DNA of 64,000 bases, from positions 64,001 to 128,000 of IMG/VR virus record IMGVR_UViG_3300035099_000047; one strand, written 5' to 3'. The position numbers and the translations under genes are program-made. This document shows positions 1 to 64,000 of this stretch, one piece after another; position 1 is the first letter of the stretch; the number at the start of each line of letters is the position of its first letter. The notes below the pieces were generated by a model. That model ran no database searches and was not told where the DNA came from. It saw only the letters and a list, made by a program, of their open reading frames with translations. Origin of the DNA: a virus.

Positions 1-2
1 CT

Positions 3-869
3 ACCCTCACTCCGTAGGATGGTCCGCATGGGTTTCAGTTCCAGCACTTTGTACTGAATTTCGGGCAACCGCTTACGTCGCAACCATCGGTGATCAGTAA
101 CGGCTTCACCCTTTGTTACTACCACATTCTTGCAGTGCATGAAACTCAATGTGAGCAACGCAATATGGGTGGGACTGAAAAGTACGGCTGGATTGGGCTC
201 TATTACCCCTTTCCGCACAGAAAAGGTTCCAGGTCCGGCTTGAAACCAGTGAACCGGAGACCCTTGCGAATCCACTCCCACAACTGAAAAAGCCCCAGTC
301 CAAGCTGGCCGTCCCAAACAAGGTGGTTGAAACAAAGCCACCCAATAAGACATCACCATCACCCATTTGGATCGGTTCACCATGTTATCAAATCTTCGCT
401 CTAACTCTGGGGACCAACTATCTCTCATATTCGGTCCACCAGCCACGTTCTTCAAGAAACTGATATATTCGTTTTTAGAACCTTCTTCAGGGGCCTTGAA
501 TGGAATACACACCATACCCGCCTGCCCCGCTGGCTCCTCTAACCATTCCCCCTTAATCAACACCCGCAGGGGGTTGTTCCATTCTATTGTAAACACTGGA
601 AAAGGTGGTGCAATACAAGGGAATGCTGAGGGCTCGTCCTCATTACCAACGATCCGCCATTCCTCTTGGGGGCTAGCCGCATACATCTCCGCGATCTCAT
701 CAGCGATGATCACCGGAAAACCCGCAGCCATCTCAGCCTCGGCTTTGCTGCGAACCAAGACATCGTCCATTCGCATCCCCACGTTAGCCCAAGAGGGCTG
801 ATACTGCTCATGCAGTAAAGGCAAAGACCTCATCCGTTCAATCAACCTAAGTGGTTTTTCACTACTCAC
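3..869 (-). CDS. Hypothetical phage protein, partial (runs off the left edge)
   Basis: Not in the ORF track. AGGAGG RBS then GTG at 869; open frame MSSEKPLRLIERMRS...ALLTLSFMHCKNVV...QYKVLELKPMRTILRSEG to the window edge. Confidence 0.75.
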   Translation of the reverse strand, partial: MSSEKPLRLIERMRSLPLLHEQYQPSWANVGMRMDDVLVRSKAEAEMAAGFPVIIADEIAEMYAASPQEEWRIVGNEDEPSAFPCIAPPFPVFTIEWNNPLRVLIKGEWLEEPAGQAGMVCIPFKAPEEGSKNEYISFLKNVAGGPNMRDSWSPELERRFDNMVNRSKWVMVMSYWVALFQPPCLGRPAWTGAFSVVGVDSQGSPVHWFQAGPGTFSVRKGVIEPNPAVLFSPTHIALLTLSFMHCKNVVVTKGEAVTDHRWLRRKRLPEIQYKVLELKPMRTILRSEG

Positions 870-949
870 AACAACCTCCTACTTTGTGAAACACTTACGG
901 ATATTGGCCCTTGAGGTCAATAGACCCTTGCAAAGATTCTGAAAAGTTT

Positions 950-1282
950 TCATGGGTCCCCAGCCAAAATGGCTTGGTAATCAGCTTCCAAGGTTACGTC
1001 TTGGACAATCCGATAACTTACCTCTTTGGGGGGTTTGCTGTTCCGTTGTAATTTGCGAATCCAACCAAGACGGATTGCTTTCCTACGCACCTCACATACG
1101 TATCCGGGGGGTACCAACCCCACTTTGAATCCTCCCCATAGCTCTACTGGCCCTATGAACTGCTGAATTGCATAGGGGCTGGCCACCAATCCCAACTGCC
1201 CCAATGCCTTTCGTATTGCCGCAGCTACATAGCCACATCTTACTACCCCTTTTGACCTTACTACCTCTTTGAAAGGGTTCAC
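950..1282 (-). CDS. Hypothetical protein
   Basis: Part of ORF 950..1339; GTG at 1282 overlaps the stop of the upstream gene (GTGA coupling). Confidence 0.5.
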   Translation of the reverse strand: MNPFKEVVRSKGVVRCGYVAAAIRKALGQLGLVASPYAIQQFIGPVELWGGFKVGLVPPGYVCEVRRKAIRLGWIRKLQRNSKPPKEVSYRIVQDVTLEADYQAILAGDP

Positions 1283-1491
1283 TTTTTCGTCTCCTCCGTC
1301 TCCTGTTTGACAAAGCTCTGACAGCAGTCGCACTTGCACTCGCGAGGCCCATCATTGATCTGGTTACTCTGGTAGAAGTACACAGGACCATGATATTCAA
1401 CGTCCTGCACAAACCTTCGACCGCTGAAGCATCGGAACAAGCTCTCTCGGACTTCCATCCGTTTGCCATTGAGTTCAATTTCGAGCTTCAC
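1279..1491 (-). CDS. Small hypothetical protein with C-terminal CxCxxC
   Basis: Stop/start-coupled chain of small early-type genes. Confidence 0.6.
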   Translation of the reverse strand: MKLEIELNGKRMEVRESLFRCFSGRRFVQDVEYHGPVYFYQSNQINDGPRECKCDCCQSFVKQETEETKK

Positions 1492-1700
1492 GATCGCCTC
1501 CTTTCTTCCCTAAATTCCTTAAATGAGCGTAACATTTCCAACGACAACCTCAATTGAGAAACCACAATGCCACAATCTCCTCTACCTTCCAGGTAAGGAA
1601 TTACCAACTCAAGAGCTTCAATCTGTCTCTCCAGTTGTTCATCATCCCATTGGGACGCCTTGGACAACTTACCGGCGGACTCCATCTGCTTGCTGTTCAT
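1488..1700 (-). CDS. Small hypothetical protein
   Basis: ATGA-coupled to the upstream gene. Confidence 0.6.
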   Translation of the reverse strand: MNSKQMESAGKLSKASQWDDEQLERQIEALELVIPYLEGRGDCGIVVSQLRLSLEMLRSFKEFREERRRS

Positions 1701-1903
1701 GGTTTCTTCCCCTCGCTACTCAAGTTGTCGGGACAATAATCTGCCCTTTCATCGGGGGAAGAATACTTGCTGAGGCTCCACCCGTGAGAGTGATACCGCC
1801 TGTAAGTTTGGCAAACCTCACACCATTCTTCCCCATCAAGAACGACATGAAGGTGAGACCCGCAAGTGTGACACCTTCCACAATGAGTTTTTCCCATTTT
1901 CAT
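1697..1903 (-). CDS. Small zinc-ribbon-like protein
   Basis: CHTC...CEVC; first gene behind the promoter at 1929-1957. Confidence 0.6.
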   Translation of the reverse strand: MKMGKTHCGRCHTCGSHLHVVLDGEEWCEVCQTYRRYHSHGWSLSKYSSPDERADYCPDNLSSEGKKP

Positions 1904-1928
1904 GCCCTTTTTCCCTCACGACACCTTT

Positions 1929-1957
1929 ATTATACGGTTTTCAGTTCATCAGGTCAA
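1929..1957 (-). promoter_or_regulatory. Sigma70-type promoter
   Basis: TTGACC-N17-TATAAT on the minus strand; a related TTGACC-N17-TAAGTG lies at 892-920. Confidence 0.7.
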
Positions 1958-2075
1958 TAGCCAAAATTGAATTTTCTGGAAAAATTACTGAAAACAGCCT
2001 CCCCCTTTACGACTAACTGTTTGGCTACTATACTAGTATACAGCATACGGTTAAACTTAACCGAGGGCTCACAAC

Positions 2076-2282
2076 ATGAATTTAGGCAGACTCATACGGC
2101 AAAGGCGACGGGAGCTGCGGTTGACCCAACAAGAATTAGCCCAACGGCTGCAGGTGAGCACACCCCGAATCAGTGACCTAGAACGGGGCAAGGTACGCAA
2201 CCCCCGCAGAAACACACTGGTAAACCTGGCTTCAGCCTTGGAAATACCAGTCGGTGATCTTTTTGTTCAAAGCAGTAGTTGA
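2076..2282 (+). CDS. XRE/Cro-family helix-turn-helix regulator
   Basis: IRQRRRELRLTQQELAQRLQVSTPRISDLERG-x3-P is a classic HTH_3 signature. Confidence 0.9.
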   Translation: MNLGRLIRQRRRELRLTQQELAQRLQVSTPRISDLERGKVRNPRRNTLVNLASALEIPVGDLFVQSSS

Positions 2283-2364
2283 CCTGAACGGTTCAGGTTG
2301 TCAAGTGAATGTATAATAGTAGAGGTCGGAATGATCTCAAGTTCAGTTACAGGAAAGCCCAGAC

Positions 2365-2676
2365 ATGACCCAATTGAGTGAATCACAAGATCGGTATCAA
2401 GAGAAGCAGGAAAGCTCGTTGCCAAAGATTGGCTCGTTGTTAGAAACGATGAACCACGAAATCATTAGGCCAGATGACACCCGCAGTGAGAAAGGTTGCA
2501 GCATTCGATGCAATGTTTCCGATCCCGATGAGGGGGATTCCCACTGGTTCATACACCATGAGCATAGTGGGCTGGTGGTGATACTAAAGCCTGAACCAAC
2601 CCAAGACTTTGATACCGTCAAGGTCACGGGTCACGCTAAGAGTGGACGGTGCATTTTTGCCAAGGTGGTCCATTGA
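2365..2676 (+). CDS. Hypothetical protein
   Basis: ORF downstream of a GTATAATA -10-like site at 2311-2318. Confidence 0.55.
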   Translation: MTQLSESQDRYQEKQESSLPKIGSLLETMNHEIIRPDDTRSEKGCSIRCNVSDPDEGDSHWFIHHEHSGLVVILKPEPTQDFDTVKVTGHAKSGRCIFAKVVH

Positions 2677-2822
2677 ACACCCCCCTTCCAGAAAAAGAAG
2701 AATCGGCTCGGGCCAAAGCCAAAAGGTTAGGGAACCGGTTCATATATTGTTGGGACGGAGCTGAGGCTTGGATCTCTTGCGTAACTCCAGAATTTCCCCA
2801 ACAGGAAACCCCCAAATCCCAA

Positions 2823-2858
2823 CATCAGAACCCATCAGTTCATCAGAACCCATCAGTT
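2823..2858. repeat. 18-bp perfect tandem duplication
   Basis: CATCAGAACCCATCAGTT x2. Confidence 0.85.
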
Positions 2859-2914
2859 TCCAAAAAAACTAGCTGATCAACAAAATTGCATCTCGTTAAC
2901 ATGTATAATAAAAA

Positions 2915-3120
2915 ACGGTGAGGCACGAGTCCTATTAGCTGCTCACCAGTTGGGTCAACACAACTGGTTGCTCATGAGAAAGGACTAGCTTCACTATTAC
3001 CAGCCCTCTAAACTAAGGGTCGACAAAAACCCCCGGGGGTGCCCACTTGGGGGAACAAAGCGACTGCTCCGGGCATAGGAGAAGCCGTCCGGCTTTGACT
3101 GGACGGGGGTTGGCTTTTTG
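2915..3120 (+). ncRNA. Candidate structured non-coding RNA (~200 nt)
   Basis: Follows TATAAT at 2904 and ends in TTTTT. Nested pairings GTGAGGC/GCTTCAC, AGTCCT/AGGACT, ACCAGTTG/CAACTGGT, CCAGCCCTC/GGGGGTTGG, CCGTCC/GGACGG. Confidence 0.45.
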
Positions 3121-3243
3121 AATCATTCCATCTGTAGTGGAGAGCAAAGCTGTGGCTTGCTCACAGGCTGGGATCAGTTACGCTTTCATGTTAAACAACA
3201 AGCTAACAACGGTGGGCCAGAGCTAACTGCAAAGGAGGTCTCA

Positions 3244-3498
3244 ATGAAAACTGTGATCCTAACCCTATTTTTGGTGCTAGCTCTGGCCATCCCAGCAAGT
3301 GCTTACCATCATGGCTACTCTTCTTATTCGAGGTCCCGAGCCCACCCAGGGGCCTATTACCCAAGGGCCTATTACCCAAGAATCTACTACAATGCTCGTC
3401 CATACTACCCACCATTGATCATCAGCTATTGGTATCCAACACCGTGGGGGATCTACATACAATGGATCGGAATCCCTACGGCTCGGGTCATCCGCTAA
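3244..3498 (+). CDS. Small secreted Tyr/Pro-rich protein
   Basis: AGGAGG RBS; signal peptide MKTVILTLFLVLALAIPASA; YYPR repeats. Confidence 0.7.
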   Translation: MKTVILTLFLVLALAIPASAYHHGYSSYSRSRAHPGAYYPRAYYPRIYYNARPYYPPLIISYWYPTPWGIYIQWIGIPTARVIR

Positions 3499-3551
3499 CT
3501 ACTTGAACTCCTACGCACTCTGACTTCATTCACTCCCCACTGGACTTGGTT

Positions 3552-3643
3552 GTTGCAGCTTGCTCGCAGGTTGGGATCGGTTCACGGTTGCTCAATCCTA
3601 AACCTGGGCAGGTGCAACGGCAGCCCCGGTGGGGTTATTTTTT
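3552..3643 (+). ncRNA. Structured element copy 1 (long hairpin plus terminator-like hairpin)
   Basis: 25-nt identity with 51366-51390 (opposite strand); stems GTTGCA/TGCAAC, CAGGTT/AACCTG; ends AGCCCC-GGT-GGGGTT-ATTTTTT. Confidence 0.5.
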
Positions 3644-3655
3644 GGAGGCACTACA

Positions 3656-4393
3656 ATGGCTTCAGACCCCAACCGACATCGAGTAATGCGCACCTACATT
3701 GGAGAACGGGATTTGGGCATTCCTTACTTCCGGCGATGCTACAAATGCCACACTCCAATATCCCGTCACAGCAAAAGTGGAATGTGTCGGCTTTGTGTTC
3801 ATCGCTATAATCCCAAGCCACCCCAAACTACCCCTTGTAGAGCCAAAGCCATTCGGCTGTATTCGTTAGGTATTACTACCGCAGAGATTGCTCGGTCCTG
3901 TGGCATTTCTAAAGAAAGGGTGTGCCAGTTCTTAAGACCCACTGGGCTGATAAGCAAAATTCGGCAAGGGAAGAAAAAAGCCAAAGAACTGCAAAAACGG
4001 GTAGACAAGTTCTACCATAAAGCTCCACGATTGCAACATAAGATCATGCAACGATATGCTGTGGTCAAACTATACAAATCAGGTCTCAGTATAGACAAAA
4101 TAAGAAAATGGTTCCCAGGAGCCCAAGGCATCCTAGACAAGTCGAGAGTTGCAAAGCGCAAAGCGGGGAAGTACGGTCGTATCAAATCAAAAATGAGGCC
4201 AGGACAAAAGCTATGGTGGGAATCAATAGCCGACGGAGAATGGCATTGTATTCAATGGGACAACAAAAAAGGTCCGGGATCAGCTTACAAATACGCAACT
4301 AATCACAATTTCAAATTTACTAGGCGCCAACTATCCAATGGATTTTACCTGGTCAAATTTTACAGACCGCCATTCATTGGGGAAGGGATATGA
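3656..4393 (+). CDS. Basic DNA-binding protein (CxxC..CxxC plus two HTH-like segments)
   Basis: GGAGG RBS before ATG 3656; CYKC...CRLC; GITTAEIARSCGISKERVCQ HTH. Confidence 0.7.
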   Translation: MASDPNRHRVMRTYIGERDLGIPYFRRCYKCHTPISRHSKSGMCRLCVHRYNPKPPQTTPCRAKAIRLYSLGITTAEIARSCGISKERVCQFLRPTGLISKIRQGKKKAKELQKRVDKFYHKAPRLQHKIMQRYAVVKLYKSGLSIDKIRKWFPGAQGILDKSRVAKRKAGKYGRIKSKMRPGQKLWWESIADGEWHCIQWDNKKGPGSAYKYATNHNFKFTRRQLSNGFYLVKFYRPPFIGEGI

Positions 4394-4460
4394 CGCAGTC
4401 AGGTCTAGTACACTGTGGCAACGGTTCCCCTCCTATTGTAGCTTCCTATGTAGCAACAAT

Positions 4461-6155
4461 TTAGAACATGAGTACGTGATTAAACTGGAAAACCCAATCA
4501 CTCGACTTACTCAATGCTCCAAATGTTCTCCTCGCCACCAATGTGTTGTCTCCACACACCAATCCAGCCTCGCTGATAGCGAACCCATTAGCTTCCCCTT
4601 CCAAAATATAAGCAGTGATCAACACACTGGTTGTGCTTGGGAATTCAAACATAGTAATAGGTTTCACTAGCACTACAGTCTCCAATGCTGCATCATTCAC
4701 TGTAGGATTTACAGGTTCGCTAGGATCACCTGGTACATGGCCACCTGTGTTATGCACGAATACCCCAGCTGTCAACGCGAAATTGTGATATTTTTCCACT
4801 TCCAAACAGTACACATCTTCCACATAATCCAAGCGTTTCACTGAAACCACAGTGTGGTTATAAAAAGCTAAAGCTTCACTGGTTGGAGAGGAATGGACCA
4901 TTTTGCCAATTGATTTCAAATACCGAGATCCTTCATCCCATTGAGTGACCGGATCGAACCCATTTTCTATCAGCAGCTTTCTAGCAACAGCAATTTTTCC
5001 CACCATCTGCTTCCGGCGGGAGTCATTGTCTGAATTCACAAACAGAATGGTCTTTTTAGCAGCCATTCTGCTAGCTTTTGATTTACCCCGATTCATGTGG
5101 AAATTGGGATCTTTATTCAGTCTGGTCATCGTCAAAGAGGACCTTTTAGACCGTATCATCCTGGCGTTACGCGCTTGTGGGTTGTCAGAATTGTTAATCC
5201 ACTCGTTGTAATCTGAGATATTTTTAACACTAATTTCTTTCATTTTATCATAGTTTTCACTCCAACTTTTCAAGTTGCGAGCAGTAAGAATGCTGGAGGC
5301 ATTGTTCCTATGGAACGCCCTGTGAAAACACCTAAACAAAACGGTCAAATTCGTAGGATCGTTGTTCCTGTGGTCAAAGTTTTTGTGGTGCACCACAAGT
5401 TTGCAACCTTCACAACCATCGACATGGTTAGAAGTGCATCTAGCTCCCAATTCATGAACCACCATCCAATGAGTAGTCAACCATTTCATGGTTGCGGGAG
5501 ACAAAAAGACTTCGTACCCTTTGTTATCTTCCCTATACAACGGCATGAGACTGTCACCTGGGGACAGTGACTCTGCATTTTTATAAAAACCATCCCTCAT
5601 CATCCACGGGTGGTTTAACGTGCATCGAACCACCTTAATGTTCCCTAGATAATCTCGAATCGTGACTTCCACTAAATTAGCACCCTTTTGAGTTAAAAAA
5701 GGTCTTTTGGCTTTACCAGGCACGACTCTACCTCGTTTTACATCATAGGAATACACCCAAAACTCGTCGCGATAGTTTAGGAGTTCCTCAAAAGACCTCT
5801 CTGTACCATCCAACAATGATACTTTTGTATCTTTGGTAAAGCAACCAAAAGCCATTCGGCTCACGAACTTGGTTGCAGTGCTATCCCCCACAACTAAGTG
5901 ACTCAGTTGCGTCTTGAGCCGAGTCAAGGCCAAGTTGTTGCCTTTGTAAACTCGTTCAATTTTGCCATCTGGCACCTCAACTCGAACCCTCTCCAATTGC
6001 CCGGTTTCAGCATTGATACGAGTGACTTGTTGAGGCCGGTACGATCCTGCCCGTCGCACCAATATGGTTTGTTCACCATGGACTTCACTCACTACGGACT
6101 TGGTAAACATGGGATTGCTCCTTATTACAGATTGGTTAGCTTGTTGTTTGGTCAA
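4461..6155 (-). CDS. Tail-collar/tail-fibre proximal-type protein interrupted by an intein (spliced product ~199 aa)
   Basis: Exteins join as MAFG|TGG...DAALE...EANGFAISEAGL...LVARRTF, typical of the phage tail-collar fibre N-terminal domain. Confidence 0.7.
   Translation of the reverse strand: MTKQQANQSVIRSNPMFTKSVVSEVHGEQTILVRRAGSYRPQQVTRINAETGQLERVRVEVPDGKIERVYKGNNLALTRLKTQLSHLVVGDSTATKFVSRMAFGCFTKDTKVSLLDGTERSFEELLNYRDEFWVYSYDVKRGRVVPGKAKRPFLTQKGANLVEVTIRDYLGNIKVVRCTLNHPWMMRDGFYKNAESLSPGDSLMPLYREDNKGYEVFLSPATMKWLTTHWMVVHELGARCTSNHVDGCEGCKLVVHHKNFDHRNNDPTNLTVLFRCFHRAFHRNNASSILTARNLKSWSENYDKMKEISVKNISDYNEWINNSDNPQARNARMIRSKRSSLTMTRLNKDPNFHMNRGKSKASRMAAKKTILFVNSDNDSRRKQMVGKIAVARKLLIENGFDPVTQWDEGSRYLKSIGKMVHSSPTSEALAFYNHTVVSVKRLDYVEDVYCLEVEKYHNFALTAGVFVHNTGGHVPGDPSEPVNPTVNDAALETVVLVKPITMFEFPSTTSVLITAYILEGEANGFAISEAGLVCGDNTLVARRTFGALSKSSDWVFQFNHVLMF
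4749..5843 (-). mobile_element. Intein (365 aa) with HNH homing endonuclease
   Basis: CFTKDTKVSLLDG...CTLNHPW...VHHKNFDHRNNDPTNL...HNFALTAGVFVHN/T. Confidence 0.93.
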
Positions 6156-6164
6156 TATGGTTTG

Positions 6165-8705
6165 TTAAGGCCCAACCGGGGTAGTTGGGCATGGTTGTTT
6201 ACCATCTTCTCTGACTAACGCCGTCACGGGTATGTTCTGAGACCAACGATGTACGGGTACCCCTGCTGGGTCGAGTTTGATTTCCGACCCCGGCAAATAG
6301 CTACACAGTTGGCAATTCTTGCCTCTCTGTTGAGACGGATCCTTGACGTACTTGGCTATGGTCTGCTTGGGCAGTTCGCTGAGGATGTGCAAGGCACTTT
6401 CAATCCAGAGACTTTTCAGCACACACTGAGCCGGATCTGGAGTATGGATGTCTCGACCAGATGCTAAACTGTCCTCGCGGCAATTCCCCACCACCACCCC
6501 AGCAGATAAAACAAAGTTGTGACAAGGATGGTCTATAACCACACAGTACACGTCTTGCTTTTCTTCCAACCATTTAACAGAAATCACTCTGTGGTTTACA
6601 AGGTGTCCATCCTTTCCCTTCTTGCTTTCATAAAAAGGCATCAAGCTATCCCCACACTTCAATTCACAAGATTTGGTCATAGTTCCATCCGACATCATCC
6701 ATTCATGATCTGGAGTACACTTGACTTTTTCACCATTGTCCAACCCCACTTCCATCAAGGGCATGTTCTCCCTAGTTTTTCTAACCTCTCCCTGAGTAAC
6801 TATGAATTCTTTCCACCCTGGATGATAAGAGTAAAACCATTGTTTACCCAAACCTACCAATTCCGCAATTGGGTGGTTTGTCCCATCTACCATTTTGACT
6901 CCAGTATCCCCAGTAAAACAACCAGAACCGCACACCCAACGGACGGGACATTTCATACAATCCTTGCGCTGATAACCACGGTTATCCAACCAAGGAGCTC
7001 TCAATTCCTCATCAATACCAGTAGACAAATCCCCGATTTTGGAATATCCCTCCCGATGGCATGCAAAAATCATACCTTTGCCGTTGACCGAAAGATAACC
7101 TCGACTCGCACCACAATTTCGTACAAACACTCCAGCAGTCAAGGCGAAATTGTGACAATCGTGTTGAATTTGAACGCAATACGTATCGTGGAGCCCTGTT
7201 ACAAATTTGACTGATATCACTTTGTGGTTGGATTGAACCACTTTACAGTATTTGGTATGGGTTACTTGACTCCCTTTGAAACAATCTGTACTCTCCTCAA
7301 GAACTTTCCCATACCATGGCATCAAGCTGTCACCCGGTTGCAATTGATCAGCCCGCTTGTAAGTGCCATCCCTCATCATCCATAGATGATCAGGAGTGCA
7401 CTTGACCCTTTGACCATTGTCCAATTCCACCTCCAACAAAGACCTACCTTCCCCGGTTTTCACTCCAACACCTTTGGTAGATATGATCTCTCCGTTACAA
7501 ACACTGTAAAACCAGTGCTCTTGACCTACAATGGACTCCAAAGTCCTCTCAGTACCATCCAACAAAGACACTTTGGTATCTCCTGAGAAGCACTCACTTG
7601 CACTATGGATACTCCAAAACATGCGTTCAATGCTCTTGTGTACGTTGTGCCAACGTGGAGTCTTATCTGCCTTAGCCCGTTCTATCCACCAATCAGCGGC
7701 ATCGAGGTATTCATCCTCAAATCGGTCCCATGCCTCCTCTTCCTTGATTTCCAATCCCCGGTTTTTCAAAGGACTATCATGGCTCAGGGCCACTGGTTCC
7801 ACGCTTACCCAATTTGCACAACCGTCATCGCACAACTGATTCAAGTAATCAAGCCGCTCCCGGATAGTTTCCACACTGTTAGCTGGAAACGTGCTGCGCA
7901 GGGTGTTGCTGCTAACTAGCCTGGTGCCCTTGAGCAGCTTCAAACCCTTCATTACCTTTTGCCAGCTGCTTCGTCCATTTGCATAGCGGCGCATATGGTC
8001 TTGGCTCTTTTGAGTCCCGTCTATGGAACAGATCAAGCTGTATCCATGATCATTTAGAAAAGCAACTCGTTCGGGAGTGAACAAGGTAGTATTTGTGGTA
8101 ACATGCAGTCCAGGCCTCTGCTTACCCAATCCCAAACAATTTTCACAAACGCTTCCCCCTACCCGACCAGATCCCCCGCAGGACCGACAAACCTGGCCGA
8201 ATTGCTTAGCCAAATGTTCCACATACTCTGTCACTTTGAGTATCAATGGCCAATTGGTCAAGGGCTCCCCCCCAAAGAACCCAACAGTAAAATGCTGGCG
8301 AACGTTTACCAAATCATCAATGGCCCGTTTGGCCATCTCAAAGGTCATTACATCTCCATCGTAGCCCTTATGTGGGTACATGCTCACAAAGCAATACTTG
8401 CACGACAAATTGCACGCATGTGTTGCTTCAAGGACCAAATTGCCCACCTTTGGTTCTGGTGCCCCTCCGGCACGAAACACTGGCTTATAACGTGCCATTA
8501 CATATGGGCTGGGTGGGTGATCCCTGAGTTGCAAGTAATCCTCAAACGAATCCACCTGCAACAATGCCAAACTGTTGCTATCAAATGCAAACTGTTTGTG
8601 TCGCTTTGGAATCTCAATGTAGATAAGCTCCGGTCGTTCATCCTCACGCAAGTCCTGGCAAGGTACACGGGGATTCAACAACCCGTTCAAAATGCGGTAA
8701 GCCAT
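6165..8705 (-). CDS. Radical SAM/SPASM peptide-maturase-like enzyme with two mini-inteins (spliced ~541 aa)
   Basis: CNLSCKYC, FFGGEPL, TTN, SIDG. Spliced SPASM reads CGASRGY...FACH...CMKCPVRWVCGSGC...C. RRE-like N-terminus. Confidence 0.92.
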   Translation of the reverse strand: MAYRILNGLLNPRVPCQDLREDERPELIYIEIPKRHKQFAFDSNSLALLQVDSFEDYLQLRDHPPSPYVMARYKPVFRAGGAPEPKVGNLVLEATHACNLSCKYCFVSMYPHKGYDGDVMTFEMAKRAIDDLVNVRQHFTVGFFGGEPLTNWPLILKVTEYVEHLAKQFGQVCRSCGGSGRVGGSVCENCLGLGKQRPGLHVTTNTTLFTPERVAFLNDHGYSLICSIDGTQKSQDHMRRYANGRSSWQKVMKGLKLLKGTRLVSSNTLRSTFPANSVETIRERLDYLNQLCDDGCANWVSVEPVALSHDSPLKNRGLEIKEEEAWDRFEDEYLDAADWWIERAKADKTPRWHNVHKSIERMFWSIHSASECFSGDTKVSLLDGTERTLESIVGQEHWFYSVCNGEIISTKGVGVKTGEGRSLLEVELDNGQRVKCTPDHLWMMRDGTYKRADQLQPGDSLMPWYGKVLEESTDCFKGSQVTHTKYCKVVQSNHKVISVKFVTGLHDTYCVQIQHDCHNFALTAGVFVRNCGASRGYLSVNGKGMIFACHREGYSKIGDLSTGIDEELRAPWLDNRGYQRKDCMKCPVRWVCGSGCFTGDTGVKMVDGTNHPIAELVGLGKQWFYSYHPGWKEFIVTQGEVRKTRENMPLMEVGLDNGEKVKCTPDHEWMMSDGTMTKSCELKCGDSLMPFYESKKGKDGHLVNHRVISVKWLEEKQDVYCVVIDHPCHNFVLSAGVVVGNCREDSLASGRDIHTPDPAQCVLKSLWIESALHILSELPKQTIAKYVKDPSQQRGKNCQLCSYLPGSEIKLDPAGVPVHRWSQNIPVTALVREDGKQPCPTTPVGP
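6483..6920 (-). mobile_element. Mini-intein (146 aa)
   Basis: CFTGDTGVKMVDG...KCTPDHEW...HNFVLSAGVVVGN/C. Confidence 0.9.
7116..7592 (-). mobile_element. Mini-intein (159 aa)
   Basis: CFSGDTKVSLLDG...KCTPDHLW...HNFALTAGVFVRN/C. Confidence 0.9.
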
Positions 8706-8709
8706 TTTT

Positions 8710-9060
8710 TCAGTCTCCGGTCAATCCTATAGAAATCTCTTCTAAACGTGTAGCCAACCATCCGATGGCCGACAGGTACAATCCATCGGCCAGGGCATAC
8801 TTCGTAACGGGCAACCAATAGTGCAAGGCCAAACCAACCCAGAACGAACAGCACATCATACAGAAGGACCGAGTGCGTTGAGCTACATACAAACTTATCA
8901 GCTGATCTTTTAATCGGGTCGATTTCCAACTTCCCACCCACAGAACGAGCCTGTCAATCACCCAAAGCACTAAATAGCGGACAGGGAACGCAAGACTTGA
9001 TCGCGAGAGTATGACGACAATCCCCAACCCGACGAGCGTTGAGCTAGTGAGATGATCCAT
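8710..9060 (-). CDS. Small membrane protein with CxxCxSFW motif
   Basis: Hydrophobic segments; FCMMCCSFWVG. Confidence 0.6.
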   Translation of the reverse strand: MDHLTSSTLVGLGIVVILSRSSLAFPVRYLVLWVIDRLVLWVGSWKSTRLKDQLISLYVAQRTRSFCMMCCSFWVGLALHYWLPVTKYALADGLYLSAIGWLATRLEEISIGLTGD

Positions 9061-9311
9061 GGTTCTTTATGCTCCAAGGCTTCGGCCTTTTGACAACGCA
9101 GGCAATCATACATTCTAGCGGGTTCATGACCATACCGACTACAAAGAAATACTCGGCCTCCATCAGCCCGACAACAAGGTGATCTAGTGGTTCTACCCGT
9201 GTCAATACGATAGTTGCAATGGAATACCAGTTCCTTCAACCGGTTGCGCAACACTTCGTTTTGAGCAATGTTGAGCCCTGGCAACAGTTCTCGATTACGG
9301 TGAAGTCTCAT
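8970..9311 (-). CDS. Small Cys-containing hypothetical protein
   Basis: ATGA-coupled to the upstream Cys-rich gene. Confidence 0.5.
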   Translation of the reverse strand: MRLHRNRELLPGLNIAQNEVLRNRLKELVFHCNYRIDTGRTTRSPCCRADGGRVFLCSRYGHEPARMYDCLRCQKAEALEHKEPWIISLAQRSSGWGLSSYSRDQVLRSLSAI

Positions 9312-11692
9312 GCCACTATCCCACTAGCGCACCCAACACCTTGACATTGGGATTCGCAAGGCACTGATTCACATACAGTTTCACAAGGTTGTTCCCTTCC
9401 TTCTTCACAACACAACTGGCAACAGAACTCGCAACCTCCCTGCTTATTGGCTACACAACCCGCTTCACAAATGGCCTCACAACCACCTTGGGCTTCGCAG
9501 GCCGCTTGGCACTGAGTTTGACATTTGTCAGTACAGCTAGCGGTGCAACCACTTGTGCAACTGGCTTTGCAAACGCATTCACAACACACTTGACAGCCTC
9601 CCGGTGCACCGGTGCAGCTGGTCTGACAACCAGCAGTGGCTGTGCATTTTATTTGGCACCCAGCCACCATGCAAGGTTCCTGGCAAATAGCCATACACTC
9701 ACTTTGGCACCCTCCAGTGCATCCACTGGTGCAACCTACGATAGCACAAAGCGTTTGACACCCACTGCTTTGACATGGGTTTTGACATATCGTCATGCAA
9801 CCTTCCATGCACTGGCCACCCTGACAACCCACTGTACAATTCTTCTGACAATCGGTTTCGCAGCTTTGACATCCCTCACTCTCGCACTTTGATGCCTCAC
9901 ACCAACTTTCACAATGACCTCCTTCGCAAGATCCCTTCTCGCAAAAATCTTCACAACCCCCTTCACAACTGCCTTTTTCACACCAGCTTTCGCAATAAAT
10001 TGCACATTGAAACTGACAACCACCTACCTCACAATCGTTTTCACAGCTACCAGCTTCACATTGCAGTTCACACCCTGCAGCTTCGCAACCTTCTTCACAC
10101 CCTATCTCGCAACCCTCTTCGCATCCACACACACACGAATCTTGGCAGCATGCTTCGCAATCAGTTTCACAATTGTTTTGGCAAGCACTCTGGCAGTTGA
10201 ACTCACAATCGTTTTGACATCCAGTCGTGCAGAAATCTTCACAATTGCCTTCACAACTGCCTGTACAACCATATTCGCAATCACCTTCACAACCATTTTC
10301 GCAAAATGTTTGACAATTAGCTCCCTCACAAGTATCCTGGCAATAATTCTGACATTTGTTCTCACAACTGCCTGCACACGCTTCTTGGCAGACGAACTCG
10401 CAATCCGTTTGACAGTGAATCTCACACATCAACTCACAATTTGATTCGCAGGAGCCCAAACCTTGACACTTGTCTTCGCAACCCTTCTCACAAAAGCTTT
10501 CACAAGTGACTTGACACCCTTGAGTGCACGTGGTGATGGTTTCCAACCGGTCGCTAGCCCCGGTCAACAACTCCCGAAACCTGCTCCGCATGGAAACGCC
10601 ACTGTAAGAATCCGTTACTTCAATAGCAACTTCTCTCTTGGACATCAACTGCAACTTGCGAACCGGTATCACATGAATGGGTCGCTCGTCGGCCAAGTAC
10701 TGGTCCAACACAGCCATAGCCTCAGCAAAAGGCAAAGCCTCTCCAATACCTGGATACTTTGTTTCAACCTCCTTCAGATAGGAATTGGTTTGGTGGTAAC
10801 AAGTACGAACCCCGGACAACAAAGCATTTGTAGCATGTGCCTTTTCTACTAACACACTCAATAACGAGTTGGTTGAATGATACTGAGTGCTTTCACCCTT
10901 CAAATCAGCATCGGTGCTATGAGAAACCCTTGTAGAATATAACAGGGCATCTGTCGTGTGACTTTCAGTGATTTCACGAGCACTAAGAAAAGCATCTGTT
11001 GTGTGAGATCTGGTTGACTTTTTAAGGTAAGCATCTGTGGTATGTGTTTTGGTTACAGCTAATCCTTTGATATAAGCATCGGTATTATGGCCAATAGTGA
11101 TAACGTCTGGACTGATCACCTCATACTCTATTGCAACCTGGAGGTCATCATATTGTGTTTCCAGTGTTACTTCTGTTGTACCGCTCCACGTCGGATCAGT
11201 TACACAGTTGACCCAATTGCGAATCGAAAGGCCAATGCGATTCCACGCACCACCAGGGATTTCAGAAGGAAGGGGCTTCAGCCCTCCCCCTCCAATGGTC
11301 CACCAACCATATGTTCGGCCATAAATATCTAAACCAACAAGAAGTTGCTGTGCTTCATCTTCCGTATCCTGCCAAAGGTAAACATTTCCTACCCTATAAA
11401 GTTTAGACGAACAAAGTGGGAAGTCGTCAGCAATCGGAGCCCTCACAGCCAACCCAACAACACTGATTGCAGTGACAACACTATTTTTTGGGATACCAAA
11501 CAACTGGCTCCATGTCCCCAATACACGCCACCCTTCGGAGCCAGTTATATTACCCCGACCTTCCAAATCCATGTGCGTGGTAAGGGACCCTTGCGAGAGA
11601 TTACCATTGTACGACCACCCGCCCCTGGCAGTTGGCTCCCAACTCTCAGGGTCGTTTTCCCAACGCCACCATTTGGTTATTCTAATAGCCAC
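9308..11692 (-). CDS. Tail/baseplate-associated protein with HxTDAxL repeats and a ~400-aa Cys-X-X-X repeat C-terminus
   Basis: Long ORF; CxxxC periodicity from TTCTQGCQVTC to the end. Confidence 0.85.
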   Translation of the reverse strand: MAIRITKWWRWENDPESWEPTARGGWSYNGNLSQGSLTTHMDLEGRGNITGSEGWRVLGTWSQLFGIPKNSVVTAISVVGLAVRAPIADDFPLCSSKLYRVGNVYLWQDTEDEAQQLLVGLDIYGRTYGWWTIGGGGLKPLPSEIPGGAWNRIGLSIRNWVNCVTDPTWSGTTEVTLETQYDDLQVAIEYEVISPDVITIGHNTDAYIKGLAVTKTHTTDAYLKKSTRSHTTDAFLSAREITESHTTDALLYSTRVSHSTDADLKGESTQYHSTNSLLSVLVEKAHATNALLSGVRTCYHQTNSYLKEVETKYPGIGEALPFAEAMAVLDQYLADERPIHVIPVRKLQLMSKREVAIEVTDSYSGVSMRSRFRELLTGASDRLETITTCTQGCQVTCESFCEKGCEDKCQGLGSCESNCELMCEIHCQTDCEFVCQEACAGSCENKCQNYCQDTCEGANCQTFCENGCEGDCEYGCTGSCEGNCEDFCTTGCQNDCEFNCQSACQNNCETDCEACCQDSCVCGCEEGCEIGCEEGCEAAGCELQCEAGSCENDCEVGGCQFQCAIYCESWCEKGSCEGGCEDFCEKGSCEGGHCESWCEASKCESEGCQSCETDCQKNCTVGCQGGQCMEGCMTICQNPCQSSGCQTLCAIVGCTSGCTGGCQSECMAICQEPCMVAGCQIKCTATAGCQTSCTGAPGGCQVCCECVCKASCTSGCTASCTDKCQTQCQAACEAQGGCEAICEAGCVANKQGGCEFCCQLCCEEGREQPCETVCESVPCESQCQGVGCASGIVA

Positions 11693-11706
11693 TTACACCA
11701 TCCCCA

Positions 11707-13221
11707 CTAAAAATTAGGGAACACAGCCACTCTTGCGGCTTTGTAAGTGTGTGTACCATTTTTATTCAAACTGTAATCCCCCATTTCGTTAGGTTCGTGC
11801 TTGTACAATTCGGAGACTGAATACTTACCATCTGAACGGTACTTCAACTTCTTATTGATCCCAAACACGGTACCATGCATTTTGTGAAAAGCCAAAGCAT
11901 CAGAGGTGAAAAATCGTATCAAATCATCTGTCCATCCATCATAATAGCTACTCCCCAACAGCTGATTGATAAGGGTCAGATATTCTGTATTGGTAGTGAC
12001 TACATTGTACAGGGCCTTCAATCCGGCTATCAACTCCTCGGTTTCCCCAAATTGTTCCTGTAACATACCCACAATCTGTTTCAAAATAGGCCCCCCTGAT
12101 ACATCCCCAGAAGCCTCCGCATCCTTTATGCGAATAATCAAAGGTAACAAATCATACAACTGGACCCGGGGCCAACGGCCTAGATAGGCTGCAGTGCGAT
12201 GGTACCTGCGTACCTCCCCCTTCAAGTCCGCATCGGCGGTATGCTTTTTCAATTGAAACTTTTGCAAAAGGGCGTCAGCACTGTGAACCTTAGTAATACT
12301 CCAAACCAAATAGCTGCTTGAAAAATGATAATTGGTAACTTCGCCCTTCAAAACTGCATTTGTACAGTGTAATTTTCGACCACCTAATATCAAGGCATCA
12401 GTTGTATGCAATAGAGAAATGGTTTCAGTAGGTGATGCCCAACTCAACCGGCGTGGCATTGCCCAAAGATCAAAGCGCGTGGCTGGATTGTAAAGCGTCC
12501 AGATTTCCGCCGCCGAAAGGGCACGCCCGTAAACCCGCACGTCACGCACCAGACCTCGCCAGAACATCTCGTACGAGCCGTAGTTCAAGGCCCCGACGAA
12601 TCCGTAGTTGCTGGACCACGTATCCGTGGGCATTTGCGCGAGCGTCTTTGAGTTTTTCAACCGTCCGTCGACGTACAGCGACCAGGCGGAATTGTCGAGA
12701 ACGGCCGCAACGTGGTGCCAAACCCCGTCGTTATGCGCGCTCGTCGCAACCAGATTAGTGTCCCATACGCTTATGCCGAGAGCGCCCGGCGGCTGCCACC
12801 GGTCGGTGTTGCCAGCACCAATAATGACCGCGTAGTGTTGGGATGTTACCCCGTAAGAAAACGCCCCGCGGATGTACTCCGACGGACATTCCGTGTAGTT
12901 GACCCAGAGCGAAATCGTTCGCGGCGATGCCCCGAGGGGGAGGCGGGTATCGGGAAAGCGGAACTGATAACTGCCGTCGAATTCCGGCACGAAGCCAAAC
13001 GTGGGATCCGCGTGCCATTTTGCCACCTCCGGCACCATGCTTATGTCAACTGCCCTGCCGTGATTGTCATAAACAATCTCCGGCGCGACACTGCCCGTGC
13101 ATGCCGAGAGCGGCCACCAGGCAATAAGACTGCGTGATTGCAGCGATTCTTGCCGGACTTGCGGTATTCTTGGAGACAACAGGTTGGCGCGGGCCATTGG
13201 GCGGTCCGAGATGACTCCCAT
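11707..13221 (-). CDS. LamG/concanavalin-like domain protein with HxTDA repeats and a C-terminal baseplate-wedge (P2 gpI/T4 gp7-like) domain
   Basis: RTISLWV...DGVWHHVAAV...LYVDG...GLVRDVRVYGRALSAAEI (LamG); YDLLPLIIRIKD...GGPILKQI. Confidence 0.8.
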   Translation of the reverse strand: MGVISDRPMARANLLSPRIPQVRQESLQSRSLIAWWPLSACTGSVAPEIVYDNHGRAVDISMVPEVAKWHADPTFGFVPEFDGSYQFRFPDTRLPLGASPRTISLWVNYTECPSEYIRGAFSYGVTSQHYAVIIGAGNTDRWQPPGALGISVWDTNLVATSAHNDGVWHHVAAVLDNSAWSLYVDGRLKNSKTLAQMPTDTWSSNYGFVGALNYGSYEMFWRGLVRDVRVYGRALSAAEIWTLYNPATRFDLWAMPRRLSWASPTETISLLHTTDALILGGRKLHCTNAVLKGEVTNYHFSSSYLVWSITKVHSADALLQKFQLKKHTADADLKGEVRRYHRTAAYLGRWPRVQLYDLLPLIIRIKDAEASGDVSGGPILKQIVGMLQEQFGETEELIAGLKALYNVVTTNTEYLTLINQLLGSSYYDGWTDDLIRFFTSDALAFHKMHGTVFGINKKLKYRSDGKYSVSELYKHEPNEMGDYSLNKNGTHTYKAARVAVFPNF

Positions 13222-13239
13222 CCATTCCTCCTACCAAAT

Positions 13240-13746
13240 TCAAACGACGTCTTCAGCCAGTGGTACCAAGGTAATGCGATGTGAATCGTCATTGCTTACC
13301 AAAGCCTGTCCCGACTTATTGATGACTACAGGGCAACCATAACGGGCAGGGGGACAAAACTCGAAGACCTCGGTTTGGACCACAGTAGCAGCATCTGCTG
13401 TGAGCACCAGGCAGCCAATAAGCAAAAGCTGTTGCTTCCATTCATCTTCTTCCCCAGCCTTGTAAGGGGAATCCACACCGGTGACTCCACCAGGAAAGGT
13501 TGTGTTATCCCACGAGGCTGCCCAATAAATCTCAATCACGTTGCCAGCCACTGGGGCAACAGCCAGGTTCAATTCGACAGTGACCGCCCAGCGCGGGGCG
13601 AACCGCCCGTTGGCATCCGCCAGATCGCCTTTCTGACCCATCCGCCCGGCCCCGTTGGCCAAGCCAGCCAGGGTGATCGCGTAGTCTCCTCCCGTGGCCT
13701 TCCAAACCTTTGCAGTTCCTTGTTTAACCAGTATTTCTGTAGACAT
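13240..13746 (-). CDS. Putative virion structural protein
   Basis: Beta-rich ORF within the tail-appendage operon. Confidence 0.6.
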   Translation of the reverse strand: MSTEILVKQGTAKVWKATGGDYAITLAGLANGAGRMGQKGDLADANGRFAPRWAVTVELNLAVAPVAGNVIEIYWAASWDNTTFPGGVTGVDSPYKAGEEDEWKQQLLLIGCLVLTADAATVVQTEVFEFCPPARYGCPVVINKSGQALVSNDDSHRITLVPLAEDVV

Positions 13747-13781
13747 AGCTCAAACCCAAGGGTTAAAAGTTGAAAGTTGGT

Positions 13782-14210
13782 TCACAAAGAAAGCTTGATA
13801 ATCCCGCTAGCACTCCACTGCAACACAAAGTTTTGGGCCTTCCGGCTCTTCACCATTCCAAAGCCTATGTGACCTATCAGAGGTGAGTCTGCTGGGGTGG
13901 TAACCAGCCGGTACAATACAGCATGAGCGGGGGACACAGTCACCACTGGCCAAATAACATCATCTGCGTCAAACACGCAAGTACCAGCAACTTTGTCCAA
14001 AGTAAAACTACCATTCCTCAACCGTACCCCTCCCGCTGTATAATTGGTACCTGTCACTTCATCGGTTACTATGTCCGACCAATAAACTTGGTTTTTGTAA
14101 TCTGGTATGTATTTGTCACTGAGCAGTGCACACTTGATTATGTTGTTGACCAGCGATATTTGACCATTGGCCATCGCTTTCAAATAATTCAAGAACAATC
14201 CGCAGGTCAT
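13782..14210 (-). CDS. Putative phage tail structural protein
   Basis: IKCALL...EVTGTNYTAGG...FDADDVIW...FVLQW motif common in tail modules; start at MTCGLF. Confidence 0.7.
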   Translation of the reverse strand: MTCGLFLNYLKAMANGQISLVNNIIKCALLSDKYIPDYKNQVYWSDIVTDEVTGTNYTAGGVRLRNGSFTLDKVAGTCVFDADDVIWPVVTVSPAHAVLYRLVTTPADSPLIGHIGFGMVKSRKAQNFVLQWSASGIIKLSL

Positions 14211-14221
14211 AGCTTCCCCTT

Positions 14222-15370
14222 TCACACCTGTTGCTGTTGTTGGCATCGACCTTGACAACCATACTCACAGGCATTCTGACATTCGGTCTCACAAGCAGCT
14301 TGGCATCCTATAGCACAAGCTGTAGTGCAAGTGAGTTGTTGACCTGCTTGGCACTTTTGCTCACAGGCGTAAGCACATCCCGGTATTTGATTTCCTGATT
14401 GACATTTTTGTTCACATTTGGTAGTACAACCCCCTGTTTGAGCTCCCGTTTGACATGATTTTTCACATTGATTTTCACACGAAGTTTCACACGAAGCCTC
14501 ACACCCTCGACGAGGGACTTGATAACTAACTTGGCACACCGTGTTGCAACCAGGGGACTGTCGATGGCTTTGACAAGAAACCTGGCAAGATCTTACACAA
14601 CCTGGCACCTGCCCACTGGCCTCGCAATTAGATTGACAAACACTATCACATCCCAAAAATTGAAGCTTGGATTGGCATTTGGTTTCACATTGCCCCTGAC
14701 AACCCCCTTCGCAGTGGGTTTCACACCTAGCCGTGCAGTTACGTGCCTGATTACCTTGTTGACAACTGACTTCACAAATCTGTTGGCAATCGTATTCACA
14801 AGCTACTTGACATTTATCAGTACACCCCGGGGTTTGGTACCCTTGAGTACAACTCAATTCGCAACTTGTACCACAGCCTGCAGTTTGACTCCCTGATTGA
14901 CAAGTCACCTCACAAGTGTCAGAACAACCAGGGGTTTGACTGCCTTTTTGACAGGTGGTTTGACAAGTGTCTGAGCAGCCGACTGATTGACTCCCTGATT
15001 GGCAAGAAACTTGGCAACGGTCTTGGCAACCTGATTGGCAAGTTGTTTCACACTTCGTGGAGCACCCTTGAGCTTGGTGACCTGCTTGGCAATGAAGTTC
15101 ACACAGGGTCTGACACCCAGATTGACACACCAATTGACAATGAGATTCACAACTGCTTTGGCAAGTGACTTCGCAAGTGGTACCACATCCGGCTACCTGG
15201 TTCCCTGCTTGGCATACGTTTTCGCACAGGTTTTGACAATTAGCTTGGCAAGTCTGTTCGCACTTCGTTTGGCACCCCGCTTGACACCTCAATTCACAAG
15301 CTGAAGTGCAACCAGCGGCTTGATACCCAGCTTGGCAACCCACTTGGCAAGTTTCAGTGCAACCTGGCAT
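14222..15370 (-). CDS. All-Cys-X-X-X repeat protein (SCIFF-like modules)
   Basis: About 75 Cys in 382 aa by manual count; modules separated by GxQxxG linkers. Confidence 0.85.
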   Translation of the reverse strand: MPGCTETCQVGCQAGYQAAGCTSACELRCQAGCQTKCEQTCQANCQNLCENVCQAGNQVAGCGTTCEVTCQSSCESHCQLVCQSGCQTLCELHCQAGHQAQGCSTKCETTCQSGCQDRCQVSCQSGSQSVGCSDTCQTTCQKGSQTPGCSDTCEVTCQSGSQTAGCGTSCELSCTQGYQTPGCTDKCQVACEYDCQQICEVSCQQGNQARNCTARCETHCEGGCQGQCETKCQSKLQFLGCDSVCQSNCEASGQVPGCVRSCQVSCQSHRQSPGCNTVCQVSYQVPRRGCEASCETSCENQCEKSCQTGAQTGGCTTKCEQKCQSGNQIPGCAYACEQKCQAGQQLTCTTACAIGCQAACETECQNACEYGCQGRCQQQQQV

Positions 15371-15386
15371 TTTCAGCTCCTACCTT

Positions 15387-18300
15387 TTAGACAGAAGGCT
15401 GAGCGTAAACCTGACAACCTGCAACTTGACAGTTTAACTGACAACCAGTTGCTTCACAAGCAATCTGACATTGTAGTTGACACACAGCCTCGCAAACTGA
15501 TTGACACCGCTCGGAGCACCCAACCACTTGGGCTATAGGTTCACAACCAGATTGGCAACTGCCTCCCTGGCAAAGCGTAGTACAACCACTTACTTGATTC
15601 CAAGCTTCACAAGCAGTATGGCAATCGGTTTCTCTACGAGTTTCACAAGCTGCAGCTTGACAAGTGAGTTCACAAAGCGCCTGGCAATCATATTGACAGA
15701 CAATTTTACATGGAATGTCGCCAGTTCCACTCTCCAAACCCCCAACTTGACAAGCTACTTGACATTGGCTTATGCAATCCCTAAACTGCTTCCATGTTTC
15801 ACAATAGTTTACACAAGAGAACTGGTTTTGAGTCTGACAAGTCACAACTTGACAAGAACCCTGATAAGAGGTGAGGCAGCCAGTGTAGTCAGTTTGAGAT
15901 TGGCTCTGACAAGTTCCACTTTGACACACGGGTTGGCACCAGGATTGACAAGTTGTTTCACAAGGCTCTCCTGTAGGATATTGTGCAACCCACAAACTCC
16001 CTCCATATTGATAGTACGTTTGACAATGTTTCTGACAAGTTGTTTGGCAGTCCAGTTGACAGCTGCCCATGCACTCACCTACTTGGGCCTCCCCTTGACA
16101 AAACCTTTGACATACATTTTCACATTCATACTGGCAATCAGTCATACAAGTAGTTTCACAACTTGTACTAACACAACTTGAGTATTGGCTCAGGGTCTGG
16201 CAAGGAGCCATTTGGCACTTGGTCTGGCAAGTCCGAGAACATCCCAGTTGGGTTCGAGTTTCACAAGAATTAGCTTGACAATTATATTGACAACTTTGCT
16301 GACAACGTGAACCGCAAGGCGAAACTTGAACATCACCACAACCCAATGCTGCCCAAAGTTCCTGACAATCGGATTCACAATGGGTTTCACAATAAGTGGT
16401 ACACGGACCTTCGTAATGAGTTTGGCAATCATCTTGACAGTGGTATTCACAATGGGAAGCGCAACCCGTTTCGCATTCAGTTTCACACGAGGCTTGGCAT
16501 TTAGTGGTGCACCCCGTGGTTTTGGGGGTTTGATACCGAACTTCTAATGTCAAGTTATTGTATCCTATGCGGGCGTGCCCACCAGTCTGGCTCAAATGGA
16601 ACAAGCTTTGTAGCATAAATTCCACTGAATCGGTAGCTCCCCCTAACCCTTCAGAAATCCCGTGGATGCTTCCGGGATTCATGTAAAGCCAATCATTTTC
16701 TACTCCAAAGACCCTCCTACCCCACCACAAAATTGATGGAATAGCTGTATTACAATTCACTCCGGCTGCCCCATATTGAACAAAATCCTGAACTCCTACG
16801 TTATCCCATATCAAGCATCGAGTATTCATGCCAATAAATCGAACCCCTACCACCGTGGCATTGTCTGGTATACCAAATATCTCCTTCCAAGAGCCTACCA
16901 ATCTCCAGGTAATTGTAGTCTCAAATGGCATGCGGTATGGTTTGTCATCCCTGTACAATTCACTGTAAATGTAGCCAGAGGGGTCCCAACCCCCAATACG
17001 GGTACTCAGTTCCCCAGCGAGATACCATTTCCCGGATCCACTGGTTTCCCTAGGATCAGTTGTAAAATTCCAGGAACGCTCCGCTCGCAATGTAATCTTG
17101 GGTATATCCGCTTGATTAGCTGAGGTACAACCAGTAGTGCAATCAGAATGGCAACCTACCGTACAATCTGTAGTACATCCACCAGTACAACTTAGCTGAC
17201 AAGTACCGCCCTCACAAGTCTGAGTACCTGCTGTGCAACCACCAGTACATCCACCAGTACACCAGCTAGTACACCCACTTGTGCAAGGGTAATCCAAGTG
17301 CTGAATCTGGCAACCAGTAGTGCAAGCTTCCTGACAAATCAATTGGCAAGTGGTCTCGCATATCGTGGGCTCCAACATATGGGTAGTCACTGACCATTGT
17401 TCTGCTATTTGGTCCCCCAACTTCTTGCGGCCTACTCGTTTACTCAACAGCAAATAGAACACCTGACTGCGATGGGGTATTTTCAATGAGTTGTGTGCAT
17501 AGACATACAGATGGGGTACCAACGGGCTCCAACCAATTAGCTGCTCCCCCGTAGGGGCATATCGGTAGTCCCGATCGTACAACATCAAGTGGGTAATCTC
17601 ACCCAAATTCACATCCGGAGCGCTGAATACAATCTGACCGTAATTGCGAAATGCACTAACGATGGTGCCTGGCACGCTGTTCGGATCTATACCTGCTTCA
17701 ACTAAGAAGTCCAGGGCTTCATCCAAACTCACCCGGGCCCAAGCATTATGGGGTTCCCGATGATAACCACTTGCAGTCTTGGGCTCATTTACTGGGAGTT
17801 CTCCATACCAACCGCAAAAGCTGCGACTCATAGCCACAAAGGTACCACTAGTGCTACTGCCTGGATGCCAGCTAGTGGTAAAGTTAACAGTTGGACTGGT
17901 ACCAGAAATGAAATCCACCTCTTGCGATGAAGGACTAAAAGTCAAGGGTGGATAGTCATACCACAAGGGCATCACGGTATAGTGGCCCGGTGGCACAACC
18001 ATATTTGCCAAGCCTTCTCTGTTCGTAACCCCCCAGTAAGCAACAGGATGACCATTGGAATCTTCCCCATAAATCACCACCTCAACATTGGCTACCTGAG
18101 CTCCGGTCATGACCACTGAAGGGGAGGCATGTGGATCAGAGGTACTTGGAGGGGTAGAATGAGGTAACTCCATTGTCAGGTTGCAAGGACCATAAGTCGT
18201 GGTAATCGTTTGGCTGATTGTTTGACAAGTTTCAGCCGTGGTCAGGCACCCCTTGGTCTCATCTGGGTTTGGGCTACCCCACATGCCTTGATAACCAGTT

Positions 18301-19499
18301 GGCGGAGATCCGCATTCTGCTGCACTAGAACAAGTGCCCCCTGGTGGAGTGCAACCAGATAGTTGAGCGGGGGTTTGGCAGGCTAATTCACAAGCGTCCT
18401 GACAAGAGTACTGAATGCTGGTTTGGCAATGGGCTTGACAGTAACCCTTGCAAGTTTCCTCATAACTTTGACAAGTACCTTGACAGTGTTGCTGACACTG
18501 CTGCCGACAGGAACTTTGACAAGAGCTTTGGCAGGTATCCTGACAATAACTTTGACATGGGTCTTCGCAACCCTGTTCACAAGCCTCTTGGCAAAAGAAC
18601 ATGCAAGCGTTTTGACATTTATGTTCACACCGAGCTTGGCATACTGGTTCACAGGAGCTTTTGCAACTTAATTCGCACAAAGCAGCGCATTTGGTCTGAC
18701 AACTTAGCTGACATGCTCCAGTGCAAGTAAGAGTGAGTGATTCATCATCTGCTATGAGATTGGATGGTTCTTCGTCGAACAAAGCAACCATTCTGCTACC
18801 ATCCGCCCCATCGCAGGTTTCCTTAACCCAGTCGGGGTAGTCTTCAGTGCATATCGGTACCGGCGGCAACACCTGAATTGGCACCACCTCTTGCAAATCG
18901 TGAACCAAAGACAATGCATCTGGATAGCTAAGCTGACCAGGCACCAGCCCGGAATGGTTTGTACATCGTAGATCAACAGGACCCTCCCATGGCAACACAG
19001 ACTCTAACACTGCCCCCATACGGAGGCCATATGGAATACTGCTAGTAAACAACACTCGAGCAGCACGGTAAGGGTGGCTTAGGGACTGACTGGCCGAATA
19101 ATCCACCGTTTCATTCAAACTACCTTTGTACAACTCCACTGGGTTGTAATTACCCAGTCCCTTCAACTTCATCATCCTGATCCAGCTTAACACCAATCCC
19201 TTGATCTTGTAGCTGTTCACCAACTCCTTGGCATACTCCCTTTGGTGGAACAGAGGTAGTTCCTGGGGGCTCTCACTACCCAATGCCTTGGTCAACAAGG
19301 CCAATATCAGAGAGCTAGTGGATTCCAAATTGATCAATCCCCGCAGACCTTCGATCAAGCCTGCAGTGGAATCTATTTGTTCTTGGATCGCAGCCAGAAT
19401 CTGCTGCAAGATAGGGCCACCGGGGAGATCGCCAGAGGCATCAGAGTCCTTCTGGCGTAGAACCAGGGGTAGCAGATCATATGCACCGATCTTGGTCAT
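15387..19499 (-). CDS. Baseplate wedge (gpI/gp7-like) protein fused to three Cys-X-X-X repeat blocks and beta-rich domains
   Basis: Directly follows baseplate J/gp6; N-terminal YDLLPLVLRQKD...YKIKG; CxxxC blocks. Confidence 0.85.
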   Translation of the reverse strand: MTKIGAYDLLPLVLRQKDSDASGDLPGGPILQQILAAIQEQIDSTAGLIEGLRGLINLESTSSLILALLTKALGSESPQELPLFHQREYAKELVNSYKIKGLVLSWIRMMKLKGLGNYNPVELYKGSLNETVDYSASQSLSHPYRAARVLFTSSIPYGLRMGAVLESVLPWEGPVDLRCTNHSGLVPGQLSYPDALSLVHDLQEVVPIQVLPPVPICTEDYPDWVKETCDGADGSRMVALFDEEPSNLIADDESLTLTCTGACQLSCQTKCAALCELSCKSSCEPVCQARCEHKCQNACMFFCQEACEQGCEDPCQSYCQDTCQSSCQSSCRQQCQQHCQGTCQSYEETCKGYCQAHCQTSIQYSCQDACELACQTPAQLSGCTPPGGTCSSAAECGSPPTGYQGMWGSPNPDETKGCLTTAETCQTISQTITTTYGPCNLTMELPHSTPPSTSDPHASPSVVMTGAQVANVEVVIYGEDSNGHPVAYWGVTNREGLANMVVPPGHYTVMPLWYDYPPLTFSPSSQEVDFISGTSPTVNFTTSWHPGSSTSGTFVAMSRSFCGWYGELPVNEPKTASGYHREPHNAWARVSLDEALDFLVEAGIDPNSVPGTIVSAFRNYGQIVFSAPDVNLGEITHLMLYDRDYRYAPTGEQLIGWSPLVPHLYVYAHNSLKIPHRSQVFYLLLSKRVGRKKLGDQIAEQWSVTTHMLEPTICETTCQLICQEACTTGCQIQHLDYPCTSGCTSWCTGGCTGGCTAGTQTCEGGTCQLSCTGGCTTDCTVGCHSDCTTGCTSANQADIPKITLRAERSWNFTTDPRETSGSGKWYLAGELSTRIGGWDPSGYIYSELYRDDKPYRMPFETTITWRLVGSWKEIFGIPDNATVVGVRFIGMNTRCLIWDNVGVQDFVQYGAAGVNCNTAIPSILWWGRRVFGVENDWLYMNPGSIHGISEGLGGATDSVEFMLQSLFHLSQTGGHARIGYNNLTLEVRYQTPKTTGCTTKCQASCETECETGCASHCEYHCQDDCQTHYEGPCTTYCETHCESDCQELWAALGCGDVQVSPCGSRCQQSCQYNCQANSCETRTQLGCSRTCQTKCQMAPCQTLSQYSSCVSTSCETTCMTDCQYECENVCQRFCQGEAQVGECMGSCQLDCQTTCQKHCQTYYQYGGSLWVAQYPTGEPCETTCQSWCQPVCQSGTCQSQSQTDYTGCLTSYQGSCQVVTCQTQNQFSCVNYCETWKQFRDCISQCQVACQVGGLESGTGDIPCKIVCQYDCQALCELTCQAAACETRRETDCHTACEAWNQVSGCTTLCQGGSCQSGCEPIAQVVGCSERCQSVCEAVCQLQCQIACEATGCQLNCQVAGCQVYAQPSV

Positions 19500-19508
19500 G
19501 ATCTGCTC

Positions 19509-21518
19509 CTAGTCACTAAGCAGATCTACTATAAAAGTCCCCGGTACGACCAACTGGTTCTTTTCTACTGGTATGTCCCCAGCCACCACGCTCAGCAACT
19601 GCGTATAGTTGGTGGCAATGCTAGTTTCAGCACTAGGGGCATTGGTAAACGTAAACTCATAGGCTCCGGTTTCATAATCAATCACAGCCACCTTGGTATC
19701 ATCTTTATTTCCAACCAAACGACCATGACCGTCATCTGTTACCACTTGAACTCCATCAGTAAAAGCCACAGTGTTTTTGATCAACGGAGGGTAAGTGAGT
19801 TTGCCCGTGAAGGTGCGGGTAATGCCATTAGTCGTAGCAATATCAGTTTCATTGCGTAGGTACTGCAATGGGTAGCGGTACTCAATTTTAATCTCAGCAT
19901 TCAGTGGTACCGCTTCTCTCAAGGTGAAATTCAAATCCCCAGTGGCATAATCCACCGTGTTCTCAGCCGTAGGATCCACATCCCCAATCAAACGCCCATC
20001 TCCGTTGTCTGTAATCACCAAAGTGTCAGCCTTAATGGTAATGCTACTAGGGCGGGGCACTTGCTGAGTGGTGTAATCAAACTGAGTAGTATGTCCGTCT
20101 GACAATCCAATCAATTCAGTTTTCTTGTAGGTAGCGGTCACAAGCCGTACCAAACTGTGCTCCACCCCGCTAGAGGCCTGTATAGTGCTGTAAAGCTTGC
20201 TCATGCGTACAGCCGTGCCAGGCTGATTACTTGGGTTGTTTAACAACGCCGTTAGGGCATAGTTGACATTGGTCAAAGTTTCGCTATTGCTTAGAAGGCC
20301 GTTTGGCACCACCCCTACATCCAGATCCAAGTACACTATGTTACCGTCCAACACATCCACATCTACGGTAATGATACGCACTGCTCCAGTGCCGTTGTTG
20401 TTAAAATAGGCAGATACTGCGTTTTTCAAGCCTTCGCTGGGAGGTACTATGTTACCCAATTCATTTCGTGCCCACAAGTATAAGTCTACAAGGTTGCTCT
20501 CTGGTACATTTTGATGAAGTTGTGCCTTGGCGTGAGACGGAGCACCGTAAATGGGATCTTTGAAGGTAGAAGCCAAGGTATCAAAATCAGATTCTGTAAC
20601 TGCGCGGCCGTTGGCCACCACCGATTTCGGGGCCCAAAACTTAGCGTGGTCAATTGTTTCTTTTTCTTCACCACCGCTACCACGTTCATTGTTGTACAGA
20701 GCCACGTCTACTGTTTGAATTGGCATGGTACCACTCAAGTTACCTGGTACCGATACATCAATATCCCCAATAGGCACATTGCCAACCACTCCGCCTCCTA
20801 TACGATAACTACATGAAATGGTAGCATTCTTGGTAGGTATTTGACCGCTGGTGCCGTCCCCAAATTTCACGTATCCATAGTCATCCACATCGGTGCGTAC
20901 ACTGTAACTTTGGTCCACTCCACTGCTGTAAACCAACGATTCTACTTCGTCCCAAGCGAAGCCATCTACAGTTACACTCAAGCTACCATCAATCAACGGA
21001 GTGCTGGAGAGCTTGAACTCTTGAAATGCGGTACCATCGCTAGTGAATTCATCAGTAACAGTTAGCCCTTGGACAAAAGTAAGATCCGCTGTCAAGTGAC
21101 CAGCCGGTATGGTTTGGTCCGTTAGACTTTCAAACTTGACTCCCGTTACACTGCTGATTTCCGTGTGTGCAGGTATCACGGTGTCATAGGTTTGAATAGA
21201 TGGAAGAGTAGCCGTGAGAAGGACTGAGGCGCTAGTAGCTGGCCGAAGGTTATACCCTATGAGCCTGCAGAGCAAAATCACACTTTCTCGATCTTTGGCT
21301 GTAGGGAGGAATTGTTCGTTGCAATAAGTGTCTATCATGAAGGAAAGGGAATCAAACGTAAATGCAACTAGCTCCATTAGGCAGGTCCCAATTGAGCTTT
21401 CAGTAAAGTCTTTCCATGTATTGGGAAACCTGGCCCGAATGTTGGCCTGAAGCGCAGCAAGTATCGTGGAATAGTCTTGATTTGTATAGTCTATTGCAGG
21501 AGTAGTGGTCATCCTCAC
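19509..21518 (-). CDS. Baseplate wedge protein (T4 gp6 / P2 gpJ-like)
   Basis: IDYTNQDY...WKDFTESSIG...FLPTA...FGDGTSGQIP...GGEEKETID...RAVTESDF. Confidence 0.92.
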   Translation of the reverse strand: MRMTTTPAIDYTNQDYSTILAALQANIRARFPNTWKDFTESSIGTCLMELVAFTFDSLSFMIDTYCNEQFLPTAKDRESVILLCRLIGYNLRPATSASVLLTATLPSIQTYDTVIPAHTEISSVTGVKFESLTDQTIPAGHLTADLTFVQGLTVTDEFTSDGTAFQEFKLSSTPLIDGSLSVTVDGFAWDEVESLVYSSGVDQSYSVRTDVDDYGYVKFGDGTSGQIPTKNATISCSYRIGGGVVGNVPIGDIDVSVPGNLSGTMPIQTVDVALYNNERGSGGEEKETIDHAKFWAPKSVVANGRAVTESDFDTLASTFKDPIYGAPSHAKAQLHQNVPESNLVDLYLWARNELGNIVPPSEGLKNAVSAYFNNNGTGAVRIITVDVDVLDGNIVYLDLDVGVVPNGLLSNSETLTNVNYALTALLNNPSNQPGTAVRMSKLYSTIQASSGVEHSLVRLVTATYKKTELIGLSDGHTTQFDYTTQQVPRPSSITIKADTLVITDNGDGRLIGDVDPTAENTVDYATGDLNFTLREAVPLNAEIKIEYRYPLQYLRNETDIATTNGITRTFTGKLTYPPLIKNTVAFTDGVQVVTDDGHGRLVGNKDDTKVAVIDYETGAYEFTFTNAPSAETSIATNYTQLLSVVAGDIPVEKNQLVVPGTFIVDLLSD

Positions 21519-21925
21519 GCTCCAACTATGAACGAGGTTGTTTGCGGTTCAGAACGAGGTTGGTAGCGGTCACGATACACAACGCTGACCAACACCTTAC
21601 TACCATTTTCTTCCGGTATGGAAGAGTTGACTGATATGACTTCCAATCGAGGGTCCCACTTGGGCACCACTCGCTGAACAATAGCAGTCAAATCGCCCTG
21701 CACCCGGGCCCCGGCAGGTTCAAACAGTAGTTCCATAATGTTACTACCAAACTCACACAGCATCACCCGCTCACCTAGCATAGTCATGATTATCATTTCC
21801 ACAGAAGAGGCGAGCACATCATGATCATTTTTGATTTCAAAGTAACTCTTAAGATTCGATCCCCATGGCCAAGCCATTCCACCGTAATTGAACGAATTGG
21901 CCAAGGGAGTTGGGAGCGTAGACAT
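21515..21925 (-). CDS. Baseplate wedge/sheath initiator (gp25-like)
   Basis: TMLGERVMLCEFGS..LLFEP..WDPRL. Confidence 0.9.
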   Translation of the reverse strand: MSTLPTPLANSFNYGGMAWPWGSNLKSYFEIKNDHDVLASSVEMIIMTMLGERVMLCEFGSNIMELLFEPAGARVQGDLTAIVQRVVPKWDPRLEVISVNSSIPEENGSKVLVSVVYRDRYQPRSEPQTTSFIVGA

Positions 21926-21927
21926 GA

Positions 21928-22842
21928 TTAGCGGTCCTTGAAACCCTTGACGTGCCGGGCATTTGCTTTGATTTCACTTGGGCTCATCACAATACTACTA
22001 CTCACACTGATAGGGGAATACATGTTGGAGCCATCCGGCTGTGGGCTTTCCTGAATGCCGGTTTTGCTTGGCCCTAACCCCAATTGACCCGCCGTTTGGC
22101 CCGTGCTGTCGATGCATCGCAGAGTGAGCTTGCTACCCCTGAAATTACTGAGCACTGGCTGACCGTCCTTGTCATTCCCATCCAGGCCTGCTATTGGATT
22201 GCCCGAGTTATCACATTCCACATTGGCAATCACATCTACATAGACCCCTTTGACCTTGATTTTGTCATCGCTTTGAACTGTGAATGGGTACTTGCTTTTC
22301 ACTGTCATCTTGTGCCGTTTCAAGTCCATTTTGATGTAGGTGTCGTACTCCCCATGTTTACCTGGTGTACGAGTTTCTTCTCCTGTATCAGGATCTCGTT
22401 CTACTGTATCATCTCGACCTGCATAAATCTCCACACTTTCATCACTCACCAAGCGCACCATCTGACCACCTCTGGTGCGCCACATCTTGATGTCTGGATA
22501 GCGGTAGGTATTGGCGTACTTAGCCTTGCCTGGGAATTCACTGTGAGAGAACCAACCGCCCAACCAACAAGGGGCTGCAGGATCACCCCCCTCAAACACC
22601 ACCATTACCAAAGATTGGACTGGGGGTATATCCACAAACCCACAGTTGGAGCCAGAGCTAGGGAACATGGGGAATGCCCATGGGAGTTGATCTGCAGTGG
22701 CATTGTTGCCATGAATCAAGGGCACCCGCACCTTGAGTCGCCCACAATGGGTGTTGCGAGGTTCATCCCGGTCATCTTTGAGAACAACACCTCGGTAGAT
22801 TCCAAGGTATCGTGGACCATCGGGCGTTTGGATGAGGGTCAA
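21928..22842 (-). CDS. Baseplate central spike (gp5/gpV OB-fold), no lysozyme domain
   Basis: YRGVV...GRLKVRVP...LPWA...PPVQSLVMVVFEGGDP..P.WLG. Confidence 0.88.
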   Translation of the reverse strand: MTLIQTPDGPRYLGIYRGVVLKDDRDEPRNTHCGRLKVRVPLIHGNNATADQLPWAFPMFPSSGSNCGFVDIPPVQSLVMVVFEGGDPAAPCWLGGWFSHSEFPGKAKYANTYRYPDIKMWRTRGGQMVRLVSDESVEIYAGRDDTVERDPDTGEETRTPGKHGEYDTYIKMDLKRHKMTVKSKYPFTVQSDDKIKVKGVYVDVIANVECDNSGNPIAGLDGNDKDGQPVLSNFRGSKLTLRCIDSTGQTAGQLGLGPSKTGIQESPQPDGSNMYSPISVSSSIVMSPSEIKANARHVKGFKDR

Positions 22843-23030
22843 TTTAGTTTCCTATCCACATTAACTTGCCGTTTAACGTGAAAGTGTAACCACTCCCAAA
22901 ATGGCGAGCAAGCCGCAACAATCCGCGTTATCTCACCGTTTAACGTGAATTGTCCGGTGCTTGACTAAAACTACCAACAGCCCTTGCTGCGCTTGTTAGA
23001 CAACAATCTACGTGGCTCTACGGGGCTGTT

Positions 23031-24212
23031 TTAGCCATTCCCCTCCCACCTTTTTTCCAAAACAACATACGCTTTTAATTCCCCTTGGGTGCATATGTTG
23101 CGAACTTTATTCAATTGCCAAATCCCACTACTAGAGTCTGGATCATCCCACTCTTGACAAACTACTCTCACCTTGTCCCCTGGCGTCAATCCCACAGAAA
23201 ACGGCACCTCACTTACCATTTTATACAAGCCACGAGCATTGCGAGCCCAGCGGGACTCAGCCTCGTGTTTCAACTGTTCTGTAGTCGTTTTGCCCCAAAG
23301 ATTGCGGTTCTCAGCAAAATGAGAGAATGATTGTGTTGCCGTACCCCATTCTCGATCGAAAGGTCTGCCACGAGCTAAGTAGTTAAAATCCGCATTGCTT
23401 TCGTAGGTTTCATGCCATTGATAACGATTACTCATGGGGTCATGACCATTCACTCGCATACGACCAGACCCGTCCCAAACCTGTTGGGCTACAGTCTTGA
23501 TTGCTTCCGGCCCCGCCATTATTATGATATTAGGATCGTCCTGAACCCAGTCACTAAACTTTAACCGAGGAGATTCTGTACTATTGGAAGGGCGAAATAC
23601 AACTGTGTCACCATCCCGAACCCAAAACCTCCAATCCTTGCGACCACTGCGACTGTAGGCCAAAGGTAACAAATAGTTCTTGATGAATGATCCTGAACTG
23701 CACTTGCCATTGCTGATAGTATATTGACCTACAGTTTCCTCCACATCAGCATCTAGTCCAGCATCCTCGGCCAACTCGGTCACAATATCGCTGACACGAG
23801 CTCGCTCCCAGTTGCGGTCTATGGGGTGGCACCGATTCAGTGCGTTACCATGGCACAACCCTTTGAAATTGAAAACAGTTAAGTCCCCCCAAGTTCGTTT
23901 ACGGCCTTGCAACAGCTCTAGTGTTTTCCAGTTAGTTAGCTTCTTGAGGTAAGGAGTAATGGGAAAATTAACTGGATTCTGAGGATTTATTCCATCTACT
24001 CCAAAACGAAAGCGGAATGTAAACCCAGTGCCTCCATCCAACGCCAAAAAATCGTTGAATCGGTCGCTGACTTTATCCACTAGGTTCATTGCCCATTTAG
24101 CGCAACCATCCAGACTTTCCTCATATAAAAAACTGACTAACATACCATTATTTAACAAAACGGGGTCGTCAAACCCTGGGGCATCCACATCAATCCAAGG
24201 AGTGATAGGCAT
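23031..24212 (-). CDS. Baseplate hub (gp27/gpD-like)
   Basis: Position; VSDIVTELAEDAGL; LTPGDKV...SGIWQLNKVR. Confidence 0.7.
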   Translation of the reverse strand: MPITPWIDVDAPGFDDPVLLNNGMLVSFLYEESLDGCAKWAMNLVDKVSDRFNDFLALDGGTGFTFRFRFGVDGINPQNPVNFPITPYLKKLTNWKTLELLQGRKRTWGDLTVFNFKGLCHGNALNRCHPIDRNWERARVSDIVTELAEDAGLDADVEETVGQYTISNGKCSSGSFIKNYLLPLAYSRSGRKDWRFWVRDGDTVVFRPSNSTESPRLKFSDWVQDDPNIIIMAGPEAIKTVAQQVWDGSGRMRVNGHDPMSNRYQWHETYESNADFNYLARGRPFDREWGTATQSFSHFAENRNLWGKTTTEQLKHEAESRWARNARGLYKMVSEVPFSVGLTPGDKVRVVCQEWDDPDSSSGIWQLNKVRNICTQGELKAYVVLEKRWEGNG

Positions 24213-24214
24213 GG

Positions 24215-24586
24215 TTAATCAAACAACGCTTTGTTACCCTCGGTAAGGGCTCTTTCCACTGCTGATTCTAACGGTATTTTAAGAGCCATACCAGGATACA
24301 TCTCAGCCAATGGGTCCTTGATGTTGTTAACACTAGCTATTGCCCACCACAAGTCTTCACGTTTGTAAAAGGCATAGCTGATCTTATCCAACCGGCCCAC
24401 ATCGGCTACTTGAACCTCATAATTGTAATAGTTGGTCATGTCGATTTTAGGACGGTTCCATACGCCCCAACGCAACCCGTACTTGCCTCGAATGGTATCG
24501 CCATGCAAACGGGTAAGCTGGAACCGGCTACCAGAAGGCAGCTGAGACGCTTTGGAACGCAACAGGTCATCCACGACTGAAGACAT
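24215..24586 (-). CDS. Baseplate gp53/LysM-like protein
   Basis: GRLDKISYAFY...LWWAIASVNNI.DP...PG..LKIP. Confidence 0.85.
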   Translation of the reverse strand: MSSVVDDLLRSKASQLPSGSRFQLTRLHGDTIRGKYGLRWGVWNRPKIDMTNYYNYEVQVADVGRLDKISYAFYKREDLWWAIASVNNIKDPLAEMYPGMALKIPLESAVERALTEGNKALFD

Positions 24587-25190
24587 AGCTAGTACACGTC
24601 ACCCTTTCTGATAAGAACTTAATATCAGCCAATCCAGATTCTCCATATTCCCCAAAATGGCGACGGAACCCTAAGTTGACGTCTACTACAGTAGGTAAGC
24701 CGTATTGGTCTCCGCAACCCCCCCTAAAAGTTACCGTTGAACTAACAAAATACCCCCAAGCACTCCACCAGTATCCTACAACAGGTCCTTTCAATCCCAC
24801 AGCACATAGAGGGGAAGAGCTGAAACGGCTACTAAGCCAACGAGGTTTAGCTAAATTTGACAACCCTTCAGCCACGCTCTTAATGGCTGCTCCATCCTCC
24901 AACGTATATCCATTAAAATAGCAACCACAAAACAGCGTGATGGGAAACTCATAATCATCGAATTGACCACTCTTAAAATTGAAACCCCGAGGGTGGGGGT
25001 TTAACTCGGTGGTACCTGCCATGGCCTCCAATTCCAACTTATACGTTTCTGCAAACTCTTCAGCCAACTTTCCAGACACCACCAAGTCAAAATAACGGTA
25101 GCCTGGGCTCAATGCAGGCATGCTGGCATCCAACATAATAATCAAGTGGCTAGCCTTTGCAGGGATGTCAGTCTTATAATCGGCCATCAA
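24567..25190 (-). CDS. Putative tail tube initiator (gp48/gp54-like)
   Basis: Position between tape measure and gp53-like gene. Confidence 0.5.
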   Translation of the reverse strand: MMADYKTDIPAKASHLIIMLDASMPALSPGYRYFDLVVSGKLAEEFAETYKLELEAMAGTTELNPHPRGFNFKSGQFDDYEFPITLFCGCYFNGYTLEDGAAIKSVAEGLSNLAKPRWLSSRFSSSPLCAVGLKGPVVGYWWSAWGYFVSSTVTFRGGCGDQYGLPTVVDVNLGFRRHFGEYGESGLADIKFLSERVTCTSYVFSRG

Positions 25191-28100
25191 ATGGTTCCAA
25201 ATTGGCTGAGTTTTTCCAGATCACTAACATCCAAGTCCTTAGCTTGCTTAAATGTCCGATCAGCGAAGTCAATCAAGGCTGCAGTTTGATTGGTAATGGC
25301 ATCTACAATGGGTTGAGCAAATTTGGTAGACTTCATAATGGTATCCAAATCGACATCTACTGTTACATCAGGCAATTCCGGGGCCAACAGACTTCGGATA
25401 GGTTGAGGGATCAACGGCATTAAGGGAACAAACATCTGCTGGATGCATTCAGCCAAATAGTCCTTCTGTCCAAAAATACCCTCGCTGAATGCACTTACAA
25501 AATTAACACCGGCTTCTGCCAGTTGACTTAATGGGCCCTTCAAGGCATCCGAATGAGGCAAATAATCATCTGCCGTTTGGGCTATTGTTTCTGTTGCTTT
25601 AGCTACTTGATCTTGTTGATTGATTTCGCCTTCAGCAAACGCACTAACTACGGCCTCCCCGCTCTTTTTACCCTCTTGTACAACCTCATCCTCAACATTG
25701 ATACCCAATATCCACCTTATTGGCTTGGGTATCTTGTGAATCAAACGCTTCACCCATTCCCATACAGCCCCCAAACTATTCTTGAAACCTTCCCACAAAG
25801 CATAAAAGGCGTTCCCTATAGCTTCAATGCCAGCCAAGAATGATTTTTTGAGTTCTTCCCAATGCTGAACCACATATTTGATGGCCAGTATCGCCCAACC
25901 CAATGGACCCATTGCTATTAGTAGCGCAGTCTTGATCTTGCTGGAACCACTCCAAATCCAAGTAAACAACTTCGTAAAAAACCAGATCAGGCCCTTGATC
26001 ATTAGCACCGGCCAAGTCAAAGGCGCAAACATGAATTTGATTGCCTTGCCTATGAAAGAGCTACCTTCCGACATCCAACTCTTCAATCTTTCCCAGACCT
26101 TCTTCAAACTTTGAACCGCTAGTATCGCCCAACCCAATGGACCCATAGCTATTAACAATGCCGTTCTAACTTTGCCGGAACCACTCCAAATCCAATTCCA
26201 CAAGAACACTATGCCTCTCCACAGCAACTTGACCCCCTCTATAACCAAGAATATTGGGGCAAGGGCTATTTTGAAAACAAATATGAAAACCTTTCCCAAC
26301 CATAGCAGCGCTGGAATGACTCCGGGACTACCCCCCACAATGGCTTTGATCAAACGGTAAATACCATATGTCAAGGCCACAACAGCTATGACTATCCAAG
26401 TTATCGGGTTCGCCCACAGTGCAGCGTTAAAAGCCCATGACGCTCCAGTCAAAATCCATTCCCATATAGCAGCCCCCTTGATATTTGTGGTTAAAAGGGG
26501 TAGCACTATGGACCCCATAAACATCAATATAGTAGCAACCTTGTCAAGTATTCCAGATTGATCACCAAATACAGCGCTGAGTCCCAGTGCCACAGAGCCT
26601 ACGAGGGACATAGCTTTGCTCAGCCTACCAGCTGCCATGGTATCTGCTATTTTAGCTCCTGTACTTGCAGCTATTGCAGAAGCTTCATGCCTCTTTTGCC
26701 TCTCAAGCAACTTGCTAGAAGACCAGTGTCTCAACTGGGCAAAATGGTTCTTGATCCACTCCCATTTTTCCAACACCAACATTTCCCACACCCGTTTCAG
26801 TGACCGCACTAAATCGTTGTGTATAAACGAGGCAAACCCTTTCCTGATTCTCAAATTTTTGATATAAAGCCACGTACTTTGCCTTATCATATTGTTATCA
26901 TGAGCCCATTTAGCAGCGGAAACTATCAACCCTCGTATTAGCTGCCATTGGGTTTGAATGAGATGAGCTAAAGCTCCATAAGCCTTCACTCCCAAATGCC
27001 ATGTATACCGTATTAACAAAGGCAACAACAATACTCCTAACACCCAACCCAAAACTTTCAAAACTACATTCAACCAACTCAACCTTTTACCTATTATTGA
27101 TAACACTTGACCCAGCTTACCAGACCCTGGTATGAAACTTCCCGTCAAGATATTGGCTATCCCCTCGAATAAACCACTAACCGGAGCCAAAACGAACTCT
27201 ACCGATTCTATGGCTTTGGCCAAAAGGTTTACCACGGGAAGCAGAGCGGTTAAAACCACCTTGAATAAAGGGACTAATAACAACACTATCCTACCTATCA
27301 CTGCTGCCATATCCATCAAGGCTGGCTGAACTGATGCAAACAAAGTCAAAAAGGCTTGTTGAATAGGCCAAATGGCTACCTTGATAAAATAATGCAACAT
27401 CTGCAAAAGGGGCTCAAAAATTTGAGTAATAGCCGAAGTGACTATTTTAACTGTGTCTCCAAGGGCATCACCTATTGCAATGACAAGCGCATCCAACGCT
27501 CTTTCCCCCATGCCACCCCCTTTGCCAAAAATCCTGCTGAACATACCACTGGTTGCCTTGCCCTGCTTTTCTAATTCCTTAGCCAACTCAGGCAAGAAAC
27601 CTTTTTTAGCAGCATTGATCATAAGGTCACTGAGTGCCTTCTTAAATTCAGGGGTACCGGGAGCAACCTTGTTTAGGCTTTTACTATACTCCTTCAACCA
27701 GAACTTCAAGAACTTCGGATTAGTTAGGTTCTTGAAAAAAGACAAGGGTAATGATGGGTCTTTAGAGAAAGCAACAAACACTTTCTGCAGCGACTTTTCA
27801 ATCTCTCCAAGATTAGGTTCCTTTTCCAAGTGTTTCCAAACCTTGCGCAAGATGGGGATACTAGAATGCTCAAACGCTATTGCAAAATCCTTCCCTGTTT
27901 TACCCATCAAATCCGTAAAGGCTTTGGCCCGTTTAGCTTCCTCTGCCAACCTTGCAAACTCAAATATAGGTTGGATGTCCACCTTGCCTGCATAAGACAA
28001 AGTACCAAATAATTCTTTATGAAACTTCTGAATGAATTTTGGATCGAAATTTTCGGTTAGCTTCTTTATGGCATCGGATGCTCCAGGGATAGCAGCTTCC

Positions 28101-28306
28101 GCTGCCCCAGCCATTTCGATCATAGCATCAGAGTAGTCCTTTGATTGAATTGTACCCTGCTGAAATTTAGTGCCAAGCTCATCAACTACATCTTGAATTG
28201 CTTTTTGATACCGTACAAAAGCGGTCTGGTCCTGAGCAAACTTCTCAGCCAGATCAGACTCCAAACCTATTTGCCAACTGATTATTCGATCAGTGGGGGT
28301 GGGCAT
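25187..28306 (-). CDS. Tape measure protein
   Basis: 1039 aa, helical, ALWANPITWIVIAV, Trp-periodic repeats, LPHSDALKGPLSQL. Confidence 0.9.
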   Translation of the reverse strand: MPTPTDRIISWQIGLESDLAEKFAQDQTAFVRYQKAIQDVVDELGTKFQQGTIQSKDYSDAMIEMAGAAEAAIPGASDAIKKLTENFDPKFIQKFHKELFGTLSYAGKVDIQPIFEFARLAEEAKRAKAFTDLMGKTGKDFAIAFEHSSIPILRKVWKHLEKEPNLGEIEKSLQKVFVAFSKDPSLPLSFFKNLTNPKFLKFWLKEYSKSLNKVAPGTPEFKKALSDLMINAAKKGFLPELAKELEKQGKATSGMFSRIFGKGGGMGERALDALVIAIGDALGDTVKIVTSAITQIFEPLLQMLHYFIKVAIWPIQQAFLTLFASVQPALMDMAAVIGRIVLLLVPLFKVVLTALLPVVNLLAKAIESVEFVLAPVSGLFEGIANILTGSFIPGSGKLGQVLSIIGKRLSWLNVVLKVLGWVLGVLLLPLLIRYTWHLGVKAYGALAHLIQTQWQLIRGLIVSAAKWAHDNNMIRQSTWLYIKNLRIRKGFASFIHNDLVRSLKRVWEMLVLEKWEWIKNHFAQLRHWSSSKLLERQKRHEASAIAASTGAKIADTMAAGRLSKAMSLVGSVALGLSAVFGDQSGILDKVATILMFMGSIVLPLLTTNIKGAAIWEWILTGASWAFNAALWANPITWIVIAVVALTYGIYRLIKAIVGGSPGVIPALLWLGKVFIFVFKIALAPIFLVIEGVKLLWRGIVFLWNWIWSGSGKVRTALLIAMGPLGWAILAVQSLKKVWERLKSWMSEGSSFIGKAIKFMFAPLTWPVLMIKGLIWFFTKLFTWIWSGSSKIKTALLIAMGPLGWAILAIKYVVQHWEELKKSFLAGIEAIGNAFYALWEGFKNSLGAVWEWVKRLIHKIPKPIRWILGINVEDEVVQEGKKSGEAVVSAFAEGEINQQDQVAKATETIAQTADDYLPHSDALKGPLSQLAEAGVNFVSAFSEGIFGQKDYLAECIQQMFVPLMPLIPQPIRSLLAPELPDVTVDVDLDTIMKSTKFAQPIVDAITNQTAALIDFADRTFKQAKDLDVSDLEKLSQFGTI

Positions 28307-28389
28307 AGCTGTCTTTGCTTAGAAACTTTGTTAGGTTGCTTACCACTTCTTGTTTTCCGATGCTTTTTACGGTTTCTTTTAGCAAGCCA

Positions 28390-28569
28390 TTATGCCCGTT
28401 CTTTTTGCCGTTTCATTTCTTCTTTGAGCTCCGATTTCTCTTGGTGTGCTTCCAACAAGATGGCAGGCAAAAATATGGGCCATGTAAATATCAACCCTAG
28501 ACAGATCAAATACTTCTCTCCTAGACTATACTCTCCTGGTTCTCGATCGTGGTGACAAAACAGCGACAT
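28390..28569 (-). CDS. Small membrane protein (59 aa)
   Basis: Read manually: MSLFCHHDREPGEYSLGEKYLICLGLIFTWPIFLPAILLE...RQKERA. Confidence 0.5.
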   Translation of the reverse strand: MSLFCHHDREPGEYSLGEKYLICLGLIFTWPIFLPAILLEAHQEKSELKEEMKRQKERA

Positions 28570-28584
28570 TGTTCATCCTCCCTT

Positions 28585-28890
28585 CTAATCATCTTTCGCA
28601 GCACGAAACAAACCCCACAACAACAACGGTATCCCAACTATTGGGCAACCTCCTATGGTGAACACCAACCCACTAACAGTTTGCCAAGTGCCTTCTGATG
28701 AACAACTAGCCGGTTCACCTGTCATCATCCTACGGTTATGAGCCTCCACTGAACCTATATTCCAAGGGTGTGGTGTCCTTAAACCTAGAGCCCTGAATTC
28801 ATCGTCGGTCAACTCCTTGAGTTCAAGATTACCTCGCTTGTACTGCTCTCTCAAATAATCCAATCTCTCCTGTGACACATAGCCCATCAT
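28585..28890 (-). CDS. Small membrane protein
   Basis: C-terminal hydrophobic hairpin PIVGIPLLLWG. Confidence 0.6.
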   Translation of the reverse strand: MMGYVSQERLDYLREQYKRGNLELKELTDDEFRALGLRTPHPWNIGSVEAHNRRMMTGEPASCSSEGTWQTVSGLVFTIGGCPIVGIPLLLWGLFRAAKDD

Positions 28891-29301
28891 TTTTCCCTTT
28901 CATAGTAGAGCTTTGGAAATTCACCGTATCTATTCTACACATGAAAGGCCATCACCATAAAAATCACACACTGAATTTTCTAGCCCATAGTAACCAAGAA
29001 ACTCCAATTACCGGGAAACCACGGTATTTGATTCTAGCCAGACCTCCAACTCCTATGCATGAAAGGACCTCACCATGAAAATCCCAATGCAATAGGTGGC
29101 GTTAAAGTTTTTCTAGCTTGCAACCACTCCATCCCTGCCGTTACCCCATAATTCCTACATCCTTCTAATGGTCAACCCCCTACCATTTAACCCTACAAAA
29201 CCCTTACCTAACTACCTACCTTTTTCAACATACCATCCAACCAGTTATACACAATCATATGAACAACATTCAGTACCACATCACCCGATTCATTCAGCCT
29301 A

Positions 29302-30000
29302 TCAACTACAGGTTCCACGTCTACACCTGCCATTCAACCAGTTATACACCGTAACATGGGTAACATTCAATAGCATACCTTCCAACTCATTCAAACGACC
29401 AGCAATCTGCCTATAGGATAATCCAGACTCTCTCAGAGCTTTAGCTTTGCCTATAAATTTCATCCTTCTCTTTTTCCACTCCCTCCTAACTGGTCTACCC
29501 CCTTTGCTATGTTTAGCCACCTGTCCTCTATGCTGTTGATAGAACCTTACTTCACGGGGCAAAGCATCAGGATGCAAATCAGTTACCAACACTACCCCTT
29601 CAGTCCATTTCTTCAAGTCTTCCAAATCAACGTTACGAGCCTGAGCATTTGGGTTGCTATTACTGTGATAATCGGGATGACGTATGAACCTATCCGTTGT
29701 TTCTGCCAGTAGTTTAGCCCCAACCAGTCTAGCCTTATCAACCACCTTTGCTAACCAATATGGATCAATCCCACTACCTACATAGTTCACTTTGTTTATC
29801 ACAATTGCTCCAAGCTTAGCCGCCCTTTCAACCAAGTTCAATTCTTGATCTTTCAAGTTTGTTAAACGGTCATGACTAGCCTCTGAAACCCTGCAACACA
29901 AAATGACTTTATCACCTGGACACAACACTTCAGGAGACCACTTGATGTAGTTGCTAGCCTGCCCTCGTTCAAGACGAAGGTCCTTGGTGCGCTTAAACAT
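29302..30000 (-). CDS. Serine recombinase (resolvase/invertase family) with C-terminal HTH
   Basis: VILCCRVS...Q...GSG...DRFIR; GLSYRQIA...TVYNWL. Confidence 0.85.
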   Translation of the reverse strand: MFKRTKDLRLERGQASNYIKWSPEVLCPGDKVILCCRVSEASHDRLTNLKDQELNLVERAAKLGAIVINKVNYVGSGIDPYWLAKVVDKARLVGAKLLAETTDRFIRHPDYHSNSNPNAQARNVDLEDLKKWTEGVVLVTDLHPDALPREVRFYQQHRGQVAKHSKGGRPVRREWKKRRMKFIGKAKALRESGLSYRQIAGRLNELEGMLLNVTHVTVYNWLNGRCRRGTCS

Positions 30001-30113
30001 GAGAATCTAATCCTTTTCACGAAGGGTCTCACAGAGAATCTTACAGCTGTAGTCATCACACCAACAGCTGTAAGCCTAAACACTTTTGTTAAGCCTACAA
30101 GACAAGACAAAAC

Positions 30114-30162
30114 AAAAAATCCCAGGCGGTGCAAACGGTTGTGATGGACCTCCCGCCTGGGA
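30114..30162 (-). terminator. Rho-independent terminator-like hairpin
   Basis: TCCCAGGCGG/CCGCCTGGGA stem followed by T6 on the minus strand. Confidence 0.55.
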
Positions 30163-30259
30163 CGAGGACCACCGAAAGGATTAGCGAACAGCAGTCCTCT
30201 AACCAACGACCCTGCTGTGAGGGCAGGGTTGAACCGTTGGCTTGAGCTTATTATACCCT

Positions 30260-30511
30260 TCATCGCTTGCCAAAAGCCCCATGAACTATTTTTGCTATGC
30301 ACTTCAAAAAAGACTCATCCCGCTTCGCTTTGTGTTTAGCTTCTTCACTCAACATTTCGTTCAACTTTTTGGTCATCATTGCCCGCTCTTGATGGGTCAA
30401 ACACCAGTATTCACTGGGGCTTACATTGCCATATTTAGCAAAAGCCGTTAAGCTTTCCACTACTTCACGGAGTTCTGGGCTTGGCACGCTGGACACGAAA
30501 AAAGTTTGCAT
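30260..30511 (-). CDS. Baseplate hub assembly / tail chaperone C-terminal part (gp51-like)
   Basis: AKYGNVSPSEYWCLTHQER; overlaps the 3' end of the gp26-like gene. Confidence 0.6.
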   Translation of the reverse strand: MQTFFVSSVPSPELREVVESLTAFAKYGNVSPSEYWCLTHQERAMMTKKLNEMLSEEAKHKAKRDESFLKCIAKIVHGAFGKR

Positions 30512-31283
30512 CAAATGGAAGTATTTCCTCCCCCGCAAACCCACAAGCCGGGCATTCCGAGTTCAAAATCAGATCAGCACCAAAATCCCTGGCTTTGATT
30601 TCCTCCTTTAACTGGCTCACATCAGCGGCTATCAAGTTTTCAACATATCGTAACTTCTGAACTGCATCCCGTTTCTCGCCATTGATGGTTTCAATATGGG
30701 TAGCCAAACGAATGCAATACGCCGGATCACCCTCTTCTACCGATTGTTGGTAGCGGGATTTAGCATACCGTCGTATGCTAATCTCATCCCGGTTGCGCAA
30801 CAAGCGGAACGTGAGCTTGTCCCCATTCATAGGCAATTCGCAGGGATATGGCTCACAATCATCTTCCTCACTAAGGCGAGTAACCCTCATGTCCTCTGGT
30901 ACCTTGACATCTTTGTGGTACTTAACCCCGCATTGAGGACATTGAAGCTGAAACTGGTATAAGCTGCCGTAAGACACATTGCGTAAACACATGAGGATGT
31001 AGAAAGTGTCACTCACTAGCAAATCCTCATAAGGTACAGCGCATTCCACCAGATTCCTACGGCAAAGGGTGTCAATGATGCTAACTTTGTCTGACTTTTG
31101 AGAGCCCAGGAGACTCTCATCCGCTGCCACCATCGGCGAGATAAAAACCTCACCACCCGGGAGCCGACCATCGTACAAGAACCCATTACTTGGCAAACTA
31201 ATGCGATACACATAGGGTCGCTTGAAACGCTCGTCGGTCACTCGGGTGATGTTGGTAGTGTGCAAACTGCGCTCCGGTTCCAT
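30465..31283 (-). CDS. Baseplate hub assembly / tail chaperone (gp26-like)
   Basis: LPSNG..Y...DLLVSD...LRNVSYG...CPQCG...CPACG...NFF. Confidence 0.8.
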   Translation of the reverse strand: MEPERSLHTTNITRVTDERFKRPYVYRISLPSNGFLYDGRLPGGEVFISPMVAADESLLGSQKSDKVSIIDTLCRRNLVECAVPYEDLLVSDTFYILMCLRNVSYGSLYQFQLQCPQCGVKYHKDVKVPEDMRVTRLSEEDDCEPYPCELPMNGDKLTFRLLRNRDEISIRRYAKSRYQQSVEEGDPAYCIRLATHIETINGEKRDAVQKLRYVENLIAADVSQLKEEIKARDFGADLILNSECPACGFAGEEILPFDANFFRVQRAKPRTP

Positions 31284-31304
31284 TCTAGACCCTTTCAAAA
31301 GTGA

Positions 31305-31871
31305 TTAACCCGTTGTTGCTGACGTTTCGATTTTGGGCAAGTCAATCTTGTCAATCACGAAGTCTACTGTCACCTGTACTTGGTCGTTGCCCGCCTGGTC
31401 CAAATCGTTGGCGGTGACCTTGCTAGGCCATATACCGTGGACCATGATACTTCGTACCGGTGACAAATCTGGACCCATGTTAATCAATGTGCCCGTGGAC
31501 TTATAATCCTTGGCGTAGCCAATTGCCCCCGTTTCAGGGTCAAACACCAGCTGATGCCAAGCTTTTAGCGTATCATACACCGAACGGTTCACCCAATCGT
31601 TGAACACCACAGTGATATTATCTCGGGTAACGCGACCCGCCACCTTGCGGTTCTCGTTGGCATAGGGGATTTCTATGAGCTCAACTGTATCAGCCGGGAA
31701 TCCACACGTGCGCAAGCTTACCCGCAATATATCATCTCTCAGTCCCCCCATTGTCACCCCTGCGCTCACTCGGGCTAAAGGGGGGATAGCGAGTTCCAAA
31801 CTCCAGTTGTTTGTTCTCAGGGGCTCATATGTCCCCGTACTGTCAGCAATTAGGTCAGCTATGTAAGGCAT
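31305..31871 (-). CDS. Tail tube protein (gp19-like)
   Basis: EPLRTNNW...KVAGR...W..LVFDP.TG..G...DYK...GIWP. Confidence 0.9.
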   Translation of the reverse strand: MPYIADLIADSTGTYEPLRTNNWSLELAIPPLARVSAGVTMGGLRDDILRVSLRTCGFPADTVELIEIPYANENRKVAGRVTRDNITVVFNDWVNRSVYDTLKAWHQLVFDPETGAIGYAKDYKSTGTLINMGPDLSPVRSIMVHGIWPSKVTANDLDQAGNDQVQVTVDFVIDKIDLPKIETSATTG

Positions 31872-31910
31872 AATCCAATCCTCCTATCAAAAGTTGTTCT
31901 TTTAGTTTCG

Positions 31911-33449
31911 TCAGACAACGTACTCAGTGAAGTTGGCTCCCTGCGGAGTCAACACAAACGTTAGCTGAATGATGCGGTCAGGCTTAATAGGCTTGAGCAC
32001 TATACGCCCGGCGCAAATGCCTTGTTCGATGATGTCATCCGTGTTGGTAGTTGCATCCATCACCACCAAGGAGTCGCGCAGACCTTCGCGGGCTTGGACA
32101 CTCTTTAAGTACGGCTCAACCATGTTCTTGAACCGAGTCCACAATCGCCAATCGTTCTGCTCAAACAACAAATACATACTGCTGGTAGCTATCATCTTGC
32201 GCAGATAGGTGAGCATACGTCGAACGGGCTCTAAGTTCAATGCTGTAGCCGCTCGCTGCAGAGTGAGGCAGTCGAAGCGCTTGATGCCTTGACCCGAGAA
32301 CTTCACAAACGGGTTAATGGCATTGAATCCACCTGTGCCCGACCGGCCACACAGTTGAGTACGTTCACCTTGATTGGGGCTGTACTCAATGTCCAACGCC
32401 CCCACCAAGTTGCCCCGGCGGAATCCAGATGTAGCAAACCAAACCTCATAGTTGGCATCGCTAGCAGCCATCAATCCCGCCACCCAACCACTGGGTGGGG
32501 TCCAAATGTTAGCATCCGTCCAGGAGTCATAAGTCTGGACCCAAGGCCAAGTCAGCGATCCATAACTGCTATCCAAAGCACTGGTGGGATCGTCCGCTCC
32601 CCCTCCCAATCCATTGTGCCATTTAATGATGCCATCGACATCCAATCCATAAGGAGGGTCGATCAACACCATACAATCCTGACGGTCCTCAGCTATGCCT
32701 AGCAGTTCAGCAATCACTCCTTTCCTGGAATCTCCAGGCACCGCTAGCAGATTCAAGTCATACTCCTCAGCATTGGAGAACAACTGCAAGCCGGTCTTGG
32801 TTGTGCCTACCACACTACCAATCACATCACTTTCAGTGACGTTCTCTCCGTCATCCCCTCCAGCAAAGTACACAGTGCCATTAGTTAGGGCTCCGCTATG
32901 GTTCAAAGTTATAGCTGTAACATAAGCACTGTTTGCCATGCGGGTATCAATCAAATCCGGATCATCGGCAGTCAAGACTACTGCATCATAAGTTTCCTGC
33001 AAATAGCCACGCCAATACACCCGGATTTTGTACCCTCGCACATTGCTAGTGGCTACAACCACCTGAAGACCATTGCTACCGCTGGCCCAAGTCCCTGGCG
33101 AGGTAGGTTCAAAGGTGATGACCGCGTGATCTGGAGGTTCCACCACAGTGTTTGGATTACTACTTTGTTGAGCCGTAGCGCAACTGTAACTACCCACTCG
33201 CACCACCGTCAACTGGTTGCCTTGGTGCAAGTATTGACGAGCAGCGTGCAACCCAATGTGGGTCGGGCTTGGTATTCCAAATGTGTTGATCAGTTGGTCT
33301 TCCGAACCTATTAGCTGGCGAGTGTCCAACGGACCCTTGCTGGCCGTGGTCACTATGCCAAACTGAGTGGTGGCCAGTGCAGGGATGTACTGACTCATGT
33401 CCCTTTCTGAAGTGTACACCCCTGGAGCAACAAAAGCACCTATACCCAT
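31911..33449 (-). CDS. Tail sheath protein (gp18-like)
   Basis: APGVYTSERD...KGP...WPW...PPSG...INP...VRR...FEQND. Confidence 0.95.
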   Translation of the reverse strand: MGIGAFVAPGVYTSERDMSQYIPALATTQFGIVTTASKGPLDTRQLIGSEDQLINTFGIPSPTHIGLHAARQYLHQGNQLTVVRVGSYSCATAQQSSNPNTVVEPPDHAVITFEPTSPGTWASGSNGLQVVVATSNVRGYKIRVYWRGYLQETYDAVVLTADDPDLIDTRMANSAYVTAITLNHSGALTNGTVYFAGGDDGENVTESDVIGSVVGTTKTGLQLFSNAEEYDLNLLAVPGDSRKGVIAELLGIAEDRQDCMVLIDPPYGLDVDGIIKWHNGLGGGADDPTSALDSSYGSLTWPWVQTYDSWTDANIWTPPSGWVAGLMAASDANYEVWFATSGFRRGNLVGALDIEYSPNQGERTQLCGRSGTGGFNAINPFVKFSGQGIKRFDCLTLQRAATALNLEPVRRMLTYLRKMIATSSMYLLFEQNDWRLWTRFKNMVEPYLKSVQAREGLRDSLVVMDATTNTDDIIEQGICAGRIVLKPIKPDRIIQLTFVLTPQGANFTEYVV

Positions 33450-33568
33450 TTGAGTGACCCTTTCGGTCAAAAGGGGTTCAAATGTGGTTCATATACACCC
33501 CACATCCCAGGCCCCCTAAATTGGCCTGTTCCGGTTTCCCGCAACCAGCTTCACAAACCGGCTGCGTC

Positions 33569-33751
33569 TCAAAACTCACCCAACCATTCTGGTAACAAGG
33601 GCTTGTTGACTACTTGGCGGAAGTCAGGCCCCTTGTAATTTGCATCAAAATTGTCATTATCCCAGACGATTTGACCCGTGAGTGGATTACCCTTAACAAT
33701 CGGGGTCCATGATTCCAAGACCGTGGTAGGATCGTCTGGATCAATGCTCAT
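33569..33751 (-). CDS. Small hypothetical protein
   Basis: GAGGAG RBS, ATGA coupling. Confidence 0.45.
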   Translation of the reverse strand: MSIDPDDPTTVLESWTPIVKGNPLTGQIVWDNDNFDANYKGPDFRQVVNKPLLPEWLGEF

Positions 33752-34417
33752 GTTGGCTCCTCAATTGTAATGTTCACTTGACGAACAACTGGTACCTCTT
33801 TTATTTTCCTAGGTCTCCACCCGTGAACAATAACACTCATCGTCCATCGCAGGCTTCTTTGTTCTTGACCCGTTTCCAAGCTGGTGTTGTCTGCTATACC
33901 CTGATTCTCAACGCGGACCAACCGACGGCCCATCCCGTCACCATGATCGACCAAGATGTAAGTATAATCAGCATGCTCGAACCTGTCGGCATACAACCCT
34001 ACATACCTGCGGGCTTCCATCCTAGTCTTTACCCACAGCTCAAATTGATAGGAAAACTGATAGGGCAAAGGCCATTGAACCACATAAGCCCCTTTGATAG
34101 TGCCATCTGGGTTGTATGTCTCACCCACACGCTCATAAATGGCCGGGCACAATCGTCTGGTAGGATCCGGGGTAACGTCCCCAACCTGTTGCAAGCTCAA
34201 AAATGGTAATGGAATGGGTTGGTTCTCGCGCAACTTGAACCGCTTAGCCATTTGGGCAAAAGCACGATCTGGGGTTGCGAAGCAGAGAGGGATTGGTTTG
34301 CCATCGGTGGTAAACGTGTCATTGGCCCAATTGGCTAGAGCGTGATCGTAGCTAAAGATAGTCCCATTCTTCTTGGAATGGGCTCAATTCTTGGTATCCT
34401 TTAGGAATGGAAGTCAT
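33748..34417 (-). CDS. Tail terminator/sheath stabiliser (gp15-like), split by a +1 frameshift at 34352-34357
   Basis: RBS+ATG at 34417 gives MTSIPKGYQELSPFQEEWDYL-stop; the +1 frame continues SYDHALANW...FATPDRAF...LPFLSL...PLPYQFSYQFELW. Confidence 0.65.
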
Positions 34418-34429
34418 GTTGCCTTCCCT

Positions 34430-34762
34430 CTACAACATAACAGGATCATTCACCAGAATCCATTTCAGTTCTGCGCCCTCGGGAATGTCATCCGTCTCTG
34501 AGTCCTGCCAGGGAATTGACAGCCCATCCTTTTCATACGATTCAATTACCCCACGGACCGCCTCTTTGACATTTGCGATGGCTTCTTCTTCAGTTGCCCC
34601 GCAACTTCCAGTTCCCGACAAATTCAACACAATAGCTGAAACCTGCCCATCCTCTTCAGGAATGAGACAAACGTGGCAGCGATACGCAGCCTGTTCTGGC
34701 CACTGTATCTCGTTAAAGACAAAACTGGTCGAGTTGCTTTCGTTAAGCAAGAGAAGGGCCAT
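34430..34762 (-). CDS. HicB-like antitoxin domain protein (orphan)
   Basis: LIPEEDG...LSG..SCGATEEEAIANVKEA...DGLSIP. Confidence 0.85.
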   Translation of the reverse strand: MALLLLNESNSTSFVFNEIQWPEQAAYRCHVCLIPEEDGQVSAIVLNLSGTGSCGATEEEAIANVKEAVRGVIESYEKDGLSIPWQDSETDDIPEGAELKWILVNDPVML

Positions 34763-34798
34763 TGGGTTTTTCCTCTTTCCGATGCACGAGATCTTTTT

Positions 34799-34996
34799 TC
34801 AATTGATTACCACAACCCTTCCGCCCTTAATTCCGGTTCCTTGACAAGTTAAACAAGGACCTATTGAAAAACAACCGTCTGCATAGTAGGGTGAGGTTGC
34901 ATTCTTATGTTCGCTAATGATTCCAGAGCCACCACACTCATCACAAGCCTCAACTTCCTTTTCCAACTCTTTCCACACCTTAACTTTTTTCTTCAT
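34799..34996 (-). CDS. Small DnaJ-type zinc-finger protein
   Basis: CDECGGSG...CLTCQGTG. Confidence 0.6.
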   Translation of the reverse strand: MKKKVKVWKELEKEVEACDECGGSGIISEHKNATSPYYADGCFSIGPCLTCQGTGIKGGRVVVIN

Positions 34997-35030
34997 TCCA
35001 ACGCCTTTTCCACCAACAACCATCAAATTT

Positions 35031-35360
35031 TCATTTTTCTATACGACATGCCATCACCTTAATTCGCATAGGGAGCCTACTTTGCCAATCCACAGGCCCT
35101 AAACTCATCTCAACTGTCTCTACATCCAACCCTCGTTTGACGGCAAACCCCAACATCTCTTTGGTCATCCTAGACGCAACCCAAACTTGATCTTTTTGAT
35201 CAACTTCCAACACCTCTTCCCAAATCAAACAGTCATTGGAAGATTCAATCCGTGGAGGCTCAACCTCTCGATAACAGAATTCCAACTTGGCCCTTTCATG
35301 GTATGCAATGAGAGGCACCAGACTGCATGATACTAACATCAGACCATCAAACAATTTCAT
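35031..35360 (-). CDS. Hypothetical protein
   Basis: ATGA-coupled ORF. Confidence 0.5.
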   Translation of the reverse strand: MKLFDGLMLVSCSLVPLIAYHERAKLEFCYREVEPPRIESSNDCLIWEEVLEVDQKDQVWVASRMTKEMLGFAVKRGLDVETVEMSLGPVDWQSRLPMRIKVMACRIEK

Positions 35361-35827
35361 TTCAACACTTCCTTCACCATTTTGCCCAAATCCAGCTTCA
35401 CACTAGGCCAATGACTGCGAAATTTCAACCACAAAGGTCTCCAAATTGGTACCGGAGGCAGTTTCAACTCAGCAGAGCCATACTCACGAATCATATGGAG
35501 TTCAGTCCAACTTCTACCACTGGGCTGGTGCACTCCATCTTTGATACTGATCTCAAGGCTCCAACCATTCGCCGTTTGCGTGATAGCAGGTACTACGCAG
35601 CCCAGGTACTGTTCAGGCGATAACAGGTAGGGAGGCTGGGGCAATTGCTGACCATTTTCATCGTACTGAGGCTCTGGCCTCCACTTATCCTTAACGGCTA
35701 GCCGCAACCACAACATCAACTGAGCTTGTATGTTTTCCAGCTCAGTTTTCAATGCCCGATCCACCCGCTGTTGGTAGAACTTGGGATCAAGGTTGAAATG
35801 ACCTATTTGCTTGAACTTGACGGGCAT
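35357..35827 (-). CDS. Putative neck/tail completion protein
   Basis: EYGS..LPPVP.WRP resembles HK97-gp10-like C-terminal motif. Confidence 0.55.
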   Translation of the reverse strand: MPVKFKQIGHFNLDPKFYQQRVDRALKTELENIQAQLMLWLRLAVKDKWRPEPQYDENGQQLPQPPYLLSPEQYLGCVVPAITQTANGWSLEISIKDGVHQPSGRSWTELHMIREYGSAELKLPPVPIWRPLWLKFRSHWPSVKLDLGKMVKEVLK

Positions 35828-36870
35828 TACAATTCTTCCCAGTCCCCTACAACGTCCTCATCATAGTAGTGCAAAACCACTGTATCCCACATACGGCTTA
35901 TGTAAGGGTGCCGCCTGATAAACTCAGCTACTTGCGGATTGTGATGCCACTTTGTGGTTCTCACCGCATCCGTCACGATAATAACTGCGTCAATTCGATC
36001 GAATATCAATGCAACAGGTACCGCATCAGCCAATCCCATCCCTTCTTTCACATCATAATGAAGAGCTTCCGTCGAATCCCATGCATAACAATGATTAGAA
36101 TCCAACCATGCTCTTACTTCTCCAAAACTCTTGATCCCTTCCAATTCTTCAAAAGTCGGATCTATGTAGAGATTCACTCTGTTGCCAGAATAACTGAGCA
36201 CTTTGATCCTGAATCGCTCTTCGCTCAGGTGCTCAACAGCCCGTTCAAATCTGTTAGCTCTACTTTCCCAGGGACGGCCATGCTCCCAACTGCCAGTTGT
36301 GAGAAATGGATCGCCTAATGGTTTTCCCCATTCCTTCCTTTTCGCAGAACGACCATAATGATACCCTGATTCAGGCTCTCCAGCTGTTTCAGGCCGTTCC
36401 GGTTTCGTGTCCTTTTTCAACCGGTGTTTTTTTCCAATGGCCTTGTACGGGTCAAAATGCTTCAGAATCTCCAAATCCCTAACTGGCATATCCATAAACG
36501 TTCTCAATTCCCCAGACGCTGGGTGGCCCAAGGCTGCTAGTTTTCCCCCTCTTTCGTAGACTATCATAGGGCCTTGATTCAAATACAGTTGGAACATACG
36601 GGCCTGTTGAGGGTTTGGGCGGCGCTTACCAGAGAAAGTTGTAGTTTCTAAGTAACCCAACGCGCGGGCCACAGGTTCCAAATCCTTCCAATTATTTATA
36701 AACCGGTAAGTCATCCCCGGAATCGGAGTTTGACCAATATGAGCGGCAATTGGGGGCAACCGAATTCCCCCTACCATAGAGGCCCCTGCACCCATCATCC
36801 CCAAAAACTTTCGACGGGTTATGCCATCCTCAATCAGCTGATATACTAGCTGTTCAAATGTACTCATCAT
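35827..36870 (-). CDS. Putative capsid-internal protein (CTS-like N-terminus, twin-arginine motif)
   Basis: MMSTFEQLVYQLIE-DGITRRKFLG; second internal RFERAVEHLSE. Confidence 0.7.
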   Translation of the reverse strand: MMSTFEQLVYQLIEDGITRRKFLGMMGAGASMVGGIRLPPIAAHIGQTPIPGMTYRFINNWKDLEPVARALGYLETTTFSGKRRPNPQQARMFQLYLNQGPMIVYERGGKLAALGHPASGELRTFMDMPVRDLEILKHFDPYKAIGKKHRLKKDTKPERPETAGEPESGYHYGRSAKRKEWGKPLGDPFLTTGSWEHGRPWESRANRFERAVEHLSEERFRIKVLSYSGNRVNLYIDPTFEELEGIKSFGEVRAWLDSNHCYAWDSTEALHYDVKEGMGLADAVPVALIFDRIDAVIIVTDAVRTTKWHHNPQVAEFIRRHPYISRMWDTVVLHYYDEDVVGDWEEL

Positions 36871-37073
36871 TTGGCCAACCTGTGCTTTTTGCTCACATGA
36901 CCACAAAACGTGCAGACCTTGCCTTCAGGTCCACCAGGCCCGGTTTGATAGTCTGGAAAGTACCCAACCCTACCACATTTACGACAACGCCGTTTTTGTG
37001 GCTTGGTAGGCACAGAGTCAGCAGGTAGCTTGCCAGCCAACAAGTTTTCAGCCATTTGTTCAAAAGGGTCCAT
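36867..37073 (-). CDS. Zn-ribbon protein with CTS-like N-terminus
   Basis: MDPFEQMAENLL; CRKC..CTFC. Confidence 0.65.
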   Translation of the reverse strand: MDPFEQMAENLLAGKLPADSVPTKPQKRRCRKCGRVGYFPDYQTGPGGPEGKVCTFCGHVSKKHRLAK

Positions 37074-37908
37074 ACCTTCTCCTCTTTCGGAATACGGCAG
37101 TGATTCTTTTGTAAAAGTCGTTTGCTATTTCCGCGTGGATTTTCTCTACTCTACGGTGGAGTAGCTCGATATCCCGAGATTGCTCAAAACCCGGGTATGA
37201 CCTCCGAAAGTACCATCTATCAGCCGCTGCTTTATGAGCCTCACTAGCCGCATCATTCAACCTTCGGCTCCTAATTCTGTTCTTCAACCCCTTCAAGCTG
37301 AAACATCTAAAAGTGGCATTGTATGCACGTTCGCTCCATTCAATTGCTAAAACTACATAAGGCCAATCATCCTCAAGGGTTTTAGCCAAGTCCGGCGATT
37401 TCTGCTGAATTGATAAAATCTGGGGACGCCAATCGGATCCAACAGCCTTCGCCAATTCCATTGCTTGATGAGCCAAGTGTTCAGCTTGAGCCAACTTAAA
37501 GGTTAACTCAGTTTGGCTCAAAGATTCAACCAGGTCTTCAAACCGCAATTGACGCTGCCGCAATCGGGGAGTTGGTTCACCCTCCGGCAAACCACTCAAT
37601 ATCAATGTCAACTTGTACCGGCCTTGCCCATCTGGTTCACTCCGACTATGGTTGTTCAAAAAGAACGGAGCATTGGTGTGGCGAATAGCATCACGCAGAT
37701 TTCGGATGAAGGTTTTGACAACCATTTCAGGCCACACGTGAAGTCTAGGTATGGCCGTGAACTGGTAAACCCGTTGACCCCGCTGATCTTGGACGCTGGT
37801 CAAAGTCATGCGCTCAAACCAGTCGCGACTAGATCGGTCAACTAACCGGACAAATTCATCCATTACATCTGATACCAATAATGCTTGGGCTTCAGCGGAA
37901 AACGCCAC
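37060..37908 (-). CDS. Hypothetical protein
   Basis: Long ORF; internal RFEDLVESL. Confidence 0.6.
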   Translation of the reverse strand: MAFSAEAQALLVSDVMDEFVRLVDRSSRDWFERMTLTSVQDQRGQRVYQFTAIPRLHVWPEMVVKTFIRNLRDAIRHTNAPFFLNNHSRSEPDGQGRYKLTLILSGLPEGEPTPRLRQRQLRFEDLVESLSQTELTFKLAQAEHLAHQAMELAKAVGSDWRPQILSIQQKSPDLAKTLEDDWPYVVLAIEWSERAYNATFRCFSLKGLKNRIRSRRLNDAASEAHKAAADRWYFRRSYPGFEQSRDIELLHRRVEKIHAEIANDFYKRITAVFRKRRRYGPF

Positions 37909-38231
37909 ACCCAGAACCCTCTACCTATGTATTGGAAATAGCCTCCAACTTCTCTCCTTAGTCTGTTAATAACCAATTCTTGTTCATCAATGTTACCTTT
38001 ATCTTTCAATTCCATACGCAATTCATTTGCTTCTACATCGACCAACAAACTCATTATCTTCGCACGATGTTCCTCCACTATTTGACTGGCCCTGTCCAAG
38101 CTGTTTTCCAAATCAACCAACAACCATTCCATCATCTTGGTTCTAAAATCCTCATAGAACCGCCGCAGATGTGGATTCATTGTTTCCCCACCTTCGATCA
38201 AGTTATTAGTGACTTTTTCAAAGGGACCCAT
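37863..38231 (-). CDS. Hypothetical protein with CTS-like N-terminus
   Basis: MGPFEKVTNNLIE; paralog of the next gene (LRxFYxxxRxxxMEW). Confidence 0.7.
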   Translation of the reverse strand: MGPFEKVTNNLIEGGETMNPHLRRFYEDFRTKMMEWLLVDLENSLDRASQIVEEHRAKIMSLLVDVEANELRMELKDKGNIDEQELVINRLRREVGGYFQYIGRGFWVWRFPLKPKHYWYQM

Positions 38232-38241
38232 AAAATTACAG

Positions 38242-38616
38242 TTAAATCACTTTTGGGAACTCAATAGCAAAAAGCCATTCTATCCACTCCCCTTCCTCCT
38301 CATCAAACAGTACTCCCTCCGTAGCACTCTGTAGTTCGGCTATTAGATCTTCAGGAGATTCACCAGGGAGTATCCTAATTTTCCAACCTACCAAACCTTC
38401 TAAATCTACTTCCCCTTCTTCACACTTTTCCACGAAAGCAACCCGTGCACCATACTTGTTTAGTACCCGGTCCATTCTTTCTATAACATTGGGCACATCC
38501 GCCAATATCCATTCCATCACCCGGGCTCTATAACCAAGGTAAAATTGTCGCAGTTTGGGGTCCCGCAACTCTTCTGCCTCAACCAGCCGGTTTATGGTCT
38601 TTTCAAATCCATTCAT
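38242..38616 (-). CDS. Hypothetical protein with CTS-like N-terminus
   Basis: MNGFEKTINRLVE. Confidence 0.7.
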   Translation of the reverse strand: MNGFEKTINRLVEAEELRDPKLRQFYLGYRARVMEWILADVPNVIERMDRVLNKYGARVAFVEKCEEGEVDLEGLVGWKIRILPGESPEDLIAELQSATEGVLFDEEEGEWIEWLFAIEFPKVI

Positions 38617-38624
38617 GTATCACT

Positions 38625-39017
38625 TCAATACCCAAACACAGTTAGCAACCCATCAACCTCCTCGGGGGGTTCTGCAAAGCACTCATATAGCAATCTCCCA
38701 GGTGCTCTTGCCAACCGCCTACCCAACTTTTCATACCCTTTTTCTTCGCACCACTGTACCATTGATGATCTCAAATCAATCTCTGATTTTAACTTTTCTG
38801 TATAATCAGCAAATCCCCTTTTGGCTAGCTCACCTTCAAAATCCTTAGCAAAGCGATTCAAATCACGATCACGATAAACCTCAGCAGGTCCCAATATCGA
38901 AACACTACCGTGTCTGTGTGGATGATCCTTTAGACCTTCCAAACACAACTTCAAATAGTGTTTCAATTGGTTAGGGGTGAGATTACATCGCCTCCTCCAC
39001 GCAGTAGAAATCATCAT
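38625..39017 (-). CDS. Hypothetical protein
   Basis: Likely start MMISTAW, coupled to the upstream stop. Confidence 0.55.
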   Translation of the reverse strand: MMISTAWRRRCNLTPNQLKHYLKLCLEGLKDHPHRHGSVSILGPAEVYRDRDLNRFAKDFEGELAKRGFADYTEKLKSEIDLRSSMVQWCEEKGYEKLGRRLARAPGRLLYECFAEPPEEVDGLLTVFGY

Positions 39018-39640
39018 ACTATTTCCCCTGCCTCCACTGACGGTGTATTTGGTCGGAACAAATTGCACGTGAGCACCACGTACATGGGAACATTTGTGTT
39101 CCCCAAATAATTCCATTCGTGAACACTCAACACCTCATATTGATGATTTGCAAACCATAACCGATCCCCAGGGGCCGTCAAGAACCTGATAGGTCCGTTG
39201 TTGAAGTCTAACTGATCCGGCACAATTTTGGTAGGCCCTACGTACAATTCCCCTGCTCCTTGAACAGCTAATCCCAAATCTTCCAAAATGGGCAAACACG
39301 GGTATGCTAAAAGATCTCGCTTCTCATCAAGCCCAAACTTATTTAGCTCCTGCACCTTCGGCTGTATACTCACGTGGCAACGCAACTCGTATTGTTCCCA
39401 TTGCATATCGTTCTGAAGCACTTCCATGTGCAAATCATCTGTGAATTGGGTATTGGGAGTGGCGTTGCGCAAGTACGTGATCAAAGGAAAGCGGTGGAAC
39501 CAGGGGTCATCATCCCCAGCATTGCAACGTGGCCAGCCTCGATTGTAATCCCTTACAATTTGATAAAACGTAGAGAAGTCCGGTTCCAAGCTGGGAAAGC
39601 TGAACCTGGTACCAATGTAAGCTGGGCAATTGGTGGACAT
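39014..39640 (-). CDS. Head closure / neck protein (gp14-like)
   Basis: LNKFGLDEKRD...PGDRLWF...YEV. Confidence 0.65.
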   Translation of the reverse strand: MSTNCPAYIGTRFSFPSLEPDFSTFYQIVRDYNRGWPRCNAGDDDPWFHRFPLITYLRNATPNTQFTDDLHMEVLQNDMQWEQYELRCHVSIQPKVQELNKFGLDEKRDLLAYPCLPILEDLGLAVQGAGELYVGPTKIVPDQLDFNNGPIRFLTAPGDRLWFANHQYEVLSVHEWNYLGNTNVPMYVVLTCNLFRPNTPSVEAGEIV

Positions 39641-39684
39641 TAACGAACCCCACTTGTCAACATCATTCCCAAATCAGTGCTGAG

Positions 39685-40029
39685 TTAAGGTCGATTGTTC
39701 ACCTTTTTTAGCCACCCAGCAGCATCAGATACTACAAGTGGATTCCAACTTCCCCAATTCATCAAATGTCCAAACAACAGATGGTGACCGTACTGCTCAC
39801 ACAACGTAATCAAATTGCTTTCTACCAATTCCAACTTTGGAAACAAGTAATAAGGCTTGATGTGGTGGACATTCAAACCTATCTTACCACCACAAGCTGC
39901 ACAAGTAGGATGAACCTTCAGGAAAGACTCTCGCACTGCAGGCCAATGTGGCGATCTAACTACACCACAGACCATTGGAGGGGACGTGATAGGAACTACA
40001 AACTCATCCACTCCCATGTTCAATATCAT
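39685..40029 (-). CDS. Free-standing HNH endonuclease
   Basis: RSPHWPAVR...CAACG...VHHIKP...NLITLC...HHLLFGH. Confidence 0.85.
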   Translation of the reverse strand: MILNMGVDEFVVPITSPPMVCGVVRSPHWPAVRESFLKVHPTCAACGGKIGLNVHHIKPYYLFPKLELVESNLITLCEQYGHHLLFGHLMNWGSWNPLVVSDAAGWLKKVNNRP

Positions 40030-40186
40030 CGGGCTGATCTCTCAGCGTCTCAGCTAGTTCAGCAATAAGCACTTCAGCCATCTCTTCACTCATTTCAATC
40101 GAAATCACACCACGTGATATTTGGTCTCGGGTCTGCTCTATCAAACCAACCTTCATCCCTTCCAAGAGGCAGTCCAACGCCATCAT
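40004..40186 (-). CDS. Small hypothetical protein
   Basis: ORF in operon. Confidence 0.45.
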   Translation of the reverse strand: MMALDCLLEGMKVGLIEQTRDQISRGVISIEMSEEMAEVLIAELAETLRDQPDDIEHGSG

Positions 40187-40187
40187 T

Positions 40188-40349
40188 TCATTTGCCCCTA
40201 TGCTTAAAATACTGCACCTGTCTTTCCCGCCTCTCAGCCCCAGCCCGGGTATCGTAGGTGCCCAAGTTCTTGCCCTTTTTGCTGAGCAGACGCCATCTGC
40301 CGTTGGACAAATGGACTATACGTTCCACCAGTTGTTCAAAGCTGTTCAT
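40188..40349 (-). CDS. Small basic protein (53 aa) with CTS-like N-terminus
   Basis: Read manually: MNSFEQLVERIVHLSNGRWRLLSKKGKNLGTYDTRAGAERRERQVQYFKHRGK. Confidence 0.75.
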   Translation of the reverse strand: MNSFEQLVERIVHLSNGRWRLLSKKGKNLGTYDTRAGAERRERQVQYFKHRGK

Positions 40350-40357
40350 GATAATGC

Positions 40358-40654
40358 TTACCTCTCATACCATTTCAAAACGTCAATACCTTTGTCTGTA
40401 GTTTGCACTACCACCTCACCCCCGATCTCGAAACCCTTCGCACCAAGGATGAGTATTAACTTATGGGTATACAAAACATAAAGCAGTTCTACAAATAACC
40501 TGGAGTCCCTCACACCCAAATCCCTATAAAAATCGGATTTCAATTCGTCAATGGTAGCTCCTTTGATTGCAGTTTTGAGTATTGTTAACCAAGGAGCAGC
40601 GGTTCAGCCCCACCGTCGAACCGCTCTATCCACAGCTTTTTCAAACTCGCCCAT
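40358..40654 (-). pseudogene. Winged-helix paralog with in-frame TGA at 40604-40606
   Basis: MGEFEKAVDRAVRRWG*TAAPWLTILKTAIKGATIDEL...QTTDKGIDVLKWYER. Confidence 0.6.
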
Positions 40655-40986
40655 CAATCTCCCCTATCAAGCTCCCTAGCCATATCTTTGGGCGAACGCC
40701 TAAACACTATTGTGAGATTGTCCCGTTTAGCTGTAACAAGGGCAAAACCAGGATGCCTTAACAATGCAACCACATTGCGTTTGCGCAACAAGCCATCCTG
40801 TAAACTAACAAACCACAAGTTCTCCGTCTTTTCTACCTCTGCGTTAATTGCTTCCTCTTCCCAAATGGTTATTAGCACCTTCCGAATGTGGGTAGGCAAA
40901 GCTTCCCAACTGCTGGGTTCTACAAATCCGCCTTCCTGTTCCATCAACAGGGCGTGTAATGCTTCAGCTAGTAGTGCCGGCTCCAC
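40654..40986 (-). CDS. Hypothetical protein
   Basis: ORF in operon. Confidence 0.55.
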   Translation of the reverse strand: MEPALLAEALHALLMEQEGGFVEPSSWEALPTHIRKVLITIWEEEAINAEVEKTENLWFVSLQDGLLRKRNVVALLRHPGFALVTAKRDNLTIVFRRSPKDMARELDRGD

Positions 40987-41040
40987 GTCTAACCCCTCTA
41001 ATTGGTTGCCTAGCCAACGCTAGACTGTAAGCGGGTACTT

Positions 41041-41310
41041 TTACACTATAGGCACGTCGCGAGTGCCTACCCGCACGCTAGACGGCTCTCGCTGTAACCG
41101 GTCAACTATTTCAAGAGCGCGCATAAGTAACGATTTGATACGTTCCAACAACTCACTCAACCCCCGACCGCGGAACTCGGGCACGCGGGCAGTCAATTGA
41201 CTAACCTTGGCTGCCATTACACTAACTTGATTAGCCAAATCAGTGAGGTCTTCTTGCAAGCAAAGGTCCTCATTCAGCAGCTTCTCCGCTTCGGCCTCTA
41301 TAGAATCCAT
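41041..41310 (-). CDS. Coiled-coil protein with CTS-like N-terminus
   Basis: MDSIEAEAEKLLNE. Confidence 0.65.
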   Translation of the reverse strand: MDSIEAEAEKLLNEDLCLQEDLTDLANQVSVMAAKVSQLTARVPEFRGRGLSELLERIKSLLMRALEIVDRLQREPSSVRVGTRDVPIV

Positions 41311-41311
41311 A

Positions 41312-41632
41312 TCACCTTGCTCCCAGAAAACGCAGTCCGGCCTCCCGCTCCAAATATCCTAGGGACGTCAGTGCTGCTTGTACTTGTTGAACAGCAGACG
41401 AAAAATACTGATCTCCTTTGCCCTTTTGGAAATGAGCCAAATTCAAATGGGCATTGTACAAATACTTGTAAGCACTGGCAATCCTCTTGGCTACATTGTC
41501 GGGAACTGCAGACTGGACTGCAGCACCAGAACTCGGCCTCCGTCCAGTGGACTGGGGTGGAGGTGGAGGGACCTGACCAGCTTCTCCTAACAAGCGATCA
41601 ACTGCCTCTAAAAAACTATCCATTTGATTCAC
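41312..41632 (-). CDS. Hypothetical protein with CTS-like N-terminus
   Basis: MDSFLEAVDRLLGE. Confidence 0.7.
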   Translation of the reverse strand: MNQMDSFLEAVDRLLGEAGQVPPPPPQSTGRRPSSGAAVQSAVPDNVAKRIASAYKYLYNAHLNLAHFQKGKGDQYFSSAVQQVQAALTSLGYLEREAGLRFLGAR

Positions 41633-41650
41633 TCCTATATGCTGTGGTTT

Positions 41651-41992
41651 TCAAAATCGCTCATAGGGCTCTTCCTCCACTTCTTCCTCCTCATCGCGCC
41701 CTGGAGGACCTTCTTTGGTAACCCACCCCTGATTCCGCACAAATTCATCATCTGGAGTCTGTGGGAATAGTTGGCCTTTAATAGGTACAGGAAGCTGATT
41801 CTTCACGTGTTCCAAGAAAGTCAGGAACCGAGCCAACAACCGACCCTTGATGGCCGTAAGGTGTCGATCGCTCCACCGCAGCAGTACTGCCTCCAGATCC
41901 CCAACACTGTATTCAGGCTCTGGAGTTGTGGTGAGTTCGTGTTCTGGCTGCTCAGCAAGCAACTGACGGACTGTCTGTTCAAATTGGTCCAT
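41651..41992 (-). CDS. Hypothetical protein with CTS-like N-terminus
   Basis: MDQFEQTVRQLLAE. Confidence 0.7.
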   Translation of the reverse strand: MDQFEQTVRQLLAEQPEHELTTTPEPEYSVGDLEAVLLRWSDRHLTAIKGRLLARFLTFLEHVKNQLPVPIKGQLFPQTPDDEFVRNQGWVTKEGPPGRDEEEEVEEEPYERF

Positions 41993-42080
41993 TGTTTCAC
42001 CTTTTTACCTCTGAAACAAAATAGTCAAAACTACAAGTTCCTCAACTCGCCAAATCAAGGCACCCGCTCCATTGTTGATT

Positions 42081-42470
42081 TCAAGCATTCTCTCTATTCA
42101 AAACAACTTCCTCAACTAGGAGGGCTAACTCTTCTGGCGAAAGTTGATTTCTGAACCAATACACTCCGACTACCACCTCAAGTGTTGAGGAATGATATGA
42201 TTTGGGCCAATGATACGCATTTGGGTGCCGAATGCGAGTTTTACCACTTGGAGTTGTGTAATACCAAGATTCTCCGAACAACTGAGGCGGATCATCGTTA
42301 AACAAAAACCTCACGGGGCAAGTGTTATGAGCTCTCACCGCTTTACGAGCTAAACGTCTTGCTTTCAAAAAGGCTCTGGCTCTTCGGCCTTCTTCTGCTG
42401 GAAAAAATGGCAAACCAGGTCCACCCTGTTCTACCAAATACTCAACAGCACTTTTAAACAAGCGACTCAT
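42081..42470 (-). CDS. Hypothetical protein with CTS-like N-terminus
   Basis: MSRLFKSAVEYLVE. Confidence 0.65.
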   Translation of the reverse strand: MSRLFKSAVEYLVEQGGPGLPFFPAEEGRRARAFLKARRLARKAVRAHNTCPVRFLFNDDPPQLFGESWYYTTPSGKTRIRHPNAYHWPKSYHSSTLEVVVGVYWFRNQLSPEELALLVEEVVLNRENA

Positions 42471-42844
42471 TCAAAAGACTCCCACTCATCAGCCCAATCT
42501 TCTGGTTCTATCATTTGACGTATGTGATGCAAGGCGGCGTCTGCCTCTACTTCATTATCAAATATCAAGTTGATATATCCAGGTGGATCGTGTTCTTCTT
42601 GAAACACAAAGCCCAAATCCACTAGGTATGCAATGGCTTCTCTGGCTCTGTAGCTATCCCGAAAGCCAAACTCAACCCTCTCCCAACGGTACTCCATGGG
42701 TTCGGATTCCTCGGGTTCAGGCGGTTTTGGTTCTGTGGCTCGATAGGGTTGAGTCCCATAATGGAAACCATTGCCTCCCAGGGGGAACCCGTGGTGAGGT
42801 AGGTCCTCCACCAAACGGTGGACCTGGTACTCGAATGGGCCCAT
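42467..42844 (-). CDS. Acidic protein with CTS-like N-terminus
   Basis: MGPFEYQVHRLVE. Confidence 0.7.
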   Translation of the reverse strand: MGPFEYQVHRLVEDLPHHGFPLGGNGFHYGTQPYRATEPKPPEPEESEPMEYRWERVEFGFRDSYRAREAIAYLVDLGFVFQEEHDPPGYINLIFDNEVEADAALHHIRQMIEPEDWADEWESFE

Positions 42845-42848
42845 GCTA

Positions 42849-45125
42849 TCAACCCTCGATTGCAGCCAGAGTGAATGGGTACGACTTGAGGTAGGCTTCG
42901 ATTTTAGTTAGCATTGCATCTCCACGAGTGCGCATTGCTTCAACGTCCATTTGAACCGGACCAGTGGGGCCTGGTATCTCGTTGCCGAACGTGCCAAGTA
43001 TATCAGCCAAGGTAAGCCTACAGTAAGCTTCCACTGTATCCAGAAAACGGCTTTGGAGGGTTTGGGGAAGAGTGGTAATGGTGTGTTGGTATGATAAAAT
43101 GTAATTTATGTGGTAAGGTGACGCCGGATGCCACAACACAAGCCATTTCTTCTCCGGATCAAAAATCCAATCAGGTTCAAGACTCCTGGCCCGGAGTACT
43201 GATTTTCTTTGTGCTAGTAACTCCGGCAGGGTGGTATTGTGCACAAATACTCCAGAAGATACTGCAAAATTATGATACTCCGGAACTGTCAAATCATACA
43301 CATCTTCATAACCAACAAATTCGACTGACACAACCTTGTGATTGGTTGGTTGGAATTGGTTTATTCCATGGGTTCTTATCATATGGGTCTTATACCCTCG
43401 GCCCTTCTTACACTTTTTACCACAACGGAAACAAATCTGATATTCTACCTTACCATGAGAATTTTGTTTGTGACGTTTCAATCCTGCTTCACTATTGCAA
43501 ACTGTTCCACAAATGTCGCAGATAGTTTCTTTGTGCCCCACATGAACTGTGCGGTGATGCCTCTGTAATCCCATTTCATTTTTGCAAACTTTACCACAAA
43601 TTTCGCAGGTTGCTGGTGTGTGCTCTCCATGAGCACTTTTCATGTGAACCACCAACGAACCCTTGTTCTCACAATCCCTACTGCAAATTGGACAAATCAC
43701 GGGCTCGGGGTCGCCGTGATACCTCTTTTTGTGTTGGGCTAAATGTCCAACATTAAAACAAATTTCCCCACAAATGTCACAAACGGCTGGAGTGGTGGCT
43801 AACTTCCTGGCGTTCTCCACACACCAAGCTTTGTACTTTTCATCCTCTCGGTGTCGCCTTTTCATTCTATCCTTGAAAAGCTGTACATTATTTGGGTCGT
43901 CCCAAAACTCGTCTCTCCCTTTTGCTATATTTAACTGAAAGATCGGATCTTTGTGCCGTTCTACCATCCTTTTGGATTGTCGTTCCCGACCTCCCTCTTC
44001 GTCCCAATATCTACGACCCCCTTCACTACGGGCCTTAACGAATTCCGAATCCTGACACAGCTTGGTCATGACTTCGGAGTTGACAGTAGCCATTTTGGCT
44101 ACGTACTCTGGATCGGACCAAAGCTTGGCCATGTGCTCCACCGCAAACTGAGAATGAAACTGCAAATGATCCTCATAAACCATCCATACCAAATTGTCTG
44201 GGCGATTGTTTCGCTTGTTAAAATCCAAGTGGTGGCGTATGCTACCTCTAATCCCTCCATGGAATACCAACTTGTTATTCTCATCTACAGTAGCCGACCT
44301 GTTTACGAATTCGGCTACTCGCTTGTGAGTGAATTCCCACTTGTTTGCAGTGGGGTCGAGGAATTCTTCGTAACCATCGCAGTATCCATTTTCTTGCTTG
44401 GCAGACATCCTGCGGTACAAAGGCATCAAGCTATCGCCTGGTTGTAAGTCCTTAGTTGCTTTGTATTCTCTATTTTTCATCAGCCACAAGTGATCAGGTG
44501 TAACTTTTTCGGACATTCCATTGTCCAGAATCACCTTGAACACAGGCACATTGATCCCGCTTCTGAAAGGTTTCCCTGCCTTGCCTGGCACTATCTTTCG
44601 TCTCTGATGATCGTAACTGTAAAGCCAGATTTGGCCTGCATAATCAAATAGTTCCTCAATTGTCCGCTCGGTACCATCTAGCAAAGGGATCTTTGTGTCT
44701 TTAGTCAAACATTGGGGGGTTCCCGGGCCTATACGATTTGCAGAAATTGTACCAGTTGTAAACGGAGAAGAGGTCAACAAACGTGATGTTAAATTGAAAA
44801 TTGAAATATCGATAATAGGACTGTAATCTTTTGGGGGTAGGAATTCTACATCTGCAACTCCAAGCAAACCCTCTTCTGCACTTAGATCAATATAGCTACT
44901 TTCTGTTTGCAAACTTATTTCTCCACTAGGGCTCCCCACATAAGCATATCGGCGTTCCTTCCGGTTCACGTACTGATTGAACAAGTCCAATGCCCGATCA
45001 ATAGCTTCTTGGTAATGGTCAATGTTTTCCCCACTACCACCGCTTTGCACCAGGGCCAAACACCGAGCCCCATAGCCCAGTCGAACCTTAATTTTCTGTG
45101 CAATTTGCCCAGCAGTTAGATTCAT
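42849..45125 (-). CDS. Neck / head-tail adaptor protein (gp13-like) interrupted by an intein (spliced ~266 aa)
   Basis: IKVRLG...AIDRAL...IPGPTGPVQMDVEAMRTRG; position between capsid and tail genes. Confidence 0.75.
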   Translation of the reverse strand: MNLTAGQIAQKIKVRLGYGARCLALVQSGGSGENIDHYQEAIDRALDLFNQYVNRKERRYAYVGSPSGEISLQTESSYIDLSAEEGLLGVADVEFLPPKDYSPIIDISIFNLTSRLLTSSPFTTGTISANRIGPGTPQCLTKDTKIPLLDGTERTIEELFDYAGQIWLYSYDHQRRKIVPGKAGKPFRSGINVPVFKVILDNGMSEKVTPDHLWLMKNREYKATKDLQPGDSLMPLYRRMSAKQENGYCDGYEEFLDPTANKWEFTHKRVAEFVNRSATVDENNKLVFHGGIRGSIRHHLDFNKRNNRPDNLVWMVYEDHLQFHSQFAVEHMAKLWSDPEYVAKMATVNSEVMTKLCQDSEFVKARSEGGRRYWDEEGGRERQSKRMVERHKDPIFQLNIAKGRDEFWDDPNNVQLFKDRMKRRHREDEKYKAWCVENARKLATTPAVCDICGEICFNVGHLAQHKKRYHGDPEPVICPICSRDCENKGSLVVHMKSAHGEHTPATCEICGKVCKNEMGLQRHHRTVHVGHKETICDICGTVCNSEAGLKRHKQNSHGKVEYQICFRCGKKCKKGRGYKTHMIRTHGINQFQPTNHKVVSVEFVGYEDVYDLTVPEYHNFAVSSGVFVHNTTLPELLAQRKSVLRARSLEPDWIFDPEKKWLVLWHPASPYHINYILSYQHTITTLPQTLQSRFLDTVEAYCRLTLADILGTFGNEIPGPTGPVQMDVEAMRTRGDAMLTKIEAYLKSYPFTLAAIEG
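43236..44711 (-). mobile_element. Intein (492 aa) with HNH endonuclease and five C2H2 zinc fingers
   Basis: CLTKDTKIPLLDG...VTPDHLW...RHHLDFNKRNNRPDNL...5x CxxC-x12-H-x4-H...HNFAVSSGVFVHN/T. Confidence 0.93.
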
Positions 45126-45126
45126 A

Positions 45127-46407
45127 TCAATCCAGTCTTTTCTTTGCCACATAAGTCTGATAACCCTCCCACAAACCTGGATCCGTTCTCAACAGCTTTT
45201 CGGCCTTTGGCCACCTTCCACCAATCACGTGGCTAGCATATAGATAGCTAAAATCGACCGTAGTAAGTATGGCCGGTTCCCCCAACCGGAACCGCTTGTT
45301 TCCCAAGGGACCCCTAGCATAACGGTAGGCCGCTTCCGGATCTTTGGCCATAGCAGGTTCCCCCATAGGAAACGGCCCATGAAGCGTCTCCGATGCATAC
45401 CCCAAGGCTATCTTAGCGTTCTTGGACATGGCTGGTTCACCAGCTGGGAATGGGCCAACGATCTCGGAGTAATCAAGAGAACTCTTACCGTTCCTGGCAA
45501 TTTCGGGCTCCATCTCAGGCCAACCCTCGGATCCTATGAATTTACGTATGTATTCTATTAAGTGCTCACTTTTAGCAATGGCCGGTTCCCCCAGTGGAAA
45601 TCGTCTGCCTAGCACTTCATGAGCATACCTATAGGCAGCATCACCATCCTTGGCAATGGCCTCTTCACCTTCAGGCCATTCCCCTCCCACTATTCGCTTA
45701 GCATAACCAAATGCCTGATCACCACTTGGGTTAGGTGGAGGGGTCAGCAAACGATTCAACAAAGGCCCAGGCTCCATAGGCTGGTCCTGTACGTCCATCA
45801 CTTGACTGTAATCAGGCGTGTATTGCATGAAAGGAACTCCGTCCTTCAACACAACGTAGATGGCTCCAAAATCCTCCAAATAGCTGCGAGCCCAACTAGA
45901 ATTAGCTCCACGAGTACACCACCTAGTGCCCTCCCCTAAAATCCCCAAGCTCCTTGGATCAGTAACACGCAAGGTGATATAAGGGCCGTCAACCTTATTC
46001 ACTTCAACCCCTTCTAATCCAGATATCTTGCTTGCCACCTCCGCAGGCACCCGCAGCACCTCTGGCCTTTCTTGTTGCACAGCCCGTTGCAAATCACCGA
46101 AAGTAGGGTAACGGTGAATATCACGATTCAACTGGCTAGAAGGCTTGCGTTTTAGTTCAGTGAAATGTTGCAAATACTCTTTGACTTTTTCCGCGTCTTC
46201 AGGCAGAATGACTTGATGAGTTACCCATTGCCTCAAAATCCAACTGTCGTATTGTTTATCAGGTGTTGGATCTGCATCGTCAACCAACCGAGTAATGGTA
46301 CCCACCGGCAAATCCAATACCCTGTGCGCTTTCTCCAACTGACTAGACTGTATGCCTTCTTGGAGCATTTGCCGAACCAAACGCGGGTATGGGATTCTAT
46401 AGGTCAT
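45127..46407 (-). CDS. Putative internal protein: GTxWCT domain plus ~23-aa helical repeats
   Basis: DPTPDKQYDSWI...GEGTRWCT...; repeats YA..(V/L)..(W/F)P.GEPA(I/M)AK. Confidence 0.75.
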   Translation of the reverse strand: MTYRIPYPRLVRQMLQEGIQSSQLEKAHRVLDLPVGTITRLVDDADPTPDKQYDSWILRQWVTHQVILPEDAEKVKEYLQHFTELKRKPSSQLNRDIHRYPTFGDLQRAVQQERPEVLRVPAEVASKISGLEGVEVNKVDGPYITLRVTDPRSLGILGEGTRWCTRGANSSWARSYLEDFGAIYVVLKDGVPFMQYTPDYSQVMDVQDQPMEPGPLLNRLLTPPPNPSGDQAFGYAKRIVGGEWPEGEEAIAKDGDAAYRYAHEVLGRRFPLGEPAIAKSEHLIEYIRKFIGSEGWPEMEPEIARNGKSSLDYSEIVGPFPAGEPAMSKNAKIALGYASETLHGPFPMGEPAMAKDPEAAYRYARGPLGNKRFRLGEPAILTTVDFSYLYASHVIGGRWPKAEKLLRTDPGLWEGYQTYVAKKRLD

Positions 46408-46579
46408 GTTCGTTTCTCGCCGAGGCCCCATCTCTTGAAAAGTAAAGGGGAACGATTTCTTCTTCATTTTGAAGCATTTTTGCGGGAACCCCACCATAAG
46501 GGACCCTTTTTACCCACTCAGTCTCAAATGGGCTAGCAAGACTGAATCCGGAGGAATTCACCATCACGCTCATTTCTGA

Positions 46580-46933
46580 TCAATGTCCAGCGATGTTTTT
46601 CTTTTGGGCTCGTTCATATCGCCTCAGGACCTTCCTCCCTTTTTCAGTGGTTTGGTAGACACTGTTTCCTGGGGGACCGAGTTTAATAAGCAATCCTTGA
46701 TCTGTCACTGGTGTTCTCCCCCCACTCACAATATAACCAGGCCAAATACCCAAAGCGTAAAGGTCTGTGTTCACATCCGTGAGTCTCGTGGAGGCTCCAA
46801 CTGCTCTCCTAGCATCAACCAACTCTTTATAAATGCACCCCTTCAAAGCTGCTCTCAACATAGCAGCTTGACTGCTGGGTATTGTCCGCTTTGCCTCAAC
46901 CAGTTGTTCAACCATACGCCGGAATCTTACCAT
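46580..46933 (-). CDS. Winged-helix protein with CTS-like N-terminus
   Basis: MVRFRRMVEQLVE...MLRAALKGC...YQTTEKGRKVLRRY. Confidence 0.7.
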   Translation of the reverse strand: MVRFRRMVEQLVEAKRTIPSSQAAMLRAALKGCIYKELVDARRAVGASTRLTDVNTDLYALGIWPGYIVSGGRTPVTDQGLLIKLGPPGNSVYQTTEKGRKVLRRYERAQKKNIAGH

Positions 46934-46993
46934 TACCACCAACTCCAATCCTGAACTCTCCACCGTTCCAACCATCTTTTCCAAACCATTTCA

Positions 46994-48091
46994 TCACACT
47001 TCCCATCCTTCGTCTGGCTCTTCTGGCTCCCACTCTTCCTCTTCAGGTTCCCATTCTTCAATATCAAACTCCTCTGGTTCCTTCACCAATTCATTCAACA
47101 ACTCAGCAGCTTCATCCGGCTCCCGTATCACAGCATATACTATGCGGTGCAGGTCCACTGGGGTCTGGGTGGCCAAGGCGTAATATAAATCAGCCAAGGA
47201 CAAATTGCGGGGCTTGACCGCCAGGAACCGCCGCCACAACTCAGGTCCAATTTGAATCAACCATGGCTCATGCCGTATATCATCAGCCTTGCTCAACACT
47301 GCCTTGGCTGTAGGCTCGTCCATATGAGCCAAACCATGATGGCTGATCAACTCCGCCACCCCCTTACTCATCTCCTGAGCCAACACAGGGAAACAAGTCG
47401 CCCGGGCATCCACTACCGGGGTCTCCTCACCCTCTTCATCTGGTTCATACCTAACACGGGTAGACCCTGTAGCCATGTCGCCTAACATTGCTAACATAGC
47501 AGGTACATCTATTAACCAATGGTAATGGTGAGCTCCCGCTGTAAGTTTGTTATACAAGGGTAGCAACCGACGGTCAATTCGATTGATCTCCTGGTCCACC
47601 ACGTGATGCATGGTCATCATGGCATGAACGGCTGAACCGTGAGTCAAGGCGTTCATGGTCAAGCGCTTGTTGACCTCATCAGTCACCTCCAATCTCTCAT
47701 CAGGCAATTCTTCCTCTTCTTCAAATTCACTACCAATTCCAACTTCTCCGGTCAACCTGCCTTCCAACATTTCTTCCGGCACACCCCATATTTGCATTGT
47801 AATGCGTTTAGCTAGATCAACCAGCTCTTGAGCATGGGCTCTCTCAATGCGTTGCACCTGCTGGTACAAGCTCATCAGCTCTCTCATATCCAATCCAGAT
47901 TGTTGCACCCGCTGGCTGGTATATTCCCAACCGCCGCGGGACAACTCATGGCCAAAAGTTCTCAGGATGGGATGTTGGCTGAACTGGTGACCACCTTGCC
48001 GCAACCCTCGCCAAAAGCGGACAGTCTCAGGATGGGCCTCATCCTCATAAGCTTCATACAATTGGTCAACCAGATTTTCAAAGGTACCCAT
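46994..48091 (-). CDS. Hypothetical protein with CTS-like N-terminus
   Basis: MGTFENLVDQLYE; 365 aa. Confidence 0.8.
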   Translation of the reverse strand: MGTFENLVDQLYEAYEDEAHPETVRFWRGLRQGGHQFSQHPILRTFGHELSRGGWEYTSQRVQQSGLDMRELMSLYQQVQRIERAHAQELVDLAKRITMQIWGVPEEMLEGRLTGEVGIGSEFEEEEELPDERLEVTDEVNKRLTMNALTHGSAVHAMMTMHHVVDQEINRIDRRLLPLYNKLTAGAHHYHWLIDVPAMLAMLGDMATGSTRVRYEPDEEGEETPVVDARATCFPVLAQEMSKGVAELISHHGLAHMDEPTAKAVLSKADDIRHEPWLIQIGPELWRRFLAVKPRNLSLADLYYALATQTPVDLHRIVYAVIREPDEAAELLNELVKEPEEFDIEEWEPEEEEWEPEEPDEGWEV

Positions 48092-48415
48092 ATTGCCTCA
48101 GGACCTCCTCCCCTTTTTCCGTAGTTTGATAAACCTCATTATCAGGACTACCGATCACCAGCAAGGAACCAGAAAGGTCTGGAGGCTCTCTACCAGCCCA
48201 AGGTAAATACGTAGTGTACCCTCTCAACAATTCCCTGAACGCTTGGCTATCTCTAAAGGTGTCCTGTGTTCCCCCATCCTTTTGTATGTTTCTTGCATTT
48301 CCGCGGCACTGCAACCGCCCAGAGCGGCCTGCAATAAGCGCATTTGAAACGGAATCCATTCATCTTGCGGTTCATCTTCACAAAGTCGTTCAACGGCTTT
48401 TTCAAAGATACCCAT
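48078..48415 (-). pseudogene. Winged-helix paralog frameshifted at a G5 run (48271-48275)
   Basis: MGIFEKAVERLCE...LLQAALGGC in one frame, ...YQTTEKGEEVLRQY in another; one extra G joins them. Confidence 0.6.
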
Positions 48416-48716
48416 ATTGCTTCAGAATTTCCATCCCTTTTTCTGTGGTTTGATAAATATGTCTCTTACCCTTCACGCCTCCAAATCTAGTCATCCATCC
48501 TTTGCCAGCAGGGTGCCAGTCCCCTAACAAATACAAATAGTTGTTCACACTCCACAAGCTCTTCCATTCTCCAGCAGCCTTATCCAAGTCATTCCAAAAG
48601 CAGCCTTTTTCAGCCGTTTTCAACAAAGCTAATGCAAGTGGAGACGGTTTTCTAACCCTTTGGGCTTCCACCAATTGGTGAACCACTTGCTCAAACCCAC
48701 CTGCGTTCACGCTCAT
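48402..48716 (-). CDS. Winged-helix protein with CTS-like N-terminus
   Basis: GGFEQVVHQLVE...LLKTAEKGC...YQTTEKGMEILKQY. Confidence 0.7.
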   Translation of the reverse strand: MSVNAGGFEQVVHQLVEAQRVRKPSPLALALLKTAEKGCFWNDLDKAAGEWKSLWSVNNYLYLLGDWHPAGKGWMTRFGGVKGKRHIYQTTEKGMEILKQYGYL

Positions 48717-49000
48717 ACCTTTTCAACGCTTCCAAACCTCTTTTGGTCGTTTGGAAAATCCGCCCTTCATGGTGACCAAAACGCACTATCCAACCAAACA
48801 TCTCAAAGATTCCGATCCACTCCCCCACGCGGGCTTGCTTAGGGATAAGGCGCAAATCCTGGCTAAGGCAACCCCCAACGCAAGCCCTTAACACTTTGAT
48901 TCCATTTTCATCCAAATCCCGACGGAAAAATTCTTCTTCATCTGCATAAAAACGCATTTCACAAAGTCGGCCAACTTGATGATTCACTGAATTCTTCCAT
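48691..49000 (-). CDS. Winged-helix protein, 5' end out of frame
   Basis: ATG 49000 (MEEF) is one base out of frame with NHQVGRLCE...FQTTKRGLEALKRY. Confidence 0.55.
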
Positions 49001-49161
49001 TTCCGGTTGAGACAAACCTTGCAAAGCTACTTTTAATAGCACCACAACATCACTGGACATGAAAGTTGCTTTGTCACCACTGCGGAAGTATACTTCGTGC
49101 AAATGATCAATGGCTTGCTCACCTACCCGAGCTTATTCTCCCATCCGCTATTCATACCTTC

Positions 49162-49350
49162 TCAAGGCTTCCAAGCCTTGGGAGTTGGGACCACCTTCGG
49201 TTTAGGAGGGTTGAACGGCCGGGGCTTCCCCGGCTTAGTAGGAGGCTGATAAGGCCTGCGCACCGGGACTCTCTTGGGGGGAGCTTTTGGAGGGGCGATT
49301 ATAGGCTCTTCACTTAACAATTGCAACACAGCGCGTTCAAAACTGTTCAT
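49162..49350 (-). CDS. Pro/Lys-rich small protein with CTS-like N-terminus
   Basis: MNSFERAVLQLLSE. Confidence 0.65.
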   Translation of the reverse strand: MNSFERAVLQLLSEEPIIAPPKAPPKRVPVRRPYQPPTKPGKPRPFNPPKPKVVPTPKAWKP

Positions 49351-49660
49351 AGCGGTCCACCTGCATATCATAGAGTTTCATGGGGTCATCGGTCAAAAAC
49401 AAATCATGCAACCTGGTAGTAGCCAACTCGTGGAATGCCTGTTGTTTTTCTTCCTCTGAAGTGTCATCTATCCACTCGGCTTCATCATGATTCCAATAGC
49501 ACTTATCCGGGAACATTTCAGCTAACTTTTCCATCAAATCGTCTGGGTCCACAAATACCTTACCAGTGAGGGTAGCCCAAGCATAATAATACCGGTTGCG
49601 GCGTCCCCGACTGTGATAATAGCTAAGAACATCATCCGCAGCTTCCTTGAACCCACCCAT
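49337..49660 (-). CDS. Hypothetical protein with CTS-like N-terminus
   Basis: MGGFKEAADDVL. Confidence 0.6.
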   Translation of the reverse strand: MGGFKEAADDVLSYYHSRGRRNRYYYAWATLTGKVFVDPDDLMEKLAEMFPDKCYWNHDEAEWIDDTSEEEKQQAFHELATTRLHDLFLTDDPMKLYDMQVDRYEQF

Positions 49661-49687
49661 AAAAACCCTTTCAAACTAAATCTGTTT

Positions 49688-49984
49688 CTACTTGTTCCTT
49701 CCCGCCCTTTCCCAAAATCGGCTTCCATCGTATCTTCTCAAGGCTTCCATACCTCTTTTGGTCGTTTGAAACACTCTACCTCCAACTGAACCCAAGACCG
49801 CAATCCAACCATCTTCTATAAGCCGATACATAATACTGAACAGCATCCCCCCAACAGCCTGGTCCAACTCGTCAGGTGTACATCCTTTCATTGCTACTCT
49901 CAAATAATCAGCTTCATCCGCAGTAGGAATCCTACCTACGTTGTCCTCACAAATCCGCTCAACTGCTTTTTCAAATCTGTTCAT
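49688..49984 (-). CDS. Winged-helix protein with CTS-like N-terminus
   Basis: MNRFEKAVERICE...YLRVAMKGC...FQTTKRGMEALRRY. Confidence 0.7.
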   Translation of the reverse strand: MNRFEKAVERICEDNVGRIPTADEADYLRVAMKGCTPDELDQAVGGMLFSIMYRLIEDGWIAVLGSVGGRVFQTTKRGMEALRRYDGSRFWERAGRNK

Positions 49985-50067
49985 ACCCTTCCCTCCCATT
50001 GCTCATACCTCCTCAAGGCTTCCAATCCCTTCAGGTGGTTGACCCTATCTTCAAACAACCCCAAAGC

Positions 50068-50850
50068 TTACTCTCCCGTCAATTGCTTCACATGTTCCAA
50101 CATTTGAGCCCGCTTAGAACAGGAAAACTCCAAATCCAATTTGCTAAGGTACGTAAGCTTGCCTTCCTTGGCCACAAACACGTAATAGGTTTGATCCTTA
50201 GTTACATCACTTCGAGTAAATCCATGATGGGCCAACACCTCTTCAGTAGTGTGTGTTATTGGCTTAGGTTTCTCAACTTCAATAGTACCTACCTTGATAG
50301 GTTTGGCCTCAACCGATTGCTCTTCCTTGGTCAAGCTGGTTGATCGTGTAGAACTGACTGCAGGTATTGCCGGAGTGCTTATAACCGGCCGAAAGGAGCT
50401 AACCTCGGGCACCTGAGCAGGCGGTTCTGGACTGATATCAAACTCGACCACAGTCATACAAGCCTGTTCGCAAGCTGTGATGCAACTACCATCCTCACTT
50501 TGAGTATAAGGGTGAGTTGGCACCGGGCTCTTGAGACCCACCCGGGGAACAGACCGACTCGTTGGCCAATCGCGTTTGGCGAATTCGGCTGGTCGGACGG
50601 ATACAGGCCGGGCAGGTCTAGCGGGTCTGGCTGGAACTGGGAGTTCGGCCGTGGGTGGTTGAAATAGGCCGTCTATAGCCACCCTTATCAAGCACTTATG
50701 TCCACTGGGCTTATCCCCTGGGTTGCGGGCATAGCGGGAGTAATAGGGGTCTGTTACACTTTGACCAGGGGCCAGGGCAATACGGCCCCCGCGTGGATCG
50801 CTCAAGAAAACGGTTTGGTCGCTAGCATTTACAAATTTGAATTTGGTCAT
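50068..50850 (-). CDS. Hypothetical Pro-rich protein containing one CxxxCxxxC motif
   Basis: GSCITACEQACMT. Confidence 0.7.
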   Translation of the reverse strand: MTKFKFVNASDQTVFLSDPRGGRIALAPGQSVTDPYYSRYARNPGDKPSGHKCLIRVAIDGLFQPPTAELPVPARPARPARPVSVRPAEFAKRDWPTSRSVPRVGLKSPVPTHPYTQSEDGSCITACEQACMTVVEFDISPEPPAQVPEVSSFRPVISTPAIPAVSSTRSTSLTKEEQSVEAKPIKVGTIEVEKPKPITHTTEEVLAHHGFTRSDVTKDQTYYVFVAKEGKLTYLSKLDLEFSCSKRAQMLEHVKQLTGE

Positions 50851-50880
50851 TTCCAGTTCTCCGGTTCGAGTTGAGTAACA

Positions 50881-51159
50881 CTAATCATCTTCATCCGATT
50901 CCTCAGCGCATGCTAGACGGTCAATTTCCACCATGTCAAACTTGGCCTTTTCCAGCATCCCCAAAGCACAACTTAAACAACAGCTACCGGCGATCACCAG
51001 CCTTTCTATCAAAAAGATGGCTGCTGAACTTTGCATTTTGTCCGGTAATCTTTTGAACAAACAACCCAGGATTGCAGCTTCTTTTTCCACTTCCTCCCAA
51101 GTGGCGTTGGCCAAAGGTTCCTCTGAATCTGGAGAAGAGTTGTGGTTCAAATCTGACAT
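50881..51159 (-). CDS. Hypothetical protein
   Basis: AAGGA RBS; GTATAATA upstream at ~51207-51214. Confidence 0.55.
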   Translation of the reverse strand: MSDLNHNSSPDSEEPLANATWEEVEKEAAILGCLFKRLPDKMQSSAAIFLIERLVIAGSCCLSCALGMLEKAKFDMVEIDRLACAEESDEDD

Positions 51160-51249
51160 TGATAGGTTCCTTTCGCAGGTTGATGGTTGAGCAGCTCACC
51201 TAACGCTATTATACAAGGCATCGGTGATTCAGTGCCCAGATTAGTTTTA

Positions 51250-51299
51250 AGGGGAGGTGAACTGGCCAACCTGCGAGTAAATGCCAATCCACCTCCCCT
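51250..51299. terminator. Hairpin downstream of the major capsid gene
   Basis: AGGGGAGGTG...CACCTCCCCT inverted repeat. Confidence 0.55.
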
Positions 51300-51325
51300 T
51301 CAATTGGGTCATGTCTACTTTCCCA

Positions 51326-51399
51326 CCCCTAACCGGGGACTGCCGTTGCCCGGGTTTGGAAGTGTAACCGATCCCAACCTGCGAGCAAGCCACAACCCC
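51326..51399 (-). ncRNA. Structured element copy 2
   Basis: Homologous to 3552-3643; begins immediately after the capsid stop codon. Confidence 0.5.
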
Positions 51400-51400
51400 T

Positions 51401-52840
51401 TTACACTAAGGTCCCAACAGCGTAGAACCTGTTGTTGATGACTTTTTGTGCTGAACGTGTCAAAAGTCCACGGCGGCTCACAAAGTCATCCAACGTGATG
51501 GTGGGCGTGCTGATCAATCCCTGATACACAGCATGCACATAGCCAGTATCCAGGAAGTTGCCTCCCTTGCCACCCATCAGCCACTCATTGGTTGGATACG
51601 CCGAATCCTTGTAAACCTCCCAATCTCCAAGGGTTCCAACCTTCCTAATACCTGCCACCCCACTCACAGGCGGACTCTTAACAAACGCAGGCACCAAGGT
51701 CTCGACGATGTTGGCCACATTCATGCCCACCACCAACCAGGAACCTTGCATCCGCTGAGTCTGTTGGAAAATCGTGTTCGACGTTTCAGTAAAAGCGTCG
51801 ATCAAGATTTCCTTGTGGTCCTTATAGCTGACACCAACCGGCGGAGTCGGATCAAACGTCACTGGGCTGGCTGCATTGTATGCAATAGCCCGCAGGTGCC
51901 GAATGATCTTTTCGTTGATCTCCTGGCTGATACGATTGGTGGCCAGCGTGACCAACTCCGTTTCGGCCACAATGCCGTGGACAGCCAGCAGATCCTGTTC
52001 GGCTTCAAGGCTCCACCTGAACCTTAGTTTATTCGGCCTAGTGACTACCGGGCTGGAGGTCAGCTGGATCTCCAATTCCGGAATCAAGTCACTTGCCTCC
52101 ATGTCATACTCATAGGTGGCTGTAACAGCGTCGCTATCACTATGACCTGCCGTGAATACCACAGCGTAAACACCTGTGGCATAGTTGACAGTATTGGTGT
52201 AAGTGGCATCTGGTGTGCCTACATTACCAATCAAATTCCCGTTGCCATCATCCGTGATGTGATAGGTTCCATCGGTGATATCCACTGTGCCTGGCCTTAC
52301 TGGGTAATAACTCAGTGTACCCTTAATTTTGTCGGTGCTAGTAACACCCAGAGCCTCATTCTCCACCACCTCATCAGTGTAGTGGTAACTGCGCTCCGGG
52401 CCAGCCTGGGCATCATAGATCTTAGTGCCCTTGGTGAGTGTACCCTTAGTACGGCCAGCCACGGCGTCCATGTAAAAGACTAGGCCGGTCGGGGCAGGCA
52501 GGGGCTGCACGCTGACCAAATCGGCAGCCACCAGGTTAGCAAACACCATGCGGATGATGGGGAACACGTATTTTTCATACGTACCCACTTGCAAGGTGCG
52601 GGTGGCTTCATCCAATCGGTCATAGTACCGCTTGGCATTTTCCAACAGAGTGGCCACCAATGCCCGACGATACGGGTCCTCAATACCTTCCATGAAGTTG
52701 ATGGAGCCTTCCTTGCCCCAATGACGCAGCCGATTGGCGGGCATATTGCCCCAGCTCTCGGCCAACACCTGTCCTCGATTCAACATGTCCTCCCAAGTTT
52801 CGTACATCGAGGACTCTTCAATTGCATGTCGATTACCCAT
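51401..52840 (-). CDS. Major capsid protein (T4 gp23-like)
   Basis: ATLLEN...FPIIR...LVSVQPLPAPTGLVFY...KLRFRWSLEAEQDL.A.HGI.AE.EL...EIN. Confidence 0.96.
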   Translation of the reverse strand: MGNRHAIEESSMYETWEDMLNRGQVLAESWGNMPANRLRHWGKEGSINFMEGIEDPYRRALVATLLENAKRYYDRLDEATRTLQVGTYEKYVFPIIRMVFANLVAADLVSVQPLPAPTGLVFYMDAVAGRTKGTLTKGTKIYDAQAGPERSYHYTDEVVENEALGVTSTDKIKGTLSYYPVRPGTVDITDGTYHITDDGNGNLIGNVGTPDATYTNTVNYATGVYAVVFTAGHSDSDAVTATYEYDMEASDLIPELEIQLTSSPVVTRPNKLRFRWSLEAEQDLLAVHGIVAETELVTLATNRISQEINEKIIRHLRAIAYNAASPVTFDPTPPVGVSYKDHKEILIDAFTETSNTIFQQTQRMQGSWLVVGMNVANIVETLVPAFVKSPPVSGVAGIRKVGTLGDWEVYKDSAYPTNEWLMGGKGGNFLDTGYVHAVYQGLISTPTITLDDFVSRRGLLTRSAQKVINNRFYAVGTLV

Positions 52841-52922
52841 GACTAAGATCTCCAACGAACGGTGCAGTTGATACCATGAGAGTTCGGTCAACGCAACCGA
52901 ACCCCGACCCAGAAAGAGCCCG

Positions 52923-54485
52923 TTACTTGACTTTTCTAACCAGGCTCTCCATCAAATTGGTCGGCTTGGCAACACCCGCACGGGCTGGTCTCGCTGAGGA
53001 GCCTCTGGCTTCAGTCAGCGGGGGCAGGTCGGAGGGGTAGTCCTTGCGACCACTCATAATCGGCTGGATGAAACCTTCAACCAGCTGTTTGACTTGCTTA
53101 ACCGTATGGCACTCACTCAATTGTTTCTCAATGGGCTTGAGAGCAGGGGCGTGGTTCATTAACGACTCCACGTATTGGGCCACCTGTTCACCTCGGTATC
53201 GCTTTACAGTGGCTTCTAACAGCTTCAAGCTGGCCTCAGCCCGCTTAAAAGCTTCAGCCAATTGACCCCTGAGCTGTTTAATAGTGCGCTCGGCCATTCG
53301 CTTGTTGGCCCTGCTCTTGGTCACCAGTGTCTCACCCAACTGAATGGCCACGTGATACCTTTCCTGCAGTGATCGGTCGCGGCGGTAGGCGCGCTCCATC
53401 ACCCGAGCAGCTGCATCATCAGTTGGGGTGATGTCTTCCTTTTTCTCTTTTTCCTTTTTGGCTTTTTCCTCAGCCGCAATGCATTCCTCAGCTTCACGCA
53501 TCCGGCGAATAGCTCGTGTGATTTCTTCTCCACGATTGGTCAGCTGACCCCGCAAGTGGGCCACATCCGAACTAAACTCACTTTCGGTAATGGAGCCCAA
53601 CCCGGCCAACGTGTCATTGACCTTTTGAGCGTGCTCCAATAGCCCTTCCAATGTGATGTCCTTACCTCCCAGGTATTGACCTGAACTCTCCACAACCACT
53701 CGGGCCCGCGCAGTGCGGTCCGAAGACTCTTTCAATTGAACCGGTGTAGTCATTGTCTTGTTCTCCAAAATGGGTACCAGAAATATCCTCGATCCGTTGT
53801 TGGTTTGTAGGCTTTCCACAGGGCGAGTTGTTGCTCCCATTACGCTTGGGATGTAAACGTGATCAAACGTGTCTAACACATAGTCGCTAGCCTCTACGAT
53901 TTCGTCTCCGTTCTCGTTACGAGTGCTACCAGAACCTCGGCTACTCACCGCAACAGGCACTCCAACGTCAAAATACTCCCTCAAAATTTGACCAGCTGGA
54001 GTATTGAAAATCAGATGGGTCACATAAATCTTACCATCCTTGCGTTGAACATCTTCTACCAAGTGGCTTAGCCCCAAGTTGTTATGTCCGTGCAACTTGG
54101 TGTTGCCACTTTCAGGGTGCTCCAACTCCCCCAACACACTACGTTCCCGCAACCTGCGACGAAAGGTTCCATCCTCAGACAACACCCGATCCCACAAGGT
54201 TGAGGGATAAATGCGGCCATTCTGATTCTTGAGATTTTCCACTTGGCCTGGACCCGTCACCCGCAGCCGTTTGTTATGGCTCAATAGCTCTTGCAGGATC
54301 TGATCCTTGCTACCCCGCCAGTGTTCAATCAGCTGTTCATTTTTCTCCTGCTCCAACAGCCGATTAAATTCCTCCCAACGGGGCATCAACACACTTTCCT
54401 TCAAACCCTCCGAAGTGACCCACTCCTTTTGCCACTGGTCTGGGGGTACTGTCATTGTTTCTATTAGCAATTTTCGTTCAGCCAT
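52923..54485 (-). CDS. Prohead protease (gp21-like) fused to a coiled-coil scaffold domain
   Basis: NQNGRIYP...LGELEHP...SH...TPAG...VSSRGSGS...FDHVYIPS. Confidence 0.93.
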   Translation of the reverse strand: MAERKLLIETMTVPPDQWQKEWVTSEGLKESVLMPRWEEFNRLLEQEKNEQLIEHWRGSKDQILQELLSHNKRLRVTGPGQVENLKNQNGRIYPSTLWDRVLSEDGTFRRRLRERSVLGELEHPESGNTKLHGHNNLGLSHLVEDVQRKDGKIYVTHLIFNTPAGQILREYFDVGVPVAVSSRGSGSTRNENGDEIVEASDYVLDTFDHVYIPSVMGATTRPVESLQTNNGSRIFLVPILENKTMTTPVQLKESSDRTARARVVVESSGQYLGGKDITLEGLLEHAQKVNDTLAGLGSITESEFSSDVAHLRGQLTNRGEEITRAIRRMREAEECIAAEEKAKKEKEKKEDITPTDDAAARVMERAYRRDRSLQERYHVAIQLGETLVTKSRANKRMAERTIKQLRGQLAEAFKRAEASLKLLEATVKRYRGEQVAQYVESLMNHAPALKPIEKQLSECHTVKQVKQLVEGFIQPIMSGRKDYPSDLPPLTEARGSSARPARAGVAKPTNLMESLVRKVK

Positions 54486-54775
54486 TTGTTATCCTCCGAA
54501 CGAAGGCCCCAACTTGAAGGTCCAGTTGGTTTGTCTACTGTGTAAGTGTGTTTCATCCATATGTGATACTTTTCCAACAGTTTCATCAACAATTCAAACT
54601 TGCCACGAGGTATAAACACCTCTCTGGCTGGCATTTCCGGGTGCACTCCCGTATTACGAATCAGGACACCAGATTTATAATCATGACTGGGCAAGTACAA
54701 TTCCAATCCACCCTCGCGGGCGATCAAATGATGCTCGTTTAACAATTGCTCAGCGGCTTCTTCAAAACAGTTCAT
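54464..54775 (-). CDS. Hypothetical protein with CTS-like N-terminus
   Basis: MNCFEEAAEQLLNE. Confidence 0.65.
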   Translation of the reverse strand: MNCFEEAAEQLLNEHHLIAREGGLELYLPSHDYKSGVLIRNTGVHPEMPAREVFIPRGKFELLMKLLEKYHIWMKHTYTVDKPTGPSSWGLRSEDNKWLNENC

Positions 54776-55091
54776 TCGTACCTAGAACCCAGGTGTACTG
54801 ATCCAATGGCCCCACCAAATAACTAGTGTCTTCTGGCAAAGGTTCAATTGAGTAATTGTAACCACTCCTCAAATCAACTCGGATTGCATACGTATTCCAT
54901 ACTCGATCAAGTATCCTGTCAATCACGTGGGGCAACAGCTTCCAACACCTCAGCAGGCAACGGGCCTCATCCAACGTGACCAGGTAAGTATCTCCATTTG
55001 GATAACAAAGGGTCAAATCAACTTCACGAACCCCACGGTAAATGTCAAGGGTACGCAGCTGCGGAATGTACGGTGGAGTTAGCTTGGGCAT
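54762..55091 (-). CDS. Hypothetical protein
   Basis: Coupled ORF. Confidence 0.6.
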   Translation of the reverse strand: MPKLTPPYIPQLRTLDIYRGVREVDLTLCYPNGDTYLVTLDEARCLLRCWKLLPHVIDRILDRVWNTYAIRVDLRSGYNYSIEPLPEDTSYLVGPLDQYTWVLGTNELF

Positions 55092-55489
55092 CAGTCTTTC
55101 TTCCCGCCACCAAATATGCGCTTTTTGAGTTCCGCTTTGCTGAGTCCAGGAAACATGTGGCTGATGTGTTCCAACGTTTCTTCCTGCTCTTCCTTGCTAA
55201 ATTCAATACCTTCCAATGGGGGAGTGAGCCATGGTAACGGTACGGTATCCACATCAGCCGTGGTCGTGGCTTCTTGCACACGTTCCAAGCTCTCACTCTT
55301 CCGCTTTTTCCTACGAGATTTATAGCCTTTGCTGCGCATCCACCACGCTAAAGCCCAAGGGTTATCAATTTCCCTGTGCCTTTTCATCCCTTTGACGGTT
55401 CCTTCCCAACCAGGTGGAGCCACCTCCACAATCTGAACACCCTCACCAATCAACCGCTGGGCCACAGCATCAAAATCGGCTTTGTCCAT
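55091..55489 (-). CDS. Hypothetical protein with CTS-like N-terminus
   Basis: MDKADFDAVAQRLIGE; APPGWEGTVKGMK...NPWALAWWM. Confidence 0.7.
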   Translation of the reverse strand: MDKADFDAVAQRLIGEGVQIVEVAPPGWEGTVKGMKRHREIDNPWALAWWMRSKGYKSRRKKRKSESLERVQEATTTADVDTVPLPWLTPPLEGIEFSKEEQEETLEHISHMFPGLSKAELKKRIFGGGKKD

Positions 55490-55493
55490 ACCA

Positions 55494-55766
55494 TCAGCTC
55501 CTCTGGTAAATACCAGTATGGAATGCACCCATGCCACTCTTACCTTTCTGAACAAGAGCCACTGCTTGCTCCAACTCGTCATCCGTCATCATCGACATCG
55601 CAGCGGAGTCAAAACCCTTCGACCTCAAAAACTCAACTGATCGCTTGCGTTGCCGCATAGCAGGAGACAGTTGACCCGGTGCTTGTGGCCCCGAGGCACG
55701 TTGCCCAGGAGGTGAACCTTGACCCTGATTACTAAGTTGATTCACGGCTTCTTCAAAAGATCCCAT
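55494..55766 (-). CDS. Hypothetical protein with CTS-like N-terminus
   Basis: MGSFEEAVNQL. Confidence 0.65.
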   Translation of the reverse strand: MGSFEEAVNQLSNQGQGSPPGQRASGPQAPGQLSPAMRQRKRSVEFLRSKGFDSAAMSMMTDDELEQAVALVQKGKSGMGAFHTGIYQRS

Positions 55767-55809
55767 AAGTCACCTTCACAAACAGTTAGACAGACCCGCA
55801 ACTAACCCC

Positions 55810-56268
55810 TTACCAACCACTCAAGGACCACAGGAACTGTCGAACTTCCTCAGATTTCAACGCCCTATCATGGAGGTCAACCACTATTTTCAAATCCGGT
55901 GTAGCCTGAAGGTAGGGTTTACCATTTTTCAACACCACGTATATCACACCATAATGTTTAAGGTACGTATTAGCGTATTTCTCATCTCTGGTATCCCAAT
56001 AAGTTCGCCTGCCTATCGTCGCCAAGCTCTCTGGATCAGTTACGTGTAAAAACACGTAGGGGCCCTTTTGCCTTTCCACCTTTACCCCGGGCAGAGTGGT
56101 CAAATCCTCTCTAGGAGCACCACGCCTTGGCAATCTTCTCGGCATGTTTTCTGGCTCATCAAGGGCTGGGCTGCTTTCAAATTCATCTTCAAACTCCGCG
56201 GGCTCAGGGGGTTCAAAAAACGGACCTGTTTCTAACAAACGGTCAACAGCTTGTTCAAAAATGTCCAT
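55810..56268 (-). CDS. CTS-like protein with a domain paralogous to 45127..46407
   Basis: MDIFEQAVDRLLE; GPY..L.VTDP.SL...IYVVLK.G.P..Q.TPD. Confidence 0.75.
   Translation of the reverse strand: MDIFEQAVDRLLETGPFFEPPEPAEFEDEFESSPALDEPENMPRRLPRRGAPREDLTTLPGVKVERQKGPYVFLHVTDPESLATIGRRTYWDTRDEKYANTYLKHYGVIYVVLKNGKPYLQATPDLKIVVDLHDRALKSEEVRQFLWSLSGW
56150..56208. repeat. 59-bp dispersed repeat (second copy 59462-59520)
   Basis: 4 mismatches in 59 nt; both encode PEPAEFEDEFESxPALDEPE. Confidence 0.9.
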
Positions 56269-56342
56269 GTCTATCTCCTTGGACTAGTTGAGCAAATGGT
56301 AGAACCACCTAGCCTGGATCGGGCTAGGTGGTTAAAAATTCA

Positions 56343-56717
56343 TTATCGTTTCAAGCTATCACTTTCATCTACCAGCTCAATCTGGCCTTGGGTTTCTCCA
56401 CCCACAGTCACTGCCTGAATGCGTACCAAAGTCTCGAGGCCCTGAATGTAACCACTCAAAACCGCTTGGCTGTGAGCTTTAACCGACGAGACTGTAGCCC
56501 GCGTGGTCCAAGCACCCACTTTAGTGTCTGGGTCCACTGAATACCCATCCAAAGTAATCGTAACCGGGTTTTCCCCAGTGTTGTAAATTAGCCCCTTAAA
56601 CACCCGGGGGCCAACATCCACCTTCAAGTCATAGGCTTTGGCATTGCCTTGATAAATGGTGCTGATACTGGTCCCGGCACTGAAACGAATCGTTCTCGAA
56701 ATCAGAGTCCCCATCAC
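56343..56717 (-). CDS. Putative beta-rich head decoration/structural protein
   Basis: Composition and position. Confidence 0.55.
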   Translation of the reverse strand: MMGTLISRTIRFSAGTSISTIYQGNAKAYDLKVDVGPRVFKGLIYNTGENPVTITLDGYSVDPDTKVGAWTTRATVSSVKAHSQAVLSGYIQGLETLVRIQAVTVGGETQGQIELVDESDSLKR

Positions 56718-56989
56718 AATTCTCCTTCAATTAAAACAGAAACCAACTTGTTTAACATCACCTGATGTTCATACAGGTTAGCTGACTGAGCCACGAGCCC
56801 AGCCAACCGGTGAACTGGCTTGTTACTGTCAGGTTTGATCTGACCCGCTTCATACACACCAATAGCGTTCAACAGTATTCGACCTTCTGGACCCAATTGT
56901 TTGGCATAGCACTTGGCTTCTTGGAGTCCTTTGACACGAACTATCTCCAAAAACTCAGCAATCGTCGGCAATGACTTGAGTTCAACCAT
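56714..56989 (-). CDS. Hypothetical protein
   Basis: Coupled ORF. Confidence 0.55.
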   Translation of the reverse strand: MVELKSLPTIAEFLEIVRVKGLQEAKCYAKQLGPEGRILLNAIGVYEAGQIKPDSNKPVHRLAGLVAQSANLYEHQVMLNKLVSVLIEGEL

Positions 56990-56992
56990 TTG

Positions 56993-57397
56993 TTAGTGCC
57001 ACCAAACTTTTGCAGTTCCAACTAAGGGGGTGGCCATCTGACACTCTGGAAGAGGGGCAAAACCTACCACGTTGATCCGCACAAACCCCGTGGTCAAGGC
57101 GGTACCCAACCGGAACCCAATGAACACAGACACTTCATCATTGGACATCAATGGGTCCATTGTGGTTACTACCCGGCCCCCAGAAGACAGGCTAATAGGG
57201 CTGTCTGCCCCATAACCAATGATGTAATAACCTTGCCTTTCTTGGCACCCCTCAATGTATACCAACGCATCCTCTTCACTATTGTTCTCCAAGAACAATG
57301 CAACCCCTGGCACAGCTACTTCCCAAGGGCCCATCACTATCCGGTGATCTCCCGTTTCACTGGCCAGGATTATGGAGCGTGTTTGCAAGCCTAACAT
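56993..57397 (-). CDS. Hypothetical beta-rich protein
   Basis: ORF in operon. Confidence 0.55.
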   Translation of the reverse strand: MLGLQTRSIILASETGDHRIVMGPWEVAVPGVALFLENNSEEDALVYIEGCQERQGYYIIGYGADSPISLSSGGRVVTTMDPLMSNDEVSVFIGFRLGTALTTGFVRINVVGFAPLPECQMATPLVGTAKVWWH

Positions 57398-57400
57398 TGA

Positions 57401-57793
57401 TTAGTCCTCTTCATCATCAAAGTAACCAGGTCGGTCCTTAGCCCAAGCCTCAAATGCTTCCCAAGCAGATTGCATTTCTGCTCTGAATTGTTCTTCTAAC
57501 ATAGCCACCATCTCCTCTGGTTTCAACGAATCACTATATTCTGGATTGGTCCAATGTTCAAAGGAACTCTTCAGGCGCTCAAATACAATAAGAGACAGGC
57601 TCTCCTTTTCCATTGGACCACGAGGGTTCAAGCTGTTGTCAGGTCTCCCAAGGTGAACCCTCTTGTATTGAGGAGGCGGATGACCAAACTGCTTATAAAA
57701 ATTATGAAAATGCTTGTAACGAGGATCATCAGGATCCATAAACTTTGCTTCTGCTACTATCTTATTTACAGCCTGTTCAAACCGGTCCATCAC
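57401..57793 (-). CDS. Hypothetical protein with CTS-like N-terminus
   Basis: MDRFEQAVNKIVAE. Confidence 0.7.
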   Translation of the reverse strand: MMDRFEQAVNKIVAEAKFMDPDDPRYKHFHNFYKQFGHPPPQYKRVHLGRPDNSLNPRGPMEKESLSLIVFERLKSSFEHWTNPEYSDSLKPEEMVAMLEEQFRAEMQSAWEAFEAWAKDRPGYFDDEED

Positions 57794-59208
57794 CCAATCT
57801 CCAACAGGCGATCAATCAACTTATTGGCCTCGACCTCTAATGATTCCATTCCCCGCCTGCGCCGAAAGTATGCTGGCACACCTGGACCTTCAGGCTCCTC
57901 TTCCTCCATGCCTTCCGGTTCTTCAGGTTCCTCTCCACCTCCGGGCTCTTCCTCTTCACCTTCCTCAGGCTCTTCTGGTCCGTACTCACCCCAATCCTCT
58001 TCGCCCTCTTCGGGCTCTTCCTCACCCTCTTCAGGCGCAGGGATCTCAGCCCCGAACTCCTCACCTTCTTCGCCTTCTTCCCCCTCTTCACCAGGAGGTG
58101 GACCTTGACCGGGCACACTTACCAATTGACCCCCACCCCCAGGCAGACCGGTAGCCGGATTGATGCCTTGCATACCACCACCGCTCATGCCTCTTCCTCC
58201 ACCGGCCCCGCCTGCAGCAGCCTGGGGTTCACCTGGGGATTGACCGGGCTGACCTGGCTGACCAGGCTGACCCGGTTGAGGCAGTCCCTCTGGCCCGTAG
58301 CCCGGTCCACCCGTACCCAACACATCAATCTCTTGCTCCGTACTCAAAAACACCCAACAACCATCCTCAGGCCTTTGAATAACTTGGGCTCCAGGCATGA
58401 TTTGACGAAAGCTGGCCAACAACCTCCCCGCTTTGTCTTCACCCATGCTGGGGTCAAAGAACACCAGAATGGCATCCAGATCTTGCTCAATTGACGCCGT
58501 CAAATAATAGTCCAACAAGTCCAACACATTGATACGCAATACCAAAGCGTTGAAGAACTCGTCCATAGATGGCCGGTACTTCAATGGTTGATTGTACGCC
58601 GCTGCCGTGGGATCGAGCAATCCAACCCCTTCTTGCATACGGGCTGTACCTTTTATCAGCCGGTCCACTAATTGTTCCACTGTAGGTGAAACACGGTTGA
58701 TACGAGCAATCAAATAATCCAACGCTTGGTCAAAAGCTAGCCTCGAAGCTCGTGTCACATCGTCCAAAGCTATACCATACCATTTATGAATCGCCCTTTT
58801 AGCCTTTGCCCAATCCACTCCATAACTCTTTTCCCCAGTGAGCACAGCAACCTGTGCTTTCAAAGTCTCCAATTCTTCTGGATCCAATGCAACCCTTTTT
58901 TGCAAACTTTCTACTGGGCTACCACGCTCCACCGGTCGTGGAGGACTGGGATTAACTTGTTCTGGGGCTGGACGGGCTTCAGGCGGACGGCTTTCGTCTG
59001 GAGGGCTTTGCTTAGCTTGTTTAGCTTGCAACAGCTTTTCCTTGACCCGATGAGCCAAATCACTTTTCAAAAAGTCCTCAGCTGGTTGCAACCGACTCAA
59101 CCGGTCCCGGCTCACAATAGCTGCTCGTTCCGGTCCCTCATCCCGCATGGGTGTGGGATCCGGTACCGGGGCCTCAGACAACAGGTGTTCGATGAGCTGG
59201 TTAATCAC
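57790..59208 (-). CDS. Putative prohead core protein with Gly/Pro/Glu low-complexity tail
   Basis: MINQLIEHLLSE; PGQ and EEG repeats; C-terminal NKLIDRLLE. Confidence 0.7.
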   Translation of the reverse strand: MINQLIEHLLSEAPVPDPTPMRDEGPERAAIVSRDRLSRLQPAEDFLKSDLAHRVKEKLLQAKQAKQSPPDESRPPEARPAPEQVNPSPPRPVERGSPVESLQKRVALDPEELETLKAQVAVLTGEKSYGVDWAKAKRAIHKWYGIALDDVTRASRLAFDQALDYLIARINRVSPTVEQLVDRLIKGTARMQEGVGLLDPTAAAYNQPLKYRPSMDEFFNALVLRINVLDLLDYYLTASIEQDLDAILVFFDPSMGEDKAGRLLASFRQIMPGAQVIQRPEDGCWVFLSTEQEIDVLGTGGPGYGPEGLPQPGQPGQPGQPGQSPGEPQAAAGGAGGGRGMSGGGMQGINPATGLPGGGGQLVSVPGQGPPPGEEGEEGEEGEEFGAEIPAPEEGEEEPEEGEEDWGEYGPEEPEEGEEEEPGGGEEPEEPEGMEEEEPEGPGVPAYFRRRRGMESLEVEANKLIDRLLEIG

Positions 59209-59214
59209 AGCACC

Positions 59215-59649
59215 TTAATCCTTCCAAGGTTCTTCTTCATACAGATCAACATTAAGCAATTTCATCAATCTGGAGATCTTACCATAGTCTTTTGGTGAGT
59301 AGTAAAAAGTGTGCATACCATGAGAATACTCATATTTGTAACCCACATGATTGATCTGAAATGCCGTAGCTATCATTTGGGCATTCTTGCTACTTCCCAC
59401 TCCGACATAACCCGGATCCAAAGCAAACCTCTTAGGCAACTTGTCTGGAGTTGGTTCAGTCTCTGGCTCGTCAAGAGCTGGGTTGCTTTCAAATTCATCT
59501 TCAAACTCCGCGGGTTCAGGAGGTAACGACCTCAAAGGTTGGTCTGGATCACGCCCAGGATAGCGCTTTCCTCCACTACCCCAACCCTCCATCTGTTCAT
59601 CTATTGATTCATCCAATAGATGATGAAGAACTTTTTCAAACGGTCCCAC
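59215..59649 (-). CDS. Hypothetical protein with CTS-like N-terminus
   Basis: (M)GPFEKVLHHLLDE. Confidence 0.7.
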   Translation of the reverse strand: MGPFEKVLHHLLDESIDEQMEGWGSGGKRYPGRDPDQPLRSLPPEPAEFEDEFESNPALDEPETEPTPDKLPKRFALDPGYVGVGSSKNAQMIATAFQINHVGYKYEYSHGMHTFYYSPKDYGKISRLMKLLNVDLYEEEPWKD

Positions 59650-59651
59650 TG

Positions 59652-59882
59652 TTACCACCCTTGAGATTCAGCTTCCAACCGATCTAACCACTCCTCAGCT
59701 TCGGCTTTGCTTGCAAAAGTAGCATAGCAAAAACCACTTTCTTCCCCAAACACTCCCCAAGCTGCTGTATCAAAATCCCATTCCACGTACATTTCCTCAC
59801 GGTATTTGGGATGGTCTGGATACTTGGGATCCATTGTATATTCAACCAACAGATGCTTTACCTGTTGCTCAAATGGTCCCAT
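59652..59882 (-). CDS. Hypothetical protein with CTS-like N-terminus
   Basis: MGPFEQQVKHLLVE. Confidence 0.7.
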   Translation of the reverse strand: MGPFEQQVKHLLVEYTMDPKYPDHPKYREEMYVEWDFDTAAWGVFGEESGFCYATFASKAEAEEWLDRLEAESQGW

Positions 59883-59889
59883 ATCATCA

Positions 59890-60174
59890 CTAATCTGGAA
59901 AAGCCTTTTTCAACAAATCACGCTGGTGCTCTTTGGGCAACTCTCGGAAGAATTCCAAAGACTGATTTATGTAAGGGTTGGCCGATCGATATCTCCCTTT
60001 CATTACGATTTCCAAAACAAATGCTCTTTCATTCAAGGCCGAAGTTAAAGCACTAGAAGTACGGTCATAATAGGCCCAAACTCTTTTCAAAGACTCAACA
60101 ACCCATTCTTCCCAACCCATGATAGGATTGTTCCAAATGCTGAGATTTTCGACAGCTTCTTGAAACAAACCCAC
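59890..60174 (-). CDS. Hypothetical protein with CTS-like N-terminus
   Basis: (M)GLFQEAVENL; paralog of 60856 (RELPxxHQxxLLxxAxP). Confidence 0.65.
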   Translation of the reverse strand: MGLFQEAVENLSIWNNPIMGWEEWVVESLKRVWAYYDRTSSALTSALNERAFVLEIVMKGRYRSANPYINQSLEFFRELPKEHQRDLLKKAFPD

Positions 60175-60176
60175 CT

Positions 60177-60863
60177 TCACCACTCCCAAGCTTTGCGTTC
60201 TTCCTCCCTATCCAATATCTCTTCGCCCCACGCACGCCATATCTCATTGCCAACCAAGCTAGGCACCCGTCGACCTTCTACAGCAGCATAGTTGAACACC
60301 AACCCCTCCGTGTGAGGATTCACAGCATAGTAAATCTCAATACGGGCATAATCTCCATCCACCACCTGGTCCAAAGTGCCTGCTACATCCGCTGGTATCT
60401 GAACATCCGCTTGCATACCCCGCTCTTCCCACCACACTCCATCTTCATCCCGGTATACATCTATCAAAAACTGATTTTCCAACTTGCCCAGATACCCACA
60501 CACCAGCTGCTTAGGGTCTTGACCCTCCAACAACTCATCTACCAAAGCTTTTTCTCTTTGACCACCATCCACCAAACCATTCAAACGCTCCACCAAGTGG
60601 CGATACCTATCCACCAAGCTATCGGCCACACTTGCGCCGTTGAAGAGCTTGGAGTATATTTGGTCTTGGCACTCGTGAATCCGCTTCAGCGTGCTGCAAA
60701 ACAAATTGTTGCGAACGTAATCGTTGTTTGGCCTAATGAGTTGCTTTTCCACTGCAGCCTTCACTACAGCCTCATATACCTCCAAGTCCCGAGACAATTC
60801 AGGACGTGGACCCAACTGGGCCAATGCGTTGCGCCAAACAGGGAGTTGAACCGGTTCAGTCAT
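60177..60863 (-). CDS. Hypothetical protein
   Basis: Long ORF in operon. Confidence 0.65.
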   Translation of the reverse strand: MTEPVQLPVWRNALAQLGPRPELSRDLEVYEAVVKAAVEKQLIRPNNDYVRNNLFCSTLKRIHECQDQIYSKLFNGASVADSLVDRYRHLVERLNGLVDGGQREKALVDELLEGQDPKQLVCGYLGKLENQFLIDVYRDEDGVWWEERGMQADVQIPADVAGTLDQVVDGDYARIEIYYAVNPHTEGLVFNYAAVEGRRVPSLVGNEIWRAWGEEILDREEERKAWEW

Positions 60864-61176
60864 AATCAAACCACTCCGAAGGGATTGCCCTGTTCAATAA
60901 CGAAACTTGGTGTCCTGGAGGCAACTCCCGGTAAAGTTGCAAAGCTTCCAAATCGGACGAAATTTTATCCATTTCCATCTTGGTAACCACATCATGAACC
61001 ACTTTCCTAACTTTTTCAACTTTAGAAAGTTTATCTGATACGTGGTCCCAAGCATCTCCAACCATTATATCGTCAATGAGGCCCCAAACTTCTTGCAAAG
61101 CTCCAATCACTCGATCTTCCCAAAAAAATTGTTGGGATTCCGCAAGCTGGTTTACACCTTGTTCAAAACTATTCAT
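60856..61176 (-). CDS. Hypothetical protein with CTS-like N-terminus
   Basis: MNSFEQGVNQLAE. Confidence 0.7.
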   Translation of the reverse strand: MNSFEQGVNQLAESQQFFWEDRVIGALQEVWGLIDDIMVGDAWDHVSDKLSKVEKVRKVVHDVVTKMEMDKISSDLEALQLYRELPPGHQVSLLNRAIPSEWFDYD

Positions 61177-61181
61177 ATTCC

Positions 61182-61493
61182 TCACTTGAACAATGGGCTC
61201 GCAGAAGCCCTGCGCACATGTTGCACTGCCCGCCTCAAATGATTTATCACTCGTTGACGTTCAAAGTCCCAAGCAGGCCCTACCTCTGGGTCTCGCATAC
61301 GGCCAATCCGTTGTACCATCCCTTCAATCTCATGCAACAATTCGTGAATATCATCCAACCTCGCTTCTTCAAGCGGTTGTCGAGCGCTAGGGCCCATCAG
61401 TTGCTCAACCAAATAGTGAATATCACTTGTTAATGCTAGCTTGGCCATACTTGGACCAAAACTTTCTGCTCCAAACAAAAACTGCTCCATCAT
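61182..61493 (-). CDS. Hypothetical protein (start uncertain)
   Basis: ORF in operon. Confidence 0.5.
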   Translation of the reverse strand: MMEQFLFGAESFGPSMAKLALTSDIHYLVEQLMGPSARQPLEEARLDDIHELLHEIEGMVQRIGRMRDPEVGPAWDFERQRVINHLRRAVQHVRRASASPLFK

Positions 61494-61902
61494 TTATACT
61501 ACTAGTATCTCGCTCTTTCAACACTCCAGCGGCACTATCACTAGGCGTCAACTCACCAGGCAGGATCTTGGTACCTGGGGTATCCACAGCAGCAAAATCG
61601 CTGCTCATAGCACTTACATCGGTTGGGGCACCTTGCTCCACCAAGTCATCCACATCTACATTTGAAAACACCACCCTAATAATGGCCGTACCACCATTCA
61701 CAATGCGCTTGTCCCAGTTGCTTTTGATCCCTGTGACTATGGTTTCTATAGGGCTACGATTTCCCGAAATATCCGTCAAAGTCAACTCCGTATACAGTGA
61801 CGGTTGCTTAACTATGTCCACTCCAACCCGCAAGAATCCATAGCCGAGCTCTACCACTCGGTCTATCAACTCACCAGCAACTGGAGTGCTCAAGCGAACC
61901 AT
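61423..61902 (-). CDS. Hypothetical structural protein
   Basis: GGAGG RBS before MVRLSTP. Confidence 0.6.
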   Translation of the reverse strand: MVRLSTPVAGELIDRVVELGYGFLRVGVDIVKQPSLYTELTLTDISGNRSPIETIVTGIKSNWDKRIVNGGTAIIRVVFSNVDVDDLVEQGAPTDVSAMSSDFAAVDTPGTKILPGELTPSDSAAGVLKERDTSSINDGAVFVWSRKFWSKYGQASINK

Positions 61903-61924
61903 TACGAACCTCCAACGGTTCAAG

Positions 61925-61969
61925 CCTCAGCGCCCCGGTACCCCGCCAGGTAGACCTGAGGCGCTGAGG
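61925..61969. terminator. GC-rich hairpin after the core/scaffold gene
   Basis: CCTCAGCGCC/GGCGCTGAGG with nested CAGGT/ACCTG. Confidence 0.5.
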
Positions 61970-61985
61970 GAAACCGGAGAACCGC

Positions 61986-63266
61986 CTATCTGCTACCACA
62001 GAGCACACGAGCTGCCAACTTGTGAGGATTGGCACCACGCTCAATCAACTTGACTGCCCGCTCCAAGTCTCGACGGATGTCCTCACGCACCTTCTCTCCA
62101 GTCAAACCCGCAGCAGGTGCAGGCCCAACTCCCTTATCTGTGGTCTCATCCGTGGCTGAACCCTCCCGCTTAGTCACTTCTTCGGGGTGCCCTTCAATCT
62201 CATCCTTGGGCTTGCCCCCAGCCGGGGAGCTAGCGCTCGGATTAGTCAACTGGCTAGGGCTCTTTTCCTCCTTGGACTCCCCCTCACCGGTGCCACCTTC
62301 CTCACCAGGATTGGTTGGTTGTCCCACTTGACTAACCGAACTGGCTTGGGGATTGGTAACTGATGGGTCTTTGACAGTTTGAGTTGGCTTCATATCTTGT
62401 TCATCCAAAAACTGTTTTATGTCCCTCCTGAGAGCCTCCTCAGCAGCCTTGGCCTCTGCAGCTTCTTCAGCTCCTTCGCCACCCTCAGCACTGTGCTTTT
62501 CAATCTCAAAATCCATCAGCTGATCAATGGCATTTTGGATGTCAGCAACCAACTCTTGTTCCTCTTCAGGCACGGTAGCTGCAAAGTCCTTGACCAACTC
62601 CATCCGATCAGCTTCTTCGGCCTCAGCAGCTTCTTCAGGCTCCAACTCACCTTGCTCCGCCCATTCAGGCTCCGTGTCTTCCAAATCACTCAATGCCTGA
62701 TCTGCAGCAGCTTCAATGTCCGCACCTACGTCCTCTGCAGGCGATTCCTCTGCTGTAGGCCCTTCAACAGGTTCCTCAACAGGTTCATCTTCAACAGGTT
62801 CATCTTCAACTGGTTCATCCTCCATAGAGGTCTCATCATCATCCGAATCTTCCTGGAACCTACCCATGCCAAGCCCACGTCCCGGTGGCCCCATACCCAT
62901 AGGCCCCCACCGCCTGCGACGGCGCAATGTGCCGGGCCGACGATTGGCTTCAGGTGAAGGTCCCATCGGAAACTGTTCGTTCAATTCAGGATCGGTTTCA
63001 AGTAGCTTGTCCACCGCTTGGTCCTCCAAGGAATCTTGAATGTAATACTTGCCACTGGCCAAGTTAATGGTTTGGCGTCCACTGCCATCGCGGTTCATAA
63101 CAACCACGGTGTTAGCCGTTGGATTGATGTCATTCGGCTCGTTGCCCACATACTTGATTTCACCATTAGGCATGATGATTTTGGCAAACGGCCGGACATC
63201 CAGTGTGCGAGCAGTGCGTCGCGTGACCGTGCTCTTGGCTTCTGTACGCTGATTGGTTCGACTCAT
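61986..63266 (-). CDS. Acidic prohead core/scaffolding-like protein
   Basis: Very Glu/Asp/Ala/Pro-rich; start MSRTNQR coupled to the GT2 stop. Confidence 0.7.
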   Translation of the reverse strand: MSRTNQRTEAKSTVTRRTARTLDVRPFAKIIMPNGEIKYVGNEPNDINPTANTVVVMNRDGSGRQTINLASGKYYIQDSLEDQAVDKLLETDPELNEQFPMGPSPEANRRPGTLRRRRRWGPMGMGPPGRGLGMGRFQEDSDDDETSMEDEPVEDEPVEDEPVEEPVEGPTAEESPAEDVGADIEAAADQALSDLEDTEPEWAEQGELEPEEAAEAEEADRMELVKDFAATVPEEEQELVADIQNAIDQLMDFEIEKHSAEGGEGAEEAAEAKAAEEALRRDIKQFLDEQDMKPTQTVKDPSVTNPQASSVSQVGQPTNPGEEGGTGEGESKEEKSPSQLTNPSASSPAGGKPKDEIEGHPEEVTKREGSATDETTDKGVGPAPAAGLTGEKVREDIRRDLERAVKLIERGANPHKLAARVLCGSR

Positions 63267-64000
63267 GTCATTGCTCCAGTATTTGCTTGGTTTATCTTCC
63301 GCTTGATCTGAAGTGCACATTGATTCTGTTGATGTGCCCTACCATCGCTGCTCACGCTTTTGTCGTGCAATCGAAGGTAAGTCAATGGTTCAGCCAGCTG
63401 AGCAATACGATACTTTTGGGCAATCCGCCACCAATAGTCCCAATCTTGAGCATACGGGTAATGCTCATCATAACCACCAACAATATCTAAAACGCAACGA
63501 CGGAACATAACAGACGAATGCGCCAATTGGTTACGCTCCCTTAGCCCCTTAACTAGCTGCTCATGAGTGGTTAAAGTATTCCAGATTTCCTTGGTAGCCC
63601 GTTCACCTCGTATGATATGGACTGGAGTACCCAACAGGGCCACTTCAGGGTGTTCATTCAGGTAATGGACCTGTTTTGTGAATCGGCTAGGCTTGCTCCA
63701 ATCATCAGCATCCAGCCTGGCTATGAACTCACTATTAGCTCTACCTAGCCCGTGATTCAATGCCCGAGTAATCCCTGAATGGGGCATGCGATAGTAACCC
63801 AAGCGTCGGCTGAACGAGTGATGCTTTTGACGCAGGGCCAGGTAGGCATGAGGAGTTTGATCAGTGCTACCATCATCTACCAAGACAATTTCAATCGGGC
63901 CTACGTAGTCTTGATAAACGATTGACTCAATGGCTTGATGAAACCATTTCAGCTTCGGTGGTGAAGCCACATTCCATGCAGGGATAACTACACTGACCAG
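63263..64000 (-). CDS. Family 2 glycosyltransferase, partial (5' end outside the window)
   Basis: LVSVVIPAWN...IVLVDDGSTD...ALNHG...IARLDADD...HSSVMFR...QDWDYW. Confidence 0.93.
   Translation of the reverse strand: MVSVVIPAWNVASPPKLKWFHQAIESIVYQDYVGPIEIVLVDDGSTDQTPHAYLALRQKHHSFSRRLGYYRMPHSGITRALNHGLGRANSEFIARLDADDWSKPSRFTKQVHYLNEHPEVALLGTPVHIIRGERATKEIWNTLTTHEQLVKGLRERNQLAHSSVMFRRCVLDIVGGYDEHYPYAQDWDYWWRIAQKYRIAQLAEPLTYLRLHDKSVSSDGRAHQQNQCALQIKRKINQANTGAMT

Follow-up and report, generated by a model that had tools for sequence, protein, structure and literature searches.

We interpret a block of genes in a myovirus as a distal baseplate module whose cysteine (Cys) ladders would be modified by a radical SAM (rSAM) enzyme through ranthipeptide-type chemistry, a reading to which we assign a probability of roughly 0.6 and under which part of the phage tail probably undergoes chemical hardening. 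The window, a 64,000-nucleotide stretch of a 172-kb contig from a sediment metagenome, encodes three proteins of 1370, 382, and 794 aa (p1370, p382, and p794) with tracts of Cys at every fourth residue, followed by the enzyme. A preliminary description had proposed that such a maturase acts on these proteins; that account is supported in part, namely in its pairing of enzyme and substrate.

Gene layout and virion context

The whole gene set from baseplate J through the rSAM gene lies on the minus strand (Table 1). The baseplate J-like protein matched NCBIfam TIGR02243 (3.4e-28) and the PHROG 219 baseplate wedge family (3.8e-40), and is kept at 39-51% identity 5′ of Cys-ladder genes in many related loci. 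Cys counts and ORF coordinates confirmed the Cys-repeat proteins after baseplate J and the nearby rSAM gene, which is located ~0.6 kb downstream of the ladder genes. The block had been described as consisting of the three Cys proteins followed by the enzyme; the three are present, but p158, p168, and the LamG-bearing p504 also lie inside, and the enzyme follows at a remove, as two small conserved ORFs intervene after p794. The 113-aa ORF is conserved in loci L017 and L004 (tblastx, 43% over 76-86 aa), homologues of the 116-aa ORF directly precede the rSAM gene in the same two loci, and a Pfam search returned no match for either. The 564-aa protein beyond the enzyme, previously taken for a tail-collar protein, found no support for that role in Pfam or PHROGs; its extein has tblastn matches downstream of the rSAM gene in ~15 loci.

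Table 1 Features of the ladder module, in window coordinates
Feature	Position	Strand	Description or basis
Baseplate J-like wedge protein	19509..21518	-	669 aa; upstream anchor of the module
p1370	15387..19499	-	Tail_P2_I-like domain at the N-terminus; after it, two non-repeat domains and three Cys-x3 tracts
p1370 Cys tract 1 (aa 259-374)	18378..18725	-	28 Cys
p1370 Cys tract 3 (aa 997-1362)	15414..16511	-	Cys spacing, internal homology
p382	14222..15370	-	Nearly all C-[QET]-x-x units
p158	13782..14258	-	Conserved phage protein; PHROG 644, 2.5e-22
p168	13240..13746	-	No family match (Pfam, NCBIfam, PHROGs)
p504	11707..13221	-	LamG-type lectin domain, H-x-x-D-A-x-L repeats, C-terminal second Tail_P2_I-like domain
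p794	9308..11692	-	N-terminal domain, H-T-T-D-A repeats, then Cys tract
p794 Cys tract (aa 389-788)	9329-10528	-	400 aa
Small conserved ORF, 113 aa	8970..9311	-	Several Cys; start overlaps p794 stop
Small conserved ORF, 116 aa	8710..9060	-	Hydrophobic, CxxC..FWVG motif; homologues in L017 and L004
rSAM/SPASM maturase precursor	6165..8705	-	846 aa; 541 aa after splicing
CX3CX2C rSAM cluster motif (aa 98-105)	8391..8414	-	Aligned to invariant C96, C100, and C103 of A1
Insert with two CxxCxGxG motifs (aa 171-199)	8109..8195	-	DnaJ-type zinc-finger-like; homologue alignment
Mini-intein 1, 159 aa	7116..7592	-	PF14890 91 bits, TIGR01445; boundaries from intein-less homologues
Mini-intein 2, 146 aa	6483..6920	-	NCBIfam/Pfam matches; boundaries from homologue alignment
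p564	4461..6155	-	Small conserved protein split by HNH-bearing intein

The baseplate-wedge domain that had been assigned to the N-terminus of p1370 received no direct match in Pfam or PHROGs, and is instead reached through its homologues: the region is homologous to residues 352-498 of p504 (E 3.8e-21), and because 7 of 14 homologues match PF09684 (Tail_P2_I), we call it Tail_P2_I-like. Protein p504 itself matched PF13385 (2.5e-21), PF09684 (0.0033), and PHROG 8510, a virion structural protein (1.1e-12), and the N-terminal domain of p794 is shared with aa 802-989 of p1370. The gene order gp25, baseplate J, Tail_P2_I-like domain with ladder, and rSAM is conserved, and this order together with the Tail_P2_I homology makes it likely that the ladder proteins are located in the virion.

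Cysteine tracts

The three proteins together contain 303 Cys, and 205 of these fall in Cys-x3-Cys steps, a spacing far above chance: gaps of exactly 4 number 82 among the 126 Cys of p1370, 59 among the 75 of p382, and 64 among the 102 of p794, against a Cys content of 0.6-1.9% in neighboring proteins. Between the two tracts of p1370 listed in Table 1 lies another at aa 739-791. In p382 the repeat begins right at the start of the sequence, with no leader and no other domain, and its units are interrupted by regular linkers of the G-x-Q-x-x-G type.

Q, E, or T follows Cys (position x1) in 85% of the units of the window proteins (Q 38%, E 33%, T 14%), and a similar composition was found across 1441 units in 37 clade proteins (E 46%, Q 34%, T 11%). 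Between p794 and its orthologue P0095, Cys is conserved at 93%, x1 at 65%, x2 at 45%, and x3 at 36%, so that constraint on the tract unit is graded as C > x1 > x2 > x3; the tracts are not simple DNA repeats. Matches to curated CXXX-repeat targets were weak (tract 1 of p1370 vs TIGR04117, 25.4 bits with a cut-off of 50; window tracts vs TIGR04114, 12.8 with a cut-off of 20). The tracts are predicted to be helical with Cys on one face, at low confidence (AF2 model of p382, pLDDT 54).

The radical SAM enzyme and its inteins

The enzyme matched PF04055 (58.9 bits) and is interrupted at precursor residues 372-530 and 596-741 by two mini-inteins, both of which split it at Fe-S ligand cysteines: the +1 Cys of the first is the first SPASM cysteine (E-C-G-A), and that of the second is the final Cys of CxxCx5Cx3C. 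Locus L017 carries larger inteins at both sites and L026 carries one at the first. Once spliced, the enzyme is collinear with the intein-less homologue P0005 (71% identity) and has a complete SPASM cysteine set; an alignment of 30 homologues shows no variation in the CX3CX2C motif or in seven SPASM Cys. The CxxCxGxG insert occurs only in the closest homologues (P0005-P0009) and is absent in P0012 and P0021.

The proposed likeness to CteB and SCIFF maturases was borne out: the enzyme is CteB-like in sequence and, as judged from a modeled homologue, in fold. For a profile of 30 clade members the best match was CteB (5wgg, E 1.2e-80), the runner-up chain reaching 3e-35. The AF2 model of P0005 (pLDDT 88.6) superposed on CteB with Z 34.4, 400 residues aligning at an rmsd of 2.6 (residues 24-472 of the model with 1-450 of the chain). 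Among NCBIfam families, the five highest scorers were nif11-like, PapB, QhpD, SCIFF, and ScfB-related (not_ScfB) maturases, all below cut-off; PapB, QhpD, and SCIFF carry names as thioether or ranthipeptide maturases, and no chemistry is stated for the nif11-like and ScfB-related orphan families. An HMM search against SCIFF and CXXX-repeat maturases, suggested in the preliminary description, thus placed SCIFF among the top five while scores stayed under the cut-offs (SCIFF 129-196 vs 425; PapB 132-195 vs 340; TIGR04115 54-102 vs 350, the window enzyme itself scoring 62 bits). No curated equivalog cut-off was reached, and family membership therefore gives no basis for assigning the chemistry. 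Regarding a canonical RRE, hhalign to the SCIFF maturase aligned only the core (77-441), without the N-terminal domain; the structural alignment of the P0005 model begins at chain residue 1 of CteB. The shortfall from the equivalog cut-offs, the unaligned N-terminal/RRE domain, the absent tract leader, the low confidence of the p382 model, and the lack of a direct family match for the p1370 N-terminus count against the preferred reading.

Co-occurrence of enzyme and ladders

Ladder ORFs, defined as co-oriented, upstream of the rSAM gene, and bearing at least 6 Cys-x3-Cys steps, were present in 25 of 32 clade loci vs 2 of 49 loci with other rSAMs (Fisher p 1.7e-12). Four of the seven clade loci without a ladder have at most ~3 kb of upstream DNA, and clade copies in bacterial MAGs had ladders in 4 of 4 cases. 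The reverse search was also strongly positive, as an rSAM gene was directly adjacent in all nine informative viral records with genuine, diverse ladders. These enzymes belong to at least three lineages, those outside the clade being PapB-like (PapB is the best family for several) plus one true TIGR04115 member (viral locus L204, 485 bits), and the adjacency spans peptides of 86 aa to proteins of ~2950 aa. Complete phages that seemed to contain Cys repeats without the enzyme, a pattern named in advance as contrary to the pairing, proved to have trivial 12-nt tandem repeats; among informative viral records, no genuine ladder lacked an rSAM. The pairing is strongly conserved in both directions and is seen in dozens of other phages, and the tracts are very probably the substrate of the enzyme. 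In the clade loci L025, L026, and L028, 10 kb of upstream sequence contains no more than short Cys clusters, which counts against the preferred reading.

Proposed mechanism and alternatives

Under the preferred reading, late-operon p1370, p382, and p794 would supply about 300 Cys in C-[E/Q/T]-x-[small] tetrads. The rSAM, encoded at the end of the block, would first splice out its two mini-inteins, which split ligands of both auxiliary Fe-S clusters; its modification of the tracts would follow in the host cytoplasm, either ahead of tail assembly or while it proceeds. Given that the tracts are the substrate, the bond is probably a thioether, most likely made as by a ranthipeptide synthase: a 5′-deoxyadenosyl radical would take an H atom from C-gamma or C-beta of the E/Q/T beside a Cys, and the radical would be captured by a nearby Cys whose thiolate sits on an auxiliary cluster. 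The product would be small thioether rings laddered along the tract, giving a stiff appendage presumably resistant to reduction and proteases. Against this stands the load of ~300 sites per protein set, far above any characterized rSAM maturase; one SAM per site would be a real kinetic burden.

The enzyme might act on the tracts through another chemistry, whether C-alpha sactionine formation, intermolecular links welding fiber subunits together, anSME-type Cys oxidation, or Fe-S or metal centers assembled or inserted along the tract. Taken jointly we consider these unlikely: anSME, sactisynthase, and cyclophane families also score against an enzyme that falls below every equivalog cut-off, anSME is the second structural neighbor of the P0005 model (Z about 27), and acceptor-like E/Q lies at i+1 or i+5, unlike PapA (C-x3-D) and CrpA (C-x-x-Q/D), but CteB stands well above other structures (E 1e-80 vs 3e-35; Z 34 vs 27), three of the five top-scoring families form Cys-to-side-chain thioethers, and the E/Q/T preference at x1 fits known ranthionine acceptors.

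That the ladders are self-sufficient, held by disulfides or by metal ions like the metal-binding motifs of other phage fibers, with the rSAM modifying something else or few sites, is improbable. The number of sites, seemingly implausible for a slow enzyme, the one-faced Cys of the tentatively helical tracts, and the missing leader peptide would suit such ladders; adjacency across lineages and target sizes is, however, difficult to account for if the tract is not the target, and no informative case of a genuine ladder without an rSAM was found. It is very improbable that the Cys proteins are polyprotein precursors cleaved into SCIFF-like peptides by a phage-borne RiPP factory. The repeated modules and regular linkers of p382 would accommodate cleavage, and bacteria do have small CxxxC peptides with rSAMs, but many loci join the ladders to Tail_P2_I-like baseplate domains within the gp25-J-I gene order, and the block contains no protease or exporter detectable in NCBIfam, Pfam, or PHROGs.

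Relation to known systems

The best description of the module is as a phage version, with giant proteins, of the CXXX-repeat/ranthipeptide systems defined in silico. Its earlier designation as a new system was overstated: NCBIfam already curates CXXX-repeat rSAM target systems (TIGR04114, TIGR04115, TIGR04117), L204 falls within TIGR04115, and work from 2026 demonstrated ranthionine formation on protein-sized substrates (PMC13692751); our literature search found no phage report of such systems. In the CXXX-repeat system (TIGR04115 maturase; TIGR04114, TIGR04117, and TIGR04118 targets; PF27846), an rSAM/SPASM enzyme likewise adjoins a protein with Cys at each fourth residue, but its known targets are short and the window enzyme and tracts score below its family cut-offs; we found no characterization of its chemistry in the literature.

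The nearest solved structure by profile and fold is CteB, which acts on CteA (SCIFF, thermocellin; 5WGG/5WHY; TIGR03974). CteB has three [4Fe-4S] sites. The CteA core is a brief CxxxC stretch in which Q, K, or T follows Cys, and CteA is linked from Cys32 to Thr (PMC8326336). CteA differs in being a peptide of ~45 aa with an RRE-bound leader and one demonstrated crosslink, whereas the putative targets here are leaderless, 382-1370 aa long with up to 126 Cys, and set in a phage baseplate. CrpC of Methanococcus voltae (TIGR04463; Dieter et al. 2026, PMC13692751) is a SPASM rSAM proven to act on a Cys protein rich in repeats, not on a peptide, installing ranthionine links at C-X-X-Q/D motifs of the 28.8-kDa CrpA. 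It belongs to another enzyme family (clade homologues score 42-61 bits vs 525), and CrpA has a 17-residue repeat, a 47-residue leader-like N-terminus, and an archaeal, cellular setting with a suggested role in metal handling (PMC13692751). QhpD, among the top-scoring families of the window enzyme, forms Cys-to-Asp/Glu side-chain thioethers in QhpC, a structural subunit of quinohemoprotein amine dehydrogenase (TIGR03906; PMC8326336), but makes three crosslinks in ~80-110 aa, and scores were 130-190 vs 453. PapA, the substrate of PapB (freyrasin, NF047865), carries C-x3-acceptor motifs in tandem, every one of which closes into a small thioether ring; this short peptide has six repeats with an Asp acceptor at i+4, the position held by the next Cys in the window tracts. 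Covalent cross-links also harden the phage particle in the isopeptide chainmail of HK97, where they form autocatalytically and in the capsid; in the present case the modification would fall on baseplate or fiber proteins and be made by a dedicated radical enzyme.

Phage genome and organization of the locus

The virus record, which derives from a sediment metagenome, is 172,227 bp long, linear, and 78% complete according to CheckV, and the window covers its bases 64001-128000. A search of sequencing runs found 29% of the sampled words of this sequence in a second sediment study and listed no RNA data set containing it. The phage is a myovirus. Its tail sheath gene (PHROG 23, 1e-76) lies on the minus strand, as do the genes for the tape measure, the major head protein, and the head protease. 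Coordinates of the features discussed here are collected in the table; the proteins carrying Cys ladders (runs with a Cys at every fourth residue) are named p1370, p382, and p794 after their lengths, and p504 and p564 are neighboring proteins. About 15 loci hold the same syntenic series of gp25, baseplate J, a Tail_P2_I-like protein with a ladder, a radical SAM gene, and a small p564-like protein. No Rfam families were found within the window, and a scan for promoters and terminators returned matches at chance level. The preliminary description had named p564 a tail-collar protein, an assignment that found no support: its only matches were to intein and HNH domains and to PHROG 5417, the function of which is unassigned, and its intein-free homologue (L288:4719-5276) had no Pfam match.

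Features of the Cys-ladder locus and related elements (window coordinates)
Feature	Position	Length or residues	Details
gp25-like gene	21515-21925		Upstream of the Cys-ladder block
Baseplate J-like gene	19509-21518		Upstream of the Cys-ladder block
p1370	15387-19499	1370 aa	126 Cys; 82 gaps between consecutive Cys of exactly 4
p1370 Cys tracts		aa 259-374, 739-791, 997-1362	Separated by a middle region and the domain at 802-989
p382	14222-15370	382 aa	75 Cys; 59 gaps of 4
p794	9308-11692	794 aa	102 Cys; 64 gaps of 4
Two small overlapping ORFs	8710-9311	113 aa and 116 aa	Between p794 and the radical SAM gene
Radical SAM/SPASM gene	6165-8705	846 aa	Two Hint/intein insertions
CxxCxGxG insert	8109-8195	aa 171-199	29 residues; two motifs
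First intein	7116-7592	aa 372-530	Set by alignment to intein-free homologues
Second intein	6483-6920	aa 596-741	Set by alignment to intein-free homologues
Intein-bearing ORF of the virion module	42852-45188	767 aa	Intein and HNH

Cys-ladder proteins

The three co-oriented proteins with periodic Cys that the preliminary description reported were confirmed, with a summed 303 Cys and 205 gaps of four, and the share of Cys in the proteins around them is 0.6-1.9%. Genome-wide, these three are the only ladder proteins, and there is a single radical SAM gene. Denoting the residues that follow each Cys as x1, x2, and x3, Q accounts for 38% of x1 positions in the window tetrads, E for 33%, and T for 14%, and small residues predominate at x3; across the clade to which the window enzyme belongs (1441 units in 37 proteins), x1 is E in 46%, Q in 34%, and T in 11%. 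The tracts are not simple repeats at the DNA level. Identity between p794 and its orthologue P0095 in contig L288 declines from 93% at Cys to 65% at x1, 45% at x2, 36% at x3, and 26% in the linkers, a gradation of constraint on the protein level.

The N-terminal region of p1370 (aa 1-149) is homologous to aa 352-498 of p504 (E 3.8e-21), which also has a LamG domain (2.5e-21). Searches of Pfam and PHROG gave no direct family match for this p1370 domain (0 Pfam matches at E <= 0.01 for aa 1-200, tested for PF09684); its homologues in related loci match Tail_P2_I (PF09684) in 7 of 14 cases, with a best value of 1.8e-8, and the C-terminus of p504 reaches 0.0033 against the same family. By gene order, the place of the domain after gp25 and gpJ is that of a gpI-type protein. 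The domain at aa 802-989 of p1370 is shared with aa 1-181 of p794, and p382 is repeat throughout, with no leader. Modeled alone in AF2, p382 was helical at a pLDDT of 54, too poor to use, and an ESM Atlas feature search yielded no usable match. Repeats of 13-14 residues (H-T/S-T-D-A-x-L) are common to p504 aa 268-347 and p794 aa 213-313, with five copies in p794.

With Cys at period four beside a radical SAM/SPASM gene, the window proteins have the character of CXXX-repeat targets. Such targets have already been curated in silico (TIGR04114, TIGR04115, TIGR04117, and Pfam PF27846), and the window tracts fall under the cut-offs: the best of them, tract 1 of p1370, scored 25.4 bits on TIGR04117 (cut-off 50) and 12.8 bits on TIGR04114 (cut-off 20), p382 stayed below the cut-offs of both families with 9.1 bits, and p794 matched neither. 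The target at locus L204, a positive control, scored 22.2 bits on TIGR04114. PF27846 matched the giant protein of L004 faintly.

Radical SAM enzyme and its inteins

The candidate maturase is a radical SAM protein (PF04055, 58.9 bits against a gathering score of 29.5) in which the cluster motif CX3CX2C reads CNLSCKYC at aa 98-105; 30 homologues all keep C96, C100, and C103. The seven-Cys SPASM signature of two auxiliary clusters (C...C-H...CxxCx5Cx3C...C) is present but intact only without both inteins. The spliced 541-aa extein aligns with the intein-free homologue P0005 without gaps through C370, C388, C422, C425, C431, C435, and C454, and P0005 is 71% identical to the intein-free window enzyme and collinear with it at every invariant Cys.

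Both insertions are class 1 inteins of the Hint fold (PF14890, 91 bits against 35.8; TIGR01445, 62 bits), with ends of the form C-F-S/T-G-D-T ... V-R-N / C and ... V-G-N / C and with the penultimate His missing in both, and their removal restores collinearity with intein-free homologues. One intein has the first SPASM Cys as its +1 residue and the other the last Cys of CxxCx5Cx3C, so both auxiliary cluster sites stay incomplete until splicing. Fe-S ligand sites are repeatedly occupied by inteins in this clade: the same two SPASM sites carry larger inteins (~470 aa) in L017, the first of these sites is occupied in L026, and the intein of L021 sits inside CX3CX2C. At least 7 related intein copies are spread over 5 genes of the phage genome, and the 767-aa ORF in the virion module contains a copy of this intein family.

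The preliminary description had matched the enzyme's motifs to the CteB/SCIFF-type maturases; the likeness to CteB stood and membership in the SCIFF maturase family did not. The best match of a profile built from 30 clade members was CteB (E 1.2e-80), the chain next in rank reaching 3e-35, and an AF2 model of P0005 (pLDDT 88.6) superposed on CteB with a Foldseek TM of 0.80 on the target and, in VIA-align, a Z of 34.4 and an rmsd of 2.6 over 400 residues (chain 1-450). The top NCBIfam families, namely the nif11, PapB, QhpD, and SCIFF maturases, were all far under cut-off. On TIGR03974 (SCIFF maturase, cut-off 425), the window enzyme scored 129 bits and nine intein-free clade homologues 134-196; on NF047865 (PapB, cut-off 340), the values were 132 and, for nine clade homologues, 134-195; and on the TIGR04115 maturase model (cut-off 350), they were 62 and 46-102, with the positive control L204 at 485.6 bits. 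Clade homologues scored 42-61 bits on TIGR04463 (CrpC, cut-off 525). The window enzyme belongs to no curated equivalog. In a homologue search, P0005-P0037 formed a distinct clade at E 1e-181 to 1e-31, and SCIFF maturases followed at ~1e-16. For the putative N-terminal RRE, a winged helix that binds a leader peptide in SCIFF maturases and that the preliminary description had proposed here, the observations diverge. Profile-profile alignment (hhalign) to SCIFF maturases spans 77-441 only, and the N-terminal domain of the P0005 model is beta-rich with one helix; the VIA-align superposition nonetheless starts at CteB residue 1. A D-x-N-S motif is shared, and the substrates show no leader. When a clade enzyme was modeled together with three 4Fe-4S clusters, SAM, and a 66-residue stretch of its cognate tract, the complex prediction gave no usable outcome (score 0.00).

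The insert inside the radical SAM core resembles the DnaJ zinc-finger repeat. Besides the window enzyme, only its nearest homologues, P0005-P0009, have it, and it might assist in holding unfolded substrate. The two small ORFs beside the radical SAM gene, the 113-aa one Cys-containing and the 116-aa one hydrophobic with CxxC..FWVG, have no family match and have conserved counterparts in L017 and L004; their products may act as accessory factors.

Pairing of ladders with radical SAM enzymes

The co-occurrence of enzyme and ladder, which the preliminary description had put forward for testing, held in both directions of comparison. In the forward direction, for which the sample was IMG/VR and assembly contigs with a few duplicate loci, 25 of 32 clade loci have, upstream and in the same orientation, ORFs that contain at least 6 Cys-x3-Cys steps, against 2 of 49 loci that the same probe retrieved but that carry other radical SAM enzymes (Fisher p 1.7e-12). 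Upstream ladder proteins include one of 1143 aa with 179 Cys (L003) and one of 2679 aa (L004). Four of the seven ladder-negative clade loci have at most ~3 kb of DNA upstream, and in the other three (L025, L026, and L028), the adjacent large protein has short Cys clusters only. Bacterial MAGs (Acidobacteriota, Planctomycetota, and others) contributed four clade copies, each accompanied by giant ladders.

The reverse probe was a degenerate DNA pattern, (TGY SAR N6)x6 TGY, that stands for seven C-[QE] tetrads, and it matched at least 118 viral stretches. It appeared to uncover ladder phages devoid of a radical SAM gene (8 of 12 near-complete records), a result that we rejected because these matches were simple 12-nt tandem repeats or out of frame, with 1-6 distinct units. 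Perfect 12-nt tandem repeats that encode C-E-x-x in one frame, in short ORFs, occur in L099, L136, L137, L152, and many of L082-L161; in pattern searches these repeats look like Cys ladders and can mislead surveys. Among genuine, diverse ladders in the searchable viral records, a radical SAM gene was directly adjacent in all nine informative cases, and the tenth ladder was at a contig end. The enzymes beside them come from lineages outside the clade: PapB-like ones that stay below cut-off and a single true TIGR04115 member (485.6 bits). Together, the forward and reverse tests show that the pair is kept across at least three enzyme lineages, with targets of 86 aa to ~2950 aa, and comparative genomics gives the pairing strong support.

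Megablast against GenBank phages gave no match, and a protein search of GenBank phages returned only distant radical SAM proteins (24-32% identity) in unannotated human-gut phage records. An IMG/VR scan with a single-protein query found none, whereas an alignment-based scan did recover homologues. A viral contig with a non-clade radical SAM gene (L037) encodes, ~8 kb downstream at 19060-19347, a 96-aa ORF with 21 Cys and 17 gaps of four, which may represent the system in small-peptide form. A ~380-aa protein with 16 Cys and a weak SPASM-domain match (E 0.007) is encoded between the ladder and radical SAM genes in L003 (4042-5175) and L002 (8820-9998); it may be a second, degenerate Fe-S partner.

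Proposed mechanism and significance

In our best reading, the spliced enzyme would make intramolecular Cys-to-side-chain thioethers along the tracts, the candidate partners of each Cys being i+1, i+5, or i-3. Ranthionine links are known to Thr (CteA) and to Asp/Glu (QhpC, PapA) (PMC8326336), and the E, Q, and T found at x1 fit these acceptors. For one SPASM radical SAM enzyme, cross-linking of a 28.8-kDa protein whose Cys repeats carry C-X-X-Q/D motifs has been demonstrated (PMC13692751). Weak points of this reading are the sub-threshold family scores, the leaderless tracts, and the very large number of sites. We infer the chemistry and the virion role of the ladder proteins, and would place these proteins in the virion from homology and gene order. 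The general proposal is that many phages would build baseplate or fibre parts from a covalent material not recognized before, a "ranthionine ladder": long polypeptide tracts in which RiPP-type radical SAM enzymes, working on leaderless proteins 400-3000 aa long, close nearly every tetrad with a thioether. In this phage, splicing at Fe-S ligand cysteines would in addition gate the maturase. We give the proposal slightly less than an even chance (roughly 0.45).

Among known systems, the nearest functional parallels to the one in the window would be CteB, PapB, or CrpC, here with a CXXX-repeat target. Novel features of the window are ladders of this size (303 Cys), an enzyme split by inteins, and the DnaJ-like double CxxCxGxG insert. 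Our literature search on phages, radical SAM enzymes, and Cys-rich tail proteins found no paper on such systems in phages or tail proteins; a cyanophage radical SAM enzyme mentioned in PMC12801897 is unrelated. If the proposed chemistry is right, this would be the first case in which an enzyme installs covalent cross-links in phage tail proteins, and RiPP radical SAM chemistry would reach beyond peptides to megadalton assemblies, with each protein offering hundreds of sites. RiPP enzymologists would gain leader-independent, highly iterative maturases, and phage biologists a new factor that governs how stable particles are, and perhaps which hosts they infect, in sediments and other reducing habitats.

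This phage genome has no GT9 gene. In more distant relatives, a GT9 (heptosyltransferase-like) gene follows the radical SAM gene (L001 11463-12503, L002 11550-12515, L003 6884-7681, and the P0032 contig), and in L004, methyltransferases, a GT1, and a sulfotransferase follow it; these neighbors hint at further modification of T/S-rich tracts.

Follow-up and report, generated by a model that had tools for sequence, protein, structure and literature searches.

An uncultured sediment phage with a 172-kb genome and a T4-type head was found to carry the same helical tag of 13-14 residues on about 30 mostly unrelated small proteins. It was concluded that the shared peptide is probably a capsid-targeting propeptide like that of T4, in greatly expanded use, and judging from the sequence data the tag would most likely load its proteins into the capsid. 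Positions are given for the window, which is a stretch of 64,000 nucleotides of this genome.

The consensus of the tag was M-x-x-F-E-x-x-V-x-x-L-(L)-x-E, an amphipathic helix with a hydrophobic stripe formed by F4-V8-L11-L12 and an invariant aromatic residue at position 4. Its helical hydrophobic moment was 0.59 vs 0.29 (p = 7e-13). The linkers directly after the tag were enriched in Pro, and in the AF2 model of paralog group B the tag was a separate helix of residues 2-15. When a Sec or Tat signal peptide was considered, no hydrophobic h-region of at least 10 residues was found inside the shared peptide, which was amphipathic and acidic. The (I/L)xE ending, which the sequence-only reading had given for the T4 capsid-targeting sequence (CTS), was recovered as [LIVM]-x-E in 24 of the 29 N-terminal tags. 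The Glu slid between residues 13 and 14 with the L-x-E register kept, and was found once at residue 17, in a single copy with a 4-residue extension. The terminal Glu was missing from 5 N-terminal tags, so that these proteins, if packaged, would not be cut at that place.

All 17 peptides quoted in the sequence-only reading were present, each at the ATG start of an ORF on the minus strand within 35827-61176, and its count of about 28 tagged genes was a fair one. In this range, 19 ORFs began M-x-x-F with the full motif and another ~8-10 were variants, besides one internal copy (~36217-36258) and two C-terminal tag-like helices (ends of 56714-56989 and 57790-59208). The variant tags had GTG starts (59649 and 60174), one extra residue (42470) or the 4-residue extension (48716), and half-tags were seen at 48987, 59208 and 46497. 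The peptide had been described as N-terminal, which was correct for most copies but not for the internal and C-terminal ones. These, together with the tag-like C-terminal helix on a conserved acidic head protein, are new points.

The tag recurred far beyond chance. On the coding strand, a 14-residue HMM gave 26 matches of at least 13 bits in the 172-kb genome. No copy was found in 1.4 Mb of related phage DNA, and the best score among the 28,340 ORFs of 104 related loci was only 6.6 bits. The exact back-translated pattern occurred only 3 times, each time singly, in all of IMG/VR. The tag was carried by 24 of the 47 head-region genes (around the protease and capsid genes) vs 2 of the 160 genes elsewhere (Fisher p = 2.6e-16), so the motif was not equally common outside the head region. 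The earlier statement that all tagged genes surround the head genes and none lies in the tail region was confirmed for the tail module (0 of 26 genes), but a few tagged genes were more distant from the head genes: some formed a second cluster ~20 kb off and others were close to the portal. The set continued past the window at the window-equivalent positions 64397, 64758, 65078, 65610 (C-terminal), 66271 (C-terminal), 86092 and 86777, and weaker copies were seen around the portal. About an eighth of the genes in this genome were tagged. The genes of the head cluster were located on one strand and tightly packed (median gap 5 nt).

Table. Tagged genes and head genes in the window.
Position	Strand	Feature	Family matches
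35827..36867	minus	tagged protein, 346 aa; N-terminal tag and second, internal tag at ~residues 220-232	
36867..37073	minus	tagged basic zinc-ribbon-like protein, 68 aa; tag without final Glu	
37060..37863	minus	uncertain member, 267 aa; weak N-terminal variant and weak internal tag-like stretch	
37863..38231	minus	tagged protein, 122 aa, paralog group A	
38242..38616	minus	tagged protein, 124 aa, paralog group A	
40188..40349	minus	tagged very basic protein (pI 11), 53 aa; tag without final Glu	
41312..41623	minus	tagged basic protein, 103 aa	
41651..41992	minus	tagged acidic protein, 113 aa	
42081..42470	minus	tagged protein, 129 aa; extra residue ahead of Phe	
42467..42844	minus	tagged acidic protein, 125 aa	
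45127..46497	minus	head-module protein of conserved family (P0123 when taken from later start); half-tag ending L-Q-E near N-terminus	
46580..46933	minus	tagged basic winged-helix-like protein, 117 aa, paralog group B	
46994..48091	minus	tagged strongly acidic protein, 365 aa	
48224..48415	minus	tagged ORF, 63 aa	
48402..48716	minus	tagged group B protein, 104 aa; 4 extra residues ahead of tag	
48691..48987	minus	group B protein, 98 aa; second half of tag only (V-x-x-L-x-E)	
49162..49350	minus	tagged Pro/Lys-rich protein, 62 aa (mature pI 11.6)	
49337..49660	minus	uncertain member, 107 aa; weak tag variant	
49688..49984	minus	tagged group B protein, 98 aa	
51401..52840	minus	gp23-type major capsid protein, 479 aa from called start	Pfam Gp23 1.8e-46; PHROG major head protein 1.8e-44
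52923..54485	minus	prohead protease fused to coiled-coil scaffold-like C-terminal half, 520 aa	Pfam Peptidase_S77 1.9e-9 and S80; PHROG head maturation protease 7.4e-29
54464..54775	minus	tagged protein, 103 aa	
55494..55766	minus	tagged protein, 90 aa; tag without final Glu	
55810..56268	minus	tagged protein, 152 aa; cargo domain from widespread uncharacterised phage family	
56714..56989	minus	91-aa protein; tag-like helix at its end (weaker, C-terminal copy)	
57401..57790	minus	tagged protein, 129 aa	
57790..59208	minus	conserved very acidic head-module protein, 472 aa, net charge ~-47; N-terminal half-tag and tag-like helix at extreme C-terminus	
59215..59649	minus	tagged protein, 144 aa, GTG start	
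59652..59882	minus	tagged acidic protein, 76 aa	
59890..60174	minus	tagged protein, 94 aa, paralog group C; GTG start, degenerate tag	
60856..61176	minus	tagged protein, 106 aa, paralog group C	

The protease and capsid genes lay in the middle of the cluster of tagged genes, and the presence of a gp21-like protease, as noted earlier, was upheld by the family matches (Table). The protease had one site at each end, L-L-I-E9 (N-terminal) and L-M-E (C-terminal). In its alignment (A3), E9 was invariant (L-L-x-E) and L7 nearly so, and catalytic-type E-H-P and S-S-R-G columns were present. Dozens of relatives also had this protease-scaffold fusion, placed upstream of their capsid gene. In the capsid protein, the conserved L-A-E28 and L-L-E67 were candidate maturation sites, the latter ~25 residues before the conserved core; among 20 homologs (alignment A1), E28 and L65 were nearly invariant and E67 invariant. 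The protease cleavage rule ([LIVM]-x-E) recurred at invariant sites in the capsid protein and the protease of the clade.

We proposed that the tag helix would dock its protein onto the core or shell of the assembling prohead. The likeliest dock would be either the surface that the acidic 472-aa protein would contact through its own tag-like terminal helix, or else the coiled-coil part of the protease-scaffold fusion. When the shell had closed, the protease would cut after the tag Glu and set the cargo free within the head, where it would stay with the DNA, and at least a part of it may enter the next host. A point against this reading is that at least 30 cargo species would share a head of this size, with a low copy number expected for each. 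The internal copies may be cleavable joints of two-cargo polyproteins, and the C-terminal copies would either dock without removal or be cut off at the Glu just upstream. It was also observed that the residues before this upstream Glu were Y, V and G, of which just one fits L/I/V-x-E; the C-terminal copies fit the classic N-terminal propeptide scheme only with extra assumptions. Every sequence-level prediction tested for a T4-type capsid-targeting sequence was borne out, and the interpretation as a whole is partly supported. The delivery of "dozens of effectors" into the host, as the sequence-only reading put it, is an inference.

The tagged genes had been called unrelated, which was mostly the case: an all-against-all BLAST of the cargo left ~20 singletons, although three small paralog groups (2, 3-6 and 4 members) were also found. 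The cargo comprised ~22 unrelated families of diverse composition, nearly all without known domains, among them the winged-helix-like family (group B). The protein at 46994..48091 gave no family match in Pfam and PHROG searches. A frameshift seems to have split one group B gene into the ORFs at 48224..48415 (front half) and 48078-48359 (back half). The protein at 45127..46497 was paralogous both to a 602-aa gene product encoded next to the portal and to the cargo domain at 55810-56268. In a relative with 64% capsid identity (G001), the same tag was found on ~10 ORFs, none of them homologous to any ORF of this phage. In more distant relatives, small unrelated proteins encoded next to the head genes had N-terminal peptides in common that differed from this tag but matched it in length and likewise ended in L-x-E, and a widespread head-module family began M-K/R-L-x-x-I/L-I/L-E. 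We inferred that the cargo is a fast-turning accessory repertoire, including small basic and winged-helix DNA-binding-like proteins.

The tag might instead be a prohead-core assembly helix. The tagged proteins would then be accessory parts of the scaffold or core, or factors for size and assembly, rather than delivered effectors, and would be cut and then expelled or degraded at maturation. In T4, gp22, gp67 and gp68 are cut and expelled or degraded in head maturation. The acidic 472-aa protein is a candidate core or scaffold protein, and in several relatives its homologs had a tag-like helix too, either at the very C-terminus or as the link to an added domain that follows, which fits the propeptide reading as well. 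Many cargo proteins were likewise very acidic, as scaffolds are, and in T4 the core proteins are lost from the head after cleavage at L/I-x-E (PMC9026906). However, so many unrelated and fast-turning families, with no cargo common to two related phages, are unlike essential assembly parts. Internal L/I-x-E sites were few in the mature cargo parts (0-3 each), whereas scaffold proteins are cut many times, and several cargo proteins were small, basic (pI 9.6-11.6) and DNA-binding-like. A role confined to core assembly was judged unlikely.

A lower probability still, and a small one, was given to a docking or recognition peptide for a non-capsid partner, either the leader of a modifying enzyme (a radical-SAM maturase) or a peptide for a hub protein of host or phage, for example a chaperone, protease adaptor or RNA polymerase. 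Radical-SAM enzymes are encoded in the genome, and a tag at either protein end would suit a generic docking helix. However, the radical-SAM gene (PF04055) was part of the baseplate module and no tagged gene lay within 27 kb of it, and radical-SAM genes were also present in two relatives without the tag (G002 and G003). The cargo proteins were unrelated, mostly Cys-poor and 48-460 residues long, which does not describe short cores; the one fixed end of the tag was the protease motif, and the tagged genes were confined to head-gene neighbourhoods. A RiPP-like leader served by a radical-SAM maturase was rejected: neither gene linkage nor co-occurrence of the maturase with the tag was seen, short Cys/Ser/Thr-rich cores were not found, and the cargo was diverse, with one family modeled as a winged-helix fold.

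The likeness of the tags as a by-product at the DNA level, whether through a conserved 5' coding segment serving recombination or controlling translation, or as what is left of a single duplicated gene family, was largely refuted and scarcely credible. The T-even ip loci are thought to shuffle through recombination, the CTS of T4 ipII and ipIII were identical in DNA when compared here, and three paralog groups do exist, but most cargo proteins had no detectable similarity to each other, and internal and C-terminal tags cannot be a translation-start element. In agreement with the earlier reading, the tag DNA of this phage was diverged and conservation was at the peptide level: all four GTN codons were used for V8 and three codons for L11, identical tag residues had the same codon in only 52% of cases, and the DNA flanking the tag on both sides was 27% identical, which is random.

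Beyond the capsid-targeting propeptide itself, it was tentatively considered, as a doubtful but real possibility, that one portable helix serves as a general address code for the head interior in this phage lineage. The same helix would close the acidic core protein, head the ~30 swappable cargo proteins and join the two-cargo polyproteins. Cargo would enter by mimicking the shell- or core-binding helix of the scaffold, and the protease would then release it. If so, about one gene in eight would encode a virion-delivered protein, DNA-binding proteins included. In the protein at 35827..36867, a Tat-like T-R-R-K-F-L motif and a hydrophobic stretch directly followed the N-terminal tag (a weak prediction, score 0.83, together with the sequence itself); the cut might expose this signal and allow re-export to the periplasm of the next host.

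The closest known system is that of T4, which is established by experiment, the present phage being known from sequence alone. The T4 gp21 protease cuts after L/I-x-E and itself has an LIE-9 site (PMC9026906), matched here by the invariant protease E9, and capsid E67 resembles Glu65 of gp23. As in T4, a short N-terminal peptide is common to otherwise unrelated proteins, a gp21-family protease and a gp23-type capsid gene are present, the cargo set varies between related phages and some of it is basic. C-terminal processing is also known for T4 Alt and gp21. The T4 CTS has 10 residues, with residues 4 and 7 for targeting and 8 and 10 for processing (PMC9026906, PMC8442874). The tag showed no sequence homology to this decapeptide (PMC8442874), having in common with it only Met1, the aromatic residue at position 4 and the final x-E, and it is 3-4 residues longer. 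Further differences are ~30 tagged genes vs 3-4 in T4, the diverged tag DNA, the internal and C-terminal tag copies, the many strongly acidic cargo proteins and the fusion of the protease to a scaffold-like domain.

In giant phages, ejection or inner-body proteins carry propeptides (phiKZ gp175, 201phi2-1, SPN3US gp245; PMC5694885, PMC7411985). A gp21-related protease cuts many of their head proteins after Glu, the propeptides are inferred to guide proteins into the prohead, and the SPN3US paralogs gp53 and gp54 have an identical 15-residue N-terminus. However, these propeptides mostly have 80-160 residues and do not amount to a single common tag, the motif cleaved is A/S/G-x-E, and the capsids are far larger. 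In phage P1, an N-terminal segment of DarB suffices to direct a protein to the capsid interior, from which it is delivered along with the DNA (PMC9024508). That segment differs in having 30 residues and belonging to one protein, with no shared family tag and no link to a gp21-type cleavage site. The cargo-loading peptide of encapsulins is a short terminal helix or peptide, common to unrelated cargo, that binds the inside of an HK97-fold shell. Like the tag it may sit at either cargo end; encapsulins are not viruses, have no protease removal and hold no DNA, and the likeness is one of analogy only.

A short peptide of the form M-x-x-F-E-x-x-V-x-x-L-(L)-x-E (the tag) was shared by the starts of mostly unrelated proteins encoded around the head genes, and its sequence suggests that it is probably a capsid-targeting peptide removed by the prohead protease. 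The 172,227-bp viral contig, bases 64001-128000 of which form the window, originated from a sediment metagenome and had a CheckV completeness of ~78%, nearly all of its genes being located on the minus strand. Near-identical fragments were present in contigs from two other sediment metagenomes, so the phage DNA was considered real, which has no bearing on expression. No RNA run was listed among the public runs carrying the sequence, and a T4-type late promoter (TATAAATA) did not recur upstream of the genes. The identity of the capsid protein to those of the nearest cultured phages was only ~34%. Many closer relatives were found in metagenomes, the closest by capsid (83% and 77% identity) on 194-kb and 56-kb contigs. 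Contig L105 (CALGKL010000295.1; 4.7 kb, capsid identity 80%) showed the local gene order of the window; its binning with a MAG designated Gloeocapsa sp. (cyanobacterium) is a very weak hint of the host.

Features of the phage contig and of related loci (window positions unless marked; L002, L007, L039, L047 and L057 are related loci)
Feature	Position	Strand	Assignment or observation
669-aa baseplate-region ORF	19509-21518	-	matched by the G001 capsid protein
Tape measure (tail module)	25187-28306		Pfam/PHROG annotation
Sheath (tail module)	31911-33470		Pfam/PHROG annotation
346-aa tagged protein	35827-36867	-	T-R-R-K-F-L directly after the tag Glu
767-aa ORF	42849-45152	-	intein (Pfam Intein_splicing, residues 155-639)
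456-aa gene	45127-46497		domain of the 152-aa cargo
93-aa ORF	48078-48359	-	overlaps the 63-aa ORF
63-aa tagged ORF	48224-48415	-	overlaps the 93-aa ORF
Major capsid protein	51401-52840	-	gp23-type; Pfam Gp23, 1.8e-46
520-aa gene, directly upstream of the capsid gene	52923-54485	-	first half T4 gp21-type prohead protease; Peptidase_S77/S80; PHROG head maturation protease, 7.4e-29
152-aa cargo	55810-56268		domain widespread in phages
Acidic 472-aa head protein	57790-59208	-	half-tag at start, tag-like helix at end
TnpB/IS605-type transposase gene	genome 152156-153340 (L113:4156-5340)	-	PHROG 506, 1e-96
602-aa gene	genome 166472-168280 (L116:10472-12280)	-	adjoins portal gene
Portal gene, 829 aa	genome 168345-170834 (L116:12345-14834)	-	PHROG 28563 (small)
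Protease and scaffold-like ORFs of L002	L002:3432-5459	+	339 and 300 aa, unfused; 73% capsid identity
Homolog of the intein host gene	L002:7722-8486		uninterrupted, 254 aa
Loci with their own shared N-terminal peptides	L047:1854-19628; L039:5022-19085; L057; L007

The second half of the 520-aa gene was a long coiled-coil, scaffold-like region, and such a protease-scaffold fusion upstream of the capsid gene was the rule in dozens of relatives. The portal gene was located at the opposite end of the contig. The host gene of the intein encoded a ~280-aa head/neck-region protein, and the intein itself carried an HNH nuclease motif together with several C2H2 zinc fingers. Since the intein region and the portal gene matched the same PHROG, the portal gene may hold an intein too. 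The match between the baseplate-region ORF and the capsid protein of G001, a 192.6-kb IMG/VR contig with 64% capsid identity, extended over 112 residues (37% identity, E 5e-12); a domain common to capsid and tail proteins seems to be indicated by this alignment.

The sequence-only reading had listed a series of shared N-terminal peptides, and each of them was found at the ATG of a minus-strand ORF. A 14-residue profile built from 22 copies gave 26 matches of at least 13 bits on the coding strand of the genome, and the best score among 28,340 six-frame ORFs from 104 related-phage loci (~1.4 Mb) was 6.6 bits. Only three single, unrelated-looking matches to the back-translated exact pattern were recorded across all of IMG/VR. 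Tagged genes made up 24 of 47 in the head region (genome 99.8-130.6 kb) versus 2 of 160 elsewhere (Fisher p = 2.6e-16), and none of the 26 genes in the tail module was tagged. The profile matches, the chance comparison and the head-region enrichment confirmed the observation of a shared peptide. The genome total reached ~30-35 once looser variants were included, namely those with a GTG start, with one residue extra or missing, or with the second half of the tag only. The tagged genes formed three groups: one surrounding the genes for the protease and the capsid protein, another ~20 kb further, within which the transposase gene was located, and a few genes beside the portal. The capsid-sheath interval contained five genes in L002 versus ~45 in this genome, hence most tagged genes were regarded as lineage-specific insertions.

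The conservation of the tag was at the peptide level. All four codons were used for Val8 and three each for Leu11 and Ala7, identical residues shared the same codon in only 52% of cases, and the DNA flanks of the copies (30 nt upstream and 42 nt downstream) were 27% identical, which equals random. A DNA-level explanation of the similarity was excluded by the codon data. Phe4, Val8, Leu11 and residue 12 were placed on one face of a helix, and the helical hydrophobic moment was 0.59 for the tag versus 0.29 for the other N-termini of the genome (p = 7e-13). Proline was enriched in the 18 residues that followed. An AlphaFold model of one cargo family, cargo being the part behind the tag, presented the tag as a separate helix (residues 2-15) before a folded domain (pLDDT 78).

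The most informative feature of the tag was its end, which read [LIVM]-x-E in 24 of the 29 N-terminal copies. The Glu was at residue 13 or 14, or at 17 in a single copy with a 4-residue N-terminal extension, and the hydrophobic residue two places before it was retained whichever position it took. The major capsid protein of T4, gp23, is cut after Glu65. An alignment of 20 homologs of the phage capsid protein contained L-A-E28 and an invariant L-L-E67, the latter ~25 residues before the conserved core and placed as the gp23 cut. Judged by its residues, the end of the tag is the cleavage rule of the T4 protease gp21, L/I-x-E with the cut after Glu (PMC9026906). The protease alignment contained an invariant Glu9 in L-L-x-E, which matched the LIE-9 site of gp21 (PMC9026906), and a conserved L-M-E near the C-terminus. 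The capsid protein and protease of the clade therefore obey the rule seen at the end of the tag.

The tagged proteins were 53-472 residues long. An all-against-all BLAST of the cargo yielded three small paralog groups (2, 3-6 and 4 members) and ~20 singletons. No significant Pfam or PHROGs family was obtained for at least 20 tagged proteins, the sole exception being DUF5662 in one protein outside the window. The charge of the cargo was mixed: seven proteins were strongly basic (pI 9.6-11.6), including a Pro/Lys-rich 48-residue mature peptide and a zinc-ribbon-like protein, and others were very acidic. For one paralog group (group B), of which a further member was located beside the portal, a winged-helix fold was predicted. 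Its nearest solved structures were PadR, MarR and Sso10a-type DNA-binding proteins, the matches being weak (best E 7.6e-3, TM ~0.5) and mutually consistent. The overlapping 63-aa and 93-aa ORFs resemble the 5' and 3' halves, respectively, of a single frameshifted group B gene.

The domain of the 152-aa cargo was also present in the 602-aa and 456-aa genes and in >100 uncharacterised phage protein clusters, many of which start with an 8-9-residue M-K/R-L-x-x-I/L-I/L-E. This widespread, unannotated family (P0122-P0222) was characterized by a conserved T-D-x-E-S-L ... G-E-G-T-K-W-C-T-R, the domain often being followed by many R-W-P-E-A-E-P repeats. The start peptide of the family was of T4 length and propeptide-like, and the 602-aa gene started with a tag-like peptide ending in L-L-G-E. 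In the 346-aa protein, a Gly/Ala/Met-rich hydrophobic stretch followed T-R-R-K-F-L (residues ~14-45 in all), and together they look like a twin-arginine (Tat) export signal; ESM Atlas neighbours were Tat-signal proteins (score 0.83, weak). It would be unusual for a protein loaded into the head to be exported afterwards to the periplasm of the next host. The AF2 model of this protein made without an alignment (pLDDT 37) was too poor for use, and ESM Atlas gave no usable match for a 365-aa protein.

Among the relatives, G001 carried the tag as M-G-P-F-E-x-x-V-x-x-L-x-E on ~10 ORFs, 15-30 kb upstream of its capsid gene. None of these proteins had a homolog in the present genome. Conversely, when the tagged proteins of this phage were compared with 80 kb of G001, a homolog was recorded only for the acidic 472-aa head protein, the capsid-protein control being positive. 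It was concluded that the tag had been kept while the cargo was fully replaced. The tag was not found in 13 further related contigs, one of them a 25%-complete fragment with 64% capsid identity and the others at <=51%. Several of the tag-less relatives possessed shared N-terminal peptides of their own on mutually unrelated small proteins adjoining the head genes: M-R/K-V/I-x-T-R-L-T-E-x-L-x-E on six proteins, M-R/K-K-x-F-L-E-W-A on five (L039), which resembles the T4 tag, M-x-x-x-R-x-N-I/L-K-x-I-L-T-E on a pair, and M-x-x-x-F-R-E-A-V-x-x-L-L-x-E on four partly paralogous proteins. The tagging habit was therefore clade-wide and the sequence lineage-specific, as is expected where a tag and a fast-changing core evolve together. 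Among its relatives, this genome stands out by the number of tagged genes.

The tag was not confined to N-termini. The 346-aa protein had a second copy at ~residue 220, two proteins just outside the window ended with a full tag, two inside it ended with a tag-like helix, and 6 of the 11 copies in G001 were situated 83-173 residues inside open frames. In three cases E-S preceded the C-terminal copy, and a second cut at that Glu is conceivable, but L/I/V three residues before the Glu was present in only one of the three. We infer that internal copies act as cleavable joints of two-cargo polyproteins and that C-terminal copies are such joints from which the second cargo is absent. No C-terminal copies of the lineage-specific tags were found in the stretches examined from more distant relatives, and the co-variation comparison of core-protein termini with tags covered the close clade only.

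The 472-aa head protein, conserved in relatives, had a net charge of ~-47 and resembled scaffold and core proteins in its acidity and poly-Glu stretches. The same kind of terminal helix was present in its homologs from G001, from the related locus L011 and among metagenome proteins (two more); the closest homolog had it internally, ahead of an added domain. From these termini we infer that this core protein may use the tag helix to bind a partner, candidates being the shell, the protease-scaffold and the core protein itself. An uncontrolled docking prediction of the first 40 residues of the tag region against the protease-scaffold gave a score of 0.00, which weighs neither for nor against such binding.

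It was proposed that cargo would enter the head by bearing a copy of the core protein's helix. The tag would bind the prohead core and be cut off by the protease, the cargo would remain in the head and be ejected with the DNA, and internal copies would serve as polyprotein joints. In T4, CTS-type tags bind the prohead core and are cut by gp21, and the cargo stays in the head and is ejected with the DNA (PMC9026906, PMC3012670, PMC8442874); IPI and IPIII counter host defences (PMC3012670; bioRxiv 10.1101/2022.04.14.488369). The large modular cargo-loading system of the sequence-only reading was thus upheld in part, namely in its sequence-level likeness to T4, while packaging, cleavage and delivery are put forward by analogy. 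A role in core assembly without delivery would fit the acidic tagged members and the tag-like helix of the core protein, but it is unlikely, as complete cargo turnover and the scarcity of internal cut sites are at odds with it. The notion that the tag is a leader for a modifying enzyme was not supported, as the radical-SAM gene belonged to the baseplate module, at least 27 kb from the nearest tagged gene, and such genes also occurred in relatives without the tag.

If capsid targeting is true, about 1/8 of the phage genes would serve a head-loading route, and packaged proteins would have a major and fast-evolving part in the conflict between environmental T4-like phages and their hosts, since relatives retained the tag and exchanged the cargo completely. 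Two CTS-carrying proteins of T4 have by now been linked to anti-defence roles. Such cargo could then also be spotted in metagenomes by a simple sequence rule, and the 13-residue tag, with its release site built in, could be of practical use in bringing foreign proteins into phage heads. To our knowledge, the binding partner of the CTS has not been established even in T4, and a clue to it is provided by the helix that ends the acidic core protein.

The CTS of T4, carried by a handful of proteins, is the textbook case of head-loaded proteins delivered with the DNA. A literature search returned no description of tag families expanded to this extent. The tag of this phage would work like the CTS, every sequence-level feature of the T4 system having been found. 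It lacks homology to the T4 decapeptide. The CTS DNA pattern matches only ipII and ipIII in T4, which are mutually identical at the DNA level. Compared with the CTS, the apparent novelty lies in a longer tag of different sequence, in ~10x as many tagged genes, in internal and C-terminal use and in the putative connection with a core-protein terminus.

What the first reader, a model, noticed from the sequence alone, without database searches (positions are those of the whole stretch)
43236..44711. Natural zinc-finger nuclease: intein HNH endonuclease with five tandem C2H2 fingers
Seen at 43368-43781: CDICGEICFNVGHLAQHKKRYH, CPICSRDCENKGSLVVHMKSAH, CEICGKVCKNEMGLQRHHRTVH, CDICGTVCNSEAGLKRHKQNSH and CFRCGKKCKKGRGYKTHMIRTH. 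Each is C-x2-C-x12-H-x4-H, joined by 7-residue linkers (same spacing as eukaryotic TGEKPYx), with Cys at the usual Phe position. They lie C-terminal to an HNH motif and short helical repeats. Established: tandem C2H2 arrays are typical of eukaryotes and rare in prokaryotes. The sister intein at 4749-5843 has the HNH but no fingers. Inference: a modular DNA-recognition array targets the intein-less neck gene.
Basis: partly seen in the sequence, partly recalled or inferred. Interest (0 to 1): 0.85.

Follow-up and report, generated by a model that had tools for sequence, protein, structure and literature searches.

The report
Phage intein nuclease with five zinc fingers
A self-splicing element (intein) in the neck-protein gene of an uncultured T4-like phage encodes an HNH DNA-cutting enzyme joined to five classical C2H2 zinc fingers, a natural counterpart of engineered zinc-finger nucleases that I found in no other phage sequence searched; its activity is untested.

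Summary
Window 43236-44711 (minus strand) is a 492-aa class-1 intein in a 767-aa gene. A 68%-identical homologue from a related phage lacks exactly these residues. The host protein is a T4 gp13-like neck protein.

The intein has four parts:
- a Hint splicing domain;
- an HNH motif invariant across 40 relatives;
- seven helices of W-DPEF-type repeats;
- five C2H2 fingers (C-x2-C-x12-H-x4-H, 29-aa period, 7-aa linkers, Cys at the Phe position).

Pfam zf-C2H2 scores above its cut-off. The array is predicted to fold as five beta-beta-alpha units. Its best sequence and fold matches are DNA-bound poly-finger proteins (Aart, PRDM9, CTCF).

About 200 inteins of the same family were sampled. Roughly ten carry one or two similar fingers at the same position, and none carries more. 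No deposited phage genome holds a similar array.

Tandem arrays of the same geometry are common in giant viruses of eukaryotes. Some of those are fused to DUF559 or T5orf172 nuclease-type domains, so natural finger-plus-nuclease-domain proteins are not confined to this phage.

Most likely the fingers extend the DNA-binding arm of an active homing endonuclease that targets the intein-less gp13 allele. That function is inferred, not shown. Verdict: new variant of a known kind.

The parts
42849..45152 (-). gp13-like neck protein gene interrupted by the intein (767 aa). The true start is probably Met10, at window 45125.
   Evidence: ORF. The homologue P0130 starts at the residue aligned to Met10. 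gp13 assignment.
44712..45152 (-). N-extein (residues 1-147), ending ...NRIGPGTPQ
   Evidence: 66-68% identity to the intein-less P0130.
43236..44711 (-). Whole intein (residues 148-639, 492 aa)
   Evidence: Pfam Intein_splicing 66.9 bits. Precisely absent from P0130. 907 homologues found.
44283..44711 (-). Hint N-terminal splicing region (Cys1; block B T71-x-x-H74 in intein numbering)
   Evidence: AF2 pLDDT 96-98. Foldseek matches to DnaE, DnaB and RecA inteins. Conserved residues.
44133..44255 (-). HNH nuclease motif (IRHHLDFNKRNNRPDNLVWMVYEDHLQFH). H307, H308, N316, N320, H329 and H333 of the protein are invariant in the family.
   Evidence: Pfam HNH_3 20 bits, sub-threshold. PHROG HNH endonuclease families, E = 7e-5. 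Invariant columns in 40 sequences. Marginal profile hit to I-HmuI 1U3E, E = 0.079.
43797..44132 (-). Helical W-DPEF-type repeats between the HNH motif and the fingers
   Evidence: Seven predicted helices at intein residues 179-306, the first starting within the HNH motif; pLDDT about 58-90. Repeat number varies between homologues. Some homologues carry Pfam NUMOD3 PF07460.
43368..43781 (-). Five tandem C2H2 zinc fingers (residues 458-595)
   Evidence: AF2 with an array alignment gives five beta-beta-alpha units, mean pLDDT 82.7. Best PDB matches are Aart, PRDM9 and CTCF on DNA.
43236..43352 (-). Hint C-terminal splicing region (NHKVVSV ... VFVHN)
   Evidence: pLDDT 98. Invariant N457, H458, N481 and N492 in intein numbering.
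42852..43235 (-). C-extein (residues 640-767), starting with Thr+1 (TTLPELLAQRK...)
4749..5843 (-). Sister intein of the same family (36% identical), with HNH but no fingers, in ORF 4461..6155

Best explanation
This is a class-1 intein that carries a modular HNH homing endonuclease. Shown from sequence: after translation the Hint domain (Cys1, TxxH, terminal His-Asn, Thr+1) can excise the 492-aa intein and ligate the gp13-like neck protein. Inferred: in a mixed infection the free intein cuts or nicks the intein-less gp13 allele of a related phage near ...GGA ACC CCC CAA|ACC ACC CTG CCG.... Recombinational repair from the intein-bearing allele then copies the element in. Inferred: target recognition is split over an extended arm C-terminal to the HNH domain, as in I-HmuI and I-TevI-type enzymes. 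Here that arm has helical W-DPEF repeats followed by five C2H2 fingers, which could read up to about 15 bp in the major groove. A single finger just before Hint block F is an occasional module of this intein family. In this lineage it was expanded to five by old tandem duplications that have since diverged.
For: Intein: Pfam hit above cut-off; Hint fold at pLDDT 96-98 with Foldseek hits to solved inteins; the 68%-identical homologue P0130 lacks exactly residues 148-639. Nuclease: the HH..N..N..H..H motif is invariant in 40 family members; PHROG HNH families match; many homologues carry PF13392. Fingers: zf-C2H2 42.4 bits; five beta-beta-alpha units in the model; continuous five-finger alignments to DNA-bound Aart, PRDM9, CTCF, ZBTB24 and ZFP568. 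Maintenance: the fingers are only 28-41% identical in protein and 41-60% in DNA, yet all 20 zinc ligands and the helix Leu/Tyr are kept, which argues for selection on each finger. Family context: fingers with the same C-x2-CGK-x-[CF]-x-N-x-G-x-L-x2-H signature sit at the same position, 2-8 residues before block F, in P0018, P0117, P0060, P0081 and L156. The five fingers resemble these (mean 26% identity at non-ligand positions) more than giant-virus or eukaryote-type fingers (14-15%). The DNA-binding region is the variable part of the family.
Against: Nothing here shows splicing, zinc binding, DNA binding or cleavage. HNH_3 scores below Pfam's cut-off in this protein (20.0 against 24.8 bits). 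The linkers lack the TGEKP consensus. Helix position -1 is a conserved Asn in 7 of 9 family fingers, unlike the hypervariable contact positions of eukaryotic arrays, so the fingers may bind with low specificity or by a different code. A naive recognition-code scan of the reconstructed target did no better than background. Only one sequence with five fingers exists, so selection cannot be measured.
Confidence: 0.62

Rival explanations
1. The endonuclease is active, but the fingers do something other than choose the target. Possibilities are non-specific DNA clamping, RNA or protein binding, or a zinc-dependent brake on splicing.
For: Conserved Asn at helix position -1 and Gly at positions 2/3. 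No TGEKP linkers. No recognition-code match to the target. Single archaeal-virus C2H2 fingers bind DNA non-specifically (PMC3541406).
Against: The closest sequence and fold matches are sequence-specific DNA-bound arrays, aligned over all five fingers with compatible spacing. The position in the protein is that of the DNA-binding arm in this family. Helix positions 1, 3, 5 and 6 differ between the fingers.
Confidence: 0.2
2. The homing endonuclease is a decaying relic. The intein persists only because it splices, and the fingers have no present function.
For: Many inteins carry inactive endonucleases (established knowledge of the homing cycle). HNH_3 is sub-threshold. No close relatives exist to show ongoing mobility.
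Against: The reading frame is uninterrupted over 492 aa. All invariant HNH residues and all 20 zinc ligands are intact despite deep divergence between the fingers. An intein-less allele exists in a related phage, so targets are available.
Confidence: 0.13
3. On origin only: the array was captured recently as a block from a giant virus or a eukaryote, not grown inside the intein family.
For: The geometry is identical (H-x4-H, 7-aa linkers, frequent Cys at the Phe position) in at least 120 IMG/VR loci. The loci examined sit next to NCLDV capsid genes or on contigs named GVMAG. HMMER gives 30-35% identity to long poly-finger proteins.
Against: The fingers are nearer to the one- and two-finger modules of other phage inteins than to giant-virus fingers. 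GC and GC3 of the finger DNA (0.43, 0.39) lie within the range of the gene's other segments. The fingers are mutually diverged.
Confidence: 0.15

Closest known systems
HNH (HNH_3 / I-HmuI-type) homing endonucleases, free-standing, intron-encoded or in inteins, with modular NUMOD-type DNA-binding arms
   Same: An HNH catalytic motif sits N-terminal to an extended, repeat-built DNA-binding region. The mobile-element context is the same. The family of about 900 Hint+HNH inteins is spread over many phage genes.
   Different: Known members use NUMOD helices, helix-turn-helix or AP2 domains, or Cys4 zinc ribbons (own knowledge; zinc-ribbon HNH enzymes in PMC3592412). I found no paper describing a tandem classical C2H2 array in one.
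Engineered zinc-finger nucleases (C2H2 array fused to the FokI cleavage domain)
   Same: One polypeptide combines a tandem C2H2 array with a nuclease domain that has no sequence specificity of its own.
   Different: The nuclease is HNH, not FokI, and lies N-terminal to the fingers. There is an extra helical-repeat arm. The protein is probably monomeric. The fingers are H-x4-H type without TGEKP linkers. It is natural and embedded in an intein.
Eukaryote-type DNA-binding poly-C2H2 arrays (Aart 2I13, PRDM9 5V3G, CTCF 5T0U, ZBTB24 6ML4)
   Same: Same ligand pattern, beta-beta-alpha fold and 7-aa linkers. About 30% identity over five fingers.
   Different: H-x4-H instead of H-x3-H. Cys instead of Phe in the core. 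No aromatic residue before the first Cys. No TGEKP linker. Encoded by a bacteriophage.
Giant-virus C2H2 array proteins, including array+DUF559 and T5orf172+array fusions found here (L030, L060, L080, L025)
   Same: Same finger geometry and the same Cys variant at the Phe position. Some are fused to nuclease-type domains.
   Different: They are on eukaryotic-virus contigs. They have no intein and no HNH. Finger sequences are more distant.
Single C2H2 fingers of archaea and archaeal viruses (AFV1p06, PMC3541406)
   Same: A classical C2H2 fold outside eukaryotes.
   Different: Those occur as one copy (about 74%) or two copies (about 20%) in short proteins. Here there are five in tandem, fused to a nuclease.

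Membership tests
Class-1 intein (Hint domain) | Pfam Intein_splicing above the gathering score | tested here: met
   66.9 bits against a 35.8 cut-off.
Class-1 intein (Hint domain) | Splicing residues: Cys1, block B TxxH, terminal His-Asn, and a nucleophile at +1 | tested here: met
   C148, T218-P-D-H221, H638-N639 and T640.
Class-1 intein (Hint domain) | Precise in-frame insertion that is absent from a homologue of the host protein | tested here: met
   P0130 (263 aa, 68% identical) lacks exactly residues 148-639.
Class-1 intein (Hint domain) | Hint fold | tested here: met
   AF2 pLDDT 96-98. Foldseek matches DnaE, DnaB and RecA inteins at probability 1.00.
Class-1 intein (Hint domain) | Protein splicing activity | not testable with these tools
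   Needs expression of the precursor.
HNH endonuclease (Pfam HNH_3, I-HmuI-like) | Pfam HNH_3 gathering score | tested here: not met
   20.0 bits against 24.8. Many homologues carry PF13392 in the precomputed annotation.
HNH endonuclease (Pfam HNH_3, I-HmuI-like) | Conserved His / Asn / His-type catalytic and metal-binding residues | tested here: met
   H307, H308, N316, N320, H329 and H333 are invariant in 40 family members. PHROG HNH families match at E = 7e-5.
HNH endonuclease (Pfam HNH_3, I-HmuI-like) | Similarity to a solved HNH homing endonuclease | tested here: inconclusive
   The family profile hits I-HmuI 1U3E at E = 0.079 only.
Classical C2H2 zinc finger (Pfam zf-C2H2) | Gathering score and C-x2-4-C-x12-H-x3-5-H ligands | tested here: met
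   42.4 bits against 25.2. Five complete ligand sets.
Classical C2H2 zinc finger (Pfam zf-C2H2) | Beta-beta-alpha fold in each unit | tested here: met
   AF2 with alignment A4: mean pLDDT 82.7, five hairpin+helix units. Foldseek matches Aart, PRDM9 and CTCF. This is a prediction only.
Classical C2H2 zinc finger (Pfam zf-C2H2) | Conserved Phe in the core and a TGEKP-type linker (Krueppel-type subclass) | tested here: not met
   Cys at the Phe position in all five. The linkers are GDPEPVI, GEHTPAT, VGHKETI and GKVEYQI. Linker length (7 aa) is conserved.
Classical C2H2 zinc finger (Pfam zf-C2H2) | Zinc and sequence-specific DNA binding | not testable with these tools
   Needs metal analysis and EMSA or SELEX.
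Zinc-finger nuclease in the engineered sense (FokI fusion) | FokI cleavage domain that dimerises across a spacer | tested here: not met
   The nuclease is HNH-type and no FokI domain appears in the Pfam scan. It works like a ZFN but is not a member of that class.
T4 gp13 neck protein (PF26809) as host protein | Family model match | tested here: inconclusive
   The local Pfam copy gave no PF26809 match, even for P0002, which carries PF26809 in the precomputed annotation, so the model is probably absent from it. There is a precomputed weak PF26809 hit on the homologue P0130. 26 of 30 ESM Atlas hits are gp13 clusters, score 0.98. The gene lies between the capsid and sheath genes.

The most novel reading that the evidence does not exclude
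A bacteriophage mobile element uses a eukaryote-style modular C2H2 array as the specificity module of an HNH nuclease. That would make it a natural, probably monomeric zinc-finger nuclease or nickase, grown by finger duplication inside an intein family. Its target length and specificity could be altered by adding or swapping fingers. It would also show that poly-finger DNA recognition operates in the prokaryotic virosphere.
Probability: 0.5. Interest if true: 0.75.

Novelty: new variant of a known kind. Interest (0 to 1): 0.62.

Why it matters
Homing endonucleases are known to combine a few nuclease folds with a small set of DNA-binding modules. A tandem classical C2H2 array is not among those described. 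Such arrays are regarded as a eukaryotic device; archaeal and archaeal-virus proteins mostly have one or two fingers (PMC3541406). If the array sets the target, three things follow. Nature arrived at the zinc-finger-nuclease design independently of protein engineers. There would be a compact HNH-based scaffold to compare with FokI fusions. And an intein family with 0, 1, 2 or 5 fingers would offer a natural series for studying how finger number changes the specificity of a mobile element. The giant-virus fusions seen in passing suggest the design may be more widespread among viruses.

Tried and rejected
1. Close relatives of the host gene, wanted for a real intein-less DNA site or allelic inteins with other finger numbers, were not found. 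I tried IMG/VR by protein and by a degenerate junction pattern, GTDB genomes, and JGI metagenomes by pattern and by alignment. Only P0130 (NCBI/Logan) exists, and its DNA could not be fetched.

2. The HMMER search of 1.84 billion representatives with residues 290-639 was swamped by long poly-finger proteins. All 149 listed hits other than the query itself matched only the finger region. It therefore says nothing about other phage HNH-finger proteins.

3. The word-based search with the array alone found only eukaryote-like poly-finger proteins.

4. I derived a naive Zif268-type code, NNGGNNGNATNAAGA, from helix positions -1, 3 and 6. Its best match in the reconstructed target was 6 of 9 specified bases. 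Background 180-nt windows typically reach 6-7, so no site prediction is made.

5. The first AF2 model, built on an intein-only alignment, left the fingers at pLDDT 40-65. A second model with an array alignment resolved them.

6. The tblastn hit in LR756508.1 looked like an allelic intein. It is a 1386-aa ORF (not characterised further) with about three intein-like insertions, not a gp13-sized gene.

7. BLASTP of the exteins against the gp13-family protein P0002 was not significant. The gp13 link rests on P0130.
Full report
**What is there**

The minus-strand ORF 42849..45152 encodes 767 aa.

Pfam gives these scores:
- Intein_splicing 66.9 bits (cut-off 35.8);
- zf-C2H2 42.4 bits (25.2);
- zf-C2H2_4 37.6 bits (27);
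- HNH_3 20.0 bits, below its 24.8 cut-off.

Five C-x2-C-x12-H-x4-H units start at residues 458, 487, 516, 545 and 574. The period is exactly 29 aa. The linkers are 7 aa long: GDPEPVI, GEHTPAT, VGHKETI and GKVEYQI. Cys sits at the canonical Phe position in all five. They are the only zf-C2H2 matches in the source record.

**Source and host gene**

The window is bases 64001-128000 of a 172-kb IMG/VR virus record, estimated 78% complete. All large genes run on the minus strand. In order they are:
- head protease, 52923-54485;
- major head protein, 51401-52891;
- the gene studied here;
- tail sheath, 31911-33470;
- tape measure, 25187-28306;
- baseplate wedge, 19509-21518.

A word-based search with the N-extein found one relative, P0130. 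It is 263 aa and comes from a 194-kb NCBI contig and a 92-kb Logan contig. P0130 is 68% identical to both exteins and lacks exactly residues 148-639...NRIGPGTP(I)|TT(I)TELLAQRK. This is the strongest single proof that the insert is an intein, and it shows that intein-less alleles exist.

P0130 carries a weak precomputed hit to PF26809 Phage_T4_gp13. In the ESM Atlas, 26 of its 30 nearest clusters are 'T4 neck protein gp13', score 0.98. The real start codon is probably Met10 (window 45125), as in P0130.

**The intein family**

The intein has 907 relatives at E <= 0.001 in the 5.8-billion-cluster database. They are inserted in many different phage-type proteins, including caspase-like and papain-like peptidases, radical SAM enzymes, gp25, ThyX, gyrase and gp13. 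IMG/VR holds 422 more stretches.

Alignments show a common plan:
- a Hint N-terminal part;
- an HNH motif with H160, H161, N169, N173, H182 and H186 (intein numbering) invariant in 40 sequences;
- a variable number of helical W-DPEF-type repeats, which some homologues score as Pfam NUMOD3;
- Hint blocks F and G.

The AF2 model gives pLDDT 96-98 for the Hint domain and 71-93 for the HNH region. It shows seven helices across intein residues 179-306. Foldseek finds solved inteins. The family profile touches I-HmuI (1U3E) only marginally, at E = 0.079. The sister intein at 4749-5843 is 36% identical and has the HNH motif but no finger.

**The fingers**

With an alignment of arrays of the same geometry, the 151-aa segment folds as five hairpin-plus-helix units, mean pLDDT 82.7. 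By sequence the best PDB match is the designed six-finger protein Aart on DNA (E = 1.9e-17, one alignment through all five fingers). PRDM9, CTCF and ZBTB24 follow. Foldseek gives the same list over 141-152 aligned columns.

The five units are only 28-41% identical in protein and 41-60% in DNA. The duplications are therefore old. All 20 ligands and the helix Leu/Tyr survive, which argues that each finger is under selection. The GC content of the finger DNA is unremarkable.

**How unusual it is**

Among the 119 other listed homologues, about eight have finger-like motifs, and at most two each. In P0018, P0117, P0060, P0081 and P0091 a motif sits 2-8 residues before block F. Among 78 further IMG/VR inteins of the family, only L156/L157 (two fingers) and L141 (two C2HC-like motifs) have any.

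These intein fingers share a signature, C-x2-CGK-x-[CF]-x-N-x-G-x-L-x2-H-x-K-x2-H. The five fingers here resemble them more than giant-virus or eukaryote-type H-x4-H fingers: 26% against 14-15% mean identity at non-ligand positions. The likeliest history is therefore expansion of a resident single finger.

No similar array exists in 50,697 deposited phage genomes (tblastn). I found no paper that describes C2H2 fingers in an intein or homing endonuclease. A paper on an archaeal-virus finger states that archaeal and archaeal-virus C2H2 proteins have one finger (about 74%) or two (about 20%) (PMC3541406).

**A necessary qualification**

I scanned IMG/VR with a DNA pattern for two fingers of exactly this geometry.
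- Sixty-five encode small four-finger proteins. In the two loci examined, one lies about 4 kb from an NCLDV major capsid gene.
- Thirteen have 3-9 fingers. At least three of them (L030, L060, L080) also carry a C-terminal DUF559/Vsr-like domain. DUF559 reaches Pfam's score in L030 only; the shared motif is seen in L060 and L080.
- Twelve have 4-6 fingers. The full-length members examined combine a T5orf172/MUG113 domain with six fingers, and some also have repeated N-terminal modules that may be KilA-N-like.
- None has a Hint or HNH domain.

Tandem C2H2 arrays, and even array-plus-nuclease-domain proteins, are thus frequent in giant viruses of eukaryotes. Multi-copy C2H2 families are reported there (PMC11788076 and PMC13712841). 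The Cys at the Phe position is shared with many of those fingers. The rarity claim holds for phages and prokaryotes only.

**Mechanism**

Shown from sequence: there is an intact splicing apparatus, an intact HNH motif and an intact five-finger array in one reading frame, and an intein-less allele exists in a related phage.

Inferred: the excised intein acts as a homing endonuclease on the intein-less gp13 allele. The helical repeats and the fingers would form the extended DNA-binding arm. Five fingers could add up to about 15 bp of major-groove contacts.

Several points weaken this inference:
- the HNH_3 score is sub-threshold;
- the linkers are not TGEKP-like;
- Asn at helix position -1 is conserved rather than variable;
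- a naive recognition-code scan of the target did no better than background.

I put 0.62 on the targeting role. I put 0.20 on another role for the fingers and 0.13 on a decayed endonuclease.

**Verdict**

This is a real and well-defined feature. It is a new variant of a known kind: an HNH intein homing endonuclease with an unprecedented C2H2-array module. It is interesting mainly as a natural analogue of zinc-finger nucleases in a phage. Its function remains to be tested.

The earlier scan notes on this genome gave only context, namely that it is a T4-like sediment phage. None concerned this feature.

Noticed in passing
L030:1597-2535 (-), L060:1737-2945 (+), L080:1137-2315 (-): Contigs that look like giant-virus contigs (low GC) encode proteins with 5, 9 and 8 tandem C2H2 fingers followed by a DUF559/Vsr-like domain (motif RYDF...IEFDGRQHF). 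These are natural array-plus-nuclease-type-domain fusions. DUF559 reaches Pfam's score in L030 only.
   Followed up: partly
L025:152-1879 (-), L109:826-3096 (-), L055:4627-6726 (+): Giant-virus proteins combine a T5orf172/MUG113 (GIY-YIG-like) domain with a C-terminal six-finger array (L025). L055 combines Bro-N, DUF559, KilA-N and fingers.
   Followed up: partly
L016, L019, L053 and about 60 other loci: A large family of 152-259-aa proteins with 2-4 C2H2 fingers. In the two loci examined, one (L053) has an NCLDV major capsid gene about 4 kb away and both have RNB-domain genes nearby.
   Followed up: partly
P0002, P0008, P0015, P0020, P0074, P0083: gp13-family neck proteins are an intein hot spot. 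The same HNH intein family is inserted at two or more sites, after ...DPIAPLML and after ...DIFGY(K/R)Y. P0002 carries a second intein. None of these has fingers.
   Followed up: partly
window 6165-8705 (-), and contig 168-171 kb outside the window: The phage is intein-rich. The radical SAM gene holds two Intein_splicing matches, and another 831-aa frame near the contig end holds several.
   Followed up: no
window 39685-40029 (-): A 114-aa free-standing ORF with an HNH-like motif (CAACGG...HHIKP...H..LFGH), a possible separate homing or packaging HNH endonuclease.
   Followed up: no
window 45127-46497 (-): The 456-aa gene just upstream of gp13 contains about six repeats of roughly 30 aa, each with a GEPA(I/M)(A/S)K motif. 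It has no PHROG match.
   Followed up: no
L213:812-4972 (+) (LR756508.1, a 484-kb uncultured phage): A 1386-aa ORF interrupted by about three intein-like insertions, one of them of the same HNH family. It was not scanned against any family library.
   Followed up: partly
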